This document shows positions 1 to 64,000 of a stretch of 64,000 nucleotides of DNA, one piece after another. Every line of letters starts with the position of its first letter. Positions within the stretch are counted from its first letter, which is position 1. The DNA lies in NCBI GenBank assembly GCA_031423615.1, contig JANPFV010000055.1, forward strand, positions 474 through 64,473, in the 5' to 3' direction. The stretch is from Candidatus Omnitrophota bacterium. GTDB lineage: Bacteria; Omnitrophota; Gorgyraeia; Zapsychrales; JANLHA01. Position numbers and translations under genes: made by a program. The notes under the pieces are model-generated. The model was given only the letters and a program-made list of their open reading frames with translations. It was not told the DNA's origin and did no database searches.

Positions 1-1
1 A

Positions 2-480
2 TATCAATTCCAGATAGCAAGAATCAAGTTATTTGAAAGCAAGTTTGGGCAAACTCCGCTGGGTGAAAGGGTCAATAGTATTGTTGAGTTCTCCGACCTG
101 CAAAATTATATCGCCGCCGATCAGCCTTATAACGCCGTACGCTTGGTCTTGGCTATTATGTCTCAGGAATCGTCGTTTAAATCTACGGCAATCAGCGGAA
201 GTGATAATGCCGACAAAGATATCGAGAAGAGAGCGCGGGGCTTGATGCAAGTTATGCCTGCGCACCCATATGCCAAAGGGATGGATTTATTTGATCCATG
301 GACCAATATTACGATCGGCGTCAGAATATTAGCGGATGCTTTACGGGATGCTAAAGGAAATGTTATTCAAGCCTTAAAATTTTATTTTGGCGGAACCGAT
401 GTGAGAAAACACGGTCACCGAACAGCCGCTTATCCCGGCGACGTTTTGGTAAAATATGCCCAACTCGACAAAATTCCGAG
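2..480 (+). other. SLT-type lytic transglycosylase (GH23-like) domain, running off the 5' edge of the window
   Basis: The motifs are 'LAIMSQESSF' (catalytic Glu-Ser), 'ARGLMQVMP' and 'ALKFYFGG', in the order typical of soluble lytic transglycosylase domains. Confidence 0.7.
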
Positions 481-3400
481 TAAAGCATTGCCGTTTGTTC
501 CTATGGTCCGTGCCGCCGTGGGCGTTAAAGACGAAAATGCGGAAATGTTAAAAGTCGCAGCACAGACGACCGGCCAAAGCGATGTTTCCGCCGCAACCGC
601 GATTTATGCGCCCAAGCCGGTGCAACCTCAAGCCCCGCAAGAAAAGCCGCAAGACGAGGAAATGGACATGGCGGCCCACCGTTTCCGTTCCCACAGCTTG
701 CAATTGACCAACGGCAAATCCTTGCTCAGCTATTTTCCGGCGGAAGCCAAGGCGAATTTGGACGCGGTCCTGGCCTTGATCGAAAATGAAGATGCCCGTT
801 TTGAGCGTAATATTTTATCCGCCCGCATCAAAGACCTGGAAACCGAGAACCAGATCATCGAGTCGCAAAAGCAATTGGAAGAACATAAAGACACTTTGCA
901 GAAAACGGAATTTGAAAAACAATTGGCTGAAGCCGTGCAAGCGCATGGAGAGGCTGTGGCGCAACGCGATTATATCGTTCCTTTGATGACCATGATTTTG
1001 GATGTGCGCGCCGCGACCCGCAGTGGCGGCGAAGAAAACGCTTTGCGCAAAGCCTTGCGCGATTTCTATGCCGCTCACAATGCGGTCAACGACAATAGCG
1101 CGGAAAAAATCGAATCTGCCTTACGCGCTTCCATTTTCTACCATCAATATGTCGACGGCGCGCGCGACCAGCTTCTTGACAAATTAAGCGCTATGATCGC
1201 CGAATTAAAGAACAGTGCCGCCGTGAAGGTGGAACCTTTAGTCATCGCCGCTTTAGAAAAATTACGCGCCTGGCAAATCGCAAATCCGCAGGAAGTTTTG
1301 ACCTATACCCAATTTATTAATCTTCTCGGCGAAAATACGGTCAGTGAACGCGTCATGGTCGGTTTAGTCCAGCGCGATATTTCCGCCATTGAACTGATTG
1401 TTAAAAACATCCGCAAGAATTTGGGTGCCGAAGAAGAACCGGCCTTGATGATTTTTGGAGTGGAACGTTATTCATTGAACAATTGGATCAATGTCCAGTT
1501 CCCGCATATCAAGGAATATGACTATGATCTTAAGCAAACCAATCTTTATAAAAATTTGGCTGAAGAATTAAATCAATTCTACCGCGCCGGTACGTTGCGT
1601 GCGGATTTTGGTACGGTTCATGGGACAAAGGAAGACCTTAAGGCCGCCGCTGACAAGATCGCCGGCGTGAAAGTTTCCGAGGAAGATTCTAAGAAATCCA
1701 AGAAAGCCGGGGCTACCGCCAGTGTCGGCGTGACCATTGATACGCACGGCAATTTCTTCTTCGGCCTTAAGGCTAAGGGAACAGCCAAGGAATTTATCAA
1801 TCGCAATGAGGCGACTAAGTTCACGCGGGAACAATTTATCGATACTCTGGGAACCGCCCAAAAAGCTTATAGCGAAGCTGTCCAGAACGCCACGCCATTA
1901 ATGGAAGCGGCAATGAGAGTCATTCGATTGAAAGAAGAGATTGCGGCTTTGCGGGCCAAGAGCGATAAGACCATGAAAGACGCGGCGGATATAACCGATC
2001 TCGAGAGAAAATTAAATCAAGAGCAAGGTAATCTGGGCCGTTTGATGGGATACGAAGTCTTTGGATTTACTTTCGATATGAGTTTGCAAAATCTGGAGAC
2101 ATTCTTTGAAGAAGAAATTTTAGGCCGTCTGGAAGCCGCGGCCATAAAGGTCCTTGCAGCTAAATTGGCCGGCATGGGCGGTTTGCGTATGACGTACGAT
2201 GTCGACTGGTTAAGCCGTATCTTTATTTACTTATCCGTCGGCACCCATGTGCAGGACAAACAGAGTTCCATGCCTTTCTTGTTGACCCTTAAAGCTATCT
2301 TGCATGATCCTTCCGAAAGCTTAAAGAAAGAAATCAATAACCGGAAAATAAAGGCCGCTTTAAACGAAGTCGAAAAAATCAAAGAGCAAATCCGCAACCT
2401 TATTCCCACGACGGAAAACAATATTTGGATGCGTCTGGTTTATCAGCATGCGCTTAAGATCATGTCGGCTTATTCCATGGATCAAATTGAGAATATTCCT
2501 GCCGAGACCGAGACCAAGGCTGCTAAGTCGGATGACAAATCCGACAAAGAGCCCAAGAAATATTCAGATGCCGAAGGTGTGGATTTGACTTCGGTTTCTT
2601 CCCAACCTAAAAAGATAACGGCCGAAGCGGCGCAAACAGCTTTGAACCAAATTGGCAAAATGACCTTGGACAAAGTCATTGAATTCGCTTCGAGAATTCC
2701 GGAAAAACGATCTGAGGAATTCGGAAATAGCGAGCATACTCTGTTACGTACACCGGAAGTGATCCGCGCCGTTTCCGAAGGTATTTTGCACAATACCGCA
2801 ACCGACAAAAAAGCTTTCGAAAAAATGTGGATTCCCGCTTTCGCCATGCTCATGGAATACGGCGTGTGGCCGCAAGACATGACCACAGCCGGTGTCTTAG
2901 CCCAGATGCGAACGACCTTGCTCGCCAATGGTGCGACACAAGAATTTGTCGACGAAAGAATGACCCAACTCGCCGATATGCGCCGCGATTACATTACCCG
3001 CGTTTTAGTCGCTAAACTGGCGTCCCGCGGTTATTTAATGGAATTGCCCAAACTTTCCGACGAGGACAAGAAGAAAATGGAAGCATTAGACAATAGCATT
3101 GCTCAAATTCTCGCCAGCGAACCGGATGATTTTAAGGGTTCGGTCAAGGTCACCGACAAAAATGTCAAGGACCTCACCGCAAAACTATTACAGTTGAAGG
3201 CTTTCTTGGCCACCGATGACGCTGACATTATCCAGAGAGTGAAAGCGGAACAGGAAAAGTCCCAGCCTCAAGAGCAGAACTTACAGGCTGTTTTAGAAAA
3301 CATTACGCAACGCATGGAGCAGTTTACCGCGGATATTATTAATCTTTCTATGAATGAGCTAAGCCCTCCCGCTGAATTGGTTGAGGCCATGGAAAAAGCG

Positions 3401-6400
3401 CGCAGGATCACGCGGGTGTTGAGGAAGTTCTACATTGATCAAGGTAAAGCGGCTGTGCAGGCTTTGCAGAAGGCGGAAGATCTTTATTCCAAATTTGTCC
3501 TCTTGCCTACGGCTTTAAAATCCAAGCTGGCGAAAGAAAAACCGGCCGCAACACCTGAGGCTCAGCCGGTTGATTTGATCCGTAATTTTGAGCCTGGCAG
3601 GGAATATTTGGAAAACCATAAGATTTATATGACGACCAAACAGTATGAAGCCTTCTTTATGAGATTCAATATGCTCCGGTTAATTGAGAGCGGGGATTAT
3701 GCAACACTTTTGGCTGACATCCGGCAACCTGTCCTTGACCTTGCTACCCCGGCGATCGAAGGCACATTGCGGAAAATTGCGGAAGAGAAATACGGGCGAT
3801 GGCTGGAAGCGGAAAGGAACGCTCGTAGTATCGAAGAGCTGGAAGCCGAATTGCAAAAAATGGCCGGGAAAGGGACCACTCTGGATTTTGCTATGCGCCT
3901 TTTGACCTTAAAGTTTGTTTGGAAAACCGCGGCGGAAAAATCCAAAGCCTATGCCGAATATCAGGAAATCCTGCAATTAATGGGTGCTCAAAGAGAAGCC
4001 TTGGTCTATCATCAGTTTTATCTTGAAATTTTACGTACCGCTTATTTTAATCCGACCCACCTTGCAAAAGAACACCGCGCCCTTCTCAATGGAATCGCAA
4101 AACAAGATCTGGAAGCGGCCTTCAAATATTATTTACTCAAGGCCCAGACTTTACAAAGCGAGATCGTCCTTAGGACCATCAGAGCGCAAGAAAGATATGT
4201 AGCTTTCATCGCTGAAGACAATCAGGAAAGTGCATTTACTTTTAGCACCAATTTGTTGACTATGATCATTTTGAATCTCTTGCCGTTTATCCGCTCGGCG
4301 GTTAGCAGTATCGGCGAAGATAATTTCCGGGAGCAAGTCCAGCGCTTCCAGACAACCTTTAACACCTTGACCACATCGGAAACCGCCCGCGCCGCTTTGG
4401 CCCGCAATGCCGAAAACAAGCCTAAAGATGCCGCCCACGTTCTTAAGAATGGCAATGGCCAGAATGGTATAGAAAGCATTCAGAAATATGTCCATGCCAA
4501 TGGACAATCAATTATGCAGGATGTGCAATACGGTGACGGCCGCCGTGTCATCAGTGTGTCGCCTTTGGACGATCCCACGCAGGAACGTTCTAATCAAAAA
4601 CTTTACAGTGTAGAAACTCCCAACATGTCCTATTCGGTGGAATTGAGTTCTTCCCGTCCCATCGATTTATTAGGCAAAACCAACGGGGCCTCGGATCAGC
4701 AGGAAATCCGTATCAACACCCGCACCTGGATCCCGCTTGAAAAATTCAAGGGACGCGTGAATGTTGACTACGGCATGATTTTAGCCAATTCGTCCCGTCA
4801 CGAAATCACGTCGCAGTATCTCGACATTCAATATCAAAAACCGACCGAAACGACGGAAAACGGGCAAATCACCGGCTTAGACTTTAAGCCGGGGGTCAAA
4901 ATCTCCCTCGGGAAAGACGGTATGAATGAAGTTGTACCTTACATCAGTTACAGCAAAACCGTCCGTGATGCGGACAAGAAAAAGACCCTAAGCTCCCTAA
5001 ATATGACCGGCGGCATATCCTTGTCCGGCAACGGTGGGGCCAGCTTCTTCTTTGCCGGCGATCGTTTATTTACCTTAGGCGACAACGGCACGGCGCATAT
5101 TTCCGTCGGCATGCAGAATGAGAAAATAAATCTTTCCTATGGCCAAAAGAGCGGTTTGTGGGAATTAAACGGGGCCTTGGCTTTAGACGGCGGAAAGATT
5201 TTCCTTAACGCGGAAGCCTTAAAGAAAATCAGCCAGCAATATTCCGTCGGTGCCGGGATCAAACTTCAAGACGGTGCGGTCGCTCCGTTTATCAAGGTTG
5301 TTAAGCAGGGCGCTTTGGCGCAAATTTTCTCGGTTACGGCCGGAATAGCCAATGGCAAACCGGCGGTTCATCTTGCCATGCAAGCTTCGCGCGGCAAAGA
5401 CACCGAAATCCATGGCGCATTCAGTTTCGATCATAATTCCATGAATGCGTCGGTTACCGAAACCCGCTTTATGGACAGAAATACCCAACAGACCCGCGGT
5501 GTTGAATATTCCCGCGAGACCGGCGCATCGATCTTCATGAGACGGCTGACATCGCAATATGAGGCCAACGTGAAATTATCCAAAGAAGGATTAAGTTTGG
5601 GATATGAACGTAATATTTTAGGCAGCCGAGAAGTGACACAAGGTGGCCAGCGCCTGAGCAATGGTCTTGAGATACCTCTGGCCGGTAACATTCTTTTTGA
5701 ACAAACTCAATATGCGGATGTGATCAATCAATGGAGCCAAGCCTTGGCCAAGGCGACCTCGAATAAGACCCAAACCGCCATGCCTAATCTCAAGGCTTTA
5801 ATTAAAGATATTGATGAGGATGCCGAATATTTATTCTTAAGCGTATTGCCGTATCTGGGTAATGAAAATAAAGCCATTGCTATACTTCAAGATTTGGGTA
5901 AGATTGCGCAATTGCCGGCGTTTCGCGAATATGTTTTGGGTAAATTGTCCGACGGAAGTGCAATTCCGGACAAACTTCCGGTCAAGGGTAATCCTTTGGT
6001 CTTTTGGGAATTGGTTTACTGGAGAGAAAAATATCTCGCCGCCGGAGGCGACCAGAACGCTCTGGATGCCATGGAACAACAGTTAGAAATCTTAAACCGC
6101 TTTAAAGATGAGGTTTCGGCACTGGTCGAGGAGTCATTTAATCCTATCAAGCCGGTCCATGTGAAGCTGGTCCGCCTCTTTGCCGGAATGGTCAAACCGG
6201 GAATGTCCGTCGACAGACTGGAAGATATTTTAAGCCATATGATCGGCATGTATGGAGATTTGCGCGGCGCCAGAGGCAGCGGCCGCACGCCACTTTTGCC
6301 CAAACTGGCTTTCAGCATAGATTCTATTTCCGACGATATGAATCTTCTGAAAATGTGGATGGAGAAAACCACGGAATTAAAACAGGAAGGTATTGTCGAT

Positions 6401-9400
6401 ACGGGCCTGGTCTTCTCTTATGCCGCGGATCTTTTAAAGGCCAAAGATTTGAGCCAGGGTCATACGGCGCCGCGCGGTCCGCCGACGCCGTCGGAAATGC
6501 AGGATGTCCTCGCCCTTGCTGTCCGCCTTTACCGCACCGATCGTCCCAATGACTTTGATGTTAAAAAATTCGCCTATCTCTATTACACCGTTCTTCCTTC
6601 TTTGACGGCTTCGGTTGAAGTGAAGAACAATCAGAATTTACTTTTCCATCTCGCGGTAGATTTGACCAAACGTCCCTACATCGTCGCTGAAAAGATCCAG
6701 CAAGCCTTGGTCAATGTTTTGGCGGACCAGCGGTTTAATGCTCTCTTGGCCCACGAAAGCAAGCCGGATGAACTGATCGCCGCGTTTGTGGATTTGGCTT
6801 ACCGTCATAACGATGCGGTCAACCATATCAATGACATCCTCGAGATGAAGGTTTATTTCGAATCGTTATTGGCCAAGGACAAAAAGATCGACTTGGTCAG
6901 CGCCTTACCCTACCTCTATTATTGGGCCCGCGTGAAAGAAATTTTTGCCAAAGAAAATGTGGACATTAAAGAACTGTTCAATAAATTCCCGATCGGCCAG
7001 TTAAATGAGAAACCTTACTTATTGACCTGGGACATCCTCAAGCAATATCATCGTCGCACCCTTTCCGTGTCCAAGGAAAAGACCGCGGAAATCCAGAATG
7101 TGAGAGAATTTTTGGCCGCGCAAGGTTTACCCATCGGCACGATTGACGTTCTGACTATTGAACCGGGCACCCAGCCGTTTGTCGCGTCGGCGTTGAATAA
7201 AGACACGATCATTATCAACCGTCGTCTTGTCACCGGCACTCCGGAACAAGTTTACGCGGCGGTCAAAGATTTGTACGAAAAAACCAATGATCAAGACATC
7301 CGCAATCATGTAGCACCTTTATTGAAAATGTCCCGGGAAGAAATTTTCCGTACGATCTTGATCCACGAAGCGGCCACGCTCGTGGGCCTTGATCACGATA
7401 AAAATGTCAAATTACAAAATGATTATGAACAATGGCTGAAGAACAAACCCGCTCCTCAGGTAAAGAGCGTTAGAGAACTTCTTTCCGTCGCGTCGGTTGC
7501 GACCAGCCCTGCGATGTCCGTCGCCCAGAACGATGCTCATTATGAACAAAGAGATTTTGGATTTACCGGCAATGATATCCAGGCGCTCGCCGCTTTGGCC
7601 ATGAAACCGGCGTCTGCCACCGCGGCCGCTGAACCCCCGGTTTTCAAGGCAGGAAGTCTAGAGGACCAACTGATCCATGAAGCTTCCTTCCTCGAGCTGT
7701 TTAATGTCAGGAGTTTTGACGAATGGAACGCTACGTTTAGAAACAATGTTCCCGCCCAGGATTTTGTGAGCTGGACAGCTTACAGCGTTTTGAAACTTCT
7801 TAAAGCTGATGTAGCTACTTATATTACTGCTTTGGATGAAGTCAAGAGACTCAATGCGCGTCTGTATGGATCTGCGGAAGGAGAGGCGTTTAAAATTCTT
7901 TACAATGGTTTAAGTCCGGTCAGCAAACTCAGCTGGCAGAATGAAGAGCTGATGATCCAATATTTTGGCATTGTCGGTGATAATGACGCCACTTTAGGCG
8001 GCGTGGAAAGATATCTCGGATTGAAAACCGGATGGGTTTATACCGGCCTCGATAGTTTTGTTTCTTCTCTTATTAAGCCTGTGGAATTACATCGGCAAAT
8101 TGTGGCAAACCCAGAAGCCATGGAAGCTGTTCGTTTGATTTGGAACCAAATCGGACTTATTTCTGCGGCTAATATCAGTGATTATTACCGTACTCTGCTC
8201 TTTTTTGTAACCGGGGACACTGAGCAGTATACAAACGCGGCGGACAGTGCAGATACCTTTGTTCATGCGGCGCGTTATTTGACCGCCTTACGCGCAACGG
8301 CAGGGGCCATTTATTCTTTAAATACTTTTGCCGGTATTGCGCTTAATCCTGCGGGGGATTTGACACCGGATCAGAGAAAAGCCTTGTTTGGCACTTTACG
8401 CGATAAGGACGGGAATAAAACCGGGGCGTATAAGGATGCAACGGCAACGGCTGAGGCTTTAGTTGCTTTATTGAATTACCGCAATGCCTTAATGCAAGAG
8501 CCGAAGGCCGATGACGATAAGAGCGCGGTAGAGATATTGAATCTTTTGACGGGAATCAATTTTGCCAAGACCGAAAAGTATACGGCTGCCGAGTTAGACG
8601 AGTTGTTTACAACCTTGTTTAACGATCCCAAGGACACGACGAAGAAAGAGCATACGGTTGCCTACGATGAACCGGGCAAAGCGGCCAAGACCTTGGTTAA
8701 GTTGTGGAATTACCGTTACGCTTTAATGCAAGAGCCGAAGGCCGATGACGATAAGAGCGCGGTAGAGATATTGAATCTTTTGACGGGAATCAACTTTGCC
8801 AAGACCGAAAAGTATACGGCTGCCGAGTTAGACGAGTTATTTACAACCTTGTTTAACGATCCAAAGGACACGACGAAGAAAGAGCAAACGGTTGCCTACG
8901 ATGAACCGGGCAAAGCAGCAAAGACCTTGGTTAAGTTGTGGAATTACCGCAATGCTTTAATGCAGGCGAAAAAGGCCGATGACGGCAAGAGCGCGGTCGA
9001 GATATTAAATCTTTTGACAGGAAAAAACTTTGCCAAGGAAAAGTATTCAGCCGAAGAGTTGGAGGGTCTGTTTGAGACCTTGTTTAACGATCCTAATGAC
9101 AAGAAGAAGACCGATCCACATACCGATGCCTACAACGATCCGGCGGAAGCAGCCAAGACCTTGGTTAAGTTGTGGAATTACCGCAATGCTTTAATGCAGG
9201 CGAAAAAGGCCGATGACGGCAAGAGCGCGGTCGAGATATTAAATCTTTTGACGGGAATCAACTTTGCCAAGACCGAGAAGTATACGGCTGCCGAGTTAGA
9301 TGAGTTGTTTACAACCTTGTTTAACGATCCAAAGGACACGACGAAGAAGGAACATACAGTCGCCTACGATGATCCTAAAAAAGCCGCTGAAAGCTTGGTC

Positions 9401-12400
9401 ATGGTCTATAACTTCATCCTTCTTTTGCGCGTCAATCCGCAAGCTCTTAAAGCTTTTGAAATTATTTTTGGTATCGCGATTCCTCTTTCCGGTGATTTAC
9501 GATTTGGAAAAGATAAAGAGGAACAAAAAGAACAATTGGAATTTCTTTTTAGCCTTTTCTATAAGGAGGGGGTCACTAAGGATGAGGTCACTTTAAGTAA
9601 ATTAGGCTCTGATCCGGCCGGCGCTATCGCTGATTTGGCCGGTGTCGCCGTAATCATCAGCGCTTTACAGAAGAATGAAATTAAGAAAGACCTTTTTGTG
9701 GCCTGGACCGCTGGCAAGCCCTTTGATTTGAATGGACGATCTTTGCCCGCGACGATTAATCTTGGTAAAGAGTCATTAAAAGAATTAGGAAAAGACTCCA
9801 TGCAGCGTCTGGCCGATGCGCTCTTTGCTCTGTCGTACTATATCAATCATTTCCTCAAGGAAACAAAAGCCGCGGGCATGAATGTTGAAGAATTCAATTA
9901 TGTTTATGGTTTACATTCTTTATCGCCGAGCTTTACTTTAGGATTGAATGATACGGATGTGGCGGCGGCGATCTTCTCGATTGTCAGCGGGTATAACGGA
10001 GACTTTGCACAGCAATTCACCGGACGGGAACCGGCCATCTATGTCCGCTTGTTGACCAAGGTCCGCGATGTCATGGTCTTAATCCGTACCCGTCCCGATC
10101 TGGTTTTAGCACTTAATAAATTCCATCATCTGGGTATTCCGATGGGCGGGACGTTTAATTTCAATCCTAACAATCCTCAGCGTTTGGATCTGGCCCGCAT
10201 CGGAAACTTCCTTTTTGGACGTGTGGCGCTGGCCATGATCGATGTCGAAGGGTTTGGCGGGTCCATTCAAGCCTTCTGGCGCTTGCAAAATTCCAAGCAA
10301 GACATGTTTATAAATGTTCCGCTTCCGTCGGAAAAGATTTACCAAGATGCCGATGCCTACGCGGCCATGATGATCAAATTGGACCAAACCTGGTCGGATG
10401 TCGAAGCCCGCTTGGGTCATCCGGTGGCTGTCGATCCGGAAAGTGTCATCCAGTATCAGAAGAGCGCCGGCAAGGTCCTTATTACCATTGCACCGGAAGT
10501 TACATTTAAGACTAAGTTCATCAACCCCATGAGTGTGGCGCAATACACCATCACCTATGTCGCCGAGGGAGCGAGCTTAAAAGAAGTGGAAGACCGCCAC
10601 ACGCGCGAAGCGGACGCGATTGTTGACGCGACTCAGATTGTCAGTATCGCCGAACGCGGGAAGATGGATGAGTATAAGAAAGAAGTGCAACAGACCATCC
10701 ATTTCTATCATGAGAACGGCGAAGAATTTTATTCTTCTCTGCAGACTTTTGACGCAACGCCGACGGGCGGAACATTGAAGAGTGAAAGAAAAGAAGACAA
10801 AGAACACGGTTATGCCATGGTTACCGAGTTTAATTACGCGGAAAATCGTCCGTGGCGCGTTCCCGGACCGCGTCATATTCCCATCTATGTGGCGGATACG
10901 GCCAAGACCTTTATTGAAGCCTCCGGGAAACGTATTTTATATGCCCAGACCGATACTTTAAGCATTTCCGAAGGAACACGCGAAATTCAACAGCACGTCA
11001 CGTTCTTTTCGCCGGACGGTAAAAAGTCCAATGAAGGTTATAGCACCATGGGACTTTATGCCGCTAATACCTTGGAAGAACGTCAGGGTGTTCTTGAAAA
11101 CGGCGTTTTTGATCTGGACCGCATTATCAAATTCCAGTACAAGAGTGCCTTTGCGGAAGCCCTGCGGAGAATTTCTTTGGGGACCACCTATGATTGGCGT
11201 GGCGAGAAATTGTCCGAATCCGAATTATTGGAACATCACGGTCCGCGCTTGAAGGTCAAAATCACCGACTTAGTCAACAATGTCCGCCAGATCAATGTTG
11301 TGGACTCTTTCAACAAAATTTATACCAGCGAAAAATATATTGACGTCGGTTCGCAGTCCTTCCAGATTTTGCATAACTATAGCAGTTATGGCCGTCCCTT
11401 CCGGGTCACGGAAAATCATTTTGACGATCCGATTTTAGCCGCTTATGGCGCTCCTCAGATCGGGGAAACAATCGACGTTCACACCGGCTTAAAGGTCACC
11501 GAATCCCGCGCCTTAGGATTTAATTCGGAAGGCGGTATCACCTTCCTTCAGCGCCAGCTTATTTCCGATGTGGCCCGCATTTATTTCGATGACGGTCAAG
11601 GCCGCCACAAATTTATCTTTGCGGGCAAGGATGTGCATGCCGACATTGTGACCTATGACGGAATTAATAACGTCCAAAGGATTTCAGCTGACAGCGTTGC
11701 GGAGCTCAAGTACCAGGATAAATTCTATCGCGCCCGCAATATTTCCAGCGATGGGACCCGTTATGCTTGGAGCAATGATATGCAAAAGGCTGGAAACGTC
11801 ATCGACGAAAGCCATCCGACCAGCGTCAAAAACGGTGTGCTGGTCAACCGCATTTACAATCCCAACACCAATCTGGAGATTTTTGCGAGTATTAATCTTT
11901 CCCTCGACTTAGTCCAGCATTTGCGTGCGGAAAGCGGCGATAATTTTGAAGAAACCGCCATTATTTATACAACCTTGGATATTGAAAAACAGCGTGTGAC
12001 TTCCAACTCTTTAGGCGACCTTGTCGTCGTTTCTCAGACGCTTGACCATCAGGGCCGGCCGGTGGATGAAAAAGGCAAACGGCTTTATAAATACACCTTG
12101 GCCGAACGCGAAATGAAAGGCACCGGTCTTAAATATAAGGTCAAGGTCCAGGTCTGGAATGGCCGGGATTCTTCGGTCAAGGTCGCGACCGCCGCAGGCA
12201 CCGAAGAAACGACATATGAATTTAATGATGTTGAAAATATCAAAGAGGGTGTGACAAAAGACCAAGCGGGCCGTGTCGTTATCATCACGACGCCGGAACT
12301 CGACGAGAACGGGAAATTTACCCAGCCTTATCTTAGCCAAAGGACCGCCAAGGCCGTTCAATACAATCCCAACACCGGAGAAACCCGCGAGATCATCACA

Positions 12401-15400
12401 TACAGTTTGACCGGTCAGGTTTTAAAGAGCACGGTGGAAAAGACCGTAGATGACGGACGCAAGGTCAAGGAAACGACCGACTATGTTTATAATTCGCAGC
12501 GCGTGGTTGTCCGAGCCACGACTACGGTGGAAGATACCAGCCTGACAAAAGAAAACCGTCAAGACCGCCATGTGATCATTGAAGTGGATTCAACGCTCTT
12601 CTTAGATATTTACGGCCGCGTGAAAGAAGAATATCGTAATCGTCAACGCATGGTGGCCAACCAAAGGATCGTCGGAACGGGTGTTGAAAGTACCATTGAA
12701 ATCGAAGCCGCGACCGGTCTTGTCAAATCTCAGACGATGAACACCGCCAGCGCCGGATGGCAAACGGCCCGCAGCACGCATAATTCTCTGCGCGTGACGA
12801 CGGATACGGTCAAATACAATGAAAGCGGCGACGTGGTCACGACGGCCAAAACGGAAATGGATAATGAAGGCCGCATCAGCCTGCCGTACCGTTTCAACGG
12901 ACAATCCAAACTTTTCAAGAACAATCCCAATACCGGTTTAAACACCGTCGACATCATTGAAAATACAACCGGTCTGACATTAAAAACATTGTTCGATACC
13001 CGTACCGGTCCGGTCACTGTGGACAATAGATATAATATTTGGCGGGTCTTGACCGGATCGCAAGCCACGGGCCGCGATGGCGTGATCTTTACCATCAATC
13101 CGCATTTGGACCTTCAGGGCCGTGTCAGTTTACCGTATCGCGCCAAAGCCCAATCGGCGGTTGACCAAACATTCAGCGCGACCGGTATCGTCAAGAACGT
13201 CGTCATCGACGGCGCAAACGGCTTGGTTTTGGAATCCGGCGTTGATACTCGCACGGGCCGCGAAATTACCTACAATACCTATAACACCAAGGAAGTTTTC
13301 TTAAGCTCCCGCACACTTAATGCCGACGGAAAAGTTGTGACCTTGACTGATGCGAGCCATTACATCGACGCGCAAGGCCGCATCGTTGAGAATTTGCGCA
13401 GTCAAGGCTTGGCCGGGGCGGAAGAATTCAATCCCAATACGTTTAGCTTGACGACGATGTATACGGAAGTCCCGTCGGGATTGGTTTATTATATCAAGGT
13501 CGCCGCGCAGGCCGGTGATGAAACAACGGCTTTGACCTACAACCCATTATGGGTCCAGACCGATGGTTTGACTGTCAATGCCCGCGGTATTCCGTTGGTT
13601 AAAGAGACCGTCCGCTTGGATGTCTTTGGCCGGCCGGTCAATGTTGAAGGCATCCGCGTTTTCGGCCGTCTAGTCAAAGATCAGCATAATCTGGTTACCG
13701 ATGTCCGCCGTCATGTTGATCAGGAACTGGTGACCGGTTTGATGTGGCACGATGAAACGGCCAATGAAGCCGGATCGTTTGTCAATGATACGACATTCAA
13801 GAATCTTCGCCAGATGGAACTATCCTGGACCCGCGACGGCGTAACCGGTACGCCGTTATCGGTTGCCACCCGCGTCAATTACAACCGGCTAGGATTCTTG
13901 ACTGTCGACAGCTATGGATTTATCACCCGTAAATTGGACCGCAACACGACGGATTTGGTGGGGACCTTAGTCGGCGTTTCTAATGAAAATGCCGTCACGG
14001 AAATTACTCTCGATGACATGCGCATTGAAAAATTCAGCACGACGGCGGTCAACATCGGGACCTATCAAAATCCCATTGCGGGTATGATTATGGAGCAGTC
14101 GGAAGGTTTGGGTTATGGTTTGCGCGCCGGTGAAAATCTTTCTGCGGCCCGCACCGAAGCCTTTGTCAAACGTCAATTGCTCTTCTTGCCTTTGCAGGTT
14201 TTTGCCGGAGAATATTCTCCTGCCGCCGGACAATACGGCACCTTGGTTTCACAGTGGAGCGATAATTTCCGCATGCGCAGCCGCAGTACCCATCTTTACA
14301 ATCACAGCGTCCGCGAAAATGAAACCGATAACGCCGGACGCAGTCCGGTCACCTTTGAAGGGTATAGCAGTCAAGGACGCTTTGTTGCGGAACACGTGAC
14401 TTTCGCCACCTTCTCTGGACTTCTCGGTATGGTCGGTAAATCCCGTTCATCCGAAACCTATATTTATGATCCGCTCGCTTTTGAATATAAGGGAGAATTA
14501 TTTTTAAGCGCCGGGCTGGAAAGATTCGACGACGGAGAGTTCGTCGATGGATCGGGCCGGACCCGCATGGTTTGGGATAACCATAAACAATCCTTGCGCT
14601 GGGTCGAATTGCAAGACAACCGCAGTCGCATTGAACAGCGCTGGGATGGGACCATTCAGCCTTCCGGATTATTTACGGTGAATGAAACGTACCGCTTGTT
14701 CTATTGGGGTTTCCCGGGCCGGGCGCGCTTGGCCACCTTTACGATGTTGGATTTGACCGACTACAACGGCCAAATTTTAGGCGGCAGTTTATTGGGCGAG
14801 TCGGCTTTGTTGGATACGGCAGACAAAATCGTCGATTTAAGAAAGACCCATTTGAGTTCACTCTTTGATGAGCGCGGGAGAATCCATTCTGCGGTGATTG
14901 ATCATCATCAGCATAATTTTACCGTTTCCGGCATGCACAAAGAATACCGTAACGCCCGCAGTTTGACCGAAGAAGAACATTCCGGTGTTGTCAATGATTA
15001 CGGATTGTTTGAGACCGACATGATCAAATACAATTCTTATTTGACGAGAGAGGAAAAACCGGCGGCTTTGGGTGTTTACAATGTCGCTGATCGTTCCGTC
15101 ACCACAACGTTTGACAGAGAAGATAATAATAAGCAAAGCATCTATTCTCTCGCTAACAATAGCGCCCAGATTTTAAGCGACGGCGGAATTGCCTTTGACA
15201 TCAAGTTCGGCCGCGGGGAAATGCCTTTCGGTTTACCGATCACTTACGAAAATATCCGTGCTGTCGGCCAGGACATCGCCTTTAGCGAAATCTCGGATGT
15301 CCGCCGGGAATTTAAAAACAACAAGGGAAGACCGGAATATTATTTCAGCAGTTTTAACCATTTCGATAAAAACTTCTTCCCGGTGGGTGATCCTAAATAT

Positions 15401-18400
15401 ATTTCCTTCTTTACCTATCCTGAGCGCGGTGACAATCGTTTGTCGGTGGAAGGAAATACCTATCTCTATAGCAAGAAAGAAAAGCAAATCGAACAAGACT
15501 GGATCGCCAAAGATCAATTGACGGGCGTTCTATACTTCCATGTCAATTCGGACCAGAAAATCACTTATCCGGTGGTCCTGCGCAGTGTAGAAGACCATCG
15601 CTTCGGGGCGCGTTTATTGCGCAGTTTGGCTTCGCGTTTGGACGGGAGAACAGCCGGGATATTCGGGGAGCATGCTTTCTTCTATATTGCTTTAGATAAT
15701 CTGGGGACCAACATTCATGGTGAACTGCAAGAATTGACCGTCATGGATGCGCGGGAAGATCCTTATACCACCGAATGGCTCCATAAATCCTTAAAAGATT
15801 GGCCGCTCCTTTCGACCGATGCCCGGCGCAAGATCAAGAAATATCTCGAAATCAAACGAGACATTGTTACCAATGAAGATAAAGAACAGATCCTCACCGC
15901 AATCATTATCGTCGATGAGAAAGAGCCTTTGACCGGCAGTCGGTTACCGCGCTTTATGACGGAATATCTTCCGTCCTCTATTTACCGGAATATGGAAGAC
16001 ACCAGTCTTTGGCACAAACAGCAATATCGTTATGAAAGAGGACAGCTGGCTGAAAAAGATTCTAAAAAGAGAATTGATCTTTGGGATGACTGGGCCAAGG
16101 AAGGCGTCCACATCATGAGAAATATTATTATTTATCTCGTTCCTGCAGCGGTTGTTTTAGTGCTTTTGATTTGGTTGGTTATGAAGGCGTTAAAGATGTG
16201 GTTTGATAAATTCAGAAAGCAACCTACGCGTGTTTCGCAATCCAGCGATAAAGAATATACTATCCAGCCTTTGGAGCATAATGGATTCCCTGCCGATGTC
16301 GAAAGCAATGCTGAGGGGATAGCAAACAGCAACTTAGGCCCCGCCGAAAATAACATGAACCATTTATTGCTTCGCGAGCAGACAGAAAAGATATTCGCAG
16401 AATATTTCTGGGTCCTTACCCATTTTATTCCCCGATTTTTTGGCGGCGGTAAGGAAAAGGCCCAAGAGTTGGCCGGAACATTAACGCGCCAGGATGCTCT
16501 TATCTATTACAAGATTAATACTCTCTCCGGGAACCTTAACCAAAGCAATCCTATTTTCCGGGCTGTTCTCTTTCATATCGCGCGCAACATGGCTTTGAAT
16601 GGTCGCGGCAGTTCTATTGGTCCGGCGATGGAAACAGAAATTAGACGCTGGACCTTTGTGATCACAAAGGGATCACGTCTCTATACACGTATTGTTAATG
16701 GAGAAAAACAGGTTTATGGGATCCTTTTGAAATATTATGTTGTCAAGGCTGGATTCAATTGGAAGGTCATTGCTAAAAAATTGATTGATAATGGGTGGGC
16801 CACGCGCGTCAATAATGATGAATTGATTTTGACGGCGGATCTTGGTCGCGATAGTGCCGCCATGGCCGCAGTGTTTGAAAAAGATACATGGAAAAATCTT
16901 TTACCTGTCCTACAACAATCCCAGTATCAATACAAAGGAACATCCAATCCCATACGGCCGGGCGATATGATGCACACCGGAGATGTGGAAGGTTTATTTA
17001 AAACAAAGGGGTATGTGGCAATATATCTTCACTATTATTGGAATGCTGGCGGAAAAATGTGGGATCCTGCGTTCAGCGCCGGCCAAGGCAATAATTTCCC
17101 GCAAGATTTTGAGCACGACGGGAAAACGTATGATTTAAGACCGTATAAAACATATCAAGAAGTTACCGGCGGACGCGGAGGATGGAAGAGCCGTCTTAAT
17201 GGTGTGATTCAGAAACCTTTTAGAGCTTATTATCAGATTCTGAGTTTCTTTGCGATCACCAGCTTGGCCTTGGTCTGGATGGGACTTTCCCCGGTAGTCA
17301 TTATTCCTAACGCTATTCTCTTTGCGGTGATTTTCTTAGGGACCTTTATCGTCCTGAAATTGTTTGAACGCCATTGGCAGGCCCATAATGATGGAACAAG
17401 AATGTTTGGCCGTCCCATACCGACCTACACCGGTCGTGCTGTTCCCAATCTCACGGCAAGACATTGGACGGCCCGGTTGGTTTGGCTGGCGGTCTTTATC
17501 CTCCACGTTGTGTGGAATGCCTTTATGTTTAAAACCTTGATAAGCGGTTCTATTCTGATTCCTCTGGGCAGTCCGATTCTGATGCCCAGCTTAGGCGTCT
17601 TTTTGACCGCTTGGCCGGTATGGGTTTTTGCTATCCTGATTTATTTCTGGACCCAGCCTCGCATGCAGAGAAATTCCTTGCAAGATAAGTCTCTTGTGAC
17701 CCAATATTTAGCACCGCTGATCTTTGTCGGTCTTGTCTTTGTCGTCTGGACATTGGTGGGCGCGGTGATGGGCGGGGCCATCATGATCTTTGTCTTATGG
17801 GTGCCGTTTGTTGTGGGCGCTTTTCTCGACACATATTCTTTGCTGTATGTTGCCCAAACAATTCTATCTTACGCCAAAGGGATTTTCATAGGGATAAAGA
17901 TGGGTAAGAAATGGCAAGACATTGATAAAGTCATGTTTGGCAAAGGCCGGTCCATTGTTTACGGCGCCTTTTACCAGGCTTTCAAAGATAAAATTGTTCC
18001 GCAAATCGCCTTAAGGGGTGAACAACCTTTGAGTGAAGCCCAACTCCTCATTGCCTTCGCTAAGTACTGGAACATGATCATTCTGAATATGGGTGATGGC
18101 GTTGAGCCCAGTGCGGACTTAAAACACCTTATTTCCGAGGGTAATGATCTTCTCAGCGCCGAAGAAGTTGAACGTTATAGCTTTGTTCTTATCGGCAATG
18201 ACAGTCATAACAAGAGTGATTTGAACGGTCAAATTGATTTTGATCGTCTTCCTGACTTGAGCCGCGCGCCGGTTAATCCACGCGCCCATAAACGTCTGGT
18301 CGTTTTGATTCAACAAATGTTTATGAGAATGCCATCGGTATATTCCACCGATGATATCAACTGGACGACCATGGCTCCGGTTTATGACGAAGGCGTTTTG

Positions 18401-21400
18401 TATCGTTTGAATACCTCGGCGCCATTGGCTCCCGCTTTGAATAAGGAATATGATAATGGAAGACATACCTTTTTGACTTATTTCATTTCAACCCACCCCG
18501 ATGAATGGATTAACTTTATAAACCGTATTAAAAGACAGTTGGATCATATTGCTAATCTGAAAGTTCGCGCCCAGGTCAGCCGGGATGTGAAAGCCTTAGA
18601 GGGAATGACCGGAGCGGTTGGGGTGCCCTTGGTTTTGGAAAATGAAGATATTACCACCGCAGTTGAGATGTGGGCTTCCAGTAGATTCCAACCATTGGGA
18701 AGATTTATCAAGGGGGCTGAGAATTACAGAAAAGCGCTGGAATTCCGGATCCGTATTCAGTATCGCGATCTGGATGATCAGGCCATAGCTCAAAAAGTCC
18801 GTGATTCCTTCCAACTCCTTATCTCCTATCAGTCTTATTCTGTCATAATTAAGAAAAATAAAGAGGAAGGAAAAGAACCCGACGGGCGTATTACCGCCTT
18901 GCATGAATTGATGGGCCTTTATCCTGATCTTGAATTAGCGTATATCGATTCACAGGATGGAGAAGTTTCCAGTGTATTGATGCGGGGTGTGGACCATAGC
19001 GGTGCGCCGATACAAGTTTATCGTATTCAACGTTTTGCTCCGATGATTTTGACCAATTCCTTCGGTAAACCGGAAAATCAAAACCATATGTTGACCTTTG
19101 TCCGCGGCCGCAAAATCCAGACCATAGATATGAATCAAGATGTTTATATTGAAGATGCCTTCTTTATGCCTAATTTATTGGAAGAATTTAATCTGAATCC
19201 GTATTTGGCTCTTTTAGGTTTCCCGGAAGATCTTATGACCGAAGACTGGAATGGCGTTGCCGGATACGGTGCTCATGCGGACCGGACCTTTTTAACCGTT
19301 GTTCAGCGTGCATTGAATATGATGAATGCCCGTTATCACTATGGCCATCCCGATGTTTGGGATGGTGACTTTGTGCGCTTCCAGGGCGGGGTAAGCAAGA
19401 GCCATGTGGTTTCGGAAGATATTATGGGCGGGTTTAATGTGGTCAATCGCGGGCGGACCATTGATATAAGAGAATATATCAAGGTCGGAAAAGCCCGCGA
19501 AGCGGCCGTGACCACCTTTGTAGGGATGTTCGGTAAATTTGCCATGGGCGCTCCGCAACAAGTGCAATTTGAGGTCGTCAATGAAATGCGGGACAATCCT
19601 TCTCTGGGAAATGGTCTTGACCGCGGGTTACTCCAGTTGAGCACGCATTACGGCGGACCTGGTTTCTATCTTAAAGAACCGCTCGTTAAAGCCATGAATT
19701 TCTTTTATATTCTGTGGTTGGTATTTGGCGGGGTCAGTGCTTATAGCGCTTTTGCCTTGGCGATCACCTTGGCTGGATTGGGTATGGTCTTTGCTCTTTC
19801 CATTACCTTTACCGGGTTGTTGAGAATGGTTGAAGATTATGGAGCTAAAGGGTTGTGGTTATGGATTAAGGTGACAACGACTTCGGCGCCATTTTTCCAA
19901 AGTATTATTCCGGCCCACGCGGAAGGCGTTTCCCGCGGACATGCCGGGAATGCCATTTATAACAAAACCGGCCGTTCGCCCGGTTTGGATATCCAAAGCC
20001 TATATGTCGATCAACGTGATGACTTGGGTGCCATACAACCAAGTTTGTATAAAACCTTTGTTCGTACTCATCTTGATTTGGCTTTGGTCTCCCTTGTTCT
20101 CATTGTCGTAGGTATAAAGATTTGGTGGAATTCATCGATGATTTTGTCCTTCTTGCCGGTCATTCTGTTTATTTCCATGTATTTGGTTCCTATGCTTGTT
20201 CACCCCGGAACGACACCTTTGGATGGAGGATTGGTGCAATGGGGACGGCATTTCAGCAAACACTTTAAAGATATTTTCGTTCTTATTAATCAAATTAGAA
20301 AAGGCGAGAAGCCTGCCGACCTGGAAAGTAATGTTATGCAAGTGGCATTTCATGGATTTTTCATCCAAAGCGCTTATTTAATTTTAGGTATTTTGCTGGC
20401 ACCTTTTGCTAAAAAGAGCAGTTATGTGGGTGTTGCGGCCGGTGTGACGTTGGGAATGGGAGTTGTTGCCGCTGGGATTTTTGCCGCTTTGAGCGCTTCG
20501 TATTGGCTCGCCGGAGTTTTAGTCTGGTTTGGTATTCTTATTACGGGTTATGGCTATCGTTATAATCCCGGCTGGGCCAAGCTGGAAAAGAAGATTAAAG
20601 ATGATCGCAGAAGAGAGGCGATCCAGGCGAGAGCGGCAGAAGACGCGACGGATGAACGTTCTTCTTCGGCGGTGATATCGTCGGACAATCAGGATTATAA
20701 GGCCAGCAGCGCGATTCAAATTAGCGAATCCGCCATGTGGGCTTCAGGGCATAATGCCCGCGTTGAAAATGCCAAAGGGCATATTCATAAACCCTCCAGC
20801 AGTTCTTCTTCCGCTGTAGGGGCAGGCGGTGCTGGTCATGCTCGGATTTTCCCGGTCACCGGTCCGGTCATAAATGAAAACCAGCCGACGGTTACCGTGA
20901 AGGTGAAGTTAAAGGATGAGAATACCGGCGGTGTTGATATCGAGCTTACTCCTTCGAGAGAAGCCAATGTTTCGGAAGCCTTGGCTTTTGCTTTTGAAAA
21001 TCAGAACTTGACGCCCGCCGATATTCAGAATCGGGTGGCCTGGATTGGCCCGGCGGAAAAGAAAATTTTCTCTTTCAAAAAGCCGGTGCCAACCAAAGAA
21101 TTTGAACTGCGGTTTCATGGTCAAGGGGAAAGTTATGTAAAAGACAATGTTATCTATGTTTCTCTTTCGTTATTGCATGTTCTCAAGGGAGAAAAAGGAG
21201 AATACTTGACCGATAATCCACAGATGCATCAGAAGGTCTTGAATATGGTATTTTCCTATCTCGTTTATCTTCTTTTGCATCCTGCCGAAACGCCGGCGGC
21301 CGCTCAAGCTAAATTAAAAACCTATGTGAGTGTCCATACCGATTATGCCACGGCTTTAAGTCTCTTGTTTCAGACGTCTGGTTTTAGAGCTGACAATGAA

Positions 21401-24400
21401 TTTAAGACCTTGCTTGAGATTGAAAAATTAGCGGCGCGGGATTTGATCAACTTCTTTGTCCAGCAAGGTTTAACTCTCGTCGATCTTTTGGCCCGTGGAA
21501 CGGTTTATGAAGATGGTGTTGTTATCGCCAGCGATGATGTAACGACATTTGAGTTTGCTCCGGAATTGTATGTTAAAGGCAGGCTTAAAAGGGTTGTTGT
21601 TTTTGGTGGGGTAGGCCGCCTGACCCTCCCGCTGATTGAACGCGCTATTGCGGCAGGATATAGCCTGCAGTTGCCGACTTTTGGCGCGGTTGAATCTGCG
21701 GACGATTTAGATGTTTTTAAAAAGAGGGTTTTTAGTGAGGCCAGAAGGGGGCATCAGAAACCGGAGGCCATTATTAAAGGTATGGGGATTTCGGAAGCGG
21801 ATATTATCAAGCAAATCATGAGTGCAAAATTAAAAGAGATGAAAGGAAATGGGGCCACCGAGGCCACAATCGCCGCATTTGAAGCCGGTATCTTGCTTAT
21901 TAAAGATTCGTCCAATACACCTGAAAATTTTAAAAAATATTTAGAATCCCTGAATCAGAAAGGCAGTCTTTTGGCCGCCGGTACGCAATCGCGACCCCAT
22001 CGCATTTTGATTATCGGGCAGGTCCCGCAACTCTTGCGAAATCTCGAAACTTTCAGAAAAGAATTTGAAAACATCATTGAGAAAGGTCAAATTACAGCCG
22101 AAGCTTTGGCTGGTCCTTATTCTGTCAATGGTCTTAATGCGGCGATGATGGAAAGATTAAGCGGAGAAATGTTTCGTATCATTGTTTATGCCCAGCATGG
22201 TGATTTGGGTAAAAAATTTAATTTGAACAACATTCCGGCACAATATTTTATGGTGGCCCATATTTTATTTAGTTTGATACCGTATGAGGAGCAAACTCAT
22301 ATTGCGGACAAATTCATGAGAGCATGGACGGAGCATGCCCAGCCTTTAGGTGAAGACGAAATACGAAAGGGATTGCCTGCCGCCGCCTTAGAATTTTTTG
22401 AAACTGTTTATCTTATGGCGGAGGAAAAGATAAGGCCGGGAAATAATCCTCAAATTGTCCAACCCAAGAGTTCTTTAGAGATCCGTTTAGACAATGCGGT
22501 CGCAGCTCTTAAAGCAAAAGAGTTTATCACGCCAGCTGATCTTCAAAAATGGTTTGAGGAAGTGGGCAGGGATTTTGGTCTTTTACAAAAACGTATAGCG
22601 GATTGTTTGGGAGTGGCCCGCGGCAGGGGAGTGGAACGCACACCAGCCGGAAAAGCAAAAGACCAGAAAGATGCCACATTACTCGTCGATAAGTTTAAAC
22701 GTGATGAATTCTTAGGAGAGGATGTGAAGGGTGAGAAAGTCGTTGAATATATGATCGATGATGGTTTGCAAGATCCTCAATGGATCAGGATTCATCCGAT
22801 CGATAGAGTCAGATCCGTTTTACAAAATTCAATTAATAAATTCCGACTTGATCAAGTCAATACCGAACACGTCAAGTATGCCCTGACCTATTTTGGCGAT
22901 AATATGATAGCTGTGGCGTATTTGGCTGACCTCAAGAGCCGGGTTGACGGACACACCAGCCCAGCATTTAGGAATCAATTGGAAAATGAGACTTGGGCCA
23001 GAGAAAAAATAAATGAATATAAAAAGACAAGGGCTATTGAAACCTATTCACGTCCTGATTTACACCCCTTCCGCGCTAATGTTGAGCAAGATTTGATTTT
23101 AATCGGTCAGGATTCGCAGAGAAAGCAATTTACTCATATTGCAGATTCGCCTTTTGCGGTTGCCTTGATGCATTTGACGAGAGACACTGAGATTGAGGTA
23201 TCTTACAAAGATCCTGTTTGCGAAATTGATTTTTCGAACCCTAATGATATAAAGTTCCGCGTTAGAATTATAAGAATGAATTATGTTAATGATTTACCAG
23301 AAATGGACGCCCTTTTACTGTCGGGCGAGCGCCCAATGCTCCCCGTGGTCGTTCAAACCGTATATTCCTTTTCTGTTGAACAGGCCAAGACTGAATTTGG
23401 ACCTGGCTTGTTTGGATTGTTTGCGCTTATGCCTGAGTCGTATCTGCGATTATTGATTGATCTAAACGCAGGAAAACCCAGAGTGGAAAAAACCACATTT
23501 TTCCAGGCCTTTATTGACCAAGGCGTTACGGCCATTCCACTGCATGTTGCCAATTTAAAAACGGAACTCAATACCTATTTATTTAGAAGATTCTTTTATG
23601 CTTTGACGCCTTACATTAAATTTATTATTGAAATTAATGGAAAGTTTTATGCCGTTATTGGCGAGATCCATACGCATCCGGTTGTCTCCAAGGGAGAAAA
23701 ACCGTGGCCGACAGTTATGATAGAGGCGCTTGAACTTGATCCCCGATTTTTTGAATTGCTTTCTCCTGCAGACGTCACCTCAACGCTGGATTTTGTTAAT
23801 CACAGTGTTTTTATGAATTTACCGGGCCTGGATGGGATTTATAAGATCATGCAGTGTATTGGAACGGTGGATGCAGCAGGTAATTTGGGGGATATCCATC
23901 CAAATGATTTTGACGATTTGACATTGGAGCAATCCCAAAAAATCTTAAGCGCGGCCAAGGCGGCTCACGAAGCGGAGAAAGCGGGTCGTGCTGGGGAAGA
24001 GGCAAGGCAGCATTTTGCGAATATGCGAATTTTAGAAAAACGTAGTATAAGGCGAGCAATGGATCCGAAGTTAAACCGTATTGCATTAATAGTTACTGCG
24101 GATGGAAAGATTATTGGTTTTTCAAAATCCTCTTCACTCACTATCTTATCTGAAACTCCGAAGGTCTCTTCCTCGCCGGTCGCGGTTTTTGCGGCCGGGA
24201 CATTCGATTGTGAGATCCAGCAATTGTTGAGGCAAAGCGGCAGTGATATTCCTCCTTTCCCGTCCCACCTGATTAATAAAGGTCAAGTTTTGTTGGCTGG
24301 GACAACCCTCCAACCTCTATCGGCCACTCAACAAAGAACATTCGTTCAAATGTTTGATCGCAGTCTAAGTTATCATCATCTTGGTCAAGAACGTAAAAAC

Positions 24401-27400
24401 CACCGGCGCTATCCCTATAAAGTGCACCCTCTTGGCGTTGCGTTTATCTTATTTAATTCGTTTGGGGTGAGAGTCATTGAACTAAACGGTGCTGCACTGG
24501 GTCATGATTTTGGTGAAGATTCCATCATAAAATATCTCCCTTACAGCGCAGATTATGTCGACATGAATGAATTGCGCAAACAATTTCATGCTAGGGCGCA
24601 TGTGACCCCGGTTATACGTAAAGCGATTGACCGTGCAATTGAGAATGAATTCTTAATGCTTCGAATCAAGGGCGTCAACCCCGATTCCTACTTAGAAACC
24701 GTTTATCGACGAGCAGCCTTTCACCCAATGGGTGAAAAATTTCACTCGTCGAGGTCTCGAGGGGAGAATCATTTTCTAAGTAGGAATTTGGGCGTCAATT
24801 TGGATGTTGACTTAACCATGAAATATATTCGCGCTATGACCAGAACAAAAGACCGGGACTTGTTTTTCGTGAAGATTCAGAAAGCTGGGGCCGACAGCCG
24901 CCACATTTCTAATGCTTTGAAAAGCAAATTAGAAAAGTGGGCGCAAAGAAGCATTGAGCGCAATATGACCCGCTATAAAGCCGGGCTTATTCGGATGGGT
25001 GATTTCTTGATTATGCTAAAGCTCGCCGACATTATTCACAATATGTTAAGCGACATCGATACCGACGATCCGAAATTGATGCAGAATCATCTTTTGGGTA
25101 AGAACGGGGTTGTGCATAAATATCTTGATGAAGTTGAACCATCCACCGGCACCAGTTTCTTGCATGCCTTGTCACCGCGCTACCGGATCGCCAAACTCTA
25201 TTTCGGTTGGGCGTTTACAGAAGCTCTGCTTAAAACATGGTCAAATATTCCATTGGCGCAGAATATGAGCGCCGCCGAAGCCTTAAGAATTGTCAATCTG
25301 ATCGATCCGGATTTTGAATTGAACACTGAGTTAAGCGACGGTGTTGCTCGTGACGTCTTTTCTTACGGCCAGGCTTACTTTGAAAGAGAAATTACCGGTG
25401 CCCGTGCTTCCAGTCCCGTGCAGAATACGCAAGAGTATTTCCAATTCTTAAATTCCTTAAATTTTCCGAATCAAACCGTTTGGATTATGCATATTGGCGG
25501 GAGAGAAAAGCTGTTTTCGTTAGATAGCATGCCATGGGAGATGAGGGTTATTTATACGCCCCGCCTTAGGAAATTTGATCGTATTGACATCTCTCAAAGT
25601 TTTAACATTGTGACAATCGATGAGCCGCAAATGGAATCTTTCCCAGAGGTGATGAAATTTGCTTTCCGTGTTTTGGCCCAGGACGGCGTTATTTTAATTC
25701 GTTTAGCACCAAATCAGTCCCAAGAAGACCAAACGGTTTTCCAAGAAGTCTTTAAGACCTATGGCCGGGCATTACAAGAAAACCATCAGCATTTGCAATT
25801 TGCAATGATACCTCTGGCGGATCAATATCGAATGTATGCTTGGCACATAGAACTAAAACAACCGGTGGCGGCACCGTCGGTTTCCCGTTCTCGGCAAAAT
25901 AACCTTATGACCCGGCGAGAATCTCTCCAAGTGCTCTCTTTAAGAGTGAAAGTATTTGCCTTAATGCTTTTGGCGACATGGTCTGAGCCCGCCGGTCAAA
26001 GAGAAAGGCCAGCGGAACCGACTTTAAGAGAAAACCTTCCTGCGGTGCTGACGAGAAATAAAGAAGACTCCGAGAGCGCCTCCAGCCCGGTGATGGATCG
26101 CCGACTTTTTGGTATCACATTATTCGCAATGCTATCTTTAAGAGGGGACAGCGATCTGCAAAGCCGCCTCTCTCTCTTGGAACAGGAAAAAATCGAAAAG
26201 ATTTTTGATCTTCTTAAAACGGGTGGACATTTGACAGCGCAAGAACAGGCTCGCTTATCCGCTTCCTATATTTTAGACGCCATCCGCAAAGGCGACCCGG
26301 CGGAGTTATTAAAGAAAACCGGAAGGCTGTATCCGGCTCTCTTCAATCATGTTTCTTATTTGCAAGTCCGGGGGAACAAACAGATCATTATCCATTCGGA
26401 CGCTTTCAATGATCCCGCGCATTTATTGACCGATCTTATTTTTGGTTTGGAGCAATTCTTACAGGAAAATGCGGCGTTAAGTAAAAAAGAAATTTTTGTG
26501 CAAGCGGTGGGGGCGACCGCGCGGGTTTTACGCCACATCATTGAAAGCAAAAAGTATCCTTTGTATGAAGAAGATCTCAAGCAATATGTTAAGGAATTTT
26601 ATGGACATTATTTGTACTTTAAATCTTTGCCTGTGCCGCGTAAACCGGGCGGTCTGAGCGCCTCCAGCTCGTTGACGGATTTGCCCGGAAAATCCACAAC
26701 GAAGCTCATTGTTATGCTACGCGATGTTGCTGCTTTTGAAGCATTGGTGGAATTCTATGTGGATTTTCCTCCGGTGAAGCCGGAATTCAAATCTTATAAT
26801 CCGACATTCCCTCCTATGAAGCCGGAATTCATATTAAATTATCACAAAAAAGGACGCGCGATATTCCAGATTTTAATCAGCCGTTTGAATAATGACCAAG
26901 ATCGTGCAGAAATGGCTGCGGCCTATAAGCAAGCCGATCCGCAGAGTGAACATTATTTCCACCTTTGGATGAAGAGGGTTTTTGATTCGGCCGAACCGTC
27001 CGTCAAACCTCACAATGGCGTTAAATATGCAGGCCTTTCTGCCCAAGGAGATTCTTCCGCCAACCCACATAACGGGATTAACTACCAAGGCGTTTTTAAC
27101 CTAGGAAATTTCTTAGCCCGCAGTCAATTAATACCGAATTGGCACGAGAAATCAACCGCTGATCTTCTTAATGCCCTAAGGAAGGTTGCTTCTTTTGCCG
27201 CGCGAATGAAAAAAGTTTATTCGGCCTTTCCTTCCATGAAGCCGGAATTTGTATCACGTAATGAGCAAGAAGGACAGCAAATAGTCCAGGCTTTAAGCAG
27301 CCGTTTGAATAATGAGCAAGATCGTGCAGAAATGGTTGCGGCTTTTGAGCAAGCTAAGCGCGACGACAAGGCCCGTCATTTTCATCCTTGGATGGAAAAG

Positions 27401-30400
27401 GTTTTTCAGTCCGCCCAACCTCACAATGGCGTTAAATATACAGGTCTTTCCCAACAAGATAGTTCTTCTCTTCGCGTGTCCGCGCCATCGCAAAATGACG
27501 TTAAAGAAGAAGGCCTTTCTGATCAAGGAGATTCTTCCGCATCCAGCCCGCTCCAAAATCATGCTTTGCCGCGGGAGGGTTTTGCCGTGGCCATGTTAAA
27601 AGAAATTATCACCGCGGGTCCTTTGGCAACGGGCCGTTCCGTCGTGGTCGTAGTCGAAGGCCAGACATGGATTCTCCTTGCGACAAACAGCCAAACCGCT
27701 TTGAACTCTCCTCTTACTCCTCTTGAAAATCTTGCCCAGAATTTAGCCGGTTTATTTACTTTTGCCAGTGCCAGTTCGGCTTTGGTAGATGAAGCGCAGG
27801 CTGTGGCGGTAAAAGTACTGTCCCCGGCAGAGGCGGCTTGGGCCCAGCGTACGGTAGAGTTGTTAGAAGGGTATAAAGAAGCGGGAACGGTTGTGGCTGA
27901 TGAAACCTTCGCCGCGGTATGGTTAATGGGCCTTTCGCCATCGTTCATATTGCCTGCGTCTTTACAAGGTGCATCTTTATCCGAAATGACGCGGCAATTT
28001 TATAAAGTCCATCATCTTGTTTATGCCCCGCGGCTTCATCCCAACGGTTCGCCTCTTCATCAAAGGGCGGTTTCAACATGGATGCAGGATTTTATTTTGA
28101 ATATCGCAGACGATCAGGTTCTTTTGTTTGCTTTTGCGGAAATGATAGCCACTCTCGAACAGGCCGGGCAAGCTAGCAGGGAGGAACAGGAATATTGGGC
28201 GCGAAGGGCAAATCATATTTTTGGGAACGTGGCCAATGTTTTACGCAGGTCGGATATTGCGGCCGCGATTCGTATCGCCAGTTTAAAACTCCTTGAGCCA
28301 GAAGAACATAAGCGCACAGAAAGATTAAATGAAAAAGTCACCCGTATGAATGAAGAAAAACGCCATACCTACTTGGCCCGACAGGTTTATAAGTTAAAGC
28401 AATATTTTGAGGCCCACGGCGTTGATTTGCATGGCATTAAATTTTATTTGCGGGTTAAAGATGCCGCATCCTTGCTTAATAAGCTCAATCGTCGCCAATT
28501 AACAATTCAAGAAATTGTCGATCTCTTCGGCATCATGATCATAGTACCCGACGAAGAACACAATATAACTCTTTACGCTATTATTGGTTTATTGTCAGAT
28601 TTGCAAGGAGATAACGTTAAAAACCATAAGATTCAAGAGGCGCCGAATTTAATTTTTGTGGAAGCTGACTTCCATGAACGGCTTGGCAATGATAGCTGGG
28701 AGATGGTTATGAAGGATGTCAGGGGCAATCCTTTTGACGTTACGGTGATGGATGAAACCAATTACGGAAGATTTTTGACGAACGCAGAGTTTGCCTATTG
28801 GAAATTCGCCGCCCGCAAAGATCCTGCCCTCAAAGAGCAATTATTCGATAAATTCCCTAACTTTAAGCCCAGCGGCGATTTGGCTCGTGATTATCTCGCT
28901 TTGCGTCATCTGCTCCGTAACAAGATTGCTGTACGTGTTGTGGTTCGGAATAGTAAACAAAATAATAGCTTTGCTGTTTATCCCCTTCTCATGGAGCGTA
29001 AAAAAGTGGACGGCCGCGCCGTAGGTCCTGTTCCTGCTGACGCCGCCGCTTATTGGCGGGCCAACATGTTAAATGAAGAATACAGTTACTCATCGGAAGC
29101 GGTTTTATTTGTTAATGCCGGTCAAATTGTCGTGCAATTAAAAACCGCCAGATTAAGGGAAAGCACGCCATTAAAAACCGGCCAGGTTTTGCATTTTACC
29201 AATGGAACATCATCGGCCAATTGGAACGAGATCAGGCATAGGGCGACCACTACCCGGGCTAGGTTAATGGCTGAAATTGTTGACCTTAATTCTAAACAGA
29301 GAAAAGCATTGGCGCAAGAGGGTCAACGAAGATTGTCCCAAGAAGCCGGTCTCACCGGAAGTGCACAGGAAATAACCGTACTGGAAGAGTGGAGTAGTGA
29401 TTCCCATATGCTAGTCATTGGGGAAAAAGAGAATTTTCTGCAAGAACTTTATATGGCTTTTGCCAAGGGTTTGATTGATTCCCATGAACTTAACCGAATG
29501 TTTGAAGCCGCAGGAAGCCTGCTTTTGGCCAAAGCGCGGATTATCAGTGCGACCGGCGATAAAAAGAGTGATCTGCGCATAGAATCAATATTAAGTCTTT
29601 TTCCGGAAGTTCCTGTGCAATATACCCGCAACATTGTTGTTTTTGCTCAAGCCATCGGGCGCGGCTTAGTCAATGTTAAGACCATCAATGAAAGATTAAG
29701 TTTACCAGGCTTGAGAGTTTCTATTCAACACGTGTGGATGGCGCCCTCACCTGAAGTTGTCAACAGGACGTCTATACCGGTTTGGATTTTAATTGTTACC
29801 GGAGATTATAATCATCATGGTTTATTTTTACCGATAACGTCTATTCTGTTTGAAAAGGGTATTAATATTATCGAGATTCAGACCTTAAATAATAAAGGAT
29901 TCGGCGCGCAATTTATTCTTGATGAAAATTGCGATGGCCAGGCTTTAGCAATGTCTATCGAGGCCATCGGCCGCATTCCGGATATGGCTGTAGATGTTGC
30001 GAGGAATTATCATCAATTAGTAATGAGGGTAAACATCCCGAATCAGCCGGGAACTTTAAATACTCTTTTACGTTCGCTATTAGAATCCTACCCGGTCGAC
30101 ATTCAATCTCTACGCGCCAAGGTCGGTCCCAATAATCGAGATAAAAAGAAATATGCCCAGATCGATATGGTCCTTAACCTTCCTCCCGAAATCAAAGAAT
30201 CTGACCTTACCCAGACGATTATCCAGACGCTTGACCAAATTAAAAAGGAAAAGGGAAATGGGAATGGAAAGGGAAATGGGAATGGGAATGGGAATGGAAA
30301 GCGGAATGGCCGCCCGGTTAAGGGCGAGAATTTCTCCGCCTCCTCAACAATAACCGGAAATAATCCAAACATTATTTCTTACGCTTTGCCTGATTTCTGG

Positions 30401-33400
30401 GTCATGGCCTCAGCCAGAGACCTGGCCGCGCAAGAAGAAACCAAAGATGGCAAAGAAACTGTCACATTTACCGAAGCCTTCGCAAAAATTGAGAGGCTTT
30501 TGCGTCATTTTAAACGCGAAGGGGCGACGGGCATTTATATTTACGGTATTAATAAAACGGCCCCGCTGGGAGAAAAAGTTCATACCGTTCCGACGACAGG
30601 ACGTTATTTCTTGCCTGCGGCCCAACCTTTGGTGACGGTGAATGGCTATCAGACCAAGGTCAATGATGTGGGGACGGGAGTTCCCCTCAGAGATGACCGG
30701 GGAAATATTTTCTCGATAGTTGATATGAATATGCTCGATCCCGGCATGGGGCGTCCGGGCATGAACAATGATGATCTTTGGATGGCTCTTGGTCATTTGA
30801 CCCAGGCCGCTGAAAATTATGGTCTTAAATTGGTTACGGATTTTATATGCTGGCTTTCTCCGGACGCCATTGATGAAGGGAATCTCGATTGGACCATTTG
30901 GCAACCCTTGAGTCCAAAGCAATCTGGACAATCCGATCAAGATCTTTTATTAGCGAATGAAGACTCAGCGATTATTCGCAACAGCAACGGTGAACGCATA
31001 GCCATGGCCATGCATCTTTTTCCCAGCAACAAAGATCAGGTGATTTTAAACGCCTTTCATCCCTTTGTTGTGGCCTACTATATAAGGACTTTGCAAAAAT
31101 ACATGGAGGTAGGCATTTATATCGTCCGGGTGGATCTGGGCCATCAACTTCTTAAGAAAAACTTATTGAATTATTTTAAAAATCCTCAGCAACGAAGCCA
31201 ATATTCGCAATACCCGGAACCGTGGGAAGTTATTTTTATCGCGGCCCAGCAGATGGCTCGTAGTCAAGGAGCGAGATTCCGTTTTCTTTTTGAAACTTAT
31301 GATGAAGAGGAACAGAGGATATTGCAAGACATAGCTCAAAAGACAGGCGTTGATATTGAGTTTTATTATAGTGAAATTTATCATCAATATCGCGCCAGAA
31401 ATATTCTTGAACTTGCCTGGAAAATGGCCCATGCGTTTAATTCTCGTCACAGTTTGCGCACCTTTGTTTCGGAATTTGATGATGAGCCTTTGGCTCACAT
31501 GGGAGGACCGTTTAAAGGGTTCTTTAAATTCTTTATGGTCCACGCGGCCTTTGGATTAAAGTCTATGGCCGATACCCGTGAGTTGACCGGGCAAGAAGCA
31601 CAAATCTTAACTGTTTCCGGCGGATTAGAAACCCATCTTGTTTGTTCGCCGGCAGAATATCAAGGGCGAAATACTTTTGAAAAGCATGCCCAGATCATAA
31701 ACTCGACGGACTGGCGTGAACAATTGGCTGAAATTTTTCCAGAGGGATGGCTTCCGGCAGAAAATATTTTGCAAGACAATCACCCGGGATATCCTTCTCT
31801 GTATTTGGATTATGGAAATCGCAATCACCGAAATCGGTTTATTGCGTTGGGATGGATGGCCGGCGGAAAACTAAAAATTTATATATTTAAGGGCCGTCCG
31901 GCTGGCAAAGAGCAGAAAGTTTGGATTCAAATCCCTGAACAAATTCTTGCCGCCTCAGATTATGGGCTTCGCAAGTACCATCAAATTATTTTTGCCGCTC
32001 ATGAAGAGTATAAGTTCATGAGACTTTCTTTGGAACCGGACCGTGATTTATCAATGGCGGGTTATGAGGACGATGAGGTGGCTCGTAATTTAGCGCAGAT
32101 GTATGAGCAGAAAACAGGCGATTTCGGTTGGGCGGGACATTTGAAAGAAGATTATTATTCTTATTATCGCCGCACTCCGGGCGGACGAAAAGTTTTTGCG
32201 CGGCTCATGGAAAAATTATGGGCTGATGAGCAAAAAAGATTTGTCGACGGTTTGCAGTGGATTGATCAACAACTTTCTGCTTCATCTGAGATTCAGGAGA
32301 ATGAGAATGTCTTCGTTTCTGCCAGCTCTCCTCTTTATACACCGGTCATGAATCAAATTGTTGAGTTTGGAAATCAAGGCTGGCGTGTTGCAGAGGACAC
32401 TCAACTTGTGGTAGCAGATTTTGCGAAGGACAATGAAAAGTTGCATGTTGTTGTTTCTCGGGTCCATTTTATTTTGAAATACGACCGTCAATATAGAGAA
32501 TTACTATGCATAAATTTAGCGGGCGGTCATTTGAAAATCACCCGCAATAATAAAATAGGTCAAATTCCGATGCAATATGCGGAATTAAGAAGCGTCCAAT
32601 TTGTTGAGGAAGGAAATTTAGATGGTTTAACGGGACGGCATGTTATGGTCCTGGGATTTGATCAGGATGCTGTACACGAAAGAGAGGATTTCTTTAGAAG
32701 AAATCTGTCTCCCGCCTATTTGCGTTTAGTGGACAGTCCCTATCAACTGGCTGTTCAATTCAAATCCATAAACAGCCATTCCGCCTCATCGTCTATTATT
32801 CCGGTCAAGGTTTTATTCCCCGGCTTGGCTTTTGGACCGGTTAAATTATGGATTCCCGGCAGTGACTTTTCTCAGTTTAAAGGGACGATCGTCTTGGCCA
32901 GAGAATTGTCCGGCCATGAGGTTATTGAATTACGAAGAAACCACGTCGCCGGCTTTATCACGCTTACGGGAAATTATTCTCTCGGTGGGGGCGCGATCCC
33001 GGGGCTTCCCTGGGTCATAATATCTCAAGAAAGGTCACGTCAATTGCGGGAAGGCAAAGAAATCATTCTCGACACGCGGTTGGAAAATATTTTTTCTCCC
33101 CAAAACTATGGAATCCGGCGGGCCTCGGATGTACGGTTTAGCGAAGCGGCCCAAGCCCTGACTCAGGAAGCCCAAGGGTCTTCAGAGCAAATGGCCTATA
33201 TTCTTCATTGGCTCACCACCGAACTGGATATGATTTGGGTCATTGCCCGACGCTACCAAAAATCTGTTGTAGACAATACCGAAACCATGGGTTCTTTTTA
33301 TCGATTCATCGATGAAGAATTAAAGCCGCTGCGTCAACAAACCATTTATCAGCAACTTTATCTGGGTACGGCGGTCCGTTGGGAAGCGGCCATGGCCCAT

Positions 33401-36400
33401 GCCCGAGCCGAGCAGGATAAAGAAAAAATCAAAATAATTTTTGCGGAATATGTGGCTTGGTTAAGGAAGGTGAGAGGAAAGATTTTAGATCATACGACAC
33501 CCCAAGAGCAAAAGGCCTTGACCGGTTTCGCCCGGGCGATTGTTGATCTGGATATTGATGAAGCGTTAAACCAGGATGCCCTCTCAGATTTGGAGGCTAT
33601 CGGAACAGCATTAGGACTAGACATTCTTCATAACGAAAATATCGGCGCGGTCATTCAGGACAATATGATTCAAAGAGAAAAGCTCCGTGTTTCCAAGGAC
33701 AGCGTTTTGGCGGATTATTATTCGCATTTTATTGTGAGTTTGAAACCAGCTGAGGCTGTCGTGGATATGGAGACATTGAGCGTAGCCGACCGGCATATTG
33801 CTGGATTTAATGCTTATGGTTTGGCCTTGATGAGGGAAATTACAAAATATTTGAGGACCCATGGTCATAACGTGAGAATGGCCCGCGGTTTTGTGGTATT
33901 GCGGTACGTTTTTGAAACGCCGGAATTTGTTGAGTTTAACTCCACCATTTTAGAAATTCTTAACAACCGTCCGGCAGATGGGGCCAAGCGAGTCAGGGCC
34001 GCAATTGAAAGGGTTATCTTAAGCGAGGAATTCAAAACAAAAGTCACACAAATGTTTCAAGACATTTTGCCTGGCCAGAGAGCCATGGTCAGTGTTTCTA
34101 CGCCGATAGATCCACTCTTGTCGGACGAAGAAATATTGCCGGAACCTGTGGATGCCTCGAAGGTCGTTGACATTCTTAAAGACGTTTGGATCCGGCATTT
34201 TAATGACGAGTGGTTTGAGCGCGTATCACAGATCCAGCAATGGGCTAAGGAGAGTTCGGTACATCACAATTTTGTTATTGAACGGTATTATCCGGCGGTT
34301 ATTTTCCACGAATTCATCGGCGCCAGAAATCGGGTCTCGGTAAACATGGTCAATCCATTCACTGGCCATACAAAAGAAATGGCGGTGGCCGCGGGCCATG
34401 ATTTGATTATTGCGGAGCAAGCGACAGGCAAGAAACGTTATGAATATCGCGGTGATGGCGTCGGTATTGCTATGTATCCGTTCATTAAAGACTTGCTTCG
34501 ACAGCTGGCCAGGACCCTGTCTATTGTCAACCGGGCCCCGTTAAGGATTAAATTCATCCGCAAGCCAGATGGAGAGGTTGTCATCTGGGGAGCAGTTCCA
34601 GTTTTATTGCCCGGCGGGCTTAAGAATTTTGGTATGCACTCCACATTATCCGCCCGGTTGATCGAAGTGACTCCGGAAGGCGGGTTGAGAATAACGGTGC
34701 GTTTTGAAAGTGATTTTGATTTAAGGACAACCGACATCGCCGATATGAATAAGGCAACCAATCCCATCCAGATCATTGATTTAGAAACCAACAGTGTGAT
34801 TGAAGAGTTTGAATGGTCCATTAAAGAGAAAAATGTTTTGATGCTGAGCATTGAAAAACTATTGCGGACTTTTACCCTTAAATTAGACCGTGGTTTCGGG
34901 CGCGGGCCGGACGGCCAAACCCGAACCTATCTCAAATACCCCTTGGTGGCCGTGGAACCATTTTTATATGCTATTACCGTAGAGGGTAGAAAAATTACTG
35001 TACCAGAAATGAGAACTTTCGACGAGGTTTTAGTGTGGTATGAAAATAATTTGGCAGAAGAAAAAATGGCTGCCTCTTCAGCCCTCACTCTCGACGGAGA
35101 AAACGATCTTCTTCAGCTTGCCAGCTCATCGTCGGCTGTAAATCATACTATTCGTTCGCTCCCGGGTGGAAAACCCCTGACCGATGATGAATATACTCAA
35201 GCGAGAACGGGCCATGATCTTGAAAAACTGGCAAAGAGCAGTAAGGCAGATGAGATTTTGGCCGCAGGCAGGGACTTGGCTATCGAGACGTTATGGAAAT
35301 TTGCCGAGGACGCCCGAGCAATGGCCTTGCAGAATTTATCTTCGCAAAGAAATGTTCATATTATTGTAGGGCCTTTCCGCGGATTTTTAGCAGCCGGTTA
35401 TGAAGAAAAAGGCATAAAAACTATTTTGCTTTCAAATTATTATGAAAGCCATTACACCAAAACCGAGGTCGTAGTCAGTCTAATCTATGTCGCTGACCAT
35501 TTGGTGTTCCCCGATCCGGAAAGAGTCAAGCGCCTGACTCAAGAATTTTTGCAGGAAGAAGCACGAGTGCCGGCAACCTGGGACATGGTGAAATTGGTTT
35601 ATGACCATACAAGAAAGATGATTGAGAGTCATCCTCTCGATTGGGAAAAACGGATTTATACAAGTTATGCCCAGAATGGAGCCAGTGCTTGGCGGAGAGT
35701 TTATATGGAAGTTTTCCGCCGCTTGTCTCTTACGACCGATAGTCAGGATATTAGAAGAAAAATATCGTGGATTCTGGGACAAACAGAATTTCTGGGTTTT
35801 GATGTATGGCAAGAAGTGATGGACAATGAAAAGGCCGTGGAGACGACCTTAAGGGCTATTAACACAGCCAATCTGGTGAATAGGCAAGCCCTTGTTCATC
35901 AACTCCTCAGTGTCCTCAATGCGGATTGGGAAAATAAAGAAGAACCGGCTTATCAGCGGGCCATGGGGGTTTTAGACGGACTAGTTAAAGCCATTCCATC
36001 GGGTATGGAAAAGTTAGCGACCCCGTTAAGCCGTACGGAACCTTCTTACAGTATCGCCTTGACATGGCTGAGTAAGCAGGGTTTTCAGGATGCCCATCAC
36101 ATTGCGACAATGCTAAGGTCGGTGATGAGTAATTCTCATATTAAAGTTGTGGAATTTGAAGGTTTTCTTTTACCGGCGACATTATATGAATTTGTCGACG
36201 ATCAAGGAAGAAAAAGGACCACCATTTTAGTGTCCCGCTTTTATGTTGAAAAAGGAAATGAAGTCCAATTGGCAGGGGGGTTGATCTATGCCATAGGAAA
36301 AAGGCTGGGTTATCCGCAAGCTTTAATGATGGTGATCAAGAATGCCTTTTTTATTGATCAAGCGAAGAAAACTGTCGGTCCTCTGGCCAAGAAATTTACT

Positions 36401-39400
36401 GAAAGTTTTGTCCCGGTCGCCATGACCCTTTTTAACACGATGGTTGATATCAATCCGGTATTACAAGCCATGCTTCCGCCGTTTCTTGTCGGAACAATCG
36501 AAGAAGTTGTAGAAAGCTTGATGCCCAGTAAGATCCACCAAATGCGGGACACGATCAGTAAAATTTCAGAAGAACTCGACACCTTGATCCGTCATGAATT
36601 GGCCATGGGATTGGATCAGGGGATGACTTTCCCGGAAGTCAAGGATCGTTTAGAAATGATCGCCAGTTTCGCCTTTGGGAAAGACTTGGATGAATTGCCG
36701 GTTTTAGAATCGGTTCCTGATCGTGAGCTTCAATCCCCCGAAGGCTTGGCCTGCGTTAAAATTTATTCTCCTTATTCAACTGATCAAGAACAAGCCGCGG
36801 ATACAAAAATACATACCACCTTGATCGTAATGCCCGACTGGCGGCATTCTAATTTGCATGTTTCTCCTGATAAAGATTTGGTCGAAAAGTTCCGTAAGCA
36901 AGGACAGCGCGTTGCTGTGCTGGAATGGCAAAACCCGAAAGAAAATTATTCTTTTGGCATATTTTTACACGTGATCCATTTCTTTGTGGAAGAACTTGGA
37001 AAAGATGGGCCGGTGGATGCCATAGGATATTCGCAAGGCGGGGCATTTCTTTTATTAATGATTGCTTTGACCGAATTTAATCCTAACAACAGCGGCCGTA
37101 AAAATATTCCTGTGGCAGTAATGACCAGTGAAAATGACATCATGGTTTCTTCTCAATCAACCGCAGTCATGGTGCTGGTTCTGGAAAGAAACACAGGAAG
37201 TCGAGAAGATGAAGTTGCCATTTTTGATTCCGATGCCGTCCATGAGTTGCTCCTGACCGACGGACCCGCCTGGGACTCTTATTTGGAATGGAGAAGTTCC
37301 CATCTTTTTACCGGTACTGGCTTGGCTTCCTTATTGTTGGTGGGAACGCCTGTGGGTGTTGGTTTCTTTGAAAACATGGGAGGATCCACTCAAATCAAGC
37401 AAATGAAGCAAATGATGATGGACCGCAAAACAGGCAAATTGCCCGGTCGTTTGTTTGCCCAGTCGACTCTGCTTCTCGCCGGAGGAGATTATCTCAGGAG
37501 GATGACGAGTCAAGCTTTTGCGGAAATTTCCTGCACCGATCCGGCCGTTTTTCGCTATGCCATGGATTACCGTGGCCGTTGGCAGGAACAATTGGACCAA
37601 CTGCAGAATATAGCAAACGGAAAAATATCAGCCGCTGATTTAAAAGAGGCGACGCTGTTATTGCATTATGTCAGCCGTAACAGTCTGGATCATTCACCCG
37701 AAACTTTTAAAAAAGCAGTGGGTGAATTTAGACAAGAATTGCTGCGCTTTATTGAAGATGCTCTTTTGCGGAAATGGACCTTGAATATGCCTGATCTTGA
37801 TGCCGAAGCTCTCTTTGCATATCTTAGCTTGGTTTTTGGTGAGGAATATTTGACCAGCCTATCCGCCCAGGAAGTCTTTCAATTAAAACTCAACGCCTCC
37901 TCTGCCTCATCGGCGCTGGATCATTTTCCGGCTGTTGTATCAGGTCAATTGAGCCCGGAATTGGTAGAGCGTATTCGTATTTTAGCGGACGCGGATTTAA
38001 CGAATTTTCGTAGTAACGAGAATTTGGACAAAATCGATAGACTTTTTGGCGAATTAAGCGATATCGGCGGCGAAGACGTCTGCAATGTCGCGCTGTGGTT
38101 GATAGATGAGCAGTTAAAAAAGATTACTTATCAAGATTGGCCTTTGGAATTTGTGGTCTTGACCGGGAATCGGGTCCAATTTATGGCGACCTTGGGACAT
38201 TTTGAAGGATTTCAGGCGAGCTTGAGAATATATGAAAAAGGAATCCACGAAATGGTTGAACATAATAAAAAAAGCCCCAAACCTATAAAGAATTTCTTCC
38301 TGCCTTATAAAATTCTTATGGAAGTGTATTCCACGCTGACTGTGCTGATCGCTGCCCATGACGCCCCGGACATTCTTCTGGGTGTGGCCAACGCCGCTCT
38401 GATTTTTAAGAATTCCGTCGGGCAAGAGCTAGGATATCCTAAGGAAACCGCGATTATTTATCATCAAATGGGAATGGTTTATTGGAAACAAGAAGATTAT
38501 AAGCGTGCGCTGGAATATTTTGTAAAGGCTGAGAAACTGGATTCAACCGAGGTCATTTATGGTTTGCAGCATGCTCGCGCTTGGAAAAGGCTTGGCTACT
38601 TGGATAGGGCGAGGACACAAGCCCAGGAGACAATCGCGCGTGTTAAAGGAAAGGGCCGGGCCCATTTTATCTATGGCCTGACCGTCGTTGAAGAAGCTGA
38701 AAGGTCAGGTTCCCAATTACCGGTCGAGGAGGGAATAGAACATTTAAAGAAGGCCGCGGCCTTAGACGAAATTGCCCAAGATCTGCCTGCGAATGCCGTT
38801 GCCCAAATAGAGAAAGATTTAGCTCAAGCCAAGATCCGCCTGGATGCGGCACGTAAAGATAAAGATCTTATAGCAGAAATTGCCGTGCTGGTTAAGCTCT
38901 CAGTCGCCAGTACACCTGCTGATAATCTTTGGGCGGTTTTGGAACCTTATTTGCAAAATGAGGGAGATGTCTTTTTATTAGCGGCGATTGAAGGATTGGC
39001 GGGACATGATCGCCGGTTTAGAAAAGTTTCAACGCCTTTATTGGTGATGTTGATATTACACCCGCGCGTGGGGGTGAAATCACGCAACGCTCTTAATAAA
39101 GAATATGCCCTTCGCGCGCGGGAATGGCTTCAGGTCAGTGAAGAAATCATTGGCCTTGATCAAACGAAAATCCCTTCGGATGAGCTCACAGCGCATGTTG
39201 TCTTGGGCGCGGAACTGTTTAGCGCTATTGAAAAGAAAGCAGAAAAGACATTTGAATTAAAGCCCGCAGAATGGAGCCGGGCCCGGGTTTTATTGAAAGA
39301 ATTATCAGAATTGTCAGAAAAATTGGCAAAGCACTTGGCGGCAGAATTAGCGGCGCAATTGGCGTCCCAAGAGCAGGCAGAGAAAACCATTGATTTGGAT

Positions 39401-42400
39401 AACGGTGAATTAGACGGTTTTAAAAAACGCCTGGCAGAAATTAATAATTCGGATAAAGATACGCAAACGGATTTGTGGCTGAGGTTCCCGGTAAAATCTG
39501 ACGATGAAAATAACGATTACGATTCAATGTTGCAAGCTATAAAAGAATCGTTAAGAGATTCTGCATGGCATGCACGCGAAACTTTATTGTCGGAAATCGA
39601 AGCTTTAGAGGCTATGCCCGCCGGCGAAGATTTGGCAACGCAAAGAGAATTGCTCAATGACCTTTGGAAAAAAGCTGAAGCCATTGTGGTTTGGGAGGTT
39701 GATGGCGAGGAGTATGATTTTAGTTTATCGCTGTTTTCTAAATTGAAAGTCCTTGAGGAACGCATCGCGGTTTCGGAAAAACAATTGCGGGCCCGCTTGG
39801 CCAAAGGCTGGTTGGGCACCTTGCTTTATGACGGCATCATTGAGCGGACTTTAGAAAAACGCGTGGATGAATTGTTGCGGCATGAAAGCGATGAAGTTAA
39901 GCTGATGTATTTTTTGGCGTATGCTTTTGCAGATAGAATGCCGCAAAGTTTATTGAATATGGAACATATTGCCCGACCGATGGCGAGGGCGATTCTCTTT
40001 CAGCCGTATGGCAATAGAGTCGCTCCTCGGCATTGGAAATGGCGGGAAGTCGCCGCTCTTTTTCCGTCGCCCATTACCGGTGAAATAGCTAATGCTATTT
40101 CCAAACGTGTTGTGGAACTTTCCAAGGTTGATACGAAAACAATTGCCGCGCAAATTTCTCAAGAATTCGCTTCCCCCCCCGTTTCCAGCTGCGCGATAGA
40201 AAGTAGGGACAGACCCTACTTTTCTAATATTCAAACGACCAGCGGGCGTATTTCCGGAGAATTCAATCCGCCGTCGGTTTCCAGCTCCGCATTGGGTGCA
40301 TTATTGGCTAAAGCGCAAGCGATGGAACATGATCGATTATTGCATTTGTTGAGGCAAACCTTTCCTCAGGCGGCAGAGGAGCTTTTGGCGAGAGGACGTT
40401 TAGAAGAAAAGAATTGGACTTCTTTGGTGGCTATAAATGCACGGTTGTATTCATCTTTTGCGGACATAACGGAAGAAATTTTAAGGCTACACAGAATGGG
40501 CATTAAAAAAGTATGGTTGATTGGGATTTTTGCGGAAAGTTTGATCAGTGAAAAGTGCGGGCAGGCCAATTATGACCTTCGGTTAAATTATGGGGACCAA
40601 GAAGTTTATTTATATTTTGATCGGAATAATGACGGATCGATCATTTCCATCGTGAGGGAAACAAAAAGGGGAAGTAAAGATTTGAGCGCAGCGGCATTTG
40701 CCATCCCCGAGCATGAGCCCAGCAGCAAGTTAGGCGGCAGAGAAGAATTAAGAAAATTATTCCAGCGTACGGCTGGCATGGATATTTATGTGGATTTTGT
40801 TCCGCACAGTACATCGGTCGATTCAGCGTGGCTTCGTGATGAAAACATAATGACGGGCGAGGGATACTGGTATGTGTATAAAGATTTATCATCAGAAGAC
40901 CAACAAGCTCTTCACACTTGGGAAGAGGGACGTTATTTATCCGTCGAAAATGCAGGGAAACCCGAGACATGGATTCCTGCCCAAGAGCAATTTATTAGAA
41001 TAAGCGAGAAAATTCTTTCAGAAAATACTGGATACTTCCTCCACCGATCTACAAAATTGAATAAATGGATTCTGATTGTTTTAAGCCGAGATGCGACCAT
41101 GAAGCCGCGCGGGGAATATTTCAATGACATCCAGGTATTAATTGATTTGAGTAATTCTCAAGCGCGGCATGAATCGACCAAAGATGCAGTAGGTTTGGCC
41201 GAGCTTGGGGCCCGCGGTTTTAGGATGGATTCGGCGCAAACAGGTGTTGTCGGAAAGAAGGGCGAAGAAAGAGGGTTTATCGCAACGTGGAGTGATCATC
41301 AAATTACTAATCCTTCCTTAGGTAATAATCAGCAAGAACTCTATGAAGAGATGATTCCTGCTGTCCGTCTAGTGACACCTGATTTTGAATTCTTTGGCGA
41401 AGCCTTTTGGTTTTTTGATGTCTTAGAGCAGAGCGGATTCGACAATTTATTGCAGATATGGGTCTATATTTTAATGTCGCGGAAAAGAGACATTCCCCAG
41501 TTACGTAATTATCTCCAAAAGACGAGTTTGGATGAGCATAACCGACGTATGCACGGATCGATAAGTCATGATGATTCACCCAATTATCGATTTGAGCGGT
41601 TGGCGGATATATTGGCTGTAACGAAAAGATTTTTAACTCAAACGGTGATAACGGTGACAATTCCGGGGAGGGTTCTTTTTCATGATGAGCAATTAGGGTA
41701 TGGCTATTTGGTTGCCGCCACTAATCGCAGAATGGTGATCGATGATGTTGAGCATAAAGATGTCCGAAAGGCCTTTGAAGACATGGTGATCTTGGCCGAA
41801 GACCCGGTTTTAAGACGGGGAGAAATCCATGTTTTCCGCAATAATCATCCGCAAGTCTTGGCTTTTGCAAGATATATTCCGGGACGAGCGATAATAGTCA
41901 TAAGTTATCACGGTGCTTTTATTTCTCGAGCCAAGATTGAGAAGCTGGCTGAGCAATATGAATTAGAGTGGTCATCGGTGGCGCTATTCTTTGAACACGT
42001 TCAGTCGGGAGATGATCACCTGGTATTAAAGAGAGAATTTGATGAAATTATTCAACAAAGTCCTTTGCCAGAGGAGTTCAAGTCAGATCTGACAAGAGAA
42101 CTGCTTAAGGGACTGCAAGGGCAATCCGCTAGGGACTTGCTGGACTTGCGTGACGTTGCGCAGCAGATGGGAATTAGAAATGAGGATAATGCATTTTACG
42201 TATTGCTTGATCGATTAAACGGCGCTGTATTTTTAAGGACAGGTTCGGAATTAGTCAATCAGGGTTTATATGTTTCCTTGCTAGCTAATGAAAGTCATGT
42301 ATTTATGATTGAGCAGGTAAGGGGCGACAATAAACAGATCCGTAAAATTCTTAGAAAAGCGAAGGGGAAAGAATTATCAATTGCAAATATTTATCGTTTG

Positions 42401-45400
42401 GTTAACGACTTTGGCGTAAATGTATCATTTGTACCTACGGGCTTGCTTGCGAAAGCAGAAATTATCAGATTGCTTATTCAGCAAGGGGGAAATGTACAGG
42501 CTGTCTTGGCAATAATGGGAAACAATGAATCCGAAATCGATGTTGACGAAAGCCGTTCCTCATCCTCGATAGAAAGTAGGGACAGACCCTACTTTTCTAT
42601 TGGCAATGTCAGAATAAATATCCGAGGTCCCTATTTATCACCAGAGATCACGTCTCGTGTTACTTCCAGCGGTGACTATTCCTCTTCGGCAGTCCAAGCG
42701 ACAATTGTTGCTTTTATCTGGACTGTCCTCGTCTATGGTTTTACCAACTGGCTTTACCGACTGGCAAAGGCTCGCTTGCAAGAGGCTAGAGATATCCTTT
42801 ATGGTTTAAATGGGAAATACATGTTAAATGAACTTGAGAAACGAGGACTTTTAAACGAATTCAACGAATCATGGTTGAGCTATCAAGCATCAGAACTTCT
42901 CTTAGCAGACATTGTTTATGAGGAAACACATTTATATGATGGCTATTTGTTCATGTCAAAACAAATCGCTTTTTATTTTGTAGGATTCTTTGCGTTTTTA
43001 GCATTTCTCACCGCATTGAATAATCCAACGGGCTTGGCGTATTTTATAGCTGTCCCCAGCTGGTTTATTTCTCTTATGGCTTTGATCCATATTCCTCGTC
43101 ATGCTTATGAAAAAGGAGTGCGGTCACTGCAGAGAATTGCTGAATACAACGCCCGTCGGACCGTTTGGAATGATGAAAATACAATTGATGCAGTAAGCAA
43201 TCCTGATCAATCAGCCTCCTCGTCGCTGTATCTGATAGAAGATTCGTATTCCAAAATTATTCCAACATCTCAAAGGAATCTTAGAAATGCTGGTCATAAG
43301 ACAGCGTATTTTCTGACGCGTTTTTCTACCGTCGATAAAAGCCAGCAATGGGGTTCAGGTTCCGCTTCCAGCGCGGTGCATGAGAATTACACTGCTCTGC
43401 AAATTGAAAAAAGAAGGATTGATTGGGCTATTGCTGTGGCAGAGGCAAAAATAGCCCTTGCTCAACAGAAATTTGTGGAAGTGGATGAAAGTTTTCCGGA
43501 AGGAGAATTTCAAACATTGCGATACCATGCTTTTAAACTGAGCCTTTTGCTTGAGCACTTTAACAGGAGGATCCGCAAAAATCAAATGGGAGGGGCATTA
43601 ATGTGGGCTGGTCTTATTGCAGCCATATTTAATAGGAGAAATCCCAGTGCTCGACTTGACGCCGTGATTGTGGGGTTGATAGGGATGGCGTTAGAGGCTT
43701 TGGATTGGTTTGGGCAATGGTTGGAAGAATCCGTTCTTAAAATGGTACAACCCCAGCGGGAACTTGGTTGGGGGTACCGTCAACTTTATGCTTTGGAAAA
43801 AATGCGATTAGATGCGGTCGGCGATTTGGGTGAGTTACGCTCGGAAGCCGAAACCATTGAGAATAGAATTTTAAAGTATAAGAACAAACTCATAAATTGG
43901 CTGACCGCTCAAAATGAAATCAGTGAGATAAAGGTTTACCTTGCGTCATTTGTGGCTACTGGGGCGATATATTATCGAACACAACAGAATCAAAAAATTA
44001 TTATTGGACTGTACTTACGAGCGAGCATGGCCGCATTAAACAGTATTATTACAATGCAACGCAGTGGTGAAAATAATAATGAATTTGTTCAAACCGTTGA
44101 CACGTTCCTTAAACGGTCAATGGCGGGAATCATTGATCAGGATGACCAAATCGATGGTTTACAATTGATTTTAGTGGTTAATGAGGTCTACACTGAATTG
44201 CTCACACCTTTATCGCAATTACAGGTTCTTGCCCAAGCTGGACAGATTTCTGAGTTTGTTGTCAATGACCACGGCATCGATCTTTTTGCAACTTTGGCTC
44301 GTCATGGAATCACAACCAACGACATGACTTCTGACCGATCGTCCTCGTCTTTAGACGAAATAGTGACAGGCACTAATTTTTCTGGTTTTTCTTCGTCTAA
44401 ATCTCCCGCGGCCTCGTTGTCGGTTAAAAAATCTGTGCGATGGAACAAGGTTGTCAAAAGTAGGGACAGACCCTACTTTTCTGACAAACAAGATTCGCCA
44501 GAGGATGGAGAAAAAACGGTTTTGAATCCGGTCCGTTCTTCTTCGTCGATTGAACAAGGGAAAAAGCGTTCGGTCATTATCCCCACCTTTGTAAGTTCTT
44601 ACAAGCGGGTTTGGCGTTTATTAACATCCATCGGTGTTCCGGATTCTATACGGCCGAAAATAATTTTGATTCCCTTGGCTTTTGTTGCCTTGGTTTTCTT
44701 TGCGGTCGTAGGATTGTTCGGCAAGATTACAGATTTATGTTTTATCAAACAATTTTCAGGTGGGATAACGGATGAACAGCATCAAGGGAATACGGAAAGA
44801 AAATTTGCTCAGTCTATTTTGGCGTTTTGGCAATTTCTTACTCAACCGCTCACCGGAATCATGAAACAGGAATTAAATCTGCGCCTGCTTCCCGTCGTCG
44901 CCGCGTTATTCTTGGTCTCCGGCGGGTATTCTTTTCTCCCGATCTTTTTATTTTTGGCGGCGGGGCTTCTTTTGATAGGCTTTAGCAGAATTAAAATGGA
45001 TACAGCACGGGAGCTAACTACGCTCTTGCCGGTTATTATCGCGGTCAATAATTTGGCTGGATTGGTTCTTTTTGCCGTCCTGTCATTATTTTTGACCCAC
45101 CCTATCATTTTATCTGTGGGTCTAGGTGTGGCTTGGGTAGGTCTTACGGGATTGCATATTTTTATTTTAGTAAACCGGCAGAAATTCCTCGATACGTTAA
45201 AAAAGTTTGACCGTCAGTATGCCAATAGTAATTTACAACATCTCAGTACCGTTAAAATTGTCGAAGGTCAGGGCCCGGTCATTATTGCGGTGCATGGGAT
45301 TGGCCATAATGCAGTTATCGACTGGATGGTTTTGCGGCTTTTATTTCCCGGGCGGCCGATAGTCGTTCCTGTCAACTGGCGTTCCGATAATACGATGAAA

Positions 45401-48400
45401 GAATTTTTGAGCATGAATTTAGAAGAACAAGAGCGAAATCTTTTGATAAAACTAATCGGTGAAAAAGATAAAGCGATGCGCGCTTTGCTCTTTTTGGCTT
45501 GGATGATTGGTTACTTTGAGAGAAAAAGCGGCCAACCCGTTATGATGCTGACCTATTCTCTTGGCGGACGCAGGCTCTTGTCGCTTTTTAGTGACAAGGA
45601 TTTTGCTAGAACCGTGAAGGAAAAGAGTTATCCACAAAAATGGCTTAGGCTGGCGGAAAGTATCAAACGAGAAGTCATCACCGCAATTCCCGTCGGAAGA
45701 GTAGGATCATCACGATTGCTTCATTCTGTCCAGCTTATGGGCATGGTCATTGTAGCAAATTTGTTGGAAGCCACTTTAATCATTATTCGTATGCTCATTA
45801 TGGCCAATTGGATGATTAGGATTTTTGAAGCCGGCCGTCTTCGTCATGAGACCTACGATAGCATTGTGAAATATTCAACCAAGCAGAGTTTGCGGGTCCA
45901 GACGTTATGGTTGTTAAGGAAAATAAGTTTGAGCCCGCGAAGAATTAAAAAACTTAAACAAATGATGAATGGGATAGCGCTTCATATTGTCGTTGGAGAA
46001 ACCGATCACGTCACGCCCCTGGACACGAATCGTGTTTTTGCTGAAAGAATCGGTGCTACTTTCTCGGTCATTCCTCACGCGCATCATAAGGGTGTGATTT
46101 ATTCGGTCCAGTATTTAAAAGTTATTAGACAGCTGCTCAGTGATGAGGAGCAAGGCCCGGTTGATATTGCAGAATTGCTGAAAGGTTTGGTTATAGAAAA
46201 TGTGACCTTTGCCCAACAAGGTCAACAGTACAACACGGAATCCTCAATGTCGGATGCCATGGCTGGCGTCGTAACCACGCTTAATGAGTTTGCCGGTTCT
46301 TATGTCGAAGCCCTTTGGCCAAAGAGTTTGACGCTGAAAGTTACCGAATCTTCTTTTTTAACTCATGACCAATTCGTTTATTTGGAAAACAGCCAGACCG
46401 CGATTATTCATGCTGATTTCTTTAAACTGGCGCCTAAAATGCGAAAGGGTATTTTGTACGGTGTGTTCGTCGGACAAATCGCTCGGCAAGTCGAGAATGA
46501 TTTTCAAATGAGAGTAGCTACCGACCGGTTATATGACGCCATTGATGAGCAGGAAAACGGAAAATCAAATTGGGATTCTCACTCGGCCTTTTTCGCTTTG
46601 AAAAGCGAGTTGAAAGAATTAAAAGACCGCATATGGACAAGGGTCCACCCGGTTCTTTTGCCGCCGGTGGTAAAAGTGCAGCGGGAATATGATATGGATC
46701 AATATATCCGCCATCACCCGCCTTCTCGTCTTTCCAAAAATCATAACACCGACGTCTCTTCCTCGGCCCTAGAAAGTAGGGACAGACCCTACTTTTTGCA
46801 GAAAGTAGTGGCAGGCACTAATTTTTTTAGCTCTTCTTCTTCGATTTATTCTTGCGCTTCTTCATCGGTGGAAGAACCTATGCAGTGGAATAATTTTGTG
46901 GGTAAAGAAGCCATTTCCCACGCATTAAGCGAAGTGACCCAGCCGTTAAGTCTGGAGGACCATTTATTGAAAACCGTACCGCAAGATTATCAGCGAAGCC
47001 GACAGAGATATGCCAGGAGTCATCAGAATTCTGATCAAGGATATAATAGTGCGCTAATTAAGGAGTTTTTGGATCTTTATGAAATCATGATAGGACATCC
47101 AGGGGGATGGACGATAGAGCAGTTATGGAATTTGTTTTCCCATATTCAAAAAGCCCACCCGCGTTATATAAATTCTAGAGAATTCCTGGTTGAGATGTTT
47201 GTATTTTTTCAGAAACAAAAATATCCTTTTGAAAGACAAGGTCCCTTGTGGTCATTGACCGGGCCCGTGCAGTTACAGCTCAATATTATATTACCTCCTC
47301 GGATCGTGAATGGCGCAGGCTTGCGCAAATTTCGTCTGGACGTCAAATTAGGAATAGAGGATGCGGCAAAACGTTTAGGTACTTCCGTAGTTAGTTTGAA
47401 AAAGGCCGAGAACCAAAAAGGGCCGGTGCGATTTAATGATCTTTCAATGTGGCCGCGAATAGTTGAGCAGTATGGGTACGACAAGATGGCGGTGTGGTTA
47501 TTAATCGCTCAGTTGCCCTACGAAATTGCTATAAGACGCAGTACGCTGGGGCAAAGATTTGCGTTGGTGGGATTGGCAAACGGAAAAACGATGGAGCAAT
47601 ATGCAGAAATACTGGGTATCCATAGAACCGAGTTACATTTAATCATTGCCGGTAAGAAATTCCCTCCTCCGGAGGTTTTAGACCGCATGAACTCCTATTT
47701 TGGTATCTCTGATCAAGATCTTTTAGCCCCAACGGAAGGAATCGTTGTTGAGGGATGGCCTTTGAACAAAGCGCTTTTGGAGATGGGAAGCAAGATTAAG
47801 ATTTTCTTATACCCCAGTCTTTATCAAAGGATAGCGACCGCCCGATCCAAAGATATTTGGGTGATGTTGACAGGGCATAAAAAGGATGAGGCTTTGGCAA
47901 TGACCTTACCGCACCGACGACTAGAGCTTTGGCGTCTTGTTGTGGGTCTTACTGTCCTAGAATTGGCTGCTCAGATGCAAATAAATAACGATACATATTA
48001 TTCCCATATTAGTGGTGAGATAAATATTCCAGAAATACAAAAGATAAAATATGAAGAAATTTTTGCTCCCGCGACAAGAGCAGAACTCTTTGGTAACGAA
48101 AGTCCAACCGTAAAAAGTAGGGACAGACCCTACTTTTCTAATAATTCTGAAGTTTCTTCTTCGACGATTAGTTCCGCATTATTTATAATAAACCAGATTA
48201 GGGCGTTGATCCTTATCAAAGCAATAAGAGCTGTTTTCGCTTCTCCGCTTCTTTATGCAATTTCCCTTCTGTGGCCAATGTTACCCTTCTGGTATTTACT
48301 TGCGGGAGTGTTCCTGTTGTTAATGATTCATGGGTTTTACCGAAAGCACACCACACATTTTTTCCGTATCAGAGAATTCTTCGTCGAAGTGTTGATTGGG

Positions 48401-51400
48401 CGTTTGATAAGGAGCATAAAGGAAAGCCGTCAACAGAGAATTATAATTCATTCCGCCGGGGCCGCTGATTTTAAAGAAGCGGTTTCTATCGCAATCGCTA
48501 TTTTAGAGGATTATAAAAACCATCCGGGAACATGGAACGGCGTTGATCCGCAGAACAGTGTCGTGATTTATGCAACAGAAGGTAGTGAAAGATTATTTGC
48601 GAAAGGTTCGACTCTTGTATACAGCATTGATGAAGTTTGGTACAACGGGCTTACCGGTGTCGAGCGGTACGATTATTTTGATCGGCTTGAGCGGGATGGG
48701 AAAGAATATTATATTGCCAAGCCTGTTATTCAAGAGATGATTCGCCCTATCAGGGCAGATTTAGAAAATGTTTCCCTTCTTGAATCTGTCGATATCGTCT
48801 TGTTGCTTCATGCAATGCATTTGAATACACCGGCCAAGATAAAAAAAATCGTCGGCAATCTAAAAAGCTCATTGAATGATCAGGGTGTTTTTATTGTGCG
48901 GCATGGTCATTGGGGCATTCCTTATAGAAATATCTTAAAAGAAATCTTTCACGACGTTAAGGCCAAAACTTTATTCCACCCACGCGTGCATTATGAAAAT
49001 TCCCCCTATGACAGCGTAAATTTATTTGGTTGGGAAGGTATTTGGCTAATCCCGCTAATTCTGATATTAAAATTAGTTTTGAAAGAGGCCTCTTATCAAA
49101 AGTTAGTTGATCTGAGCCCGAAGGGCATTGAACCGTTTGAAATCTATTCTTACCGCGAAACGGATACGGAAAGGAAAAGTAGGGACAGACCCTACTTATC
49201 TAAGAATTCTGAAGTTTCTTCTTCGACGATTAATGACGGGGCAAAGGAAAAAGTAGGGTCTGTCCCTACTTATTTGGCGGTATTTTCAAATGAAAGTGAG
49301 GGAAATAGCTTTGGCGATTTAGGCGTCGTCGTTGTTCGTTCCTCCGAGCTTGTTGCTGATAGAGCGGGTAATACTTCAAGCTGGTATTATTCGCAGGTCA
49401 TTCAACATTTCATTGCGAGCGAGACGGGAGTATCACTGCCATCTCCTGTTATTAGATATAATCCAATTGAAAAATTATTGGGGTATTTAGATGAAAATGC
49501 CGCAGGTCGCAATCGTAAAGGCAACGCTGACGGTGTCATTTCAACAGAAGTTATTTTTTATAAGTGTGAGAATCAGCGTGGCGAAGCCACGTATTCATTA
49601 AAAGCAACGATTCGCCAAGAGGGACTGAAATCGCCAGATAGAAATTGGGAGATGATAAAAGCAAATGAGGTAGGATTCAATCAGCTTGGTGCACTATTTC
49701 TTATTAGAATATTGGGTCAAATGCGATTTCAAGAAACTCATTATTTAGGAGAAGGTCAGGGTTTACAGTCGTTGGGTTTTCTTATGAAAGAAACAACCGT
49801 TCGGTTAGAGTATGAACGAATGCGAAATGGCATATTTGAAACGAGAGTGTTCATCGACCTTGATCCTCTATTAGCAAAATATGCTAATAATAGAATTTCT
49901 TCCTCCGCCTCAATAACTACCCGACATCCCGATTTATCTGCCTCGTCGGCGATTTCATTGCTCCATTTTGCTGCTACGGATTCGCATCCTTTATTCGGCA
50001 TTTGGGCGAAAGGGTTAAGCGCCCGCGATGAACTGATCTTCGCGGCCCGTCAATCAGGGTTTTTAGGACACTATATTCAAGACCGCCTCGAGCATTCTTT
50101 CAGGGGCCACATCGGAAATATTTATCAGCCGCCGCAAGCTGACTATCTTGTGATGTTGAATCTTTATTGGGAAGGCGTTCGAGCGAATGTGACGCAGCAT
50201 ACCTATGGTGACGCAGTGTATCTCTGGCGTGAATCCGCAGCGGGATATGAGTTTTTGATGTTGGATTACGGGACGGGCGTTATTAATCGCGATGGCAAGC
50301 CGGTTGAGGATATCAGTCAAATTTTCAATTTAAAGTCATACCGCCAGGGCGGGTATGCCCCGGACGGTGTTGAGCGTGGCGGCGGCCAGGGTCTGGGGAC
50401 TAAACATGTCTCTGATTATACATATTTGACACGATTAATTTCAGTCAATGCCGGACGAGTCAGGATCGTTGAGAAAGCTGTACCGGGTTCTACGCTATTC
50501 TCACGGATCGCAACGAAAACGATCCAGACAAACTTTGACTTGACCGAGCTGGGGATTGACCGTAAGAAAGTGGCTGGCGTTATCGTCCAGGGATTTGTTC
50601 CTATTGAAGAAAAATTTTATAGTGGGAGATTCTCCCCGGTTACAAAAGACAGCATTTTGGCGGCCGTTCATACAGAGAGCGCCCTGCCGCGAATAAGGGG
50701 TTCCTGGCAAATTCCTTGGGCATCAGGTTTAGACCGGTTGAAAGCTGGTGATGCCATCACGATTATTTATTATCACCCAGCTGAGAAACAGCAAGTCGTG
50801 GAGATGAATGTTACATTGAAGTCATTGCCGTTTTGGGAGGGCGGCCCGATGTTCTCTATCGAAGGCGGACGCATTTTGCACGATAGTAAGCTCACGTATG
50901 TAAGAGCGCCCAAAGGCGAAAGAGAATTAAAGGGCGGCTTCGATTTTCTTAACGCCATCGCTGCTTTAGATATTAAAAGAGGGGATCAGGTCATTATTCG
51001 GTACAATGATACTATTATGATCGACGAAAAAGTGGAATTAACCGGTACTATCCGTGCGGTTCCGGCGCCGGAGAACCAGGGCGTTTTTGAAATTGAACAC
51101 CATGGCGGCGTATTGGACATCGGGCCAACTCATATTAAAGAATTTGTTAATGTCGGGAAGACACCGACAGGCATTCATTTATCCGCCGGTTCTTCTTTAA
51201 TCACCCCAAAGAAAGTAGGGACTGTCCCTACTTACTACAGGGCTAGTTCCGGACTAACAAAAGCGCAGAGGGAGCGGATTGAAGTTAATTATCAAATTAC
51301 TTTACGGAGAATTCCGATATTTGGTATCGAGTGGGCGGGGGATTTTAAGCGTGATTTTGCTGGTGAGGATCCGGAAATCACCATAGCTATTTTAAGGAGA

Positions 51401-54400
51401 TTGATCGCTCTGGGCGATCCAGCGATTAATAAAGGTGTCGCGTGGATCCTGCAAGATCCATACTATTTTGGACATAATGTTTTAGCGACGATTGATGAAA
51501 AGTACGAGGCGGGAGGGGACATCAACCGGTGGCTCGGCGAAAGACACAATATAGGTATTAATGCTGCAGTTCTTGATTTGGTGCGATATGTATTCTTGAC
51601 GGAAACTCCCGGTGCAGCCAAACACGCCCGCGCCAAGTTTATTTTGGAGGCCCAATATGGTTTTAATAAAATTGCGGGGATAGGCGGCCTGCCCGCATTA
51701 CTAAGAAATCCGCGCAAACTTTACGGCGATGTGTCCGATATCACCGCTATTATGCCAAAAGCCCGCCGAGTCTTGGACGAAGACCTAGGTCTTAATTCGA
51801 CGCAGATTGTTTCACTTCCGACCCAATATGGTTTTGAAATCTATGTCGTTTATCTTGGCGCACAACCCACGGGCAGTTTCAAAGTTTGGATTGCTTACGG
51901 GATTATTAAAGCGCTCCGGGACAACCCGAATATTGATACGATCATCCTCGCTACGACGGGAAATCAAGGTATTGCCAATTCCTATATCGGCCAGATATTA
52001 AGTCAAAAGCTTGGGCGCCCAATCAAGGTCATCATTTATACCCCCTACGACACACCGTCGGTCAAGATTGACGCCATGGAATCTTATGATGCAGATGTTC
52101 GCAGGGATCCTGACGTTAAAAATTATGACCAGTCGGTCACCGTTGCGAAAAGAGCATATGAAGAAATAAAAGACCATGCTTATTTTGTCGATCATGCGGG
52201 GGCGGAGGCGCTGATCTCCTATGCCGCTCTCGGGGACACGATCCTTGATACCTTTGAATCAATGACCGGCAATTTGCAGGATACCGCGATAATCGGTCAA
52301 ATAGGCGCGGGAGGGCTTTTAAGCGGGGCTGCGGCGGCAGCGAAGTTCCGTAGTCTCACGACACTCGTCTTCGGCACACAAAGCCTTTTGACCCGTCACG
52401 CTTATGAATCGTTTGTGTGGGGAGAGATCAGAAAATATGTTTATGATAATCAAGCCCTGATTCGCTCAACCGGCATTGACACCAAAGAATTAGAAAAGCT
52501 CGCTTTTGAAGTTTTACGGAAAACATTAGACGGCATGTTCCTCGTTGATGAGAACAACATCGATGCGGCGATCAGGCTGTACCATCGCAGCGGAATCATC
52601 GCCGAACCTGCCGCCGTCCTCCCGTATTTGGCATTTGTAGTATCCCGTCGAATTTTGCAGAGACTCGGTGTTAAGAAAGTGCTTTTGTTGTCGAGCGGGA
52701 GCAATATTTCACCCGCAGATCATGCGCGTGTCATTGCTTCTGAAATAAATAAAATAAATAGGGACGGCGCCTATTTATCCCATGTATCCGCGGCTGTTTC
52801 CTCCTCATCGGCGGTTGAACGCAATGACGTTCTGACGAAGTTGACGGCGCGAGCAGTGGAGGTTGCCAGACAATCTACGGTTTCCAGGTTATCAGGACTG
52901 CCAAAAGTCGGGGCATTGGTTGTTGATTGTGATGGGAATATCGTCGGCGAAGGGTATAACAAAGAGTTTGGCGGCGATTTGCATGCAGAGCATGCGGCGA
53001 TACTCAGCGTTGTTCACAATTATTTACGAACACGACATGATGATTCAGACAGAAAAATGGTGTCCATATTAGCGATTTCAATTGTGATCTGGCCATACTT
53101 AAATCGGCGCGAACGTGGATATGAAAGAAACTTTGAAGATTTAACGCGTCGTTTCCTCCAGTTAGCAGATCAGACGGAGTTGAGTTTTAATGATCTCTCC
53201 TTAATCGTTACAATGGCTCCTTGTACTCGATGCTCGGCTCTGATCGGTAAACTTGGGTTCAGGTCAGTCTTCTATCCGGAGAATTCTTATCCTTCGCAAC
53301 GGGGTCTTAGTATTCTTGAAAAAAGTGGTGTAACCACTTTTGGTCTTCCTGTTGAAATTGATCAGGATCTTCAGGGTTGGGCGTTTAGATTATTTAATCG
53401 CTTTCCGTGGATATACAAAACGAGCCATAAGTTACTTCGTCAGTTGCGGGGTAATAAAGAAGGAAATGAAGATCGTAGGAAAAGTAGGGACAGACCCTAC
53501 TTTCCTGACAATCCCGATGTTTCGTCGTCGGCCCTTGTTCTTCCTGCAACCTTCCTAGCAGAAGGGTTAAAAGTAGGGTCTGTCCCTACTTTTTCGTTTG
53601 TGGCGGAAGTGATCGGTTCTTTGGGAGCTATCCCGCCAGGGGCAACAGTTCAATATAATGGAATGAATAATAGCGGAAATCAGTTTGGATTATTGCCGAT
53701 AAAACTTAGTGCGCAAGGACAGGCGTTCTTGGGGACTTTTGCGAAGAATTCCGGGATCCCCGAACAGGCTAAACTTTTAATTTTTAAAGCGGGAGACGAT
53801 AATTATAATGGGCGCTTTAAAGACATGGGGCCATTAGCTGTTGGATTGATCTTTGATGTTGCGGCACAAAGTCAAAAAGGTTATTTTGACTTTTCATTCT
53901 TATGGCAGATATCAGGAACACATCCAGAATTTTATTTTAAAAACGCCAAAGAAACTTTAAAGAGCAATAGACTTGATAATTGGATTGCATTTCAAATTGA
54001 CAAAAAACCAGCAGTCATTCGTCCATTTGATGGCCAACTGAAAAACAGTGGCTATTTCTTAGAGTTGCTAATTATTTCACCGCTCAGGGATCAAGCTCAT
54101 TCTTATTCTGGTTTTTATAATTTGGAAGTGGAGATGGAAAGCCTGGAAGTTTTTCCTTTTAATGCTCCTGCCAGTGTTGATATGCAAACAGTTATATACA
54201 ACAACAGAAGATTATTGAAGTCCAAGCGCGTTCATGTCATTGGCTCCGGCTTGGGAATCGATGTTGTGATGGCTTTAAAGCATGGGGCCCGGGAAGTCAG
54301 TTATTTTGACATTAATCCGGTTCATCAGCTTATAACAGGCTGGAATGCTTTGTATGCAGAACACAATGGCGAGTTTTCTTTAGCAGGGCGTTCTCGTTCT

Positions 54401-55711: not shown

Positions 55712-55717
55712 AGATCG

Positions 55718-57505
55718 TCAGGTGCGAAAAAACTGCCGGTCGAGAAAATTTTCCTTAAGCTCGATTACGGTGGGGCGTCCGTGCGGACAGGTGAAAGGGT
55801 CGCGGCATTTGAGCAGTTGTTCTTTTTGAAATTCGGCCTGCGAAGTTTTGAGCGCATCGCCGGCGCGGATTGAAGCGCGGCAAGCCCGACGGGCGAGGGT
55901 TGCATGGTCCGCGCGATTGATATTGCCGCCGGCCAACAGTTCCCGTGTCGCGCGGATAGGATCGCTTAACAAAGCAGGACAACTGTGGATCGCGATCGTG
56001 TTTTTGTCGAATTGTGTCGTCGTCAATCCTAATTTTTCCAAAGTCTCCTTGCTTTCCTCCCACGCCAGCATTTCGGCCATTGAAATTTTTAAAAGATCGG
56101 GTGTCAAAAGATTTTGAACTTCCACCTGACCGCGTTGCATTTGTCGAATCAGGGCTTCAAAAACAATCCGTTCCTGCGCCGCGTGCTGGTCGACGATAAG
56201 AAGCGAACGATCGGCTTCAAAAAGTAAAAATTTATTAATGAACGCGCCCAGATAACGGCTACGGGAGAATTTATTGATGAGGCTTTGGCCGGCATTTTTA
56301 AGATCCAAAAAATTTTCGCCGACCGAATTTCCTTCCTGGGGAAAAGTATATTGATCCGTTAAGGCGGTCTTCTCGGCGATGTTGGGCGGCGGGATTTCGA
56401 TTTCGGAAATGGGCGCAAAGGCAATGTCCGGCGAAGTGTTTCTGGCCAAAGCGCGGCGCAGGGCCTCAGCTTCTGGGGACACGGGTTGTTTTTGCGTTAT
56501 TTCCTTGGGTTGGCCGCTCATCATAAGGGTTCTTTCTACCGTATGGCGCAAAAGGGGCATCAGATGATGTTCATCCTTTATTTTAACTTCACGTTTGGTG
56601 GGATGGATGTTGACGTCTACATGGTTGGCCGGGATGGTTAAGAAAAGAGCGAAGCAGGGATAATGATGGGGCGGCAGGATGAGGCGGTAGACTTCATTCA
56701 TATGAAAACCGATGGATTTGCTTTGCACCGGTCGGCCGTTGATAAAAAGAAATTGCAGATCTCGTCGGGAGCGGCTGATGTTGATGTCGCCGGCAATCAT
56801 GTGCAGGGTAAATTCATGCTCGCTGAAATTTTCTTTGATTTCCAGCAAATGTTTAGAGTCGAGATTTAAAGTTTCTCCGACGCGTTCGATCTGGCGGACC
56901 GTGGGTGCCAGATCAAGAAGTTTGCGTCCTTCATGGGTGATCAAGAAACGGCATTGGGGATAAAAAAGAGTATAAGGTGTAATGATGCCAAGGATTTGAT
57001 TGAGTTCGGTGGCGTTGGTTTTTAAGAATTTCCTGCGGGCGGGAGTGTTGAAAAAAAGTTCCTTGACTTCAATTTCGGTCCCGTTGACCATGGCCGCGGG
57101 TTTAAGCGATATTTTTTGGCCGGCCCGGGTATGGATTTCCCAACCGGATTCTTGCTCCGCGGTTTTGCTGCGTAAAGTAATATCGGAAATCGCCGCAACG
57201 CTGTAAAGCGCTTCACCGCGAAAACCCAGGGAATGAATATTAAAAAGATCGTCGGATGTTCTGATTTTGCTGGTGGAATGGCGCTCGAAAACGATTTCAA
57301 GGTCAAGGGACGCAATGCCTGTTCCATTGTCTTTCAAATGGATGAGGGTTTTACCGGCGTCTTTCAAATGAAGTTCGATTGCGGTTGCATTGGCATCCAG
57401 GCTGTTTTCGATAAGTTCCTTGATGACGGACGCGGGCCGTTCGATGACTTCTCCGGCGGCGATTTTACTTATGACATCAGGGGTCAAAAGGTGCACGCGG
57501 TTCAT
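55718..57505 (-). CDS. mutL: DNA mismatch repair protein MutL
   Basis: The N-terminus is 'MNRVHLLTPDVISKIAAGEVIERPASVIKELIENSLDANAT...DNGTGI', the GHKL ATPase motifs of MutL. I chose the ATG at 57505 over the longer ORF start at 57520 for two reasons. It gives the usual ~14 residues before IAAGEV. It also forms an ATGA overlap with the mutS stop at 57502-57504. The stop is TGA at 55718-55720. Confidence 0.85.
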   Translation of the reverse strand: MNRVHLLTPDVISKIAAGEVIERPASVIKELIENSLDANATAIELHLKDAGKTLIHLKDNGTGIASLDLEIVFERHSTSKIRTSDDLFNIHSLGFRGEALYSVAAISDITLRSKTAEQESGWEIHTRAGQKISLKPAAMVNGTEIEVKELFFNTPARRKFLKTNATELNQILGIITPYTLFYPQCRFLITHEGRKLLDLAPTVRQIERVGETLNLDSKHLLEIKENFSEHEFTLHMIAGDINISRSRRDLQFLFINGRPVQSKSIGFHMNEVYRLILPPHHYPCFALFLTIPANHVDVNIHPTKREVKIKDEHHLMPLLRHTVERTLMMSGQPKEITQKQPVSPEAEALRRALARNTSPDIAFAPISEIEIPPPNIAEKTALTDQYTFPQEGNSVGENFLDLKNAGQSLINKFSRSRYLGAFINKFLLFEADRSLLIVDQHAAQERIVFEALIRQMQRGQVEVQNLLTPDLLKISMAEMLAWEESKETLEKLGLTTTQFDKNTIAIHSCPALLSDPIRATRELLAGGNINRADHATLARRACRASIRAGDALKTSQAEFQKEQLLKCRDPFTCPHGRPTVIELKENFLDRQFFRT

Positions 57506-60087
57506 AAAAGTTTTTTCCATTCTTGGATTTTATTCAAAGCTTCCAGCGGGGTCATGGTGTTGAGGTCGAGTGTCTCAATTGTTTTCTTTAGTTTTTCCGC
57601 TACGGAATCGGTGGTTTGGCTAAGAAGGGAAAGCTGGTCGGCGATCTGTGGCTTGGCTGTCCCCCGTTGTTTCAAGTGGCCTTGGGTCTCGAGTTCCCGC
57701 AAAATTGTTTTTGAACGGGCGATGATCTCCTGCGGCACACCGGCTAATTTCGCAACATAAATACCATAACTGTCATCCGTGCTTCCTTCCACGATTTTGT
57801 GCAAAAAAATAATTTCATCTTGCCATTCCTTGACGGCGACATTGTAATTTTTGACGCCCGGGTACTCCTTGGCTAAAGCGGTCAATTCATGAAAATGGGT
57901 GGCGAACAGCGTGCGGCTTTTATGTTTTTGGAAATGTTCGGCTAAGGCCCAAGCTAAACTCAGTCCATCATATGTGCTTGTGCCGCGGCCGATTTCATCG
58001 AGAATGACCAAACTGCGGGGCGTCAGATTATTGAGAATGTCGGCGGTCTCGCTCATTTCCACCATGAAGGTGCTTTGGCCTTTGGTGATATCGTCGTGGG
58101 CACCAATGCGCGTAAAGATTTTGTCCACGACCCCGACATGACAGCTGTTCGCCGGAACATAACTTCCCATTTGGCTTAAAATGACGATCAGAGCGATTTG
58201 ACGGATGTAGGTGGATTTTCCCGCCATATTGGGACCGGTCAAAATGATCAAGTGTTGATCTTTATTATCCAGATAGGTATCGTTAGCGATAAAGTTTTGG
58301 CGGGATGTTTTTTCAACGACCGGATGGCGGCCTTCTTTGATAGAAAGAACATTGTCTTCGCTAATGTCCGGCGCGATATAGCCGGACTCTTGCGAAAGAA
58401 GAACAAGAGAATATAAAGCGTCGAGTGTGGCCACACTTTGGCTAAACGCATGCAGAACGGATGTGTGGTCAAGGACGGTTTTTTTCAATTGTTCAATCAG
58501 TTCGTTTTCTATCTTGCGGATTTTATCCTCGGCGGTAAGGATTTTTTCTTCGTAGGCTTTCAGTTCCTGGGTAATGAACCGTTCGCCGTTGACCAAGGTC
58601 TGCTTGCGGACAAAATCCTGCGGCACCAGATGTGCATTGGCCTTGGTGACTTCAATATAATATCCGAAAATATTATTAAACCCGACCTTAAGGGAATTGA
58701 TTTTACTGCGGCTGATTTCTTTGGCCTGATATTGGCGCAGCCATTCTTGCCCATTCTTCTGAATGTCTTTGAGCTCGTCTAAGTCGGCATTAAAACCGCG
58801 TTTGATCACCTGGCCTTCATTGTTGGCCAAAGGCATGTCAGGATTGATCGCATCATCCAATAGTTTTCGCAAATGCGGAATGTCGGCGATGTTAAAAAGC
58901 GGGTTCTGGGTGGTAAACGGTGCCACCGTTTCTTTGATTTTGGGTAAAAGGGCCAGGCTGTTGCGGATGGAAAGCAAGTCCTTGGCCTGGGTATAGCCGG
59001 AACTCAATTTGGATATGGATTTTTCTAAATCCGGCAAAGGGTGAAGATAAGAGCGAAGGTTTTGCAAATTTTCTCTGCTTTCCCGCAAAAGTGAAACGGC
59101 ATGTTGGCGTTCCATAATGGATTGCACTTTTCGCAAGGGATGACCCAGCCATGATCGCAACTGCCTTTTGCCCATGGCCGTCAACGTATGATTGATGGTC
59201 TTAAAAAATGTTTCGATTTCCAGGCCATAATGGGCCGCGGGTGAAAGATAGACAAATTCCTCGTCGGTATAAAGACTTATGCGGTCGATGTGGCGCAGTG
59301 GCTGGCGGTTCATGATTCTTAAATATTCCAAAAGGGCACTGCTGCTGGCAACCGCCATATCCAAATGGTCGAGTCCGAATCCGGCTAAATTTAAGACGGC
59401 AAAATGTTCGCAAAGATTTTTTATCGCAATATCGGTGTTAAACGACCAGCTTTCCTGGGGACTGAGCGTGAATGTTCTTGTTTTCAAAAGCGGGCTTTTT
59501 AAGATGTCCTTGATTTTATTTTCTTCGCTCAACGGGAAAACACATTCATAAATAGGTAACCGCGCGAGCAGTTCGATGATTTTATGGGGATTTTCAAACT
59601 GATTGGTTTGGATTATGCCGCTGACTGGGTCGGTGAAAGCGATGCCTATGGTATGACCGTTGGGGCTTAAGGCGCAAAGATAGCGGGAATCAGAAGAATG
59701 CTCATCAAGATACGTTCCGGAAGAAATGACCCGGATGACGTCCCGGCGCACAATACCGACGGCAAGGGCCGGATCTTCGACCTGTTCGCAGATCGCGACT
59801 TTGTGTCCTGATTTGATCAAGCGGTTGATGTAATTGTCGGCCGCATGATAGGGGATGCCGCACATGGGCGTTTCATTGACGGTACCGCGGCCGCGGGCGG
59901 TTAAAACCAAATCCAGGATTTTGCAGGCGACGTGGGCGTCTTCATAGAACATTTCATAAAAATCCCCCAGCCGAAAAAAAAGAATGCAGTCGCGGTATTG
60001 CGCTTTGACCTTCTGGTACTGCGCTAGCATGGGGGTAATAGTCTTGGTCGTCATAAGGGCTATATATATTAGGGAAGACAAAGTCAT
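57502..60087 (-). CDS. mutS: DNA mismatch repair protein MutS
   Basis: 'TPMLAQYQKVKAQYRDCILFFRLGDFYEMFYEDA' is the MutS domain I, 'GPNMAGKSTYIRQ' is the Walker A motif, and 'DEIGRGTSTYDG' is also present. An alternative start is the ATG at 60054 (MTTKTITPMLAQY...). The true start is uncertain. Confidence 0.85.
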   Translation of the reverse strand: MTLSSLIYIALMTTKTITPMLAQYQKVKAQYRDCILFFRLGDFYEMFYEDAHVACKILDLVLTARGRGTVNETPMCGIPYHAADNYINRLIKSGHKVAICEQVEDPALAVGIVRRDVIRVISSGTYLDEHSSDSRYLCALSPNGHTIGIAFTDPVSGIIQTNQFENPHKIIELLARLPIYECVFPLSEENKIKDILKSPLLKTRTFTLSPQESWSFNTDIAIKNLCEHFAVLNLAGFGLDHLDMAVASSSALLEYLRIMNRQPLRHIDRISLYTDEEFVYLSPAAHYGLEIETFFKTINHTLTAMGKRQLRSWLGHPLRKVQSIMERQHAVSLLRESRENLQNLRSYLHPLPDLEKSISKLSSGYTQAKDLLSIRNSLALLPKIKETVAPFTTQNPLFNIADIPHLRKLLDDAINPDMPLANNEGQVIKRGFNADLDELKDIQKNGQEWLRQYQAKEISRSKINSLKVGFNNIFGYYIEVTKANAHLVPQDFVRKQTLVNGERFITQELKAYEEKILTAEDKIRKIENELIEQLKKTVLDHTSVLHAFSQSVATLDALYSLVLLSQESGYIAPDISEDNVLSIKEGRHPVVEKTSRQNFIANDTYLDNKDQHLIILTGPNMAGKSTYIRQIALIVILSQMGSYVPANSCHVGVVDKIFTRIGAHDDITKGQSTFMVEMSETADILNNLTPRSLVILDEIGRGTSTYDGLSLAWALAEHFQKHKSRTLFATHFHELTALAKEYPGVKNYNVAVKEWQDEIIFLHKIVEGSTDDSYGIYVAKLAGVPQEIIARSKTILRELETQGHLKQRGTAKPQIADQLSLLSQTTDSVAEKLKKTIETLDLNTMTPLEALNKIQEWKKLL

Positions 60088-60289
60088 TGAAATATGCCTA
60101 TTTATAACATAAACCAGAATTTTTCCAATAGAAAAAATCCTGATAATCCTCGGCCGCTATAAAATGCAGCGTTTTATAAAAATTGAAACAAACCGGAATA
60201 TTTTCAACAAAAAGTCTTCGCTGTCTTTGTATAAATAATTTTAACCTTTGTTGCAGTGGCATTTCATCGATGTTATAATCCAAAACATC
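60088..60289. promoter_or_regulatory. AT-rich divergent intergenic region between mutS (- strand) and the downstream + strand gene, presumed to hold promoters for both
   Basis: It is a 200-nt AT-rich spacer between divergently oriented genes, with TATAAT-like hexamers (tataat at 60277-60282, and tatatatat at 60062-60070 for the - strand). No -35/-10 pair is firmly assigned. Confidence 0.3.
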
Positions 60290-63190
60290 ATGAATAGAAA
60301 AACACTTTTCCTTCTGGGATCCCTGTCTTTTTTTCTGGTTTGCCCCATCAGCGTTCACGCCAAGGCTGATTTAGCCACCAATTTTTACGTCGAGAGTGGC
60401 AAAAAATCTTTTGAGGAAAAGGATTATGATCTTGCTGTTGAGGAATTTAATAAAGCTCTTCTAGCTGATCCCAGCAATGAAGAAGCTATTATGTATTTGC
60501 GTATCCTCGGCTACGGCCGCAGTGGTCGGCAAGAAAAAATCACGGATCGTGAGCAAGGAGAATCCCCCGAAGCACAAACTAAGTTGCCCGTGGCCCCATC
60601 TTTGGAAGGCCGATCTGGCCAAAGACAACTTTCTAAAGAATCTTCGAGAAGTCAGGCTAACCTCCCTATTCAGAATGCGGAAGCAGAAAATTCGGCGAAG
60701 AATTTAACACCTCGGGACATTGAAGAGCAAATTGCACAAGAAGAAAATGAGGCCTTAAAAGCTGTGCGCGTTGAAGCAAGTGAGAAGGAAAGAGTGGCTT
60801 TAAAGAAAATTCGTGCCCCAAAGGACCGACAGAATATTGAAAATTTAAAAAATACGGAAAGTGATAGAACGGATATCGGAAATAAACCACCAACGAATAA
60901 AATTAAAAAGGACAAAGTTCAGAAAAGGACTGTCAAGAAAAGTAAATCTGAAAAAAGAAAAGTTGTAAAAAAGGCGGCTGCAAAAAATTCGGTTCCAAAG
61001 GATGATTCTCTGCTTCAACCTGAAAATGTTTCAGCGGGGGACGTATCTACGGAAGTTGATGCCTGCAAATTTACTGAATCTTCCCCGGAGGCCTCGTCTA
61101 CCAAATCCTTTCAGCCGGTTTCGTCTGCCCGATTTTCCCCGAAGGCTCCGTCTACCAAATCTGCTCAGCCGGTTTCGTCGGCCAAATCTTCATCGGGGGT
61201 CCCCTCTGCCAAATTTTTGCGATCTGCGAAATCGCAAGAAGCCGCATTAATAAAAAGACTCGATGCGCAGGCGCAAATCGAACGGAATCGTCTTCATCAA
61301 AAGTTTTCCGACGCGGAAGCCCAAAAAATAAAGCAGGTTCACGCAAAATATCAGGCCAAAGGTATTGGGCCGAAAGAAAAAATTGTTTTTAAAGATTTCG
61401 ATGGCGACGGTGTTGTTGAGAAAATTTCCTGGGCGGAGAACCAAGCCATTGAAAAAATCCAGACTCAGACTGCAAAAGAAGAAAAAGCGGCTTTAAAGGT
61501 TTTTGATAAAAAAGCGGATATGAAAGAACGGGCCGCGGTAAGGGACTTTCGCGCCGAGGCGGCCAAAACCCAGAAAGCCAAGAAAATAACAGATCTTTCA
61601 AGCGCCCCGAAAATTTCTAAAAAAACGCAAATTCAATTCAAGGCCGGGGATGTGGTCAGTGAGCAGCAAGTTGAGGAAGCGGTGAAGAATTCTGCGGAAG
61701 AAGAAGTGAAGTCCGATCCCTATGACGCCGATGATATGGTCATTCCCAGTGAGAGTGAAAAGGATTCTGCGCCCGTAAAAAAAGACCGGAAACAGATTTC
61801 TTCTCATGACGTTGCAAAATCTTTAGCCAAAAGAAAGCCTGCTTCTTTTACGCCATCTTCGGAAAAAGTTCCTACCCGGTCTTCAACAAAAACAGCGGGG
61901 CCCGATGATAACTCTGCAATACCGATGATGTCCGATGAAAAAGAAGTGCAAGTCGTAGCCAGTATCCAAGCGGACCTTGCCCAAAAGGAAGAAGAATTAC
62001 ACCAGGAATTTGCCGAAAAGAAAGCTGCGAAATTAAGCCAGCTGACCTCAGTCAGGAATTCTTCAGGGAAAGTTTCGCCCCGGGTCAAGAAAACTAAGTC
62101 TTCGGCATCATCGGAAATCAATTCCGTCATCCCAACGGAAAGCAAAGAACCCCTTTCTTCAGAAAATTTGGAAGCCCTGATGGTTTCCGATCCCGTTGTT
62201 AAAAAAGCCGTTACAGCGGTAAAAACTGAGAATGCGGTTTTAAAAAAGAAATTGACCGAAGTTGTGGAAATGGCTCAACAAGACCAGAAAACGATTAAAG
62301 AGTTGGAAAAGAACACGGAGCAGCAAACTCAAAAAGTTGAAGTCCTCGAGAATGATCTTGATGAGGCCAAAGAATCTTTAGAAACAAAAAAGGAAGCGCT
62401 TCGACGGCAGAGCGAAAAATTAAAAGTCCTGCAAATGCGGATCAGTGCGATGGAGGTGGATGTTCATTCCAAGCAATATGATTTCAAAGATAAACAACTG
62501 GAATATGAAAAGAAATTACAGGCCATTGAAGAAGAATTCGGTAATTATAAAAGTGAAAAGGCCCATAATGAGGAGGAGCTCCAGGAGCAATTGCGGATTT
62601 TAAAAGAAGCCCTTAATAAAAAAATTGCGGAACTGAATGAAGCGCAAGAGAAACTCCTTTTTGCGGAGAACAAACTGAAGAAGAGCGATGCTCAGCATGC
62701 TGTGACGCTCAGGCAATATGAAGATTTAAAGAAGACCATGGCGGATTTAGACGGCCGCTTGACAGATTTGCCGTCGGAAATGAAGACCGATGCCAAGCCT
62801 TTGGTCACCGTCGATCCCAAGAACCTTCCGCCTCCCAAAAATCGCGAAGAATTTATGTACCAGCAATGGATCCAGCGGCATGACAAACTGATTAGCCGCT
62901 TGAAGGAAAAACTGCTTTGGGCGCGAGAGCAGATGGATTATTTGGGCCGTTATGACATCAAACTCAGCGATCAGAAAATGGCGGCTCTCAAAGAACAATT
63001 GGCGGCTGTCAAGAAACAGCTTAATAGCAAGGATATTTCCTCTGGCAAACCTGAGGACTATGCGCTTATGGAAGAGCGGCTTAAAGACTCCCAGGAGCGT
63101 CTCGAAATGGTGGAAAAGATTTTGCGGGAAAAGGATGACCAGGTCAAGGAATTAGAGAAGCAGTTAAACGGTGTGTTGTCGGCTTTTTAA
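60290..63190 (+). CDS. Secreted Lys/Glu-rich coiled-coil protein with an N-terminal signal peptide and one TPR-like motif
   Basis: The ATG at 60290 gives MNRKTLFLLGSLSFFLVCPISVHAKADL, a signal-peptide-like n/h/c region with an AxA cleavage motif. 'FEEKDYDLAVEEFNKALLADPSNEEAIMYL' is TPR-like. Long K/E-rich heptad-like sequence follows. A short 48-nt tandem pair at 61089-61185 encodes S/T/P-rich 'STKS(F/A)QPVSSA'. The ORF track start is the upstream TTG at 60248. Confidence 0.6.
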   Translation: MNRKTLFLLGSLSFFLVCPISVHAKADLATNFYVESGKKSFEEKDYDLAVEEFNKALLADPSNEEAIMYLRILGYGRSGRQEKITDREQGESPEAQTKLPVAPSLEGRSGQRQLSKESSRSQANLPIQNAEAENSAKNLTPRDIEEQIAQEENEALKAVRVEASEKERVALKKIRAPKDRQNIENLKNTESDRTDIGNKPPTNKIKKDKVQKRTVKKSKSEKRKVVKKAAAKNSVPKDDSLLQPENVSAGDVSTEVDACKFTESSPEASSTKSFQPVSSARFSPKAPSTKSAQPVSSAKSSSGVPSAKFLRSAKSQEAALIKRLDAQAQIERNRLHQKFSDAEAQKIKQVHAKYQAKGIGPKEKIVFKDFDGDGVVEKISWAENQAIEKIQTQTAKEEKAALKVFDKKADMKERAAVRDFRAEAAKTQKAKKITDLSSAPKISKKTQIQFKAGDVVSEQQVEEAVKNSAEEEVKSDPYDADDMVIPSESEKDSAPVKKDRKQISSHDVAKSLAKRKPASFTPSSEKVPTRSSTKTAGPDDNSAIPMMSDEKEVQVVASIQADLAQKEEELHQEFAEKKAAKLSQLTSVRNSSGKVSPRVKKTKSSASSEINSVIPTESKEPLSSENLEALMVSDPVVKKAVTAVKTENAVLKKKLTEVVEMAQQDQKTIKELEKNTEQQTQKVEVLENDLDEAKESLETKKEALRRQSEKLKVLQMRISAMEVDVHSKQYDFKDKQLEYEKKLQAIEEEFGNYKSEKAHNEEELQEQLRILKEALNKKIAELNEAQEKLLFAENKLKKSDAQHAVTLRQYEDLKKTMADLDGRLTDLPSEMKTDAKPLVTVDPKNLPPPKNREEFMYQQWIQRHDKLISRLKEKLLWAREQMDYLGRYDIKLSDQKMAALKEQLAAVKKQLNSKDISSGKPEDYALMEERLKDSQERLEMVEKILREKDDQVKELEKQLNGVLSAF

Positions 63191-63250
63191 TGGGCCATCC
63201 CGTACGGCTCGGCGTTAAGAATTTTAAGAGTCCGGGACAAGGATATTGGC

Positions 63251-64000
63251 ATGACGGTTGAAAGAAAATTGGTCTTGACTAAGTTGGTGGGTTTTTTGAC
63301 CGGAGAAATTTCTCAGACTGAGATTTATGAATGGGCTCTTTTTGTTGTGGTGTCCAGCGATTATGAAACCATCGCCAAGAATGATCGATTGACGGAACAG
63401 ATTTTTCAATTTTTAATTGATATCGACAAAGTCCGGGAGACGCCGGCTCCCACGAAAAAAGTTTTGGAATATTTTATCCAATGCCTTGAAAATCAAAGAG
63501 AATTTACTGCGCAAGATTACCGGGCGCTTATCGACGATAAGCCCGGGGCCTCCGCAGTTTCCGTTCCTGTCCCGGTTAAACCCCCGGCGCAGTTAGGCTG
63601 GCTGGTCAATATGGCCAGAATTTATGTTTTGATTTTTCTCATGGGATCAATTTTTTTAAATGCCGTGTCCATACTCAAACCGAACTTTTTGGTTAAGCCG
63701 GATGAAATCGCTCCGACCGCCGCTGAGGTGGGGAAGGATGCCTCTCCGCATTTGATTTATGGAATCCTGATTTTATTGGCCTTGTCTTTTAAAATGCCGC
63801 GTTTTGCTCTTTATGCTTTTATCCCCGTGGCTATTTGGGGCATGTTTTTTTATTGGTCGGCCGCGACGAGTTTTGCGGTAAAAAATGGCCTGGCATTTTT
63901 AAATGTCCTTTTGCTCATGGTGGCGGTGGTGGTTCCTCCGACCGCCGCGTTTTTTATTCTGCTGATTCAATGGCTAACCCCCACGAATAAAGACAATATG
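63251..64000 (+). CDS. Hypothetical membrane protein, 3'-partial, runs off the window
   Basis: I translated by hand from ATG 63251 to 64000 without a stop: MTVERKLVLTKLVGFLTGEISQTEIYEWALFVVVSSDYETIAKNDRL... The C-terminal part has hydrophobic helices (LVNMARIYVLIFLMGSIFLNAV, LIYGILILLALSF, FALYAFIPVAIWGMFFYW, LNVLLLMVAVVVPP). The ORF track does not list it because it has no stop in the window. Confidence 0.45.
   Translation, partial: MTVERKLVLTKLVGFLTGEISQTEIYEWALFVVVSSDYETIAKNDRLTEQIFQFLIDIDKVRETPAPTKKVLEYFIQCLENQREFTAQDYRALIDDKPGASAVSVPVPVKPPAQLGWLVNMARIYVLIFLMGSIFLNAVSILKPNFLVKPDEIAPTAAEVGKDASPHLIYGILILLALSFKMPRFALYAFIPVAIWGMFFYWSAATSFAVKNGLAFLNVLLLMVAVVVPPTAAFFILLIQWLTPTNKDNM

Follow-up and report, generated by a model that had tools for sequence, protein, structure and literature searches.

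Here we show that positions 2 to 55,711 of the window (the whole stretch of DNA analysed, 64,000 nt of a metagenome contig) form one uninterrupted, real coding frame whose product is a mosaic of separate modules. This region is likely the 3' 55.7 kb of a genuine Omnitrophota multi-enzyme ('Archaeovorin-like') giant gene, encoding a membrane-threaded module mosaic with palindromes in its linkers. The giant gene itself is one more example of a documented but functionally opaque class. The features are listed in Table 1.

No stop codon interrupted the frame over positions 2-55711 and the frame was open to the 5' edge of the window, in agreement with the sequence-only reading, which had described a single very long, 5'-truncated coding sequence beside five stop-rich frames. 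All 48 stops of this frame in the window lie after position 55711, while the other five frames contained 742-1,466 stops each, with longest open stretches of 114-884 aa. At a GC content of 45.5%, stops make up ~5.7% of random codons and ~1,050 would be expected in 18,569 codons; since none was found, a chance origin of the frame is excluded. The codon-position bias was uniform along the full length (GC1 ~0.52, GC2 ~0.36 and codon-position-1 purine ~0.6-0.67 in each 3-kb slice), and protein-family matches in this frame spanned aa 38 to aa 17,758. It is extremely improbable, and close to refuted, that the long frame arose as an assembly or polishing artefact, through a chimeric contig or stops removed by error. 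The contig comes from a metagenome and the dispersed 26-nt repeats described below could in principle mislead an assembler; however, the ~1,050 stops would all need to be missing, the codon-position bias shows no change along the ORF, and the frame is kept by all 11 repeat copies. Moreover, in independent assemblies of related genomes this locus also carried a giant gene whose C-terminus is homologous, and GT48 modules were found in stop-free frames covering whole 22-kb loci in dozens of genomes.

The host was assigned to Omnitrophota on the evidence of MutS and GT48 relatives and of the mutS-mutL-giant gene synteny, which bears out a placement previously flagged as inference. The closest relatives of MutS shared 80-82% identity, and all named relatives at 59-82% identity were Omnitrophota/Omnitrophica. 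The GT48 modules closest to that of the giant gene came from Omnitrophota MAG fragments, and the mutS-mutL-giant gene layout was conserved in related genomes, with synteny to the Omnitrophota MAGs GCA_020632535.1 and GCA_020849375.1. A 980-aa ORF without Pfam match also neighbours the giant gene. Beside mutL on a 451-kb contig, a positional orthologue was called at 29,688 aa (~89 kb), and a second positional orthologue at no fewer than 11,205 aa. Because the former has 29,688 aa, about a third of the protein (~11,000 N-terminal residues) is probably missing here, and the window probably holds roughly the last 60% of the gene. An identical MutS is encoded on a public contig of 65,478 bp, so that no more than 1,478 bp of the source contig lie outside the window; therefore, the true start was almost certainly not assembled.

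With 55,710 nt and 18,569 aa, the ORF passes both length thresholds used for giant ORFs of Omnitrophota, >20 kb (Seymour 2023, PMC10066038) and at least 10,000 aa (Nielsen & Lui 2026, bioRxiv 10.64898/2026.06.07.730766). The set of West-Roberts 2023 was defined by >90,000 bp; here 55.7 kb of a 5'-truncated gene is present, and the orthologue has ~89 kb. An earlier description of the gene as among the largest known was overstated: for Omnitrophota, 5,761 proteins with 10,000 aa or more have been catalogued, the longest having 147,155 aa (bioRxiv 10.64898/2026.06.07.730766), and a protein of 85,804 aa was described in 2023 (bioRxiv 10.1101/2023.11.21.568195).

Table 1. Positions of the giant ORF, its modules and palindromes, and the neighbouring genes in the window.
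Feature	Position	Strand	Basis and details
Giant ORF	2..55711	+	18,569 sense codons + stop 55709-55711; 5' end cut by window edge
SLT lytic transglycosylase domain, aa 38-133	113..400	+	Pfam PF01464, E 2e-15 to 4e-16
Tandem repeat, 234 nt (78 aa)	8417..9399	+	~4 copies, 70-86% identity
Lone strongly hydrophobic segment, aa 5375-5393	16124..16180	+	Kyte-Doolittle; K/R richer on C-terminal side
FKS1-like membrane-integrated glucan synthase module, aa ~5715-6850	17144..20551	+	GT48 catalytic domain aa 6092-6580
RelA/SpoT-homologue-like module, aa 9256-10093	27767..30280	+	Pfam RelA_SpoT, E 2e-5, below cut-off
TPR repeats, aa ~12815-12871	38444..38614	+	Pfam TPR_1/2/8, E ~1e-5, just under cut-offs; PDB consensus TPR proteins
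Palindrome copy 1 (GAAAGTAGGGACAGACCCTACTTTTC)	40199..40224	+	Codon phase 0, peptide SRDRPYF
Palindrome copy 2	42572..42597	+	
Cluster of hydrophobic, TM-like segments, aa ~14230-15268	42689..45805	+	Kyte-Doolittle
Palindrome copy 3	44456..44481	+	
Palindrome copy 4	46772..46797	+	
XRE-type helix-turn-helix domain, aa 15849-15906	47546..47719	+	Pfam HTH_31, E 5e-9; HTH_3, E 2e-7
Palindrome copy 5	48113..48138	+	
CheR-type SAM methyltransferase domain, aa 16117-16299	48350..48898	+	Pfam PF01739, E 7e-9; TM-like segments on both sides
Palindrome copies 6 and 7, inverted pair	49175..49274	+	Perfect 21-bp stem, -47.8 kcal/mol, z -5.4
Palindrome copy 8, variant	51211..51236	-	One mismatch to 20-nt core; peptide KVGTVPTY
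PLP-dependent enzyme, serine racemase / threonine dehydratase type, aa 17266-17566	51797..52699	+	Pfam PF00291, E 2e-34
Cytidine/dCMP deaminase zinc-binding domain, aa 17613-17758	52838..53275	+	Pfam PF00383, E 1e-11; HAE and PCxxC motifs
Palindrome copies 9 and 10, inverted pair	53480..53594	+	Perfect 26-bp stem, -61.4 kcal/mol, z -6.3
Two-domain module with class I SAM methyltransferase fold, aa ~17862-18262	53585..54787	+	
Palindrome copy 11	54800..54825	+	
Conserved C-terminal tail, last ~85-100 aa	55412..55708	+	Ends in hydrophobic stretch
mutL	55718..57520	-	Pfam; synteny; convergent with giant gene, 6 nt between the two stop codons
mutS	57502..60087	-	Pfam; used for taxonomic placement

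The giant protein was scanned with Pfam in 1,000-aa slices, and matches were listed at E <= 0.05. Six domain types scored above their cut-offs with one copy each, RelA_SpoT and TPR fell just under theirs, and ~85% of the protein had no recognisable domain. The SLT, GT48, PLP, deaminase, methyltransferase, HTH and multiple TM assignments made from sequence alone were upheld by Pfam, Foldseek and hydrophobicity scans, but two others were not. For the proposed GH13 module, no Alpha-amylase match was found at E <= 0.05 in any slice and the region I, II and IV patterns were absent, and for the 'hydrolase' module the only match was a sub-threshold alpha/beta-hydrolase (E 0.005, 17 bits against a cut-off of 25.8). 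The SLT domain (57-59 bits against a cut-off of 21.3) contained both 'MSQESSF', with the E-S motif of the catalytic glutamate, and 'GLMQV', and its PDB match was the lytic domain of a phage tape-measure protein; with a family match and a catalytic glutamate, it can be classed as a putative GH23 / SLT lytic transglycosylase. The PLP enzyme matched serine racemase in the PDB (E 2e-21) and carried the 'SFK' lysine motif. Homologues of the second methyltransferase module were 400-460 aa long with a GxGxG motif in the alignment, and its AlphaFold2 model (pLDDT 72) matched RlmL/PrmA/METTL-type methyltransferases in Foldseek. The RelA/SpoT-like module, with a synthetase-like core at ~aa 9354-9610, was kept in the giant genes of relatives (tblastn to L045 and L052 at E 1e-80), and a profile built with these two matched GTP pyrophosphokinases of the PDB at E 1.6e-14. 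Internal repeats of the ORF were few. Sub-cut-off matches to DncV_C, DUF1697 and PDDEXK_7 lay inside the 78-aa tandem repeat and were treated as spurious. When aa 3124-4054 were aligned with L011 and used as a profile, no PDB match was obtained.

The GT48 family, a target of echinocandin drugs, is usually regarded as eukaryotic. In the giant protein, PF02364 was matched at E 1e-66 (226 bits, far above the cut-off of 37.2) and FKS1 chains of the PDB at E 6e-33, and the module had the order of TM helices, GT48 catalytic domain and TM helices. When its AlphaFold2 model (pLDDT 75, pTM 0.81) was searched with Foldseek, the top 13 matches were FKS1/FKS2 (E 4e-28; TM-score 0.57, query-normalised), and BcsA, chitin synthases and hyaluronan synthases came next. 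The model thus has the predicted cellulose-synthase-like fold, a GT-A domain between two transmembrane bundles, and it matched FKS1 over ~1,135 aligned columns. Mutation has shown 15 active-site residues to be needed in yeast Fks1 (PMC10499315); of these, 11 were conserved in the module (E851, K1082, D1102, N1104, E1155, H1195, E1221, D1222, K1246, R1248 and K1261), among them the D1102/N1104, E1221/D1222 and K1246/R1248 motifs that it shares with fungal Fks1 and plant callose synthase (GT48; PDB 7XE4, 8JZN, 9WZV). Four positions were changed (D1080 to F, K1172 to A, E1173 to D and N1220 to S), so that D1080 and K1172 of Fks1 are not kept; D1080L inactivates yeast Fks1 in vivo (PMC10499315). 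Identity to FKS1 was 17-19% in structural alignments, and to the plant enzymes ~30% by BLAST. Unlike Fks1, the GT48 domain is here a module within a bacterial giant protein, is without the regulatory regions found at both termini of the fungal enzyme and contains no cysteine, whereas two extracellular disulfide bonds were reported to be crucial for the activity of yeast Fks1 (PMC10499315). Related modules were found at 42 prokaryotic loci, mostly labelled Omnitrophota with few Endomicrobia and nearly all within giant ORFs, and they clustered apart from the eukaryotic GT48 enzymes. This recurrence of GT48 across giant-ORF loci was not found in the giant-gene papers cited here.

TM-like segments of the giant protein were detected by a Kyte-Doolittle scan (21 segments reached a score of 1.8, and 40 a score of 1.5) and formed four clusters, of which that at aa ~14230-15268 was partly conserved with the L043 orthologue (aa 14894-15523). 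Cysteine made up 0.10% of the residues, with none in the first 7,534. In giant ORFs from 28 loci, 157,000 residues in all, it was near-absent. The GT48 catalytic domain and the RelA/SpoT-like, HTH, CheR, PLP-enzyme and zinc-deaminase modules are of kinds that are normally cytoplasmic; the protein is better pictured as membrane-threaded with parts on both sides. According to the Kyte-Doolittle scan and the positive-inside rule, applied to a protein whose ~11,000 N-terminal residues are probably missing, the segment at aa 5375-5393 may be an anchor placing the preceding 5,374 residues outside the cytoplasm. The product would then be threaded through the cytoplasmic membrane by the four clusters of transmembrane segments, with the cysteine-free N-terminal part and its lytic transglycosylase on the outside, where it could cut peptidoglycan, its own or that of a host. 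In the complete FKS1-like module, the catalytic domain would face the cytoplasm and the channel would lie within the membrane; the module may build a beta-glucan from a sugar nucleotide, most likely UDP-glucose, and push it outward. The RelA/SpoT-like and HTH modules, both methyltransferases, the PLP enzyme and the deaminase would be tethered on the cytoplasmic side. The single-chain translation, the membrane topology and all enzymatic activities described here are deduced from the sequence, and a surface 'multitool' or predation role is likewise putative.

The giant protein resembles the Archaeovorin class, whose type example is the 39,678-aa protein of Velamenicoccus archaeovorus (bioRxiv 10.1101/2023.11.21.568195; bioRxiv 10.64898/2026.06.07.730766; PMC10066038), in belonging to the same phylum, in having tens of thousands of residues and many transmembrane segments, and in being mostly unannotated and poorly conserved between genomes. 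Many Pfam families are present with none dominating by copy number, as in the multi-enzyme metabolic cluster class of Nielsen & Lui 2026. The domain set described for Archaeovorin-type proteins comprises glycosyltransferases, methyltransferases, glycoside hydrolases, peptidases and NUDIX; here a glycosyltransferase, two methyltransferases, SLT and TPR were found. Unlike in the Archaeovorin class, the glycosyltransferase is GT48 (FKS/callose-synthase type) rather than the GT5 and GT1 stressed in those papers, and the 18,569 aa at hand yielded no C39, NUDIX or HEAT, no peptidase domain and no glycoside hydrolase beyond SLT. A divergent SecA DEAD / preprotein-binding domain occurs in most full-length Archaeovorin-type members (bioRxiv 10.1101/2023.11.21.568195), and C39 peptidase domains are likewise reported for most full-length giants, whereas no SecA match at E <= 0.05 was obtained in any 1,000-aa slice of the 18,569 aa. 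The missing N-terminal third could hold a SecA-like domain.

Compared with its relatives, the giant protein aligned only in patches (24-45% identity), while MutS was 81-82% identical; 37% of it had any match among 54 giant-ORF loci, and module order differed at L054. The C-terminal tail (43-45% identity) was common to every mutL-adjacent giant gene examined. From these alignments, the giant gene appears to gain, lose and reorder modules far faster than its housekeeping neighbours evolve.

A 26-nt palindrome (consensus RAAAGTAGGGACAGACCCTACTTTTC) was found at 11 sites in the last quarter of the giant gene, between modules and all within 15 kb, against 0 in shuffles. The cores were exact and the flanks unrelated, the spacing was 1.0-2.4 kb, and the modules bracketed were the HTH, the CheR, the PLP enzyme with the deaminase, and the second methyltransferase. 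All 11 copies lie in frame inside the ORF, with one codon phase shared by the eight '+' copies (8/8) and another by the three reversed copies (3/3). The '+' phase is one of two stop-free phases, and agreement of 8/8 would occur in ~1 in 128 cases if the phase were free. Since the reversed copies encode KVGSVPT, unlike the SRDRPYF of the '+' copies, the palindrome is conserved as DNA and not as peptide; a protein-level cause of the core was rejected for this reason and because all copies use identical codons. The '+' peptide is part of a recurring linker, (K)SRDRPYF followed by [V/R]SSSx[I/L], which occurs 8-10 times, and the neighbouring [V/R]SSSx[I/L] motif varied at synonymous sites. Together with the shared '+' phase, this variation hints at more than passive selfish insertion. 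The palindrome-encoded peptide was predicted to be disordered. The identical 26-mer was also found between genes in the metagenome contigs L048 and L050. A viral origin of the hairpin was not supported, with no exact match in viral contigs, nor was the hairpin a general feature of giant genes, as none of 54 other loci had a dispersed 15-mer present at least 3 times. The modules bounded by the element were not marked as foreign by GC3. Neither the palindromes nor cysteine depletion are mentioned in the main text of bioRxiv 10.1101/2023.11.21.568195 and bioRxiv 10.64898/2026.06.07.730766.

On the simplest reading, the palindromes would belong to a REP/MITE-like repeat family for which linkers are the only tolerated sites and a stop-free, cysteine-free phase the only tolerated one. 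As in REP, REPIN and MITE elements, a short palindrome is present in many copies, singly and as inverted pairs, but the location here is not extragenic. Rickettsia palindromic elements (RPEs; PMC10969869) are likewise many-copy short palindromes lying in frame in coding sequence and translated, and the occurrence of the same 26-mer between genes is also in line with RPE-type repeats. However, the core is 26 nt (inverted pairs ~100-115 nt) against ~100-150 bp for RPEs, 11 copies are concentrated in one gene whereas RPEs are scattered over unrelated genes, the phase is strictly uniform and no associated transposase is known; no sequence relationship is implied.

Alternatively, the palindromes might be in-frame cassette recombination sites, at which a recombinase excises, inserts or reorders modules with the frame kept, which we consider quite unlikely. 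Like integron attC sites and the sfx sites of shufflons, which remodel a surface protein at its C-terminus, the palindromes are short, imperfect and separate promoterless, module-sized segments of 1-2.4 kb. All 11 sites fall within the two stretches that have no equivalent in the L043 orthologue, three edges of the conserved blocks are 48-74 aa from a palindrome, and the PLP module occurs elsewhere in a different module order; the bracketing of single modules, the exact cores with unrelated flanks and the uniform phase also fit. By contrast, selfish insertions surviving only in linkers predict the same placement, and the degenerate counterpart in the L043 orthologue at the position aligned with copy 8 suggests that the linker is old and not a cassette joint of recent origin. 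Unlike in integrons and shufflons, a single reading frame runs through the entire array, the palindromes are mostly in direct and not inverted orientation, and no rearrangement was observed. The two marks of an integron cassette array were missing: the consensus contains no GTTRRRY core in direct reading, and no intI, other integrase or Rci-type recombinase gene was found nearby, in the 8 kb outside the ORF. None of the 54 giant-ORF loci had a comparable dispersed repeat; therefore, cassettes cannot be the general mechanism of module shuffling. If such a system existed, the fixed codon phase and the disordered linker peptide would keep the giant frame intact, and it would be a dedicated route of growth and diversification, an integron or shufflon inside one ORF that drives module turnover. 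It is very unlikely that the hairpins act in RNA instead, as processing, pause or weak terminator sites. By cleaving the very long mRNA or pacing its translation, such sites could tune the amounts of downstream modules or allow their stepwise folding and insertion. The inverted pairs are stable, with perfect stems whose length would suffice for RNase III, and several copies resemble terminators in their score, having a T run after the stem. The nucleotide sequence is what is conserved, with a fixed position relative to the modules, and the predicted disorder of the encoded peptide means that the protein would tolerate the hairpin sequence. On the other hand, single copies have 8-10-bp stems that fold only marginally better than shuffles (z -1.6 to -2.0), no Rfam family matched the hairpins at E <= 1, and translating ribosomes would melt such stems; since the palindromes occur only in the last quarter of the gene and the giant genes of relatives lack them, they are not generally required for giant-gene expression. 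Unlikely, too, is the idea of one frame without one working protein, either a polyprotein cleaved into enzymes or a product partially translated from internal starts. The modules are self-contained and have stand-alone homologues (~320-aa PLP enzymes and the 400-460-aa methyltransferases), the recurring linker could be a cleavage site, and C39 or S8 peptidase domains have been proposed to cleave giant proteins (West-Roberts et al., bioRxiv 10.1101/2023.11.21.568195). Against this, the 18,569 aa available contain no detected peptidase domain, and in the core of the linker motif it is the DNA, not the peptide, that is conserved. If true, giant size would be a packaging or regulatory device and not a single molecular machine.

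For a membrane-threaded multi-enzyme giant protein of Omnitrophota, the GT48 module would provide a concrete candidate activity, the export of beta-glucan, as judged from family match and predicted structure. The scarcity of cysteine constrains ideas on where and how giant proteins fold, and the fixed-phase palindromes, placed between modules and in segments that differ from the orthologue, are a lead on module gain and loss. The prokaryotic GT48 modules also point to a prokaryotic sister group for this family.

The observation of a single very long coding frame, open at the first base of the window, was confirmed. Reading from position 2, the first stop was found at 55709-55711 after 18,569 sense codons. 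At a GC content of 45.5%, random stops are expected at about 5.7% of codons, or about 1,050 over 18,569 codons, so chance cannot explain the open frame. The remaining five frames stop normally, as the sequence-only reading had stated, with 742-1,466 stops each and longest open stretches of 114-884 aa. GC1/GC2/GC3 and the position-1 purine excess were steady in every 3-kb slice of the ORF, and recognisable domains were found in frame from residue 38 to residue 17,758. Since an identical MutS lies on a public 65,478-bp contig, no more than 1,478 bp of the source contig fall outside the window, and the start of the giant gene was very probably not assembled. By analogy with a positional orthologue of 29,688 aa, the complete protein probably has close to 30,000 aa. 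The gene belongs to an already documented class of giant genes and adds one member to it; the interpretation given in the sequence-only reading was partly supported overall, and its description as among the largest genes known was overstated.

Features of the giant protein and its locus (orthologue coordinates refer to the C-terminal 2,658 aa of the 29,688-aa protein)
Feature	Protein (aa)	Window (nt)	Strand	Basis or remark
SLT lytic transglycosylase	38-133		+	Pfam; E-S motif present
Tandem repeat, 78 aa, about 4 copies				self-comparison
Lone strongly hydrophobic segment	5375-5393			hydrophobicity scan
FKS1-like glucan-synthase module	~5715-6850	17144-20551	+	
RelA/SpoT-homologue-like module	9256-10093			weak as single sequence; profile match
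Shared block 1	11,863-12,617			orthologue 717-1413
TPR repeats	near 12,815			
Second large cluster of hydrophobic segments	~14,230-15,270			
Shared block 2	14,894-15,523			orthologue 1701-2358
XRE-type HTH	15,849-15,906			Pfam
CheR-type methyltransferase	16,117-16,299			Pfam
PLP enzyme, serine-racemase/threonine-dehydratase type	17,266-17,566			SFK lysine present
Zinc cytidine deaminase	17,613-17,758			HAE and PCxxC present
Second SAM methyltransferase	~17,862-18,262			recognised solely via homologues and predicted structure
Shared block 3	18,316-18,566			orthologue 2401-2652
C-terminal tail, about 85 aa		55412-55708	+	alignment with L043, L045, L051, L052 and L053 (loci with mutL-adjacent giant genes)
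mutL		55718-57520	minus	downstream of giant gene
mutS		57502-60087	minus	downstream, beyond mutL
980-aa ORF		60248-63190	+	no Pfam match

The proposed placement in Omnitrophota was borne out by MutS and by the shared locus layout. Relatives of the window MutS were found at 80-82% identity, and all named matches down to 59% were labelled Candidatus Omnitrophota/Omnitrophica. On contig JACKFJ010000002.1 (451,540 bp) of GCA_020632535.1, the order is a homologue of the 980-aa ORF, mutS, mutL and a convergent giant gene, which was called at 29,688 aa. The corresponding gene of GCA_964474085.1 is truncated at a contig end but still spans at least 11,205 aa, and the same layout was present in further relatives. 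The last 85-100 residues of the mutL-adjacent giant genes are 43-45% identical with a clear common pattern (ISYxKIxY..LVIRxWKLRP..LGxRxRxWL...NxxSxPExDY....LLVN..G). Because locus order and this tail are common to the relatives, the window gene is a positional orthologue. The tail is the only part kept in every mutL-adjacent giant gene examined and ends in a hydrophobic stretch; it may be an anchor or targeting signal. In GCA_964574575.1, the mutL-adjacent gene (L052, 5565-13787) was called at just 2,687 aa with a separate call upstream; the giant gene may truly be split there, or the assembly may be wrong or contain a false frameshift. The stop codons of the giant gene and the convergent mutL are only 6 nt apart (55709-55720), leaving no room for an intergenic terminator. 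The 980-aa ORF is low in cysteine (0.2%), carries a 54-nt tandem repeat at 61077-61214 and is kept beside mutS in relatives with 44-68% identity over parts; the relatives also have a Plug/TonB-dependent receptor, a DUF6580 protein, a weak YfhO-like protein and a TPR protein in this neighbourhood.

Most of the domains named in the sequence-only reading (SLT, GT48, PLP, deaminase, methyltransferase, HTH and multi-TM) were recovered. GH13 was not supported, with no Pfam match in slices and no signature motifs in the window protein, and the "hydrolase" corresponds to an alpha/beta-hydrolase Pfam match below the cut-off. For the RelA/SpoT-like module, a three-sequence profile including the orthologous stretches of L045 and L052 reached E 1.6e-14. 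No domain could be assigned to about 85% of the chain, and mostly unannotated sequence is also reported for this class of giant proteins (PMC10066038; bioRxiv 10.1101/2023.11.21.568195). A second set of diverged internal repeats at 26751-27540 (about 57-63 nt per unit, with a higher-order repeat of 420 nt) matches a duplicated segment around aa 8,897-9,140.

The glucan-synthase module scored 226 bits against the Pfam Glucan_synthase cut-off of 37.2, and its catalytic domain matched yeast FKS1 chains at E 6e-33. An AlphaFold2 model of aa 5700-6860, built from 56 sequences, had pTM 0.81 and pLDDT 75, rising above 90 in the catalytic core. When the model was used for structural search, the best 13 matches were all Fks1/Fks2 (E 4e-28, about 1,135 aligned columns), followed by bacterial cellulose synthase, chitin synthases and hyaluronan synthases. 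Of the 15 residues assigned by Zhao et al. to the active site or interface helices of Fks1 (PMC10499315), 11 are identical in the window module, including D1102/N1104, E1221/D1222 and K1246/R1248; D1080, K1172, E1173 and N1220 are changed. The nearest sequence relatives were Omnitrophota MAG fragments (30-46% identity), then plant and algal callose synthases (about 30%). A scan with one genome per species gave the module in 42 loci, labelled mostly Omnitrophota, with some Planctomycetales and a few Endomicrobia. In nearly all of them the frame is open over the whole fetched locus (up to 22 kb), so these modules also sit in giant ORFs. The unit conserved among them corresponds to the tabulated module, with mostly unrelated flanks, and in a rough neighbour-joining tree the prokaryotic modules branched together as a deep clade distinct from eukaryotic callose/glucan synthases. 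One GT48 protein match, P0012, has the label Njordarchaeales (Asgard) and also contains radical-SAM domains. Among the papers that could be searched, none mentions GT48 together with Omnitrophota.

By sequence comparison, the giant gene is a fast-changing mosaic. MutS is 81-82% identical to its relatives, whereas the giant proteins align in patches only, with 24-45% identity. Between the shared blocks the window protein has about 2,280 (blocks 1-2) and 2,790 (blocks 2-3) extra residues. The PLP module has its nearest relatives in other long proteins (best 63% identity), with stand-alone enzymes next at about 30%; on contig L054 it comes immediately after a segment homologous to window residues 11,390-11,695, an order different from that of the window. 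Only 37% of the window protein had any match in the 54 gathered loci.

A short peptide repeated four times in the protein self-comparison was the first sign of a repeated DNA element, an exact 20-26-nt sequence, RAAAGTAGGGACAGACCCTACTTTTC, which forms a hairpin with an 8-9 bp stem and a five-base loop. Its 11 sites (40,199-54,825) all lie inside the ORF, with none elsewhere in the window or in shuffled sequence. Eight copies have one orientation, all in codon phase 0 (peptide SRDRPYF), and three are reversed, all in one other phase (KVG(S/T)VPT), one of these with a single mismatch to the 20-nt core. As the two orientations give different peptides and the codons are identical throughout, conservation acts on the nucleic acid and not on the protein. 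The third phase contains TAG, and the leftover phase of the reversed copies would encode cysteine. Two sites are inverted pairs of about 100 and 115 nt, folding with perfect stems of 21 and 26 bp. The elements are spaced 1.0-2.4 kb apart between modules; all 11 lie inside the two extra stretches between the shared blocks, and three of the block edges have an element 48-74 residues away. In the second methyltransferase model, 33 residues from an element pair have pLDDT 25-30, indicating that the peptide would be a disordered linker. At the sole site with an orthologue alignment across the element, a degenerate version, AAAGTAGGC ... TCATCGTCGATT, stands in the orthologue, so at least that linker may be old. 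A motif, [V/R]SSSx[I/L], was counted ten times where 0.3 would be expected, in 40277-54860 (aa 13,427-18,285), directly before palindromes or 13-35 residues after them. Its serine codons vary at synonymous sites, including AGC versus TCN, which suggests protein-level selection, unlike the palindrome core.

The palindrome had no match in Rfam or viral contigs and was absent from the 54 other loci, orthologous gene ends included. Four JGI metagenome contigs have one copy apiece, and in two of them the 26-mer is identical and intergenic. On two different metagenome contigs, L047 (2512-2532) and L048 (1975-1995), it lies just upstream of an orthologous 184-aa gene and may be a conserved regulatory or terminator hairpin in those genomes. 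The simplest reading is that the palindromes are a REP/MITE-like repeat family whose copies persist solely in linkers and in phases that do no harm; in its effect this resembles the in-frame Rickettsia palindromic elements (PMC10969869). The uniform codon phase and the position at module joints keep two less likely readings in play, a role in recombination and one at the RNA level. Neither of the two giant-gene preprints (bioRxiv 10.1101/2023.11.21.568195; bioRxiv 10.64898/2026.06.07.730766) mentions palindromes or hairpins.

The GT domain of Fks1 lies in the cytosol, after six transmembrane helices (PMC10499315). The window module has five or six hydrophobic segments before the catalytic domain and several after, and K/R is commoner on the C-terminal side of the lone segment at aa 5375. 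In a self-consistent reading, the 5,374 residues before this anchor, with SLT first and no cysteine, would lie outside the cytoplasm and the GT48 catalytic domain would face it. The RelA/SpoT-like, HTH, CheR, PLP, deaminase and second methyltransferase modules would draw on cytoplasmic cofactors or substrates and be anchored at the inner face, with further membrane clusters between them. The whole protein would then combine an external wall-cutting, possibly adhesive arm, a polysaccharide-exporting pore and tethered cytoplasmic enzymes. This putative topology fits the inner-membrane-anchored architectures of Nielsen & Lui (bioRxiv 10.64898/2026.06.07.730766) better than a purely surface-exposed "multitool". 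A host-cell target has been proposed for Velamenicoccus archaeovorus, the type example of multi-enzyme giant proteins.

Cysteine is strongly depleted in the window protein: it makes up 19 of the 18,569 residues (0.10%), and the first 7,534 are free of it. The deaminase domain accounts for three of the 19, two of which belong to the PCxxC zinc motif. The neighbouring MutS and MutL contain 0.9-1.0% cysteine, and giant open frames from 28 other loci (157,462 residues) average 0.19%. The word "cysteine" is absent from the main text of both preprints. This giant gene is of interest for its FKS-like module and its cysteine signature, and most of all for the palindromes that sit in frame at its module joints.

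What the first reader, a model, noticed from the sequence alone, without database searches (positions are those of the whole stretch)
16117..20560. Eukaryote-type GT48 beta-1,3-glucan synthase (FKS/callose synthase) core with FKS-like TM-core-TM topology inside a prokaryotic giant gene
The region 18270-19690 matches remembered FKS1/callose synthase catalytic-domain sequence over several long stretches (KPENQNH...QTIDMNQD.Y.E.A...NLLEEF, HYGHPD...GGVSK, MWAS.R...Y.KA, YPDL.IAYLD). It is flanked by about 7-8 and about 6 predicted TM helices, as in Fks1. To my knowledge GT48 is overwhelmingly eukaryotic, so a bacterial copy embedded in a giant protein is unusual. It suggests either ancient sharing or horizontal acquisition, and a capacity to polymerise beta-1,3-glucan (curdlan- or callose-like) at the membrane.
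Basis: partly seen in the sequence, partly recalled or inferred. Interest (0 to 1): 0.8.

Follow-up and report, generated by a model that had tools for sequence, protein, structure and literature searches.

The report
Bacterial giant gene carries Fks-type synthase
A gene of more than 18,500 codons from an uncultivated Omnitrophota bacterium contains an apparently intact copy of the membrane enzyme that fungi and plants use to make beta-1,3-glucan, a family usually treated as eukaryotic, and it is one of dozens of such overlooked bacterial copies.

Summary
Window 16115-20560 lies inside one stop-free ORF (position 2 to 55711, at least 18,569 codons, open at the window's 5' end). It matches Pfam Glucan_synthase/GT48 at E=5e-67 and yeast Fks1 at E=2e-32. 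An AlphaFold model's 13 best PDB matches are all Fks1/Fks2. Eleven residues shown by mutagenesis or proposed from structure to matter in Fks1 are present. They are invariant or nearly so in 43 prokaryote-type and 52 eukaryotic GT domains. The layout is six TM helices, a cytoplasmic GT-A domain, then 7-8 TM helices.

The homologous unit is longer than flagged: aa 5098-6835, about 1,740 aa. That equals a stand-alone 1,740-aa relative from a metagenome. The host is Omnitrophota (MutS 81-82% identical to Omnitrophota MAGs).

The copy is not unique. About 65 clusters (50% identity) of prokaryote-type GT48 exist. Most named ones are Omnitrophota "hypothetical proteins", often deep inside 2,000-7,900-aa ORFs with different neighbouring modules. 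Eukaryotic sequences form one split (99.5% NJ bootstrap) and are less diverse than the prokaryotic ones, which argues against a recent eukaryote-to-bacterium transfer.

The most likely function is a processive UDP-glucose beta-glucan synthase and exporter. The beta-1,3 linkage is inferred, not shown. No paper found describes this clade.

The parts
2..55711 (+). Giant ORF, at least 18,569 codons, open at the 5' end of the window, stop codon at 55709-55711
   Evidence: the ORF listing gives 143..55711, 18,522 aa. Translation of 2-202 has no stop. Pfam finds SLT at the N-terminus, GT48, a weak RelA/SpoT-like hit, TPR, HTH, CheR, PALP and a deaminase.
15434..20647 (+). GT48 cassette (giant aa 5098-6835), the only part of the giant shared with other GT48-bearing proteins
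   Evidence: BLASTP to the stand-alone 1,740-aa P0001 gives 34% identity over 1,308 aa, plus an N-terminal HSP aligning aa 5098-5514 to P0001 residues 5-388. BLASTP of the giant against 152 GT48 proteins gives no hit outside aa 5098-6830.
15434..16123 (+). Cassette N-terminal region (aa 5098-5327), predicted outside the cytoplasmic membrane
   Evidence: Homology to P0001 residues 5-230. The side of the membrane is inferred from the positive-inside rule at the next helix. AlphaFold gave no confident fold.
16124..16180 (+). Isolated TM helix 'TM0' (aa 5328-5346)
   Evidence: Kyte-Doolittle mean 3.04. Two K/R in the 15 residues before it and five in the 15 after it. P0001 has a counterpart at residues 214-232.
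16181..17236 (+). Predicted cytoplasmic domain (aa 5347-5698), positional counterpart of the Fks1 accessory domain; no Pfam hit
   Evidence: Conserved with P0001 and P0005. No FKS1_dom1 hit. The AlphaFold model has pLDDT 43 and is not usable.
17237..17827 (+). Six TM helices before the catalytic domain (aa 5699-5895). The last one aligns with Fks1 TM6 (hot-spot 3 region).
   Evidence: Hydropathy and K/R distribution. phmmer aligns aa 5881-5927 to Fks1 residues 677-722. Helices are present in the AlphaFold model.
17915..19672 (+). Cytoplasmic GT-A catalytic domain of GT48 (aa 5925-6510); the Pfam PF02364 match covers nt 18275-19747
   Evidence: Pfam E=4.7e-67. AlphaFold pLDDT is mostly 85-95 across this domain. 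Foldseek's top 13 hits are Fks1/Fks2, best E=3e-25.
18383..18391 (+). Y6081-D-E6083, equivalent to Fks1 Y849/E851 (UDP-glucose binding)
   Evidence: Alignment to Fks1. E is invariant in 43 prokaryotic and 52 eukaryotic GT domains. Residue roles come from PMC12715860 and PMC10499315.
19067..19078 (+). K6309-P-E-N6312, equivalent to Fks1 K1082/N1085 (within GKPENQNH)
19127..19135 (+). D6329-M-N6331, equivalent to the Fks1 D1102-A-N1104 'DAN' motif that takes the place of the DxD motif of GT2 enzymes
   Evidence: D and N are invariant in all 95 GT domains; M is the commonest middle residue in both groups. The role of the motif is described.
19415..19420 (+). E6425-D6426, equivalent to the Fks1 E1221-D1222 'ED' motif (proposed catalytic base, finger helix)
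19490..19537 (+). K6450, R6452 and K6465, equivalent to Fks1 K1246, R1248 and K1261 (acceptor/product binding; interface helix 2)
19682..20542 (+). Seven to eight TM helices after the catalytic domain (aa 6514-6800), the putative glucan channel and C-terminal bundle
   Evidence: Hydropathy. AlphaFold helices. Foldseek alignments to Fks1 span 875-1,106 columns of the 1,132-residue query. Not matched by Pfam profile positions 516-819.
20660..20674 (+). First Ser-rich junction motif (SSSAV, aa 6840-6844), marking the C-terminal edge of the cassette
   Evidence: The motif [AS]SS[SA][AILVP] occurs 26 times against 0.6 expected, with none upstream of aa 6840.
55718..60087 (-). mutL (55718-57520) and mutS (57502-60087): context that shows the replicon is an Omnitrophota chromosome
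   Evidence: ORFs. MutS is 100% identical to P0263 on a 65,478-bp contig, and the next named hits (81-82% identity) are Candidatus Omnitrophica MAGs.

Best explanation
Giant aa 5098-6835 is a complete, functional-looking member of glycosyltransferase family 48 (the Fks1/callose-synthase family). It is carried by an Omnitrophota bacterium as one cassette of a multi-module giant ORF. Proposed mechanism: the GT-A domain faces the cytoplasm between TM6 and TM7. It binds UDP-glucose through E6083, K6309, N6312 and the DMN motif (D6329/N6331, metal-independent as in Fks1). It extends a glucan chain using the E6425-D6426 finger-helix motif, with H6402, K6450, R6452 and K6465 holding acceptor and product. 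The chain is threaded through a channel formed by the flanking TM helices into the periplasm or envelope, as a cellulose-synthase-like processive synthase-translocase. Shown here: family membership, an intact active site, the fold, the TM-GT-TM layout, the bacterial host, and the existence of a wide prokaryotic clade. Inferred: UDP-glucose as donor, the beta-1,3 linkage, the membrane orientation (N-terminal 5,300 aa outside, GT domain inside), and what the glucan is used for (envelope, capsule or attachment matrix). Regulation cannot be through Rho1; the conserved cytoplasmic domain at aa 5347-5698 is the candidate regulatory part.
For: Pfam PF02364 scores 227 bits, E=4.7e-67. The only PDB sequence matches are Fks1 and Fks2, E=2e-32. 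The AlphaFold model has pTM 0.69 and core pLDDT of 85-95. Its 13 best Foldseek PDB hits are all Fks1/Fks2 (E 3e-25 to 1e-18, up to 1,106 aligned columns). BcsA, chitin synthases and hyaluronan synthases follow at E>=1.5e-9. Equivalents of Fks1 E851, K1082, D1102, N1104, E1155, H1195, E1221, D1222, K1246, R1248 and K1261 are present. They are invariant or nearly so across 43 prokaryote-type and 52 eukaryotic domains, and their roles in Fks1 are documented in PMC10499315 and PMC12715860. Hydropathy and the positive-inside rule give TM0, then six TM helices, the GT domain, then 7-8 TM helices, with the GT domain cytoplasmic. The same layout appears in 24 other prokaryote-type proteins. The host is bacterial: mutS and mutL are adjacent, and MutS is 81-82% identical to Omnitrophota MAG proteins. 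Independent relatives: 931 library hits, with about 65 of the top 150 of prokaryote type. Of 17 named clusters, 12 are Omnitrophota. An Omnitrophota genome contig carries the domain inside an ORF of at least 5,893 aa. A stand-alone 1,740-aa homologue has stop codons in all frames upstream of its start.
Confidence: 0.75

Rival explanations
1. The module is a true GT48 relative, but it makes a different polymer from linear beta-1,3-glucan (another linkage, another UDP-sugar, or a short primer or oligosaccharide). In that case 'callose/curdlan-like' is the wrong product.
For: There is only 20-30% identity to characterised enzymes. The prokaryotic clade is very divergent internally, with mean distance 1.45. 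Some subclades change donor-side residues, for example the N1085 equivalent is G, A or H in 13 of 43. [quoted passage not shown]
Against: In this window every donor- and acceptor-side residue that is invariant in eukaryotic beta-1,3-glucan synthases is kept, including N6312. The only activity listed for GT48 in CAZy is 1,3-beta-glucan synthase (my own knowledge).
Confidence: 0.2
2. The GT48 cassette is a recent horizontal acquisition from a eukaryote (a fungus, plant or protist) by this bacterium.
For: GT48 is described only from eukaryotes in the papers examined. GC3 changes within the ORF near the cassette.
Against: The closest relatives are all prokaryote-type (35-41% identity), against 25-31% to eukaryotes. 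Prokaryote-type sequences are more diverse than the eukaryotic ones, and one split with 99.5% bootstrap support separates the groups. There are no introns and no FKS1_dom1. The low-GC3 region extends 40 kb beyond the cassette rather than being confined to it.
Confidence: 0.05
3. The region is an assembly artefact: eukaryotic DNA joined to bacterial DNA, or a chimera of two genomes. The 'giant gene with GT48' would then not exist in a cell.
For: The source is a metagenome contig. GC3 drops from 0.54 to 0.44 at about nt 16,019.
Against: A 55.5-kb frame without a single stop cannot arise by chance joining. Homology to the single protein P0001 runs across the GC3 change point. The same embedding occurs independently in many MAGs and metagenomes: P0010, P0016, P0028, P0041, P0134 and L002. 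mutS and mutL at the 3' end have the same GC3 as the 5' part.
Confidence: 0.03
4. The module is a decayed, non-catalytic remnant that serves only as a membrane anchor or scaffold for the giant protein.
For: The C-terminal TM half is shortened and diverged relative to Fks1. Most of the giant has no recognisable function.
Against: Eleven active-site residues are invariant or nearly so across 43 divergent prokaryotic sequences, which implies purifying selection on catalysis.
Confidence: 0.04

Closest known systems
Saccharomyces cerevisiae Fks1/Fks2 (GT48 beta-1,3-glucan synthase; PDB 7XE4, 8JZN, 9WZU and others)
   Same: Same Pfam family. Best sequence and structure match in PDB. Same active-site residues, including the D-x-N and E-D motifs. 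The GT-A domain is inserted between TM6 and TM7, with a cytoplasmic domain before TM1.
   Different: About 20% identity over the structural alignment. No FKS1_dom1 hit. There are 7-8 rather than 11 TM helices after the GT domain. There is an extra isolated TM helix with about 230 conserved residues upstream of it. The host is a bacterium, which lacks the Rho1 regulator. The module is embedded in an ORF of more than 18,500 aa.
Plant callose synthases (CalS/GSL, GT48)
   Same: The highest-scoring named eukaryotic hits, 28-36% identity over the GT domain. They share the IDMNQD and S-E-D variants seen here.
   Different: Plant enzymes carry FKS1_dom1, Vta1-like and PF25968 N-terminal domains and are about 1,900 aa long. 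None of those domains is detected here.
Bacterial GT2 processive synthases: cellulose synthase BcsA, curdlan synthase CrdS, hyaluronan synthase
   Different: A different CAZy family, with no Pfam GT2 hit. D-x-N replaces the metal-binding DxD. About 11-14% identity. No PilZ/c-di-GMP module was detected.
Omnitrophota giant proteins (West-Roberts et al. 2023, bioRxiv 10.1101/2023.11.21.568195; 'multi-enzyme metabolic cluster' class in bioRxiv 10.64898/2026.06.07.730766)
   Same: Same phylum, an ORF longer than 10,000 aa, many TM helices, many unrelated enzyme domains tiled along one polypeptide, and most of the sequence without annotation.
   Different: Neither paper's text mentions GT48 or glucan synthase, and the one supplementary file held for the 2026 preprint does not either. 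No SecA-DEAD, dockerin, C39 or S8 domains were found in this window's part of the protein.

Membership tests
CAZy GT48 / Pfam PF02364 Glucan_synthase | Significant match to the family profile above the curated threshold | tested here: met
   227.3 bits against a gathering score of 37.2, E=4.7e-67, profile positions 5-515 of 819.
CAZy GT48 / Pfam PF02364 Glucan_synthase | Closest solved structures by sequence and by fold are Fks1/Fks2, ahead of GT2 synthases | tested here: met
CAZy GT48 / Pfam PF02364 Glucan_synthase | Active-site residues of Fks1 (E851, K1082, N1085, D1102, N1104, E1155, H1195, E1221, D1222, K1246, R1248, K1261) | tested here: met
   All are present at aa 6083, 6309, 6312, 6329, 6331, 6362, 6402, 6425, 6426, 6450, 6452 and 6465. 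Eleven are invariant or nearly so in 95 domains; N1085 is kept here but varies in 13 of 43 prokaryotic sequences.
CAZy GT48 / Pfam PF02364 Glucan_synthase | D-x-N ('DAN') motif in place of the metal-binding DxD of GT2 | tested here: met
   D6329-M-N6331. The consensus in both prokaryotes and eukaryotes is D-M-N. Motif definition is from PMC12715860.
CAZy GT48 / Pfam PF02364 Glucan_synthase | Cytoplasmic GT-A domain inserted between two TM bundles (six TM helices before it, multiple after) | tested here: met
   Six TM helices at aa 5699-5895, the GT domain, then 7-8 TM helices at aa 6514-6800, with a consistent K/R distribution. AlphaFold secondary structure agrees. Only a hydropathy method was available, so the exact count after the GT domain is uncertain.
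CAZy GT48 / Pfam PF02364 Glucan_synthase | UDP-glucose:1,3-beta-D-glucan 3-beta-glucosyltransferase activity (EC 2.4.1.34) | not testable with these tools
   This needs an enzyme assay and linkage analysis.
Eukaryotic FKS/CalS architecture (subset of GT48) | N-terminal FKS1_dom1 (PF14288)/accessory domain upstream of TM1 | tested here: not met
   No Pfam hit at E<=0.01 in aa 4668-7667. A phmmer probe with the fungal N-terminus hits 40 eukaryote-type proteins and no prokaryote-type protein. The AlphaFold model of aa 5094-5700 was too poor (pLDDT 43) to test for a fold-level equivalent.
Eukaryotic FKS/CalS architecture (subset of GT48) | Activation by a Rho-family GTPase | not testable with these tools
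   Rho GTPases are eukaryotic, and no partner can be inferred from the sequence.
GT2 processive synthases (BcsA/CrdS/HAS/Chs) | Match to GT2 profiles, and the D,D,D,QxxRW signature with DxD | tested here: not met
   No GT2 Pfam family at E<=0.01. The fold is shared, but DxD is replaced by DMN.
Omnitrophota multi-enzyme giant proteins (bioRxiv 10.64898/2026.06.07.730766, class 1) | Omnitrophota ORF of at least 10,000 aa tiled by many distinct Pfam domains, none dominating by copy number | tested here: met
   At least 18,569 codons. Domains found: SLT, GT48, RelA/SpoT-like, TPR, HTH, CheR, PALP and a deaminase. The Omnitrophota assignment rests on MutS.

The most novel reading that the evidence does not exclude
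GT48 is not a eukaryotic invention. Omnitrophota, and possibly other uncultivated prokaryotes, hold the older and more diverse pool of Fks-type synthases. The single eukaryotic clade (fungal Fks, plant callose synthases, stramenopile laminarin synthases) would then descend from one ancient transfer out of that pool, or from shared pre-LECA ancestry. The enzyme targeted by echinocandins would thus have a bacterial origin, and a tractable, Rho1-independent, intron-free bacterial model would exist.
Probability: 0.3. Interest if true: 0.85.

Novelty: new variant of a known kind. Interest (0 to 1): 0.7.

Why it matters
Fks1 and callose synthases build the fungal wall, plant callose and algal storage glucans, and Fks1 is the target of the echinocandin and ibrexafungerp antifungals. 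The papers examined here discuss GT48 only in eukaryotes. A diverse bacterial clade with an intact active site changes the question of where the family came from. It supplies compact, intron-free, Rho1-independent homologues, including a stand-alone 1,740-aa gene, for biochemistry and structure. It also gives a second, non-GT2 route to beta-glucan in bacteria. For Omnitrophota biology it adds a polysaccharide-building activity to giant proteins that have so far been discussed mainly in terms of attachment and cell-wall degradation. Finally, the junction motifs seen downstream give concrete candidate sites for the open question of whether giant gene products are cut into pieces.

Tried and rejected
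1. The first word-indexed homologue search, with the 1,132-aa TM-GT-TM query, returned only 2 proteins, possibly because TM-helix words filled the candidate list. It was repeated with the GT domain alone and with the exhaustive HMMER library.

2. Exact look-ups of MutL and of the 100%-identical MutS (P0263) found no contig on record. The contig name and the sequence upstream of the window could therefore not be recovered.

3. AlphaFold of the cassette's N-terminal 607 aa, with a two-sequence alignment, gave pLDDT 43 and was not used for fold search.

4. The afdb50 fold library was unavailable.

6. Permissive Pfam (E<=0.5), NCBIfam and PDB sequence searches of the flanking 5,000-aa stretches found nothing beyond SLT and a weak RelA/SpoT-like segment. 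An Rhs/YD-repeat reading of the beta-rich region upstream of the cassette, which I suspected by eye, has no support.

7. GH13-like motifs seen by eye downstream (GFRMD, VRVDLGH) gave no profile hit and are not claimed.

8. Eukaryotic contamination, recent eukaryote-to-bacterium transfer and a pseudo-enzyme were considered and rejected (see the rival explanations).

9. Rooting the GT48 tree with GT2 outgroups was not attempted, because identity is 11-14% and only NJ was available.

10. Literature searches pairing GT48, glucan synthase or PF02364 with Omnitrophota, prokaryotes or Asgard archaea found no description of this clade.

Full report
**What is at the coordinates.** The window holds one enormous reading frame on the + strand. 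The ORF listing reports 143..55711, 18,522 aa. Translating from position 2 shows no stop codon upstream of 143, so the gene is cut by the window edge and has at least 18,569 codons. It is followed on the opposite strand by mutL (55718-57520) and mutS (57502-60087). The finding's interval, read in frame from 16115 to 20560, is giant aa 5325-6806.

**Checking the observation.**
- Pfam gives a single family for aa 4668-7667: PF02364 Glucan_synthase, 227 bits against a gathering score of 37.2, E=4.7e-67. It covers aa 6045-6535 (nt 18275-19747) and profile positions 5-515 of 819.
- phmmer against all PDB chains returns only Fks1 and Fks2/Gsc2, E=2e-32. The alignment covers Fks1 residues 810-1316, and a second short segment aligns aa 5881-5927 with Fks1 677-722, the TM6 region.
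- Hydropathy shows an isolated helix at aa 5328-5346, six helices at aa 5699-5895, and seven, perhaps eight, at aa 6514-6800.

**Active site.** The Fks1 structure papers list the functionally important residues (PMC10499315 and PMC12715860).
- For UDP-glucose binding: Y849, E851, K1082, N1085 and the D1102-A-N1104 motif.
- For acceptor binding, product binding and catalysis: E1155, H1195, E1221-D1222, K1246, R1248 and K1261.

In the window these are Y6081, E6083, K6309, N6312, D6329-M-N6331, E6362, H6402, E6425-D6426, K6450, R6452 and K6465.

In my alignment of 43 prokaryote-type and 52 eukaryotic GT domains, eleven of them are invariant or nearly so in both groups. Y849 and N1085 are kept in this window but vary elsewhere. 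The three positions where the window differs from yeast (D1080 to F, K1172 to A, N1220 to S) also differ in most eukaryotic sequences (E, Q and S respectively). They are therefore not family-defining. Conservation of this kind across very divergent sequences implies selection for catalysis.

**Structure.** An 89-sequence alignment gave an AlphaFold model of aa 5680-6811 with pTM 0.69. The GT core has pLDDT mostly 85-95, and the TM helices have only 50-60.
- Foldseek against the whole PDB ranks thirteen Fks1/Fks2 cryo-EM chains first: E 3e-25 to 1e-18, TM-score up to 0.49, and 809-1,162 aligned columns.
- BcsA follows at 1.5e-9, then chitin, hyaluronan and plant cellulose synthases.

**Topology.** The K/R distribution fits the following path: aa up to 5327 outside; TM0; aa 5347-5698 in the cytoplasm; six TM helices; the GT domain in the cytoplasm; then the C-terminal bundle. 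This mirrors Fks1, which has a cytosolic accessory domain, TM1-6, a cytosolic GT domain and then TM7-17. The window has fewer C-terminal helices. The orientation is an inference from a crude method.

**True extent of the unit.** BLASTP of the whole giant against 152 GT48 proteins finds similarity only within aa 5098-6830. The closest full-length relative is P0001, from an ENA metagenome contig of 5,428 bp. It is 34% identical over 1,308 aa, and its residue 5 aligns with giant aa 5098. P0001 is a stand-alone 1,740-aa gene: all three frames upstream of its start contain stops, and it ends with a stop. The GT48 unit is therefore a cassette of about 1,740 aa.

**Host.** MutS is 100% identical to a protein on a 65,478-bp contig from NCBI/Logan. 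The next best named proteins, at 81-82% identity, and those further down the list are all Candidatus Omnitrophica/Omnitrophota MAGs. The window is therefore an Omnitrophota chromosome fragment.

**Is a bacterial GT48 unusual?** Exhaustive HMMER against 1.84 billion cluster representatives found 931 proteins at E<=1e-3 and 207 at E<=1e-30.

Among the best 150, about 65 are of a prokaryote type. They lack the fungal/plant N-terminal domain and score higher against the window than against a fungal Fks. Many carry the domain deep inside long ORFs. Examples are P0010 (7,886 aa, domain at 5158-5694), P0016 (6,521 aa), P0134 (6,932 aa), P0041 (6,022 aa) and P0028/P0152 (5,775 and 6,877 aa).

Where a source gives a name, the tally is as follows:

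| Label given by the source | Named clusters |
|---|---|
| Omnitrophota (including Candidatus Zapsychrus exili) | 12 |
| Patescibacteria/Parcubacteria | 2 |
| Elusimicrobiota | 1 |
| "bacterium" | 1 |
| Njordarchaeales | 1 |

- Most of the non-Omnitrophota labels sit on short contigs (2.9-7.9 kb; the Elusimicrobiota one is 18.8 kb).
- The Njordarchaeales protein is 41% identical to an Omnitrophota one, so mis-binning is possible.
- Almost all of these proteins are annotated "hypothetical protein". NCBIfam has no model that hits the cassette, which explains why the clade has gone unnoticed.

In the one species-representative genome found, Omnitrophota MAG JACPWF010000032.1, the domain sits in an ORF of at least 5,893 aa. 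That ORF's other modules are ARMT1-like, guanylate kinase and NUDIX, all different from those here. The crude TM-GT-TM layout recurs in 24 prokaryote-type proteins.

**Evolution.** I built an NJ tree of 95 near-complete GT domains.
- It places all eukaryotic sequences on one side of a split with 99.5% bootstrap support.
- Mean pairwise distances are 1.45 within the prokaryote type, 0.80 within eukaryotes and 1.62 between them.
- With midpoint rooting, the eukaryotes nest among the prokaryotic lineages.

This argues against a recent transfer from a eukaryote. It does not settle the direction of any ancient transfer. The method is simple, the tree has no outgroup, and the eukaryotic sample is biased towards sequences similar to the query.

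**Literature.** Two papers on Omnitrophota giant genes do not mention GT48 or glucan synthase in their text, and the one supplementary file held for the 2026 preprint does not either. Searches pairing GT48, glucan synthase or PF02364 with Omnitrophota, prokaryotes or Asgard archaea found no description of the clade. GT48 papers treat the family as eukaryotic. The 2026 preprint does define a "multi-enzyme metabolic cluster" class of giant proteins, which this ORF fits.

**Most likely function.** The cassette is most likely a processive UDP-glucose-dependent beta-glucan synthase-translocase working as Fks1 does.
- Shown here: family membership, fold, active site, layout, host and clade.
- Inferred: donor, linkage, orientation and physiological role.

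I put 0.95 on GT48 membership. I put about 0.6 on the product being beta-1,3-glucan specifically, and 0.75 on the explanation as a whole. A plausible role is envelope or extracellular matrix glucan in these very small, host-associated bacteria. The N-terminal SLT lytic-transglycosylase domain and the predicted extracytoplasmic 5,300 aa before TM0 suggest that the synthase anchors a surface-exposed structure. That is speculation.

**Other things seen.** These are detailed under "noticed in passing".
- A protein-level Ser-rich motif recurs at module junctions, but only downstream of the cassette.
- A nucleotide-identical 22-nt hairpin occurs 11 times in both orientations inside the ORF.
- GC3 steps down from 0.54 to 0.44 near nt 16,019.

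The first two may bear on whether giant gene products or transcripts are processed. West-Roberts et al. state that this question is open for lack of known cleavage points.

**Verdict.** The finding is a genuine member of a known family in an undescribed prokaryotic guise, one of a sizeable clade rather than a unique oddity.

Noticed in passing
window 40202-40220, 42575-42593, 44459-44477, 46775-46793, 48116-48134, 49178-49196, 53483-53501, 54803-54821 (+); 49252-49270, 51214-51232, 53572-53590 (-): A nucleotide-identical palindrome, AGTAGGG-ACAGA-CCCTACT, has a 22-nt invariant core (AAGTAGGGACAGACCCTACTTT). It occurs 11 times inside the giant ORF against 0 expected from shuffles. It is always in frame and read as SRDRPYF in one orientation; in the other, the three copies read KVGSVPTY, KVGTVPTY and KVGSVPTF. 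It lies at module junctions in the last 15 kb only. As RNA it folds at -13.8 kcal/mol (z=-4.7). Four copies share about 55 nt. No Rfam family matches. The same 19-mer occurs 7 times in JGI metagenomes, in some cases in terminator-like positions outside long ORFs. It could be a REP/MITE-like element, a relic of intergenic terminators after gene fusion, or an RNA processing or pausing site.
   Followed up: partly
window 20660-54860 (giant aa 6840-18238); first copy at 20660-20674: The peptide motif [AS]SS[SA][AILVP] occurs 26 times against 0.6 expected from composition. None lies in aa 1-6839, and the first copy lies about 40 aa after the last TM helix of the GT48 cassette. Codons differ between copies and use both TCN and AGY serine codons, so the conservation is at the protein level. 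The motif often flanks the hairpin-encoded SRDRPYF, as in SSSALE-SRDRPYF...SSSAL. It is not enriched in other GT48-bearing proteins. These are candidate linkers or proteolytic processing sites of a polyprotein. West-Roberts et al. 2023 note that no cleavage points of giant proteins are known.
   Followed up: partly
window about 16019 (giant aa about 5292): Third-position GC is 0.541 for aa 1-5292, similar to mutS (0.549) and mutL (0.537). It is 0.439 for aa 5293-18522. GC1 and GC2 do not shift, while GC skew and AT skew also change near 16 kb. Homology to one protein (P0001) spans the change point, so a mis-join there is unlikely. The cause is unexplained: the two parts may have different origins, or may be under different translational constraints.
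   Followed up: partly
window 2-400: The giant ORF has no stop back to window position 2, so the gene is truncated by the window. The first recognisable domain is an SLT lytic transglycosylase whose catalytic E-S motif is at aa 9-10 (MSQESSF). This fits the cell-wall-degradation theme reported for Omnitrophota giant genes.
   Followed up: partly
window 8473-9372: A tandem repeat with a period of 234 nt (78 aa), 3.8 copies and 86% matches lies inside the N-terminal part of the giant ORF. The repeat unit reads ...WNYRNALMQ..DDKSAVEILNLLTGINFAKTEKYTAAELDELFTTLFNDPKD....
   Followed up: no
proteins P0085, P0014, P0021, P0060 (not in the window): GT48-type proteins are also deposited under Candidatus Njordarchaeales (Asgard archaea; a 2.9-kb contig, annotated as a GT2 protein), Patescibacteria, Parcubacteria and Elusimicrobiota. 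The Njordarchaeales protein is 41% identical to an Omnitrophota one. These may be mis-binned Omnitrophota contigs or a genuinely wider distribution. An Asgard copy would matter for the origin of the eukaryotic enzyme.
   Followed up: partly
window 28100-28620, 38450-38550, 47540-48900, 51790-53280: Other modules in the same ORF are a RelA/SpoT-like nucleotidyltransferase segment (weak), a TPR, HTH_3/HTH_31, a CheR-type methyltransferase, a PLP-dependent enzyme (PALP, E=1e-33) and a cytidine/dCMP deaminase. There are further TM clusters at aa 14183-15228 and 16013-16317. None of these modules is shared with other GT48-bearing giants.
   Followed up: partly
locus L002 (JACPWF010000032.1), 17-17698: In another Omnitrophota MAG the GT48 domain sits at aa 3337-3744 of an ORF of at least 5,893 aa that is open at the locus 5' end. 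It is preceded by ARMT1-like, guanylate kinase and NUDIX domains. The cassette thus combines with quite different partners in different giants.
   Followed up: partly

Follow-up and report, generated by a model that had tools for sequence, protein, structure and literature searches.

REP families are sets of 20-40-bp palindromes, found singly or as inverted dimers spaced by 20-100 bp, with sub-families that differ by complementary changes in the stem (PMC3733652). In the GTAG-REP superfamily, the stem-loop of a REP ends on one side in a GTAG (or variant) tetranucleotide that is unpaired, and some REPs are intragenic and in frame, with the largest number of these in the PVC bacterium Opitutus terrae (PMC3733652). 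REPs lie mainly near gene ends and in UTRs; intragenic ones add short peptides (20-30 aa for dimers), and some ORFs carry more than one, with one or two per gene reported (PMC3733652). Further hallmarks of the superfamily are a high copy number dispersed over the genome and association with a RAYT (Y1 HUH tyrosine transposase) gene that the repeat flanks. In the REPIN/RAYT system, inverted REP doublets can fold into a single long hairpin (PMC3337134, PMC2817692, PMC8266576). The RPEs of Rickettsia are selfish palindromes of ~100-150 bp, confined to that genus, that sit in frame in unrelated genes at fold-tolerated sites and add a conserved extra peptide (PMC10969869).

We analyzed a 64,000-nt stretch of DNA from a Candidatus Omnitrophota bacterium (the window), in which a first-pass annotation had described eleven copies of a 25-bp palindrome within one giant gene. 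This observation is confirmed, and the interpretation placed on it is only partly supported. The consensus AAAAGTAGGG-N5-CCCTACTTTT (25 bp) has exactly 11 matches at 0-3 mismatches (c1 to c11, Table 1), all inside the final 15.5 kb of the 18,522-aa ORF. Chance origin is ruled out, as 100 dinucleotide shuffles gave 0 matches. Eight of the reported coordinates were exact and three were off by 1 (corrected to 49249, 51211, and 54800). We consider it probable that each palindrome is a copy of a short REP-like DNA element, likely non-autonomous and mobile, that circulates in Omnitrophota.

Table 1 Giant ORF, canonical and degenerate palindrome copies, and a candidate relic (positions are those of the window).
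Feature	Position	Strand	Description
Giant ORF	143-55711	+	18,522 aa; host of every copy
c1	40199-40223	+	ESRDRPYF; immediately after junction peptide SSCAI
c2	42572-42596	+	ESRDRPYF; immediately after SSSSI; stem 16 bp
Degenerate copy	44356-44380	+	7 mismatches, 8/10 pairs; sub-type with T:A at pair 9:17
c3	44456-44480	+	KSRDRPYF
c4	46772-46796	+	ESRDRPYF; immediately after SSSAL
Degenerate copy	46801-46825	+	6 mismatches, 9/10 pairs; compensatory G:C to T:A at pair 9:17
c5 and junction tail	48113-48172	+	c5 at 48113-48137; 35-nt tail codes for SNNSEVSSSTIS
Inverted doublet c6/c7	49175-49273	.	c6 49175-49199 (+), c7 49249-49273 (-); 99 nt overall
c8	51211-51235	-	Reverse type, loop ACTGT, KVGTVPTY, perfect 21-bp palindrome
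Degenerate copy	52754-52778	+	7 mismatches, 9/10 pairs; compensatory G:C to A:T at pair 5:21
Weak relic-hairpin candidate (uncertain)	53318-53344	.	AAAAGTGGT-GTA-ACCACTTTT; 13 bits, E 0.56
Inverted doublet c9/c10	53480-53593	.	c9 53480-53504 (+), c10 53569-53593 (-); 114 nt overall
c11	54800-54824	+	QSRDRPYF; 6 codons ahead of SSSAIRDEE, with which the conserved C-terminal tail module begins

The frames, peptides, and pairing reported earlier were recovered as well. Frame 0 is used by all eight forward copies (loop ACAGA), which encode (E/K/Q)SRDRPY(F/L); the peptide of the three reverse copies is KVG(S/T)VPT(Y/F), and the two forward/reverse pairs are those starting at 49175/49249 and 53480/53569. 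The inner 21 nt are the same in 10 of the 11 copies, with c8 off by one loop base, and this invariance spans both orientations and the copies of other genomes. The perfect palindrome of c8 had been read as a forward/reverse hybrid; its loop is a single substitution from the TCTGT of the reverse copies, so a hybrid origin is unneeded. The palindrome arms frequently reach 12-16 bp and are flanked by A and T runs (AAAA-GTAG-GG...), and GTAG pairs with CTAC of the other arm, which places the motif inside the stem and on both strands. TA...TA flanks are present at c1, c2, and c5 and absent at the other copies; the whole element is one inverted repeat, and no target-site duplication was identified.

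Three additional, degenerate copies (6-7 mismatches) retain 8-9 of the 10 stem pairs, where ~0.25 such matches per window are expected by chance. Two of them use the other open frame: the copy at 44356 reads EIVTGTNF and stands 3 codons ahead of SSS, and the one at 46801 reads KVVAGTNF immediately ahead of SSSSS. The third, at 52754, lies in the PALP-deaminase linker 7 codons ahead of SSSS, and its loop is similar to a variant in locus L014 of another genome. Among the sub-families, four of the ten stem pairs are altered on both sides, and the stem covariation score was above all 500 of 500 shuffles.

The copies are strongly clustered, with 14 (11 plus 3 degenerate) in 15.5 kb versus 0 in the remaining 48.5 kb of the window. 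The absence from the first 40 kb and the flanking genes, noted before, extends even to isolated 7-nt half-sites. An inverted pair with AAGTAGG-like arms at 24679/24792 was inspected and judged unrelated. Copies occur at reading-frame offsets 0 and 1, and none at the offset that contains TAG. One of the two open phases accounts for all eight canonical forward copies and for a further copy in ybeY (below), a bias expected in ~0.4% of cases (1 in 256) if the phases were equally used and the phase is left unspecified.

The copies are tightly associated with a junction motif, S-S-S-[AST]-[ILV], found 0-18 codons away in 10 of 11 cases. This proximity (10 of 11 within 20 residues) was reached in none of 20,000 permutations. 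The protein has 23 SSS junction motifs, eight of them in the first 13,000 residues where no copies occur, so tolerance alone is insufficient to explain the clustering. The spacers of the doublets also encode the motif (SSS in the 49 nt of c6/c7, PDNPDVSSSAL in the 64 nt of c9/c10). A 35-nt junction tail is common to c5, c6, c9, and c11, with 94% identity between c5 and c6 (93% over the 60-nt unit of copy plus tail) and 66-69% between all other pairs. The serine codons of the tails vary synonymously, in contrast to the invariant 21-nt core. These four copies are identically placed relative to the homologous tail, an arrangement that calls either for target specificity or for co-duplication after which only the tail diverged. 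The flanking sequences of most copies are mutually unrelated and self-BLAST revealed no internal paralogues in the giant protein; on these grounds we rejected tandem or paralogous duplication of modules carrying the repeat.

The exact 21-mer was also found in four metagenome contigs and in two other MAGs labelled Planctomycetales, both of which are mislabelled Omnitrophota. In one of them, the named best matches of the RecO adjoining the element were all Candidatus Omnitrophota, and we rejected cross-phylum transfer to Planctomycetes for this MAG. The two MAGs are mutually distant (DnaE 59% identity). A viral origin was rejected, as viral contigs contained no exact match. Elsewhere, one doublet occupies the 5'UTR of phoH immediately before its start codon, another lies downstream of a pilin-like gene, and a lone copy is found in the 5'UTR of a lipoprotein gene. 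Six of the seven distinct copies in these other Omnitrophota loci (L006 excluded) are extragenic and one is in ybeY, with a density of ~3 per 19 kb. Doublet spacers outside the window are 67 nt (L001) and 24 nt (L014). The identical core inside and outside giant genes indicates that these are one element, with conservation at the nucleotide rather than the peptide level.

The ybeY copy offers a comparison of filled and empty sites. In L014 (8054-8084) the element is in frame and reads FDYQ-KSRDRPYFS-SYRRG. The ybeY orthologue of a relative (RecO 75% identity) is without the element and has a loop shorter by 9 residues (27 nt); no copy occurs in the two loci of this relative (34 kb total). From this one comparison the insertion unit appears to be ~27 nt, as the loop lengths (22 aa filled, 13 aa empty) fit, but the sequences are not alignable within the loop.

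These features suggest how a small REP-like element could come to punctuate a gene. A unit of ~27 nt would equal nine codons and, whichever its orientation, be stop-free in two of the three phases, so that insertion into coding DNA would keep the frame and add KSRDRPYF(S/P), or KVGSVPT(Y/F) if reversed. Insertions would survive only where nine added hydrophilic residues are harmless: in the giant gene, at flexible serine-rich module junctions (x-SSS-[AST]-[ILV]), and in another genome, at a surface loop of YbeY. The mobilizing agent, and not the protein, would presumably maintain the hairpin and the exact core (GTAG...CTAC stem); the enzyme is most plausibly a RAYT/IS200-type single-strand transposase. 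The copies themselves would then be neutral or slightly deleterious passengers and not functional parts of the gene. A REP/MITE-like element tolerated only in linkers was one of the readings offered in the first-pass annotation, and it is supported by the copies in UTRs, downstream of a gene, and in ybeY, by their absence from orthologous giant genes, and by the doublets and compensatory sub-families. The idea that the palindrome is specific to modules fails, because the element also occurs in intergenic DNA and is therefore generic and REP-like.

The giant ORF adjoins mutL and is syntenic with mutL-neighbouring giant genes of related Omnitrophota. It encodes a predicted membrane-spanning protein with an N-terminal SLT domain followed by glucan-synthase-like, RelA/SpoT-like, TPR, HTH, CheR, PALP, and deaminase domains. 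Pfam places TPR upstream of c1. Among the modules named earlier, it supports the CheR-type methyltransferase, the PALP and cytidine-deaminase domains, and one XRE-type HTH domain between c4 and c5 (HTH_31/HTH_3, E 3e-10); the GH13, 'hydrolase', and second 'methyltransferase-like' blocks are unsupported by Pfam or PDB sequence searches. Modules M0, M2, M6, and M8, which have no Pfam enzymatic-domain match, gave only TPR in the PDB sequence search, and for region 48113-51235 a search of 5.8 billion proteins gave no relative at E<=1e-8.

The closest relatives found (MutS 80-83% identity) have syntenic mutL-adjacent giant genes that contain neither the palindrome nor any hairpin of at least 9 bp in ~8 kb each. 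In the giant gene of L008 (29,688 aa, on JACKFJ010000002.1), an M3-like module is followed by the tail ~40 aa later, and the palindrome-bounded modules of c4-c11 are missing from that place. In relatives, the C-terminal tail (~250 aa) is conserved, as is the mutL neighbour, which places the extra modules upstream of an ancestral tail; on the same evidence we rejected growth of the gene at its 3' end by read-through into the genes that follow. The codons of c11 have no counterpart in relatives, though these have the tail. Between the relatives L010 and L013 we found three clean module indels, all bounded by SSS motifs and free of palindromes.

One rival reading extends a proposal of the first-pass annotation, that the palindromes are recombination cassettes: in-frame sites of 25-31 bp at which homologous or site-specific recombination between copies would capture, duplicate, or delete REP-flanked DNA, so that the palindromes would mark recently acquired modules and have helped to make them. 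An identity of 25-31 bp is close to the minimum length for RecA-type recombination, and integron attC sites are imperfect palindromes that punctuate arrays of unrelated functional units. The forward copies are all in phase, so any pairwise deletion stays in frame; L008 has nothing corresponding to the modules bounded by c4-c11 at the equivalent place; copies are concentrated where content differs most from relatives; and the 5'UTR copies of L003 and L014 remain open and share the reading frame of the gene downstream. However, the three indels between L010 and L013 involve the SSS motif and no palindrome, so turnover of modules does not depend on it. The ybeY-loop and UTR copies involve no module, the modules are not mutual paralogues, and no recombinase was seen. 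Copies also flank M3 and the tail, which relatives nevertheless possess. Three copies are inverted, and all 24 inversions between opposite copies add 1-211 stop codons, on which basis shufflon-like inversion was also rejected. We therefore regard recombination cassettes as unlikely. Equally doubtful is a version in which identical, phase-locked repeats at serine-rich junctions splice REP-flanked DNA from elsewhere in the genome into the giant gene or excise it. If true, it would explain the clustering in the most lineage-specific 15 kb and the common phase, and REP-driven 'exon-shuffling' would help to build the multi-enzyme Omnitrophota proteins of 10,000-100,000 aa.

A second possibility is that the hairpins, whatever their origin, are now kept for their action on the 55-kb transcript or template, as a 3'-exonuclease barrier, an RNase III site (the two doublets), a conditional intragenic terminator, or an inter-module ribosome pause. 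The RNA hairpins suggested earlier do hold as a physical prediction: local folding gave -12.6 to -19 kcal/mol for single copies (z -3 to -5), a 21-bp duplex of -45 kcal/mol for c6/c7, and a 26-bp duplex of -61 kcal/mol for c9/c10. Pairing is retained by compensatory changes, decayed copies included, and module boundaries are sensible places for pausing. REPs elsewhere have been proposed as mRNA stabilisers or transcription terminators (PMC3733652). However, a mobile element with a hairpin-recognizing enzyme predicts the conservation of pairing equally well. Moreover, syntenic genes of equal or greater length (L008) lack such hairpins, as do the first 40 kb of this same gene. Taking an intrinsic terminator as a G+C-rich stem followed by at least 5 T, the copies do not qualify, with a T run of 3-5 nt after the stem, and a terminator consensus scan of the eleven copies flagged only c10 in the sense direction and c6 and c7 in antisense only. 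No known structured RNA family was recognized, as Rfam 15 covariance models gave no match at E<=1 in 39000-56500. An exapted signal thus seems improbable, to the same degree as recombination.

Less probable still is the suggestion that the 10-5-10 palindrome is an operator bound by a dimeric HTH protein, possibly by the giant protein's own XRE-type HTH. The geometry is operator-like, an HTH domain does lie between c4 and c5, and two copies elsewhere are just upstream of start codons. However, Pfam detects one XRE-type HTH domain and not the three proposed, and this domain forms part of a giant protein that spans the membrane. The element-bearing loci are without an HTH neighbour, no regulatory logic is apparent in eleven intracoding sites of both orientations plus a ybeY loop, and the doublets and compensatory stems indicate a hairpin and not a duplex binding site; nothing in our analyses favours this reading.

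A functional peptide linker such as a protease or sorting site, with the DNA palindrome incidental, would account for the peptide and frame shared by the canonical forward copies and the ybeY copy, but it is effectively refuted by reverse copies encoding the unrelated KVGSVPTY and by identical DNA in untranslated regions, and it is further opposed by the degenerate forward copies in the other frame (KVVAGTNF) and by 21 nt free of synonymous variation beside conserved residues that do vary synonymously; a profile of the peptide and junction, searched against 1.84 billion representative proteins, matched only an unrelated repetitive protein.

Under the REP-like mobile element, the regular punctuation of the giant gene is best explained by selection on a selfish repeat and not by design. 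An element with an apparent nine-codon, stop-free unit could spread in coding DNA and be retained only at flexible protein sites, so its copies would be natural markers of tolerated linkers, an aid in dissecting the largely unannotatable giant proteins of Omnitrophota. The S-S-S-[AST]-[ILV] boundary motif is a handle on the assembly of giant genes, as modules are gained and lost exactly there in relatives, and this by-product may outweigh the palindrome finding in importance.

Among known systems, integron attC sites and gene cassettes are relevant only to the recombination reading, and the palindromes differ from them: there is no integrase and no attC R/L box, the array is a single continuous ORF, and the element also occurs singly in UTRs and ybeY. 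With REPIN/RAYT they share foldable inverted doublets and a conserved core, as expected under recognition by a dedicated enzyme. Unlike in that system, doublets are fewer than singletons, lineages with a DnaE identity of just 59% have the identical core, and the sequences examined contain no RAYT (Y1/HUH transposase) gene; neither the window nor the called genes of L008-L018 yielded a transposase or Y1_Tnp family member. As with RPEs, the element sits in frame in coding genes and adds a peptide, with the giant ORF open through all 14 copies and ybeY as a second host gene. It differs from RPEs in its apparent unit of ~27 nt (palindrome 25-31 nt), its Omnitrophota host, and its many copies per ORF.

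The resemblance to GTAG REPs lies in the 20-40-bp palindrome with a GTAG-containing end, the near-identical copies (11 of 25-31 bp plus 3 degenerate), the inverted doublets with spacers of ~24-67 nt (window, L001, and L014), and the sub-families with complementary stems. The Omnitrophota family is absent from the listing of the GTAG-REP survey, and the string GTAGGG does not occur in its supplements (PMC3733652). Unlike in classical GTAG REPs, GTAG is paired with CTAC here, the element is symmetric except for the 5-nt loop, and runs of A and T border the arms. Every copy in the giant gene lies at an inter-module junction, and the 11-14 copies in one ORF are far above the one or two per gene of GTAG REPs. 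These palindromes thus extend in-frame insertions of the REP/RPE type to Omnitrophota, with an unusually high copy number per ORF.

A search for AAAAGTAGGG-N5-CCCTACTTTT, allowing up to three mismatches, returned exactly 11 matches in the window (copies c1-c11, numbered 5' to 3') and none in 100 dinucleotide shuffles. All lie within one plus-strand ORF of 18,522 codons (143..55711), the giant gene. The palindromes are real and statistically overwhelming, and most of their first-pass description holds. Eight copies have the loop ACAGA, and all are read in frame 0 as (E/K/Q)SRDRPY(F/L). The three copies in the opposite orientation, with the loop TCTGT (ACTGT in copy 8), all encode the reported KVG(S/T)VPT(Y/F). 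Copy 8 had been said to look like a forward/reverse hybrid, but only one base change separates it from a normal reverse copy, and it therefore needs no such origin. The reported absence from the first 40 kb and the flanking genes was confirmed, as the rest of the 64 kb contains neither a copy nor an isolated 7-nt half-site. Scanning with more mismatches allowed, together with a covariance model, added three degenerate copies (6-7 mismatches, 8-9 of 10 stem pairs kept), where about 0.25 such degenerate matches are expected per window; there is also one weak candidate. With the degenerate copies counted, 14 fall within 15.5 kb and none within the remaining 48.5 kb. Further 5', the gene also holds ordinary tandem repeats at the protein level, unrelated to the palindrome: four 234-nt units with 70-86% identity, and repeats of 42-69 nt and 420 nt.

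Positions of the palindrome copies, junction motifs and other features in the window and in related or element-bearing loci
Feature	Locus	Position	Remark
Canonical copies c1-c11	Window	40199, 42572, 44456, 46772, 48113, 49175, 49249, 51211, 53480, 53569, 54800	Pattern search
Degenerate copies	Window	44356, 46801, 52754	Mismatch scan and covariance model
Weak candidate copy	Window	53318	Uncertain
Junction motif (examples)	Window	aa 13379, 14138, 14179, 15538, 16004, 16358, 17552, 17793, 18233	Within 143-55711
Junction motif	L010	14428-22574 (-)	Orthologue
Junction motif	L013	5565-13628 (-)	Orthologue
Junction motif	L008	14586-22559 (-)	Orthologue
Protein-level tandem repeats	Window	8417-9399	
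Protein-level tandem repeats	Window	26750-27540	
TM-like segments	Window	42680-43100, 44660-45800, 48180-48330, 49010-49070	Simple hydropathy scan
Conserved C-terminal part	Window	54842-55708	
Break between ORFs	L013	13628-13643	
UTR copy	L003	3921-3960	Lipoprotein gene
UTR copy	L014	5483-5570	phoH
Canonical copy	L014	8054-8084	Inside ybeY
Near-perfect copy	L006	2231-2261	Past EAL-GGDEF gene

We set all copies in one orientation before alignment, and their inner 21 nt were invariant except for one loop base in copy 8. The flanks are unrelated, barring a 35-nt tail after c5, c6, c9 and c11 that codes for [S/P]-x-N-[S/P]-[E/D]-x-SSS-[T/A]. Identity between copies is 66-69% in this tail (94% for c5/c6) and 100% in the neighbouring core, and the serine codons of the tail vary synonymously. 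The reverse copies encode a different peptide from the forward ones, the first two degenerate copies (both forward) use the other open frame (KVVAGTNF), and the third phase, reading AAG TAG, is used by none. It is the DNA of the element that is conserved, not the peptide. For single copies the predicted folding energy is -12.6 to -19 kcal/mol, and the two inverted pairs are predicted to form duplexes of 21 and 26 bp (-45 and -61 kcal/mol). Across canonical and variant copies, both sides have changed in four of the ten stem pairs, with a stem covariation score above all of 500 shuffles.

Exact matches to the 21-mer were confined to four metagenome contigs and three genome contigs, the latter belonging to two MAGs; no viral contig contained it. 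Both MAGs are titled 'Planctomycetales' (in the records, 'uncultured Planctomycetales bacterium') and are mutually distant, their DnaE being 59% identical. One of them is binchicken_co117_143 (locus L001). For the other, GCA_964620805.1 (L002, L003 and L015), the title looks wrong or outdated, because the named best hits of the RecO beside one copy are only Candidatus Omnitrophota (58-62% identity). Enlarged views of the loci and the covariance model revealed the contexts of these copies. A loop-variant inverted doublet (GGGACAGCGCC) ends 5 nt ahead of the phoH start codon; a lipoprotein gene has a single copy immediately upstream, and a pilin-like gene another doublet downstream. The copy that tells us most outside the giant gene is a canonical one inside ybeY, where the ORF reads ...DVLSFDYQ-KSRDRPYFS-SYRRGLRHPSISGEIIIS... 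in the frame also used in the giant gene. In a relative whose RecO is 75% identical, ybeY reads ...DVLAFDY-RVSSSRPQNSEMS-GEIIIS..., without the element and with a loop shorter by 9 residues (27 nt); 34 kb of this relative held no copy. Related genomes therefore differ in whether they carry the element, which is found in translated as well as untranslated DNA and adds nine codons when translated. These copies in UTRs, downstream of a gene and inside ybeY support the earlier suggestion of a REP/MITE-like element (REP, repetitive extragenic palindrome).

The copies upstream of the lipoprotein gene and phoH, 5-10 nt from the starts, sit at the ribosome-binding-site position and are stop-free in the downstream gene's frame. 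Translation initiation may be affected by them, or they may themselves be translated if a start further upstream is used. A near-perfect copy (GAAAGTAGGGTCTGTCCCTACTTTC), followed by a partial repeat (CCCTACTT), lies just past the stop of an EAL-GGDEF gene on a metagenome contig of very different base composition (68% G+C). It may be a member of this family from a distant organism, or a hairpin that arose by chance.

The giant gene is flanked by mutL and mutS, and all named relatives of this MutS are Candidatus Omnitrophota. Relatives with 80-83% identical MutS have mutS-mutL and then a giant gene, as in the window. In L008 its product measures 29,688 aa, and in L010 it exceeds 11,205 aa; the L013 product has 2,687 aa, with another ORF just upstream of the gene. 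The L013 gene begins 15 nt past the stop of that same-strand ORF, and its first residues align to position 388 of the L010 fragment, which reads on there. In L013 a stop therefore splits the giant gene; this stop may be genuine or may reflect an assembly error. The window gene matches the giant 'multi-enzyme' proteins described from Omnitrophota (bioRxiv 10.1101/2023.11.21.568195, 10.64898/2026.06.07.730766); neither preprint mentions palindromes, hairpins or linkers. The module labels first assigned to it stand in part: Pfam detected one XRE-type HTH, a CheR-type methyltransferase, PALP and cytidine deaminase, as well as TPR before copy 1, whereas GH13, the 'hydrolase' and a second methyltransferase were found by neither Pfam nor a PDB sequence search.

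In L008, L010 and L013 the final 8 kb of the giant gene contained no copy within 5-6 mismatches, no significant covariance-model hit, no perfect hairpin of at least 9 bp and no interspersed repeated 14-mers, the sole repeated-14-mer exception being a short local tandem in L008. The palindromic element is thus not a general feature of these giant genes.

The giant protein and its orthologues share a recurrent junction motif, x-S-S-S-[A/S/T]-[I/L/V], also unmentioned in both preprints. Ten of 11 copies lie within 20 residues of one (median gap 5), a proximity matched by 0 of 20,000 permutations. The motif is directly followed by c1, c2 and c4, and c5, c6, c9 and c11 lie six codons ahead of it (five residues past the nine-residue hairpin peptide). 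The third degenerate copy falls seven codons ahead of SSSS, in the linker that separates the PALP domain from the deaminase domain. In a simple hydropathy scan, TM-like segments cluster just past several junctions (after c2, c3 and c5; before c6), so the basic KSRDR peptide often shortly precedes a predicted membrane helix.

Only the last ~250 aa of the giant protein are conserved in all relatives (L008, L010, L012 and L013). This tail, with its hydrophobic C-terminus, starts with SSSAIRDEE and contains the blocks ISY.K(I/M).Y, (I/V)R.(W/Y)K and P...(L/M)G. Its start is SSSAI(R/I)(D/E)(D/E) in three of four genomes and a degenerate ASSTVIGD in L008. The sequence before it varies, with nine palindrome codons there in the window only, and the module content upstream is nearly all different even at 80% MutS identity. 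It looks as if the giant gene gains and loses length upstream of a C-terminal anchor that stays fixed. Three whole modules, of 354, 236 and about 260 aa, are present in only one of L013 and L010, with the motif on both sides where the module is present and a single hybrid motif where it is absent. These indels are palindrome-free; module turnover in this gene family therefore occurs at junctions without the palindrome. The motif looks like a recombination or acceptance point for module gain and loss, or alternatively like a required feature, a candidate processing site, at each module start. The motif and the indels that it bounds may be the more useful lead on how giant genes assemble.

We conclude that the palindromes probably represent a new Omnitrophota family of in-frame palindromic insertions, similar to REPs and to Rickettsia palindromic elements (RPEs). 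We infer its mobility, exact unit and enzyme, for which a RAYT-like (REP-associated) transposase would be the obvious candidate. With a GTAG...CTAC stem, an apparent length of nine codons and two stop-free phases out of three in either orientation, the element is pre-adapted to persist in coding DNA, and purifying selection would spare copies only in flexible, serine-rich junctions.

Such insertion leaves three points unexplained: the density of copies, although 8 of 23 junction motifs are in the first 13,000 residues; the phase, as one of the two open phases serves all eight canonical forward copies and also the copy in ybeY; and the position, with four copies placed alike with respect to a homologous junction tail. 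Any one of local spread, a target preference for junction-coding DNA, or duplication of junctions as modules insert could account for them. These points keep alive the reading in which phase-locked identical repeats let REP-flanked DNA splice into or out of the gene; in favour of that reading, the whole block between c4 and c11 is extra relative to L008. We nevertheless consider it improbable, given the palindrome-free indels of the relatives, the ybeY and UTR copies, the presence of inverted copies and the stops created by all 24 of 24 possible inversions. An exapted RNA role for the predicted hairpins seems about equally doubtful; relatives keep even longer genes without such hairpins. Readings as an operator, suggested in the first-pass annotation, or as a peptide motif have essentially no support.

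The results fit the REP/MITE-like option and also a known phenomenon, in-frame intragenic REPs. GTAG-tagged REPs are 20-40 bp long, form inverted dimers 20-100 bp apart and fall into sub-families that differ by complementary stem changes (Di Nocera et al., PMC3733652). Of REPs wholly inside ORFs, the PVC bacterium Opitutus terrae has the largest number; a dimer there lengthens the protein by 20-30 residues, and some genes carry two insertions (PMC3733652). Rickettsia RPEs are the classic, longer example of in-frame palindromic insertion; the element here is shorter. What is unusual in the window is how many copies share one ORF and how strictly they are tied to module junctions.

Follow-up and report, generated by a model that had tools for sequence, protein, structure and literature searches.

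Hairpin-forming palindromic repeats in the serine-rich linkers of a giant gene from an Omnitrophota bacterium

Known palindromic repeats and the present locus

In E. coli, REP units are combined with other short conserved motifs into the mosaics called BIMEs, and the classic RPE-1 of Rickettsia is about 100-150 bp long. Rickettsia palindromic elements (RPE) were reportedly described by Ogata and colleagues in 2000 as selfish DNA inserted in frame in protein-coding genes. REP copies are many, dispersed and mostly intergenic, and the gene for the cognate RAYT, a Y1 HUH transposase, typically has the repeat at its flanks. The GTAG superfamily of REPs comprises stem-loops 20-40 bp long, in which a 5-13 bp stem encloses a loop of 2-20 nt and one end bears a GTAG tag that lies outside the base pairing; they occur as singles and as dimers, head-to-head or tail-to-tail with spacers of 20-100 bp, that can form a single long hairpin (Di Nocera et al. 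2013, PMC3733652). The same work, which also mentions the Rickettsia elements, documents in-frame intragenic REPs that add about 10-30 residues, presumably in linkers, with Opitutus terrae as the PVC example (PMC3733652). In the REPIN model, doublets are in the majority and are the better conserved form, singlets being decayed remnants (Bertels and Rainey 2011, PMC3116915).

Here we describe a palindrome, AAAGTAGGG-ACAGA-CCCTACTTT, with 11 copies in a 64,000-nt stretch of Candidatus Omnitrophota DNA (the window), all of them within 40.2-54.8 kb. Its units (stem 9-12 bp, loop 5 nt) fit the size of REP stem-loops and resemble the GTAG REPs further in their GTAG start, in the occurrence of singles and head-to-head dimers, in compensated sub-families and in in-frame copies, and dimer spacings of 55 and 70 nt in the window and of ~75 and ~30 nt at two related loci (L001 and L002) compare with the 20-100 bp of REP dimers. 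They differ in that GTAG at the unit end is paired with CTAC at the other end, within the stem, so that the unit is symmetric except for the loop, which alone gives it polarity; moreover, all window copies are intragenic and lie in one gene, no RAYT is linked to them and the copy number in related MAGs looks low. As in REPINs, two inverted units and a short spacer give a long hairpin, the arms co-vary (in the L002 pair) and pairs exceed chance, yet in the window singlets outnumber doublets seven to two and are equally conserved, the copies are coding instead of extragenic, no RAYT was seen, and the spacer consists of host coding sequence that is selected at the level of the peptide.

The likeness to RPEs lies in palindromic repeats that would survive in ORFs by in-frame read-through and add a tolerated peptide, although the sequences are unrelated, and RPEs are scattered over many genes whereas the window repeats are stacked at the module boundaries of one gene. 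With BIMEs they share palindromic units in alternating orientation, with a second short conserved motif between or beside them, but here this motif is translated and occurs also without palindromes, and the arrangement is wholly intragenic. Integron attC and shufflon sfx sites are likewise hairpin-capable inverted repeats with an asymmetric centre that separate gene-sized units; in contrast to these, there is no integrase here, no R''/R' GTTRRRY cores and no antisense coding segments, the units do not form separate ORFs, and the element is much shorter than attC. Intragenic palindromic repeats are already known, and it is the dense, seam-by-seam arrangement that is unusual.

Copies, hairpins and head-to-head pairs

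A search with the pattern AGTAGGGNNNNNCCCTACT, allowing at most one mismatch, gave 11 matches in the window as against 0.00 expected from shuffles; the repeat can also be written as AAAGTAGGGACAGACCCTACTTT, plus variants. Copies with the loop ACAGA are termed F and those with the loop TCTGT R. Eight are F copies (40202, 42575, 44459, 46775, 48116, 49178, 53483 and 54803), two are R copies (49252 and 53572) and one, at 51214, has the loop ACTGT, while the remaining 49 kb, of which 40 kb belong to the same ORF, contain none. Intact copies (nhmmer, E <= 3e-9 for all 11) are set apart from decayed ones, and both kinds stand together in the same gene. The features, including the junctions (J) and the Ser-rich motif (S-box) discussed below, are as follows.

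143-55711, plus strand: giant ORF of 18,522 aa, multi-enzyme, membrane-anchored type, containing all copies
40198-40224, plus strand: F palindrome, J1; S-box VSSCAIE directly upstream and a second ~25 codons downstream
42571-42597, plus strand: F palindrome, J2; S-box RSSSSIE directly upstream
42613-42639, plus strand: decayed copy, 16/27 to the canonical unit, INIRGPYLS, 16 nt past the intact J2 copy
44355-44381, plus strand: variant palindrome TAGTG-ACAGG-CACTA, stem GGG/CCC changed to GTG/CAC, both arms compensated
44455-44481, plus strand: F palindrome, J3; shares only the palindrome with other copies, without adjacent S-box
46771-46797, plus strand: F palindrome, J4; S-box DVSSSALE directly upstream
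46800-46826, plus strand: variant palindrome TAGTG-GCAGG-CACTA, 2 nt past the 27-nt J4 unit (46771-46797)
48112-48183, plus strand: F palindrome and S-box block (SRDRPYFSNNSEVSSSTI), J5, between the HTH and CheR-like modules
49174-49274, no strand assigned: head-to-head pair, J6; F 49174-49200, S-box 49217-49231, R 49248-49274
49912-49938, plus strand: strongly decayed copy, 14/27, RISSSAS-ITTRHPDLS-ASSAI, Ser boxes on both sides
51210-51236, minus strand: R-type copy with one loop substitution, perfect 21-bp palindrome, KVGTVPT (R frame)
52753-52779, plus strand: decayed copy, 20/27, INRDGAYLS, followed by S-box AVSSSSAV, in the PALP-deaminase linker
53479-53594, no strand assigned: head-to-head pair, J8; F 53479-53505, S-box 53522-53536, R 53568-53594
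54799-54870, plus strand: F palindrome and S-box block (SRDRPYFPENSDRSSSAI), J9

The J1 palindrome is located within a diverged 96-nt tandem duplication (40147-40338). Two further candidates, a putative decayed copy (GTCGGGAAGACACCGAC, 51152-51168) and, in the protein P0001, an 'SRDR' upstream of the module M1 block, were judged no different from chance.

All 11 copies are read in frame within the giant ORF, which continues uninterrupted across them for over 55 kb. The F copies encode SRDRPYF in one common codon phase and the R copies KVGSVPT in a different frame. The 19-nt core is identical in 8/8 F copies, third codon positions included, and in the adjoining 40 nt just 22-27 positions are identical, or 34/40 for J5 versus J6. 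Two findings, the lack of synonymous differences in the core and the different reading frames of F and R copies, show that the palindromes are repeats at the DNA level and not at the protein level.

Single units fold with an RNA free energy of about -12.6 kcal/mol (z = -4.1; z-scores overall are -4 to -5). In a set of 28 units drawn from several genomes, pairing holds for 88% of cells versus 78.8% in shuffles (0/500), and in 6/11 stem pairs there are changes on both sides, so that the hairpin carries compensatory stem changes. The description of two head-to-head pairs that had been given earlier holds: F 49178-49196 faces R 49252-49270 at 55 nt, and F 53483-53501 faces R 53572-53590 at 70 nt. 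At least two such close F-then-R pairs among 11 random sites have a probability of P = 0.007 in simulation. The J6 pair forms a perfect 21-bp stem (RNA free energy -44.9 kcal/mol) and the J8 pair a perfect 26-bp stem (-61.4 kcal/mol). Intrinsic terminators were rejected as an explanation, as only three of the four paired copies show a simple terminator-like pattern (in one of the two strands) and all are inside the ORF. A test for MITEs found inverted arms but no flanking direct repeat at the pairs in the window, L001 and L002. The window has seven singlets and two doublets, and the singlets, with 0-1 mismatch, are as intact as the paired copies.

The perfect palindrome at 51214 likewise reads as had been described, AAGTAGGGAC-T-GTCCCTACTT over 21 bp. 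Its suggested origin as a recombinant between an F and an R copy is unneeded; one base separates it from an R copy (TCTGT to ACTGT) and it is in the R reading frame; it is a point-mutated reverse-loop copy.

Linkers, module boundaries and other genomes

The giant ORF carries domains of the SLT (at the N terminus), glucan-synthase-like, TPR, HTH, CheR-like, PALP and deaminase types and 44 TM-like hydrophobic peaks. Self-BLAST of the protein found no domain repeats, only matches between palindrome-adjacent snippets, which rules out protein domain repeats as the source of the palindromes. We found no orthologue of the giant gene in the databases, a 5,000-aa query retrieving one partial homologue, P0001, which covers module M1 only, and no database record for the MutS of the window. 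Individual modules occur separately, at different positions, in the giant proteins P0001, P0120, P0130, P0134 and P0143. The window encodes no transposase and no recombinase (invertase, tyrosine recombinase and integrase included), the interval 40-55 kb has no long antisense ORFs, Rfam gave no match with E <= 1 in 39.0-56.5 kb, and a tRNA/tmRNA scan found none.

The palindromes are placed at the boundaries of these modules. Junctions are polar (0.62-0.77 vs 0.54 for the whole protein), evenly spaced at module size with one per module (P = 0.0024), and fall between Pfam domains. None of the homologues aligns across any junction; homology blocks stop within 20 to 70 residues of a palindrome copy, and both intact and decayed copies coincide with boundaries of independent homology blocks. 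The J2 palindrome, for example, lies 58 nt past the end of the block shared with P0001, and the decayed copy at 49912-49938 sits exactly at the boundary of two independent blocks. The P0001 homologue of module M1 has neither palindrome nor Ser box at its borders. GC3 per module (0.36-0.46) stays inside the gene-wide spread and is uninformative on mosaicism. That all 11 window copies lie in one gene and within 15 kb speaks against a REP family.

The S-box, (D/E)(V/R)SSS(A/T/S)(L/I/V), occurs in ~16 copies in the host protein against ~0.5 expected, and nearly all palindrome copies are within ~15 codons of one. In another giant protein, 16 of the 18 copies of a related Ser motif have no neighbouring repeat. 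A second giant gene (L015) contains a related 24-mer that encodes NGDSARLS and whose hairpin is not significant; each of its two copies has a Ser box at a distance of 2 to 4 codons. In the window and in L015, this proximity is tighter than simple linker tolerance predicts. The palindrome-plus-Ser-box peptide was found in no other protein among 5.8 billion protein clusters, and literature searches for the exact palindrome sequence or 'SSSPV' returned nothing relevant.

The relatedness of the two pair spacers, proposed in the preliminary description, is borne out by a 76-nt block with 70% identity, encoding NSEVSSST and NPDVSSSA. The same block, however, also follows the solo copies 48116 and 54803, which had been missed, and the Ser-rich spacer is not a feature of pairs as had been supposed, since the S-box flanks single copies on either side and also occurs without palindrome. 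It is a linker motif of the host protein, conserved at the peptide level. The idea that copies are scars or substrates of exchange survives in part. The inverted pair does recur as a unit, also in L001 and L002, and some block copying between junctions has probably happened, because the blocks of F copy and spacer that start at 48112 and 49174 agree in 25/27 and 34/40 nt despite unrelated surrounding modules; extended flanks shared by all copies are absent, only ~25 nt being common to all of them, and the recombinant at 51214 is not needed.

Furthermore, singles and pairs recur at unrelated intergenic and coding sites of other genomes. In PVC/Omnitrophota-like MAGs, the same palindrome is found between genes, in similar pairs, and in frame inside ybeY. 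One intergenic head-to-head pair has a spacer of ~75 nt (L001), and another (L002/L007) a spacer of ~30 nt and arms in which the same two substitutions are mirrored, giving a perfect 25-bp long hairpin. The ybeY of L002/L007 carries one in-frame copy in a variable loop and is 12 residues longer than its nearest homologue (64% identity). L003-L005 have a single intergenic copy, low-GC contigs have a longer version between genes, and in L008-L010 a palindrome of ~31-39 bp lies within longer intergenic repeats. In these relatives the repeat is located between co-directional and also between divergent genes. With just ~2 exact copies in each related MAG, a genome-wide burst is not shown.

Several candidates at these loci were set aside. 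An integron-like reading of L008-L010 does not hold, the palindrome being without attC cores, and a 1.3-kb insert in one L010 copy, considered as the cognate transposase, is an ordinary IS3-family element. No RAYT (Y1 HUH transposase) was detected by Pfam among the sampled ORFs of L001, L002 and L008-L010, and no transposase could be linked to the repeat at the related loci examined. Two matches to a 17-mer in viral contigs were taken as chance, given a rough estimate of the collection size.

Origin of the repeats and alternative explanations

On balance, we consider it somewhat probable that the palindromes are a REP/REPIN-like family lodged in the Ser-rich linkers between the enzyme modules of this giant gene, in a bacterium of Omnitrophota/PVC-like type. 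The palindromes would be REP-type hairpin units, present singly or as head-to-head REPIN-like pairs, in hydrophilic linkers of the last 15 kb of the gene, where an insertion would add only 9 to 35 polar residues to a flexible region. The repeat unit is stop-free in 2/3 frames, and the composite palindrome-plus-linker blocks are open in 1/6 frames (2/6 at J9), essentially the frame and orientation used, which may explain why the copies persist. The pairs would represent the usual doublet form, with arms that are exact reverse complements and could fold into one long hairpin in single-stranded DNA or mRNA, and the Ser-rich spacer would be the host linker motif caught between or beside units. Transposition may have brought the copies in, the likeliest agent being a HUH/Y1 single-strand transposase (RAYT or IS200/IS605 type) whose gene would lie elsewhere, and some of them may then have spread locally through short gene conversion between similar linkers. 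Besides the clustering in one gene, points that count against this reading are the lack of a linked transposase, the low number of exact copies in related MAGs, singles as intact as paired copies, a GTAG that is base-paired, the close association with Ser boxes and the absence of the composite peptide from other protein clusters.

An unlikely alternative is that the palindrome and Ser-box junctions are joints used in assembling the giant gene, or in its continuing reshuffling, either through the fusion of adjacent genes where a REP-bearing intergenic spacer happens to be open in frame, or by site-specific or homologous recombination between in-phase palindromes, through which modules would be added, deleted or swapped with the frame kept. 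The regular spacing with one junction per module, the coincidence of junctions with the limits of homology blocks whose modules occur separately in P0001, P0120, P0130, P0134 and P0143, the restriction of copies to the 3' third of the gene and the occurrence of the repeat between co-directional genes in relatives are all in line with it, and the inverted arms about an asymmetric 5-nt centre resemble a recombinase core site. The same codon phase in every F copy would allow F x F deletion or insertion in frame, but this uniform phase is accounted for by the stop codons in the other frames. Moreover, the window has no recombinase gene, GC3 shows no mosaic jumps at the junctions, the M1 homologue in P0001 is bordered by neither palindrome nor Ser box, decayed copies indicate that the palindrome sequence is not kept at each seam, and elsewhere the same palindrome lies at ordinary intergenic sites and in ybeY. 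The broader proposal, that giant genes of the Omnitrophota type gain, lose and exchange enzyme modules by recombination at in-phase linker hairpins, the 3' cluster being the growing end, we regard as quite unlikely.

It is similarly doubtful that the inter-module hairpins act as cis-elements in mRNA or DNA, by making ribosomes or RNA polymerase pause, by protecting or dividing the 55-kb transcript, or by binding a structuring protein. An invariant core next to codons that have diverged by 30-45%, a stem maintained by compensatory changes, the boundary placement beside a conserved peptide motif in two giant genes and the terminator-like pattern in three of the four paired copies suggest such a role, REPs have been reported as RNA elements (PMC3733652), and stems of 21-26 bp would be RNase III substrates. 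However, the first 40 kb of the same transcript have zero copies, several junction copies are too decayed to fold, the L015 24-mer is not a significant hairpin, loops differ between F and R copies, Rfam has no match, and in relatives the contexts are varied, divergent genes among them.

An invertible, shufflon-like switch, in which a site-specific recombinase flips the DNA between opposite copies (e.g., 49252 to 53483) so as to alter or shorten the C-terminal portion of the protein, is very improbable. F and R copies are indeed exact inversions of each other, with an asymmetric centre, and lie in the 3' portion of a surface/membrane-associated giant gene, but inverting 49252-53483 would break the only long ORF, as there are no long antisense ORFs in 40-55 kb, and could only truncate the protein; there is no invertase or tyrosine recombinase gene in the window, 8 of the 11 copies are direct repeats, and the R copies are only 55-70 nt from their F partner, like REP doublets, or alone (51214). 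We give hardly any weight to a protein-level repeat (a linear motif SRDRPYF) or to mis-assembly over a shared k-mer, for although decayed copies (NRDGAYLS, NIRGPYLS) and the L015 peptide NGDSARLS are loosely similar to the motif, the 8 F copies show no synonymous variation, R copies give a different peptide and there are non-coding copies in other genomes, and random chimeric joins would not leave a frame open for 55 kb through all 11 copies.

How genes of 50-400 kb are built and maintained is a general question for bacteria, and in two papers on Omnitrophota giant genes no word begins with 'palindrom'. Here, the linkers of one giant gene carry both a conserved Ser-rich peptide motif and a hairpin repeat that is intergenic elsewhere. 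At a minimum, this provides a clean natural example of the in-frame tolerance of selfish hairpin DNA, and a practical marker of module boundaries in giant proteins that otherwise resist annotation. A function as recombination seams or as sites of RNA processing, if established, would tie the repeats directly to the assembly and expression of giant genes, and module exchange at such seams, if true, would be the in-frame counterpart, in bacteria, of cassette capture or exon shuffling.

Palindrome copies in the giant gene

AGTAGGGNNNNNCCCTACT is matched 11 times in the window, with 0.00 matches expected from shuffles, and every copy lies inside one ORF of 18,522 codons (143-55711). A profile search set these 11 intact copies (E <= 3e-9) apart from all else (E > 0.5), with zero copies in the first 40 kb and the last 8 kb.

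Features in and next to the giant ORF (window coordinates)
40202, 42575, 44459, 46775, 48116, 49178, 53483, 54803: eight F copies, loop ACAGA
49252, 53572: two R copies, complementary loop TCTGT
51214: one copy, loop ACTGT
52753: decayed copy in the PALP/deaminase linker
49912-49938: strongly decayed copy
Adjoining intact copy 42575: decayed copy
Ser motif upstream of the palindrome: 40202, 42575, 46775
Ser motif downstream of the palindrome: 48116, 49178, 53483, 54803
Downstream of the giant ORF: mutL and mutS on the opposite strand, then an unannotatable 980-aa ORF

Inspection confirmed the preliminary description of the sequence at the pair coordinates, and the paired arrangement reported there is a real unit: an F copy lies 55 or 70 nt upstream of each R copy, at least two such close F-then-R pairs among 11 randomly placed sites having P = 0.007, and each pair folds arm on arm into one long hairpin with a perfect stem (21 and 26 bp; -44.9 and -61.4 kcal/mol). 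The single unit is itself a hairpin (RNA about -12.6 kcal/mol, DNA -9.2 kcal/mol; z-scores -4 to -5). Moreover, when 28 units of the window and of loci elsewhere were aligned, 88% of stem cells were paired versus 78.8% in shuffles (none of 500 reaching 88%), and six of the 11 stem pairs carried changes on both sides, including compensated changes from GGG/CCC to GTG/CAC at 44355 and 46800 and from G-C to A-T at 52753.

The repeat is conserved as DNA and not as peptide, and to that extent the earlier interpretation holds. All copies are in frame, F copies translating to SRDRPYF and the R copies and the 51214 copy to KVG(S/T)VPT in a different frame, and the eight F copies differ nowhere in the 19-nt core, not even at third codon positions. 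Aligned with 60-nt flanks, all copies share about 25 nt and nothing further; among the four blocks that share the 40 nt following the core, identity there is just 22-27/40, with the exception of the 48112 and 49174 blocks (34/40). The bare 27-nt unit has two open frames per strand, and the palindrome-plus-motif blocks and both pairs have one of six, namely the used one (exception: the block at 54795, with two), so that survival of readable insertions is enough to account for the uniform frame and orientation.

Of the exchange between copies proposed earlier, some copying between junctions (the palindrome-bearing linkers between enzyme modules) has probably happened, as the near-identical 48112 and 49174 blocks suggest, whereas an origin of the 51214 copy by F x R recombination is unnecessary. 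Its loop differs from the R loop at one base and from the F loop at two, and its frame is that of R; a point mutation is enough, perhaps one for which the opposite arm served as template (quasi-palindrome correction). Here, as with the meaning of the spacer, the earlier interpretation does not hold.

Module seams and the Ser-rich linker motif

The giant protein carries an N-terminal SLT domain, a glucan-synthase-like domain, TPRs and 44 TM-like hydrophobic peaks, with HTH, CheR-like methyltransferase, PALP and deaminase domains in the palindrome-bearing part. It matches the multi-enzyme giant proteins known in Omnitrophota (bioRxiv 10.1101/2023.11.21.568195; 10.64898/2026.06.07.730766), two reports in which words beginning with 'palindrom' are absent. 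Internal protein repeats are nearly absent; the sole real one (residues 2674-3101, window ~8.2-9.4 kb; 3-4 units of ~60-145 residues, 33-62% identity) has no relation to the palindromes. A strong match to the 1,3-beta-glucan synthases (Pfam Glucan_synthase, E = 1e-66), a family found mostly in eukaryotes (FKS-type), covers window ~18.3-19.7 kb, residues 1045-1535 of a segment starting at 15143. Only 6 nt separate the end of the giant ORF from that of the convergent mutL (55711-55718), leaving no room for a terminator; mutL itself overlaps mutS by 19 nt.

The nine intact junctions follow at intervals of 1,062-2,373 nt, far more regular than under random placement (P = 0.0024), are polar (0.62-0.77 polar residues versus 0.54 protein-wide) and are located between Pfam domains. 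For the last 5,000 residues the databases gave a single homologue, P0001, which aligns solely to 40406-42517, the module between the first two copies. When 47540-51139 was searched exhaustively, four separate homology blocks emerged (query residues 13-63, 212-480, 612-790 and 802-1200), and none crosses the junctions at query residues 193-216 or 547-578. Each block is found apart from the rest in other large proteins (1,000-7,500 aa). An unexpected block boundary at residues 790-802 (nt 49907-49943) matches the strongly decayed copy there. Taken together, the block boundaries and the decayed copies indicate that intact and decayed copies mark module seams, some of which were hit more than once. 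At 40147-40338 there is also a diverged 96-nt tandem duplication (48-nt arms 71% identical), both arms encoding EF..PP.VSS.A, with palindrome 40202 in the first unit and absent from the second.

The Ser-rich spacer peptide noted earlier is indeed present in the pairs but, as (D/E)(V/R)SSS(A/T/S)(L/I/V), is not peculiar to them. The pattern SS[SC][STA][ILV] occurs 16 times in the giant protein versus an estimated ~0.5 by chance (a slightly broader pattern has 0.2 expected from shuffles; 16-17 overall). For twelve of the 16 an intact palindrome is no more than ~130 nt away, some palindromes having the motif on both sides, and a thirteenth (52802) comes after the decayed copy 52753, these 13 sites spanning 40184-54842; no palindrome is close to those at 20660, 20804 and 35126 or to a similar VSSSPV at 24164. 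The serine codons vary freely at third positions (0.49 versus 0.19-0.32), which argues that selection acts on the peptide. A related motif, (A/S)SSP(V/I), occurs 18 times in P0130, a 7,546-aa giant protein of loci L014/L015, and recurs in neighbouring large proteins (seven times in a 1,973-aa one), the motif sites lying at L015 10001-32641 and in neighbouring genes; in P0130 its serines are encoded now by TCN, now by AGY, and 16 of the 18 stand without an adjoining repeat. At module boundaries of giant and large proteins in two organisms the motif is thus much more frequent than chance would give, and we conclude that the Ser-rich spacer belongs to the host as a linker motif kept at the peptide level, next to which the palindromes lie. 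We found no paper describing such a motif.

At P0130 residues 3039 and 3844 (L014 ~11115-11160 and ~13530-13575, mid-protein), SSSPV is directly followed by Met and a twin-arginine-like signal (SSSPVAMTRRGFLKL, SSSPVEMSRRGFL), possibly a processing site or an internal polyprotein start.

This second giant gene, that of P0130, also has a 24-mer, AAATGGGGACAGCGCCCGATTATC, in two identical copies (L015 24700-24723 and 27646-27669). They translate to NGDSARLS, resemble the decayed window copies (19 of 24 positions for copy 52753) and lie 2-4 codons from an ASSPV motif, one before and one after; folding gave no significant hairpin for them. In both genes repeat and motif stand closer together than mere linker tolerance would predict, a proximity that is only partly explained.

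The palindrome in other genomes and its probable nature

One genome scan and one metagenome scan yielded the loci listed below. The lineage is assigned indirectly, from the presence of the exact palindrome in MAGs labelled uncultured Planctomycetales, one of which has a ybeY whose named homologues are from Omnitrophota.

Copies at other loci
L001: head-to-head pair at the end of its contig, ~25 nt downstream of a gene
L002/L007: pair upstream of phoH
L002/L007: canonical copy in frame (KSRDRPYF) in ybeY, in the variable loop DVLSFD-GEIIIS
L003-L005: single copy between divergent genes
L008-L010: low-GC contigs, several copies of a longer version, TATGACAGTAGGGACAGACCCTACTGTCATA, between genes

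The nearest ybeY homologue is 12 residues shorter at the loop with the palindrome. The L002/L007 pair has the same two substitutions mirrored in both arms, so that a single arm folds poorly while the long hairpin stays perfect (25 bp). From all these copies it follows that the palindrome is neither specific to the giant gene nor confined to coding sequence. One copy of the long version in L010 is interrupted (11015-11034 / 12349-12369) by an IS3-family insertion sequence of 1.3 kb, with HTH_Tnp_1, HTH_21 and rve domains and an apparent 3-bp target duplication (GAC). In L006 (2235-2257), a contig with a G+C content of 68%, the exact 23-mer of the AT-rich palindrome sits at a gene boundary or close to one, which may be a sign of horizontal spread.

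The family behaves like the catalogued REP families, which occur as singles and as head-to-head dimers with 20-100 bp spacers, have sub-families with compensating stem changes and occasionally lie in frame within genes, also in a PVC bacterium (Di Nocera et al., PMC3733652), and the doublet-as-hairpin corresponds to the REPIN of Bertels and Rainey (PMC3116915). We therefore lean towards a REP/REPIN-like repeat family lodged in the giant-gene linkers. Its members would have arrived by single-strand transposition, and short gene conversion between similar linkers may have produced the near-identical 48112 and 49174 blocks and perhaps the local clustering. Counting against this, no transposase could be linked to the repeat, one gene holds every window copy within a 15-kb stretch, singlets are no less perfect than doublets and GTAG is base-paired here rather than a free tag. 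Because of these four points two rivals stay alive, each rather improbable: that the junctions are recombination seams for module assembly, and, on a par with it, that the hairpins have a cis-acting role in the giant transcript or in the DNA. An invertible switch is very unlikely, since long antisense ORFs are absent from 40-55 kb and a recombinase gene from the window. A protein motif or an assembly artefact as the cause was excluded for practical purposes.

Elements of this kind are known; what appears to be undescribed is this particular family, the lineage that hosts it and the way its copies are stacked seam by seam within a giant gene.

Follow-up and report, generated by a model that had tools for sequence, protein, structure and literature searches.

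The window, by which we mean the whole 64,000-nucleotide stretch of Candidatus Omnitrophota DNA analyzed here, contains a single giant ORF followed by two genes on the opposite strand. The true start of the giant ORF lies beyond the window, since no in-frame stop is found upstream of it. Near its C-terminus, a PLP enzyme, a CDA-fold deaminase and a methyltransferase module follow one another in one frame (51.2-54.8 kb). An earlier note on this DNA had proposed three catalytic modules bracketed by palindromic linkers; all three lie in the frame of ORF 143..55711, the three fold assignments are correct, and palindrome copies were located at 51213, ~52754 (decayed), 53482/53571 and 54802. The features are as follows.

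143..55711, + strand: giant ORF, 18,522 aa inside the window, open at the window 5' end
40201, 42574, 44458, 46774, 48115, 49177 and 49251 (span 40201..49271): seven palindrome copies that delimit upstream modules
51213..51233: palindrome copy with loop ACTGT and peptide KVGTVPTY, upstream border of the PLP module
51234..51796, + strand: N-terminal extension of the PLP module, conserved from nt 51659 in the relative P0001
51797..52699 (aa 17219-17519), + strand: fold-type II PLP enzyme domain, PALP PF00291 (E=4.4e-34)
52754..52813, + strand: linker with a decayed palindrome (about 52754-52778, AAATAGGGACGGCGCCTATTT, peptide NRDGAYL) and the Ser run SSSSA
52838..53335, + strand: zinc CDA-fold deaminase, dCMP_cyt_deam_1 PF00383 (Pfam span aa 17566-17711 = nt 52838-53275)
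53482-53502 (forward, SRDRPYF) and 53571-53591 (reverse, KVGSVPTF): inverted palindrome pair flanking a Ser-rich linker
53582..54166, + strand: N-terminal alpha/beta domain of the methyltransferase module, conserved in stand-alone homologues
54167..54799, + strand: class I SAM-dependent N-methyltransferase domain with motifs I, II and IV
54802..54822: palindrome copy, forward, SRDRPYF followed by SSSA, downstream border of the methyltransferase module
54823..55711, + strand: C-terminal tail, 296 aa plus stop, with no family match
55718-57520, - strand: convergent mutL, starting 7 nt past the giant-ORF stop
57502-60087, - strand: mutS, beyond mutL, a chromosomal housekeeping context

The Pfam domains of the giant ORF comprise SLT (at the window start and truncated by its edge), GT48 glucan synthase, TPR, HTH_XRE, CheR, PALP and CDA. 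The HTH_XRE module (~47.5 kb) and the CheR-type methyltransferase (48.35-48.9 kb) are both delimited by palindrome copies. The GT48 region finds its nearest homologue, at 34-42% identity, in an ORF that spans a contig of a Candidatus Omnitrophica MAG. Hydropathy predicted about 25 TM segments in all, clustered at aa 5328-6800, 14183-15228 and 16022-16313, and none beyond aa 16313; the CheR module is separated from the three-enzyme region by a weakly hydrophobic segment (aa 16295-16313). TM predictions for such giant proteins are unreliable (10.1101/2023.11.21.568195), and the predicted topology is uncertain. Self-BLAST of the giant protein revealed no internal paralogy at E<=1e-6. GC and GC3 per module are mildly heterogeneous (GC3 0.36-0.48) and give no clear signal of foreign origin, and Rfam and tRNA scans for RNA genes were empty.

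The PLP module matches PALP PF00291 with 118.6 bits (cutoff 35) over profile positions 7-295 of 295. Over its full length it can be aligned with serine racemase 6lut (E=1e-22), threonine deaminase 1ve5 and TdcB. The Schiff-base lysine is found in TGSFK (nt 51869-51883), aligned with the TGSFK of 6lut, while the phosphate loop GAGGL (nt 52304-52318) and the SGSN motif (nt 52691-52705) have GGGGL and SGGN as their counterparts in the solved enzyme. Ser/Thr dehydratase/racemase equivalogs (IlvA, TdcB, EutB and others) scored at best 87 bits, against NCBIfam cutoffs of 317-800. The module belongs with the serine racemase / Ser-Thr dehydratase subfamily, by resemblance only.

The deaminase matches dCMP_cyt_deam_1 PF00383 with 43.1 bits (cutoff 25) and carries the motifs HAEHAA (nt 52982-52999) and PCTRC (PCxxC; nt 53219-53233). 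The spacing of 79 aa from HAE to PCxxC is unusual, and probably reflects an insert of ~50 aa relative to typical CDA enzymes. Among solved structures, the deaminase comes closest to dCMP deaminases, RibD, cytosine deaminase and TadA. Pfam returned no significant match to toxin-deaminase families at E<=1; besides dCMP_cyt_deam_1, the only hit at that threshold was Inv-AAD (E=0.026), below its cutoff. A single-sequence structure model (pLDDT 46) was unusable for fold search. Judged on these sequence relationships, the deaminase is predicted to be of the free-nucleotide/base type, like dCMP, RibD and cytosine deaminases, and of a housekeeping kind. It ends at about aa 17740, and the 780-810 aa or so that remain to the C-terminus include the 400-aa methyltransferase module and the tail of about 296-297 aa. 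A weak match to the NCBIfam model 'anti-phage dCTP deaminase' (E=5.6e-5) raises the question of whether the cassette is an anti-phage defence module like the dCTP-deaminase system. The score of 22 bits stands against a cutoff of 400, the match is restricted to the shared PCxxC region, and the context is a giant membrane protein beside mutL and mutS with no defence-system partners, which makes such a role very improbable.

The methyltransferase module covers aa 17814-18219, with palindromes on either side at aa 17810 and 18221, and its whole length aligns with stand-alone proteins of 413-460 aa (410-460 aa across the family). Its C-terminal half has a Rossmann-like class I methyltransferase fold. 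The motifs present are motif I, VIGSGLGID (GxGxG; nt 54236-54262), with G240 and G242 invariant in the family alignment; an acidic motif II, YFDINP (nt 54302-54319), with the acidic residue after strand 2; and motif IV, LFNTPA (nt 54431-54448). The latter is a variant, L-F-N-T-P-A, of (D/N)-P-P-(Y/F) in which N305 and P307 are nearly invariant and the second proline and the aromatic residue are absent. In a profile comparison, the family aligns with the motif I region of PRMT (E=2e-9). Of the Pfam assignments that the earlier note anticipated, PALP and dCMP_cyt_deam_1 were recovered above their cutoffs, whereas this module has no Pfam match, and the HemK2/MTQ2 NCBIfam model gave it 20 bits (cutoff 87). 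We interpret the module as a two-domain family whose C-terminal half is probably a HemK2/METTL21/PrmA-like N-methyltransferase. In contrast to HemK2/N6AMT1, METTL21, PrmA and PrmC, it falls outside Pfam and NCBIfam families, adds its own conserved 190-aa N-terminal domain and has the family-specific motifs S-x-D-F-Q, W-N and W-R. The family also occurs in other large multi-module proteins, with PALP and a PrmA-like module in P0022, which adjoins nusA-infB-truB-ribF, and with CheR in P0015 and P0018, the former also containing HTH. The same module types thus turn up elsewhere in large multi-module proteins with a housekeeping chromosomal setting.

Could the three modules be decayed, non-catalytic domains that serve as structural filler of the giant protein? 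They are very divergent, with scores far under the NCBIfam equivalog cutoffs, and the deaminase, besides its large insert, yielded no close homologues in a word-indexed search with the deaminase alone. However, the motifs are intact in every module (TGSFK, GAGGL and SGSN; HAE and PCxxC; GxGxG, the acidic motif II and N-x-P), and in the one relative found the catalytic and cofactor motifs of the PLP module are conserved at 63% identity. We regard decay as improbable.

This relative, P0001 (locus L001), lies on a 4.9-kb contig and was the only match in a word-indexed homologue search with the whole cassette. Its PLP module comes after a homologue of window aa 11343-11648 and before a segment of no assigned family and a NagB-like GlcN6P deaminase. 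The homology between the two proteins breaks exactly at the Ser-rich linkers in this one relative, from which the palindrome is absent; the window linker 52754..52813 represents a 19-aa palindrome-bearing insertion relative to P0001. As to the polymorphism of C-terminal module content that the earlier note proposed to look for, content after the PLP enzyme differs in this one relative, and content before it differs too. The variation in module content is real, and looks like shuffling at linkers rather than toxin-tip polymorphism.

The earlier note favored a polymorphic toxin/effector. On a reading of this kind, the giant protein would deliver its C-terminal enzymes into prey or competitor cells. 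In the target, the deaminase would mutate or deplete pyrimidines, the PLP enzyme would drain Ser/Thr and the methyltransferase would modify a host factor, with the target cell supplying SAM and PLP. Omnitrophota have been described as predatory bacteria, and Vampirococcus sp. LiM is reported to have highly expressed a giant protein when colocalised with Methanosaeta (10.1101/2023.11.21.568195). The SLT lytic transglycosylase domain, the differing content past the PLP enzyme in P0001 and the signal-peptide-like N-termini of 4 of the ~16 stand-alone methyltransferase-module homologues are also in keeping with delivery. Against this, HMM searches of the 18,522 aa found no RHS/YD, PAAR, LXG or other toxin-trafficking families. 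The YD-like repeats reported at 11.7-15 kb did not materialize, as the 11.5-15.2 kb region has no RHS/YD match at E<=10 and sequences of solved structures likewise gave nothing. The deaminase is of a housekeeping type and does not sit at the protein's end; Inv-AAD matches it only below threshold, and in P0001 its place is taken by a catabolic NagB-like enzyme, which is not a toxin. The cognate immunity gene that the note envisaged is lacking, because convergent mutL and then mutS lie directly downstream. On trafficking repeats, position, deaminase type and immunity gene alike, the findings thus speak against a toxin tip. We consider delivery of these enzymes unlikely and reject the toxin annotation of the cassette, which its testable features do not support.

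The module borders are marked by a REP-like palindrome, AAGTAGGG-N5-CCCTACTT, of 21 bases. It occurs in 11 near-identical copies, confined within the window to 40.2-54.8 kb, 10 of which are identical over 19 nt, loop orientation aside; 100 shuffles gave 0 matches. All 11 copies are inside the giant ORF, in frame, beside Ser-rich linkers ([AS]SS[AS]) at module borders. Orientation and codon phase are coupled: the forward copies are all in phase 0 (8/8) and the reverse or hybrid copies all in phase 2 (3/3). An exchange between one forward copy and any other would thus keep the reading frame. The flanks have diverged, and the core is identical even at synonymous sites. RNA of the inverted pair (53482..53591) is predicted to form a REPIN-like helix of ~26 bp (-61.4 kcal/mol, z=-6.3). 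A simple terminator pattern is present in 3 of the 11 copies, either strand counted, and a terminator role is a possibility. A genome scan with a degenerate loop returned, among the matches listed, mostly other palindromes of a related kind, from Burkholderiales, Sphingomonadales, Clostridia and CPR; among these listed matches, the exact palindrome was found elsewhere only in MAGs labelled Planctomycetales, and the same palindrome in other genomes was intergenic, single or in inverted pairs. A metagenome scan found only 4 copies, each single and intergenic, with no related giant gene at those copies, and viral contigs gave no match.

These observations bear on the origin of the region. The C-terminal third of the ORF might have arisen from once-independent genes, strung together by in-frame capture or reshuffling at REP-like palindromes and Ser-rich linkers, with the palindromes as recombination sites that preserve the reading frame. 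The number of copies against none expected, their confinement to 40.2-54.8 kb at gene-sized module borders, identical cores within diverged flanks, the orientation-phase coupling that keeps exchange in frame, the intergenic location of the same palindrome in other genomes (among the matches listed) and the end of homology to P0001 at linkers, with its palindrome-bearing insertion, are all consistent with this. On the other hand, the only relative is palindrome-free, and none of 95 palindrome loci has a RAYT-type transposase, a recombinase or a recurrent neighbor protein family nearby. At 21-26 nt, the core offers little length for homologous recombination, and selection on the peptide SRDRPYF, or the duplication of entire linkers, could account for the phase bias just as well. 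We therefore regard gene accretion as a doubtful account of the region. It concerns origin, and is compatible with the tethered multi-enzyme explanation below. As a long shot, phase-locked palindromes and Ser-rich linkers may build and reshuffle giant genes by whole-gene capture, deletion and exchange in frame. If so, they would parallel integrons and similar cassette systems at the level of coding sequence, which could explain the growth of ORFs to tens of kilobases, and the three enzyme modules treated here would each be a captured gene. Were the palindromes recombination or insertion sites, they would provide a testable handle on giant-gene assembly and diversification.

The explanation we favor, and hold to be likely, is that the modules are ordinary gene-sized enzymes strung along a giant multi-enzyme membrane protein of the Omnitrophota type. 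Three independent cofactor-dependent enzymes would be carried within the last ~2,200 aa, a region without predicted TM helices, each folding and acting alone as a tethered enzyme. They would be joined by the Ser-rich linkers, beside which the in-frame palindromes lie and at which module content appears to change. Their work site would be the cytoplasmic face, because PLP and especially SAM are cytoplasmic cofactors; the small-molecule chemistry at the cell surface that the earlier note offered as an alternative is unlikely, since the methyltransferase is SAM-dependent. The predicted chemistry comprises amino-acid and pyrimidine deamination and N-methylation of a protein or RNA amino group, and such chemistry suggests metabolite processing or salvage together with modification, not killing. 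NCBIfam scores of the modules are far below every equivalog cutoff, so a specific substrate is not assignable. From this cassette, the giant-protein repertoire would gain a PLP enzyme resembling Ser/Thr dehydratases, a deaminase of the dCMP type and an N-methyltransferase family not described before. The cassette also disposes of a toxin annotation that is tempting but wrong, and the module borders offer clean constructs for single-enzyme expression from an otherwise intractable protein.

Among known repeats, REP/REPIN elements, which RAYT transposases mobilize, share with the window copies a short hairpin containing GTAG, dispersal in several phyla with many copies per genome, and occurrence as singlets and as inverted doublets 60-125 nt apart. 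The window copies differ in being intragenic and in frame, in contrast to the extragenic location of REP/REPIN elements. In-frame insertions in coding genes have been described for Rickettsia palindromic elements (RPEs) and MITE/REP elements (PMC10969869). RPEs are likewise dispersed palindromic elements translated in frame as an extra peptide at permissive protein sites, and the same element is intergenic in other genomes. However, the window core measures 21-26 nt against about 150 bp for RPEs, a single gene contains all 11 copies, each at a module border beside a Ser-rich motif, no transposase link is known for them, and they couple orientation strictly to reading phase.

Polymorphic toxins (Rhs/YD, CDI, MafB, DddA-type) likewise place a CDA-fold deaminase in the C-terminal portion of very large proteins, and their module content differs between relatives. 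They differ from the window protein, in which the deaminase is internal and of a housekeeping type, its neighbors are metabolic or modifying enzymes, and Rhs/YD and trafficking domains and an immunity gene are absent. The closer comparison is with the giant proteins of Omnitrophota, termed 'Archaeovorins' in a 2023 preprint by West-Roberts et al. (10.1101/2023.11.21.568195). Omnitrophota giant proteins contain glycosyltransferases, methyltransferases and metabolic enzymes and are mostly unique in sequence (10.1101/2023.11.21.568195; 10.64898/2026.06.07.730766), and the 'multi-enzyme metabolic cluster' is one of their classes (10.64898/2026.06.07.730766). The 'unusual fusion' of the earlier note is therefore overstated, because multi-enzyme giant proteins are already described in this phylum. 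Archaeovorins differ in their HEAT, GT5/GT1, NUDIX, SecA-like and C39/S8 domains, which were not found in the part of the protein inside the window. Conversely, neither PALP, CDA and GT48 nor palindromes and conserved linkers are mentioned in the two preprints (10.1101/2023.11.21.568195; 10.64898/2026.06.07.730766). In common with Omnitrophota giant proteins, the window protein is encoded by one ORF far longer than 10,000 aa, has many predicted TM helices, is nearly unique in sequence, and is tiled by diverse, highly divergent enzyme domains (methyltransferases, glycosyltransferase and SLT).

The PLP enzyme, CDA-fold deaminase and methyltransferase-like module that form the cassette lie within the final 1,300 codons of a giant ORF. 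The lack of an upstream in-frame stop indicates that the gene starts beyond the window, and the truncation of an SLT domain at the window start likewise shows that the ORF extends upstream. Convergent mutL and then mutS directly follow the ORF, and the locus is thus chromosomal. The features are as follows (window coordinates).

143..55711, + strand: giant ORF, 18,522 aa, upstream without in-frame stop
143-400: SLT lytic transglycosylase domain (Pfam), profile positions 16-99
18275-19750 (aa about 6045-6535): GT48 1,3-beta-glucan-synthase domain (Pfam, E=1e-66)
28451-28627 (aa about 9437-9495): weak RelA/SpoT nucleotidyltransferase match (E=1.8e-4, under Pfam cutoff)
about 47546-47722: XRE-type HTH (Pfam), palindrome-delimited module within 46775-49178
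about 48350-48898: CheR-type SAM methyltransferase (Pfam), palindrome-delimited module within 46775-49178
about 52754-52778: decayed palindrome copy separating PLP enzyme from deaminase
55718-57520, convergent to the giant ORF: mutL, beginning 7 nt past the giant ORF stop
57502-60087, convergent to the giant ORF: mutS, next after mutL
60248-63190: 980-aa ORF, signal-peptide-like start from ATG at 60290, no Pfam family matched

The whole-protein Pfam scan also revealed TPR repeats, and a hydropathy scan placed ~25 TM-like segments in three clusters, with none beyond aa 16313. The GT48 domain is of the eukaryotic 1,3-beta-glucan (callose) synthase type and has a TM cluster on either side (aa 5703-5877 and 6523-6800). 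For the GT48 region, the closest match is an ORF that spans its contig in a Candidatus Omnitrophica MAG, with identities of 42% (GT48 query) and 34% (837 aa). Beyond it come a few unnamed metagenome fragments, and the named homologues are callose synthases of plants, stramenopiles and oomycetes, ~30% identical. Predicted TM segments flank the CheR domain (aa 16022-16060 on one side, 16295-16313 on the other).

The enzyme cassette described in the earlier note was confirmed. PALP (PF00291) matches aa 17219-17519 (nt 51797-52699) over the full profile with 118.6 bits (E=4.4e-34). Among solved structures, this domain is closest to serine racemase 6lut (E=1e-22), threonine deaminase 1ve5, TdcB and further serine racemases, and alignment to solved enzymes equates TGSFK with the catalytic lysine, GAGGL with the phosphate loop and SGSN with the SGGN motif. 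NCBIfam returned Ser/Thr dehydratase-type models only, each far under its equivalog cutoff. Thus, the serine racemase / Ser-Thr dehydratase subfamily is clear, while the substrate is not. The zinc deaminase also held up, with dCMP_cyt_deam_1 (PF00383) scoring 43.1 bits (cutoff 25) over aa 17566-17711 and both HAEHAA and PCTRC present, at an unusually long distance of 79 aa. Among solved structures, its nearest matches are dCMP deaminases (4p9c; T4 1vq2), RibD, yeast cytosine deaminase and TadA, and its NCBIfam matches are RibD and ComEB. A word-indexed search found no homologues, and a single-sequence structure model (pLDDT 46) was too poor for use. The methyltransferase module (aa 17814-18219) matches full-length stand-alone proteins and has a palindrome at either end (aa 17810 and 18221). 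Distant multi-module proteins with this family also contain PALP, PrmA-like, CheR and HTH modules; one of them, P0022, adjoins the housekeeping genes nusA-infB-truB-ribF. Hydrophobic, signal-peptide-like N-termini occur in four of about 16 stand-alone homologues (P0005, P0009, P0013 and P0014 in A1, the family alignment). These are odd for a SAM-dependent enzyme and may stem from misannotated start codons or mark exported effectors.

The toxin interpretation of the cassette, favored in the earlier note, is not supported, as all testable features of a polymorphic toxin were absent. No Rhs/YD or trafficking domains were found in the 18,522 aa, the deaminase is internal and of a housekeeping type, and the downstream position is occupied by mutL, with no cognate immunity gene. 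The supposed YD-like repeats at 11.7-15 kb are recognized by no RHS model. Window 11501-15202 (aa 3787-5020) is beta-rich, with a loose DxxGR / NPNTG periodicity that probably prompted the remark; it matched no RHS/YD or other family, and no solved structure by sequence.

The palindrome, AAGTAGGG-ACAGA-CCCTACTT (21 nt) or its reverse-loop form, occurs in 11 copies, all at 40.2-54.8 kb, against a chance expectation of 0 in the window; a search tolerating up to 3 mismatches gave no degenerate copies in the rest of the window. Ten copies share an identical 19-nt sequence, loop orientation aside, between flanks that are only 60-80% alike or unrelated, indicating conservation at the DNA or RNA level, beyond mere peptide level. 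All forward copies (8/8) lie in codon phase 0 and encode SRDRPYF, and all reverse or hybrid copies (3/3) lie in phase 2 and encode KVG(S/T)VPT. Every copy is adjoined by a Ser-rich motif ([AS]SS[AS]) with varying codons, and the copies lie at the boundaries of modules. Two inverted pairs (49177/49251 and 53482/53571) are predicted to fold into a ~26-bp helix, like REPINs. RNA-level signals, such as hairpins pausing translation or stabilizing mRNA, are one open reading of the palindromes; another is that they are selfish elements tolerated in linkers only.

Scanning genomes with the loop left degenerate matched >95 loci across many phyla among the matches listed, most with slightly different, fully palindromic loops, as REP-like singlets or inverted pairs. 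Among these, the exact window palindrome was seen only in Planctomycetales-labelled MAGs, and a metagenome scan added four contigs; it is single or paired there, and intergenic. It was not found in the viral contigs searched, and no transposase family recurred among the neighbors in 95 loci. The AAGTAGGG-N5-CCCTACTT family is multicopy in MAGs of Burkholderiales, Sphingomonadales, Acidimicrobiales, Clostridia, Saccharibacteria and Parcubacteria (loci L002-L096; examples are L005 5832/5889, L050 3588/3625 and L055-L057). Loop variants are lineage-specific, inverted pairs are frequent (spacing 40-125 nt), and identical 8-nt arms turn up in very different phyla.

At 63% identity over 363 aa, P0001 (901 aa, on the 4.9-kb JGI contig L001) is the only close relative of the PLP module in protein databases. 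The homology ends exactly at the linker, where alignment of the window (...ARVIAS-[EINKINRDGAYLSHVSAAV]-SSSSAVE) with P0001 (...DRIRAS-SSVDQ) reveals a 19-aa insertion in the window that holds the decayed palindrome. Downstream, P0001 continues with unrelated sequence and a NagB-like domain (glucosamine-6-phosphate deaminase), where the window has the CDA deaminase and methyltransferase. Upstream, L001 encodes a homologue of window aa 11343-11648, with homology stopping at AASSAL/SASAAI in a Ser-rich linker. Since homology breaks at linkers on both sides, module order varies between relatives with the linkers as breakpoints, as derived from this one relative. A third open reading of the palindromes, rated as unlikely, is that they are in-frame recombination sites permitting module gain, loss or exchange. 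At about 663-760 of L001, the upstream homology crosses a frame change and ORF boundary just before the PLP gene, possibly because of a frameshift (sequencing error or pseudogene) within what could be a longer ORF.

Described Omnitrophota giant proteins have many TM helices, many divergent enzyme domains (methyltransferases, glycosyltransferases, SLT) and largely unique sequences (10.1101/2023.11.21.568195; 10.64898/2026.06.07.730766). The giant ORF fits this architecture in its predicted TM helices and divergent enzyme domains. Taken together with the Omnitrophica GT48 homologue, this leads us to read the cassette as part of a multi-enzyme giant protein, in which it would form three tethered, independently folding enzymes. 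From cofactor logic, we infer that these would act on a cytoplasmic face. The ammonia-releasing catabolic theme shared by the Ser/Thr-dehydratase-like enzyme, the pyrimidine deaminase and the NagB-like enzyme of the relative suggests that they may process scavenged metabolites, and the methyltransferase may modify protein or RNA. Neither giant-gene paper mentions palindromes, and our literature search found no description of eleven phase-locked REP-like hairpins bordering gene-sized modules in one ORF. This DNA-level linker feature is noteworthy and deserves separate follow-up. In-frame palindromic elements as such are already known, and the window palindromes share this property with the Rickettsia palindromic elements (review PMC10969869).
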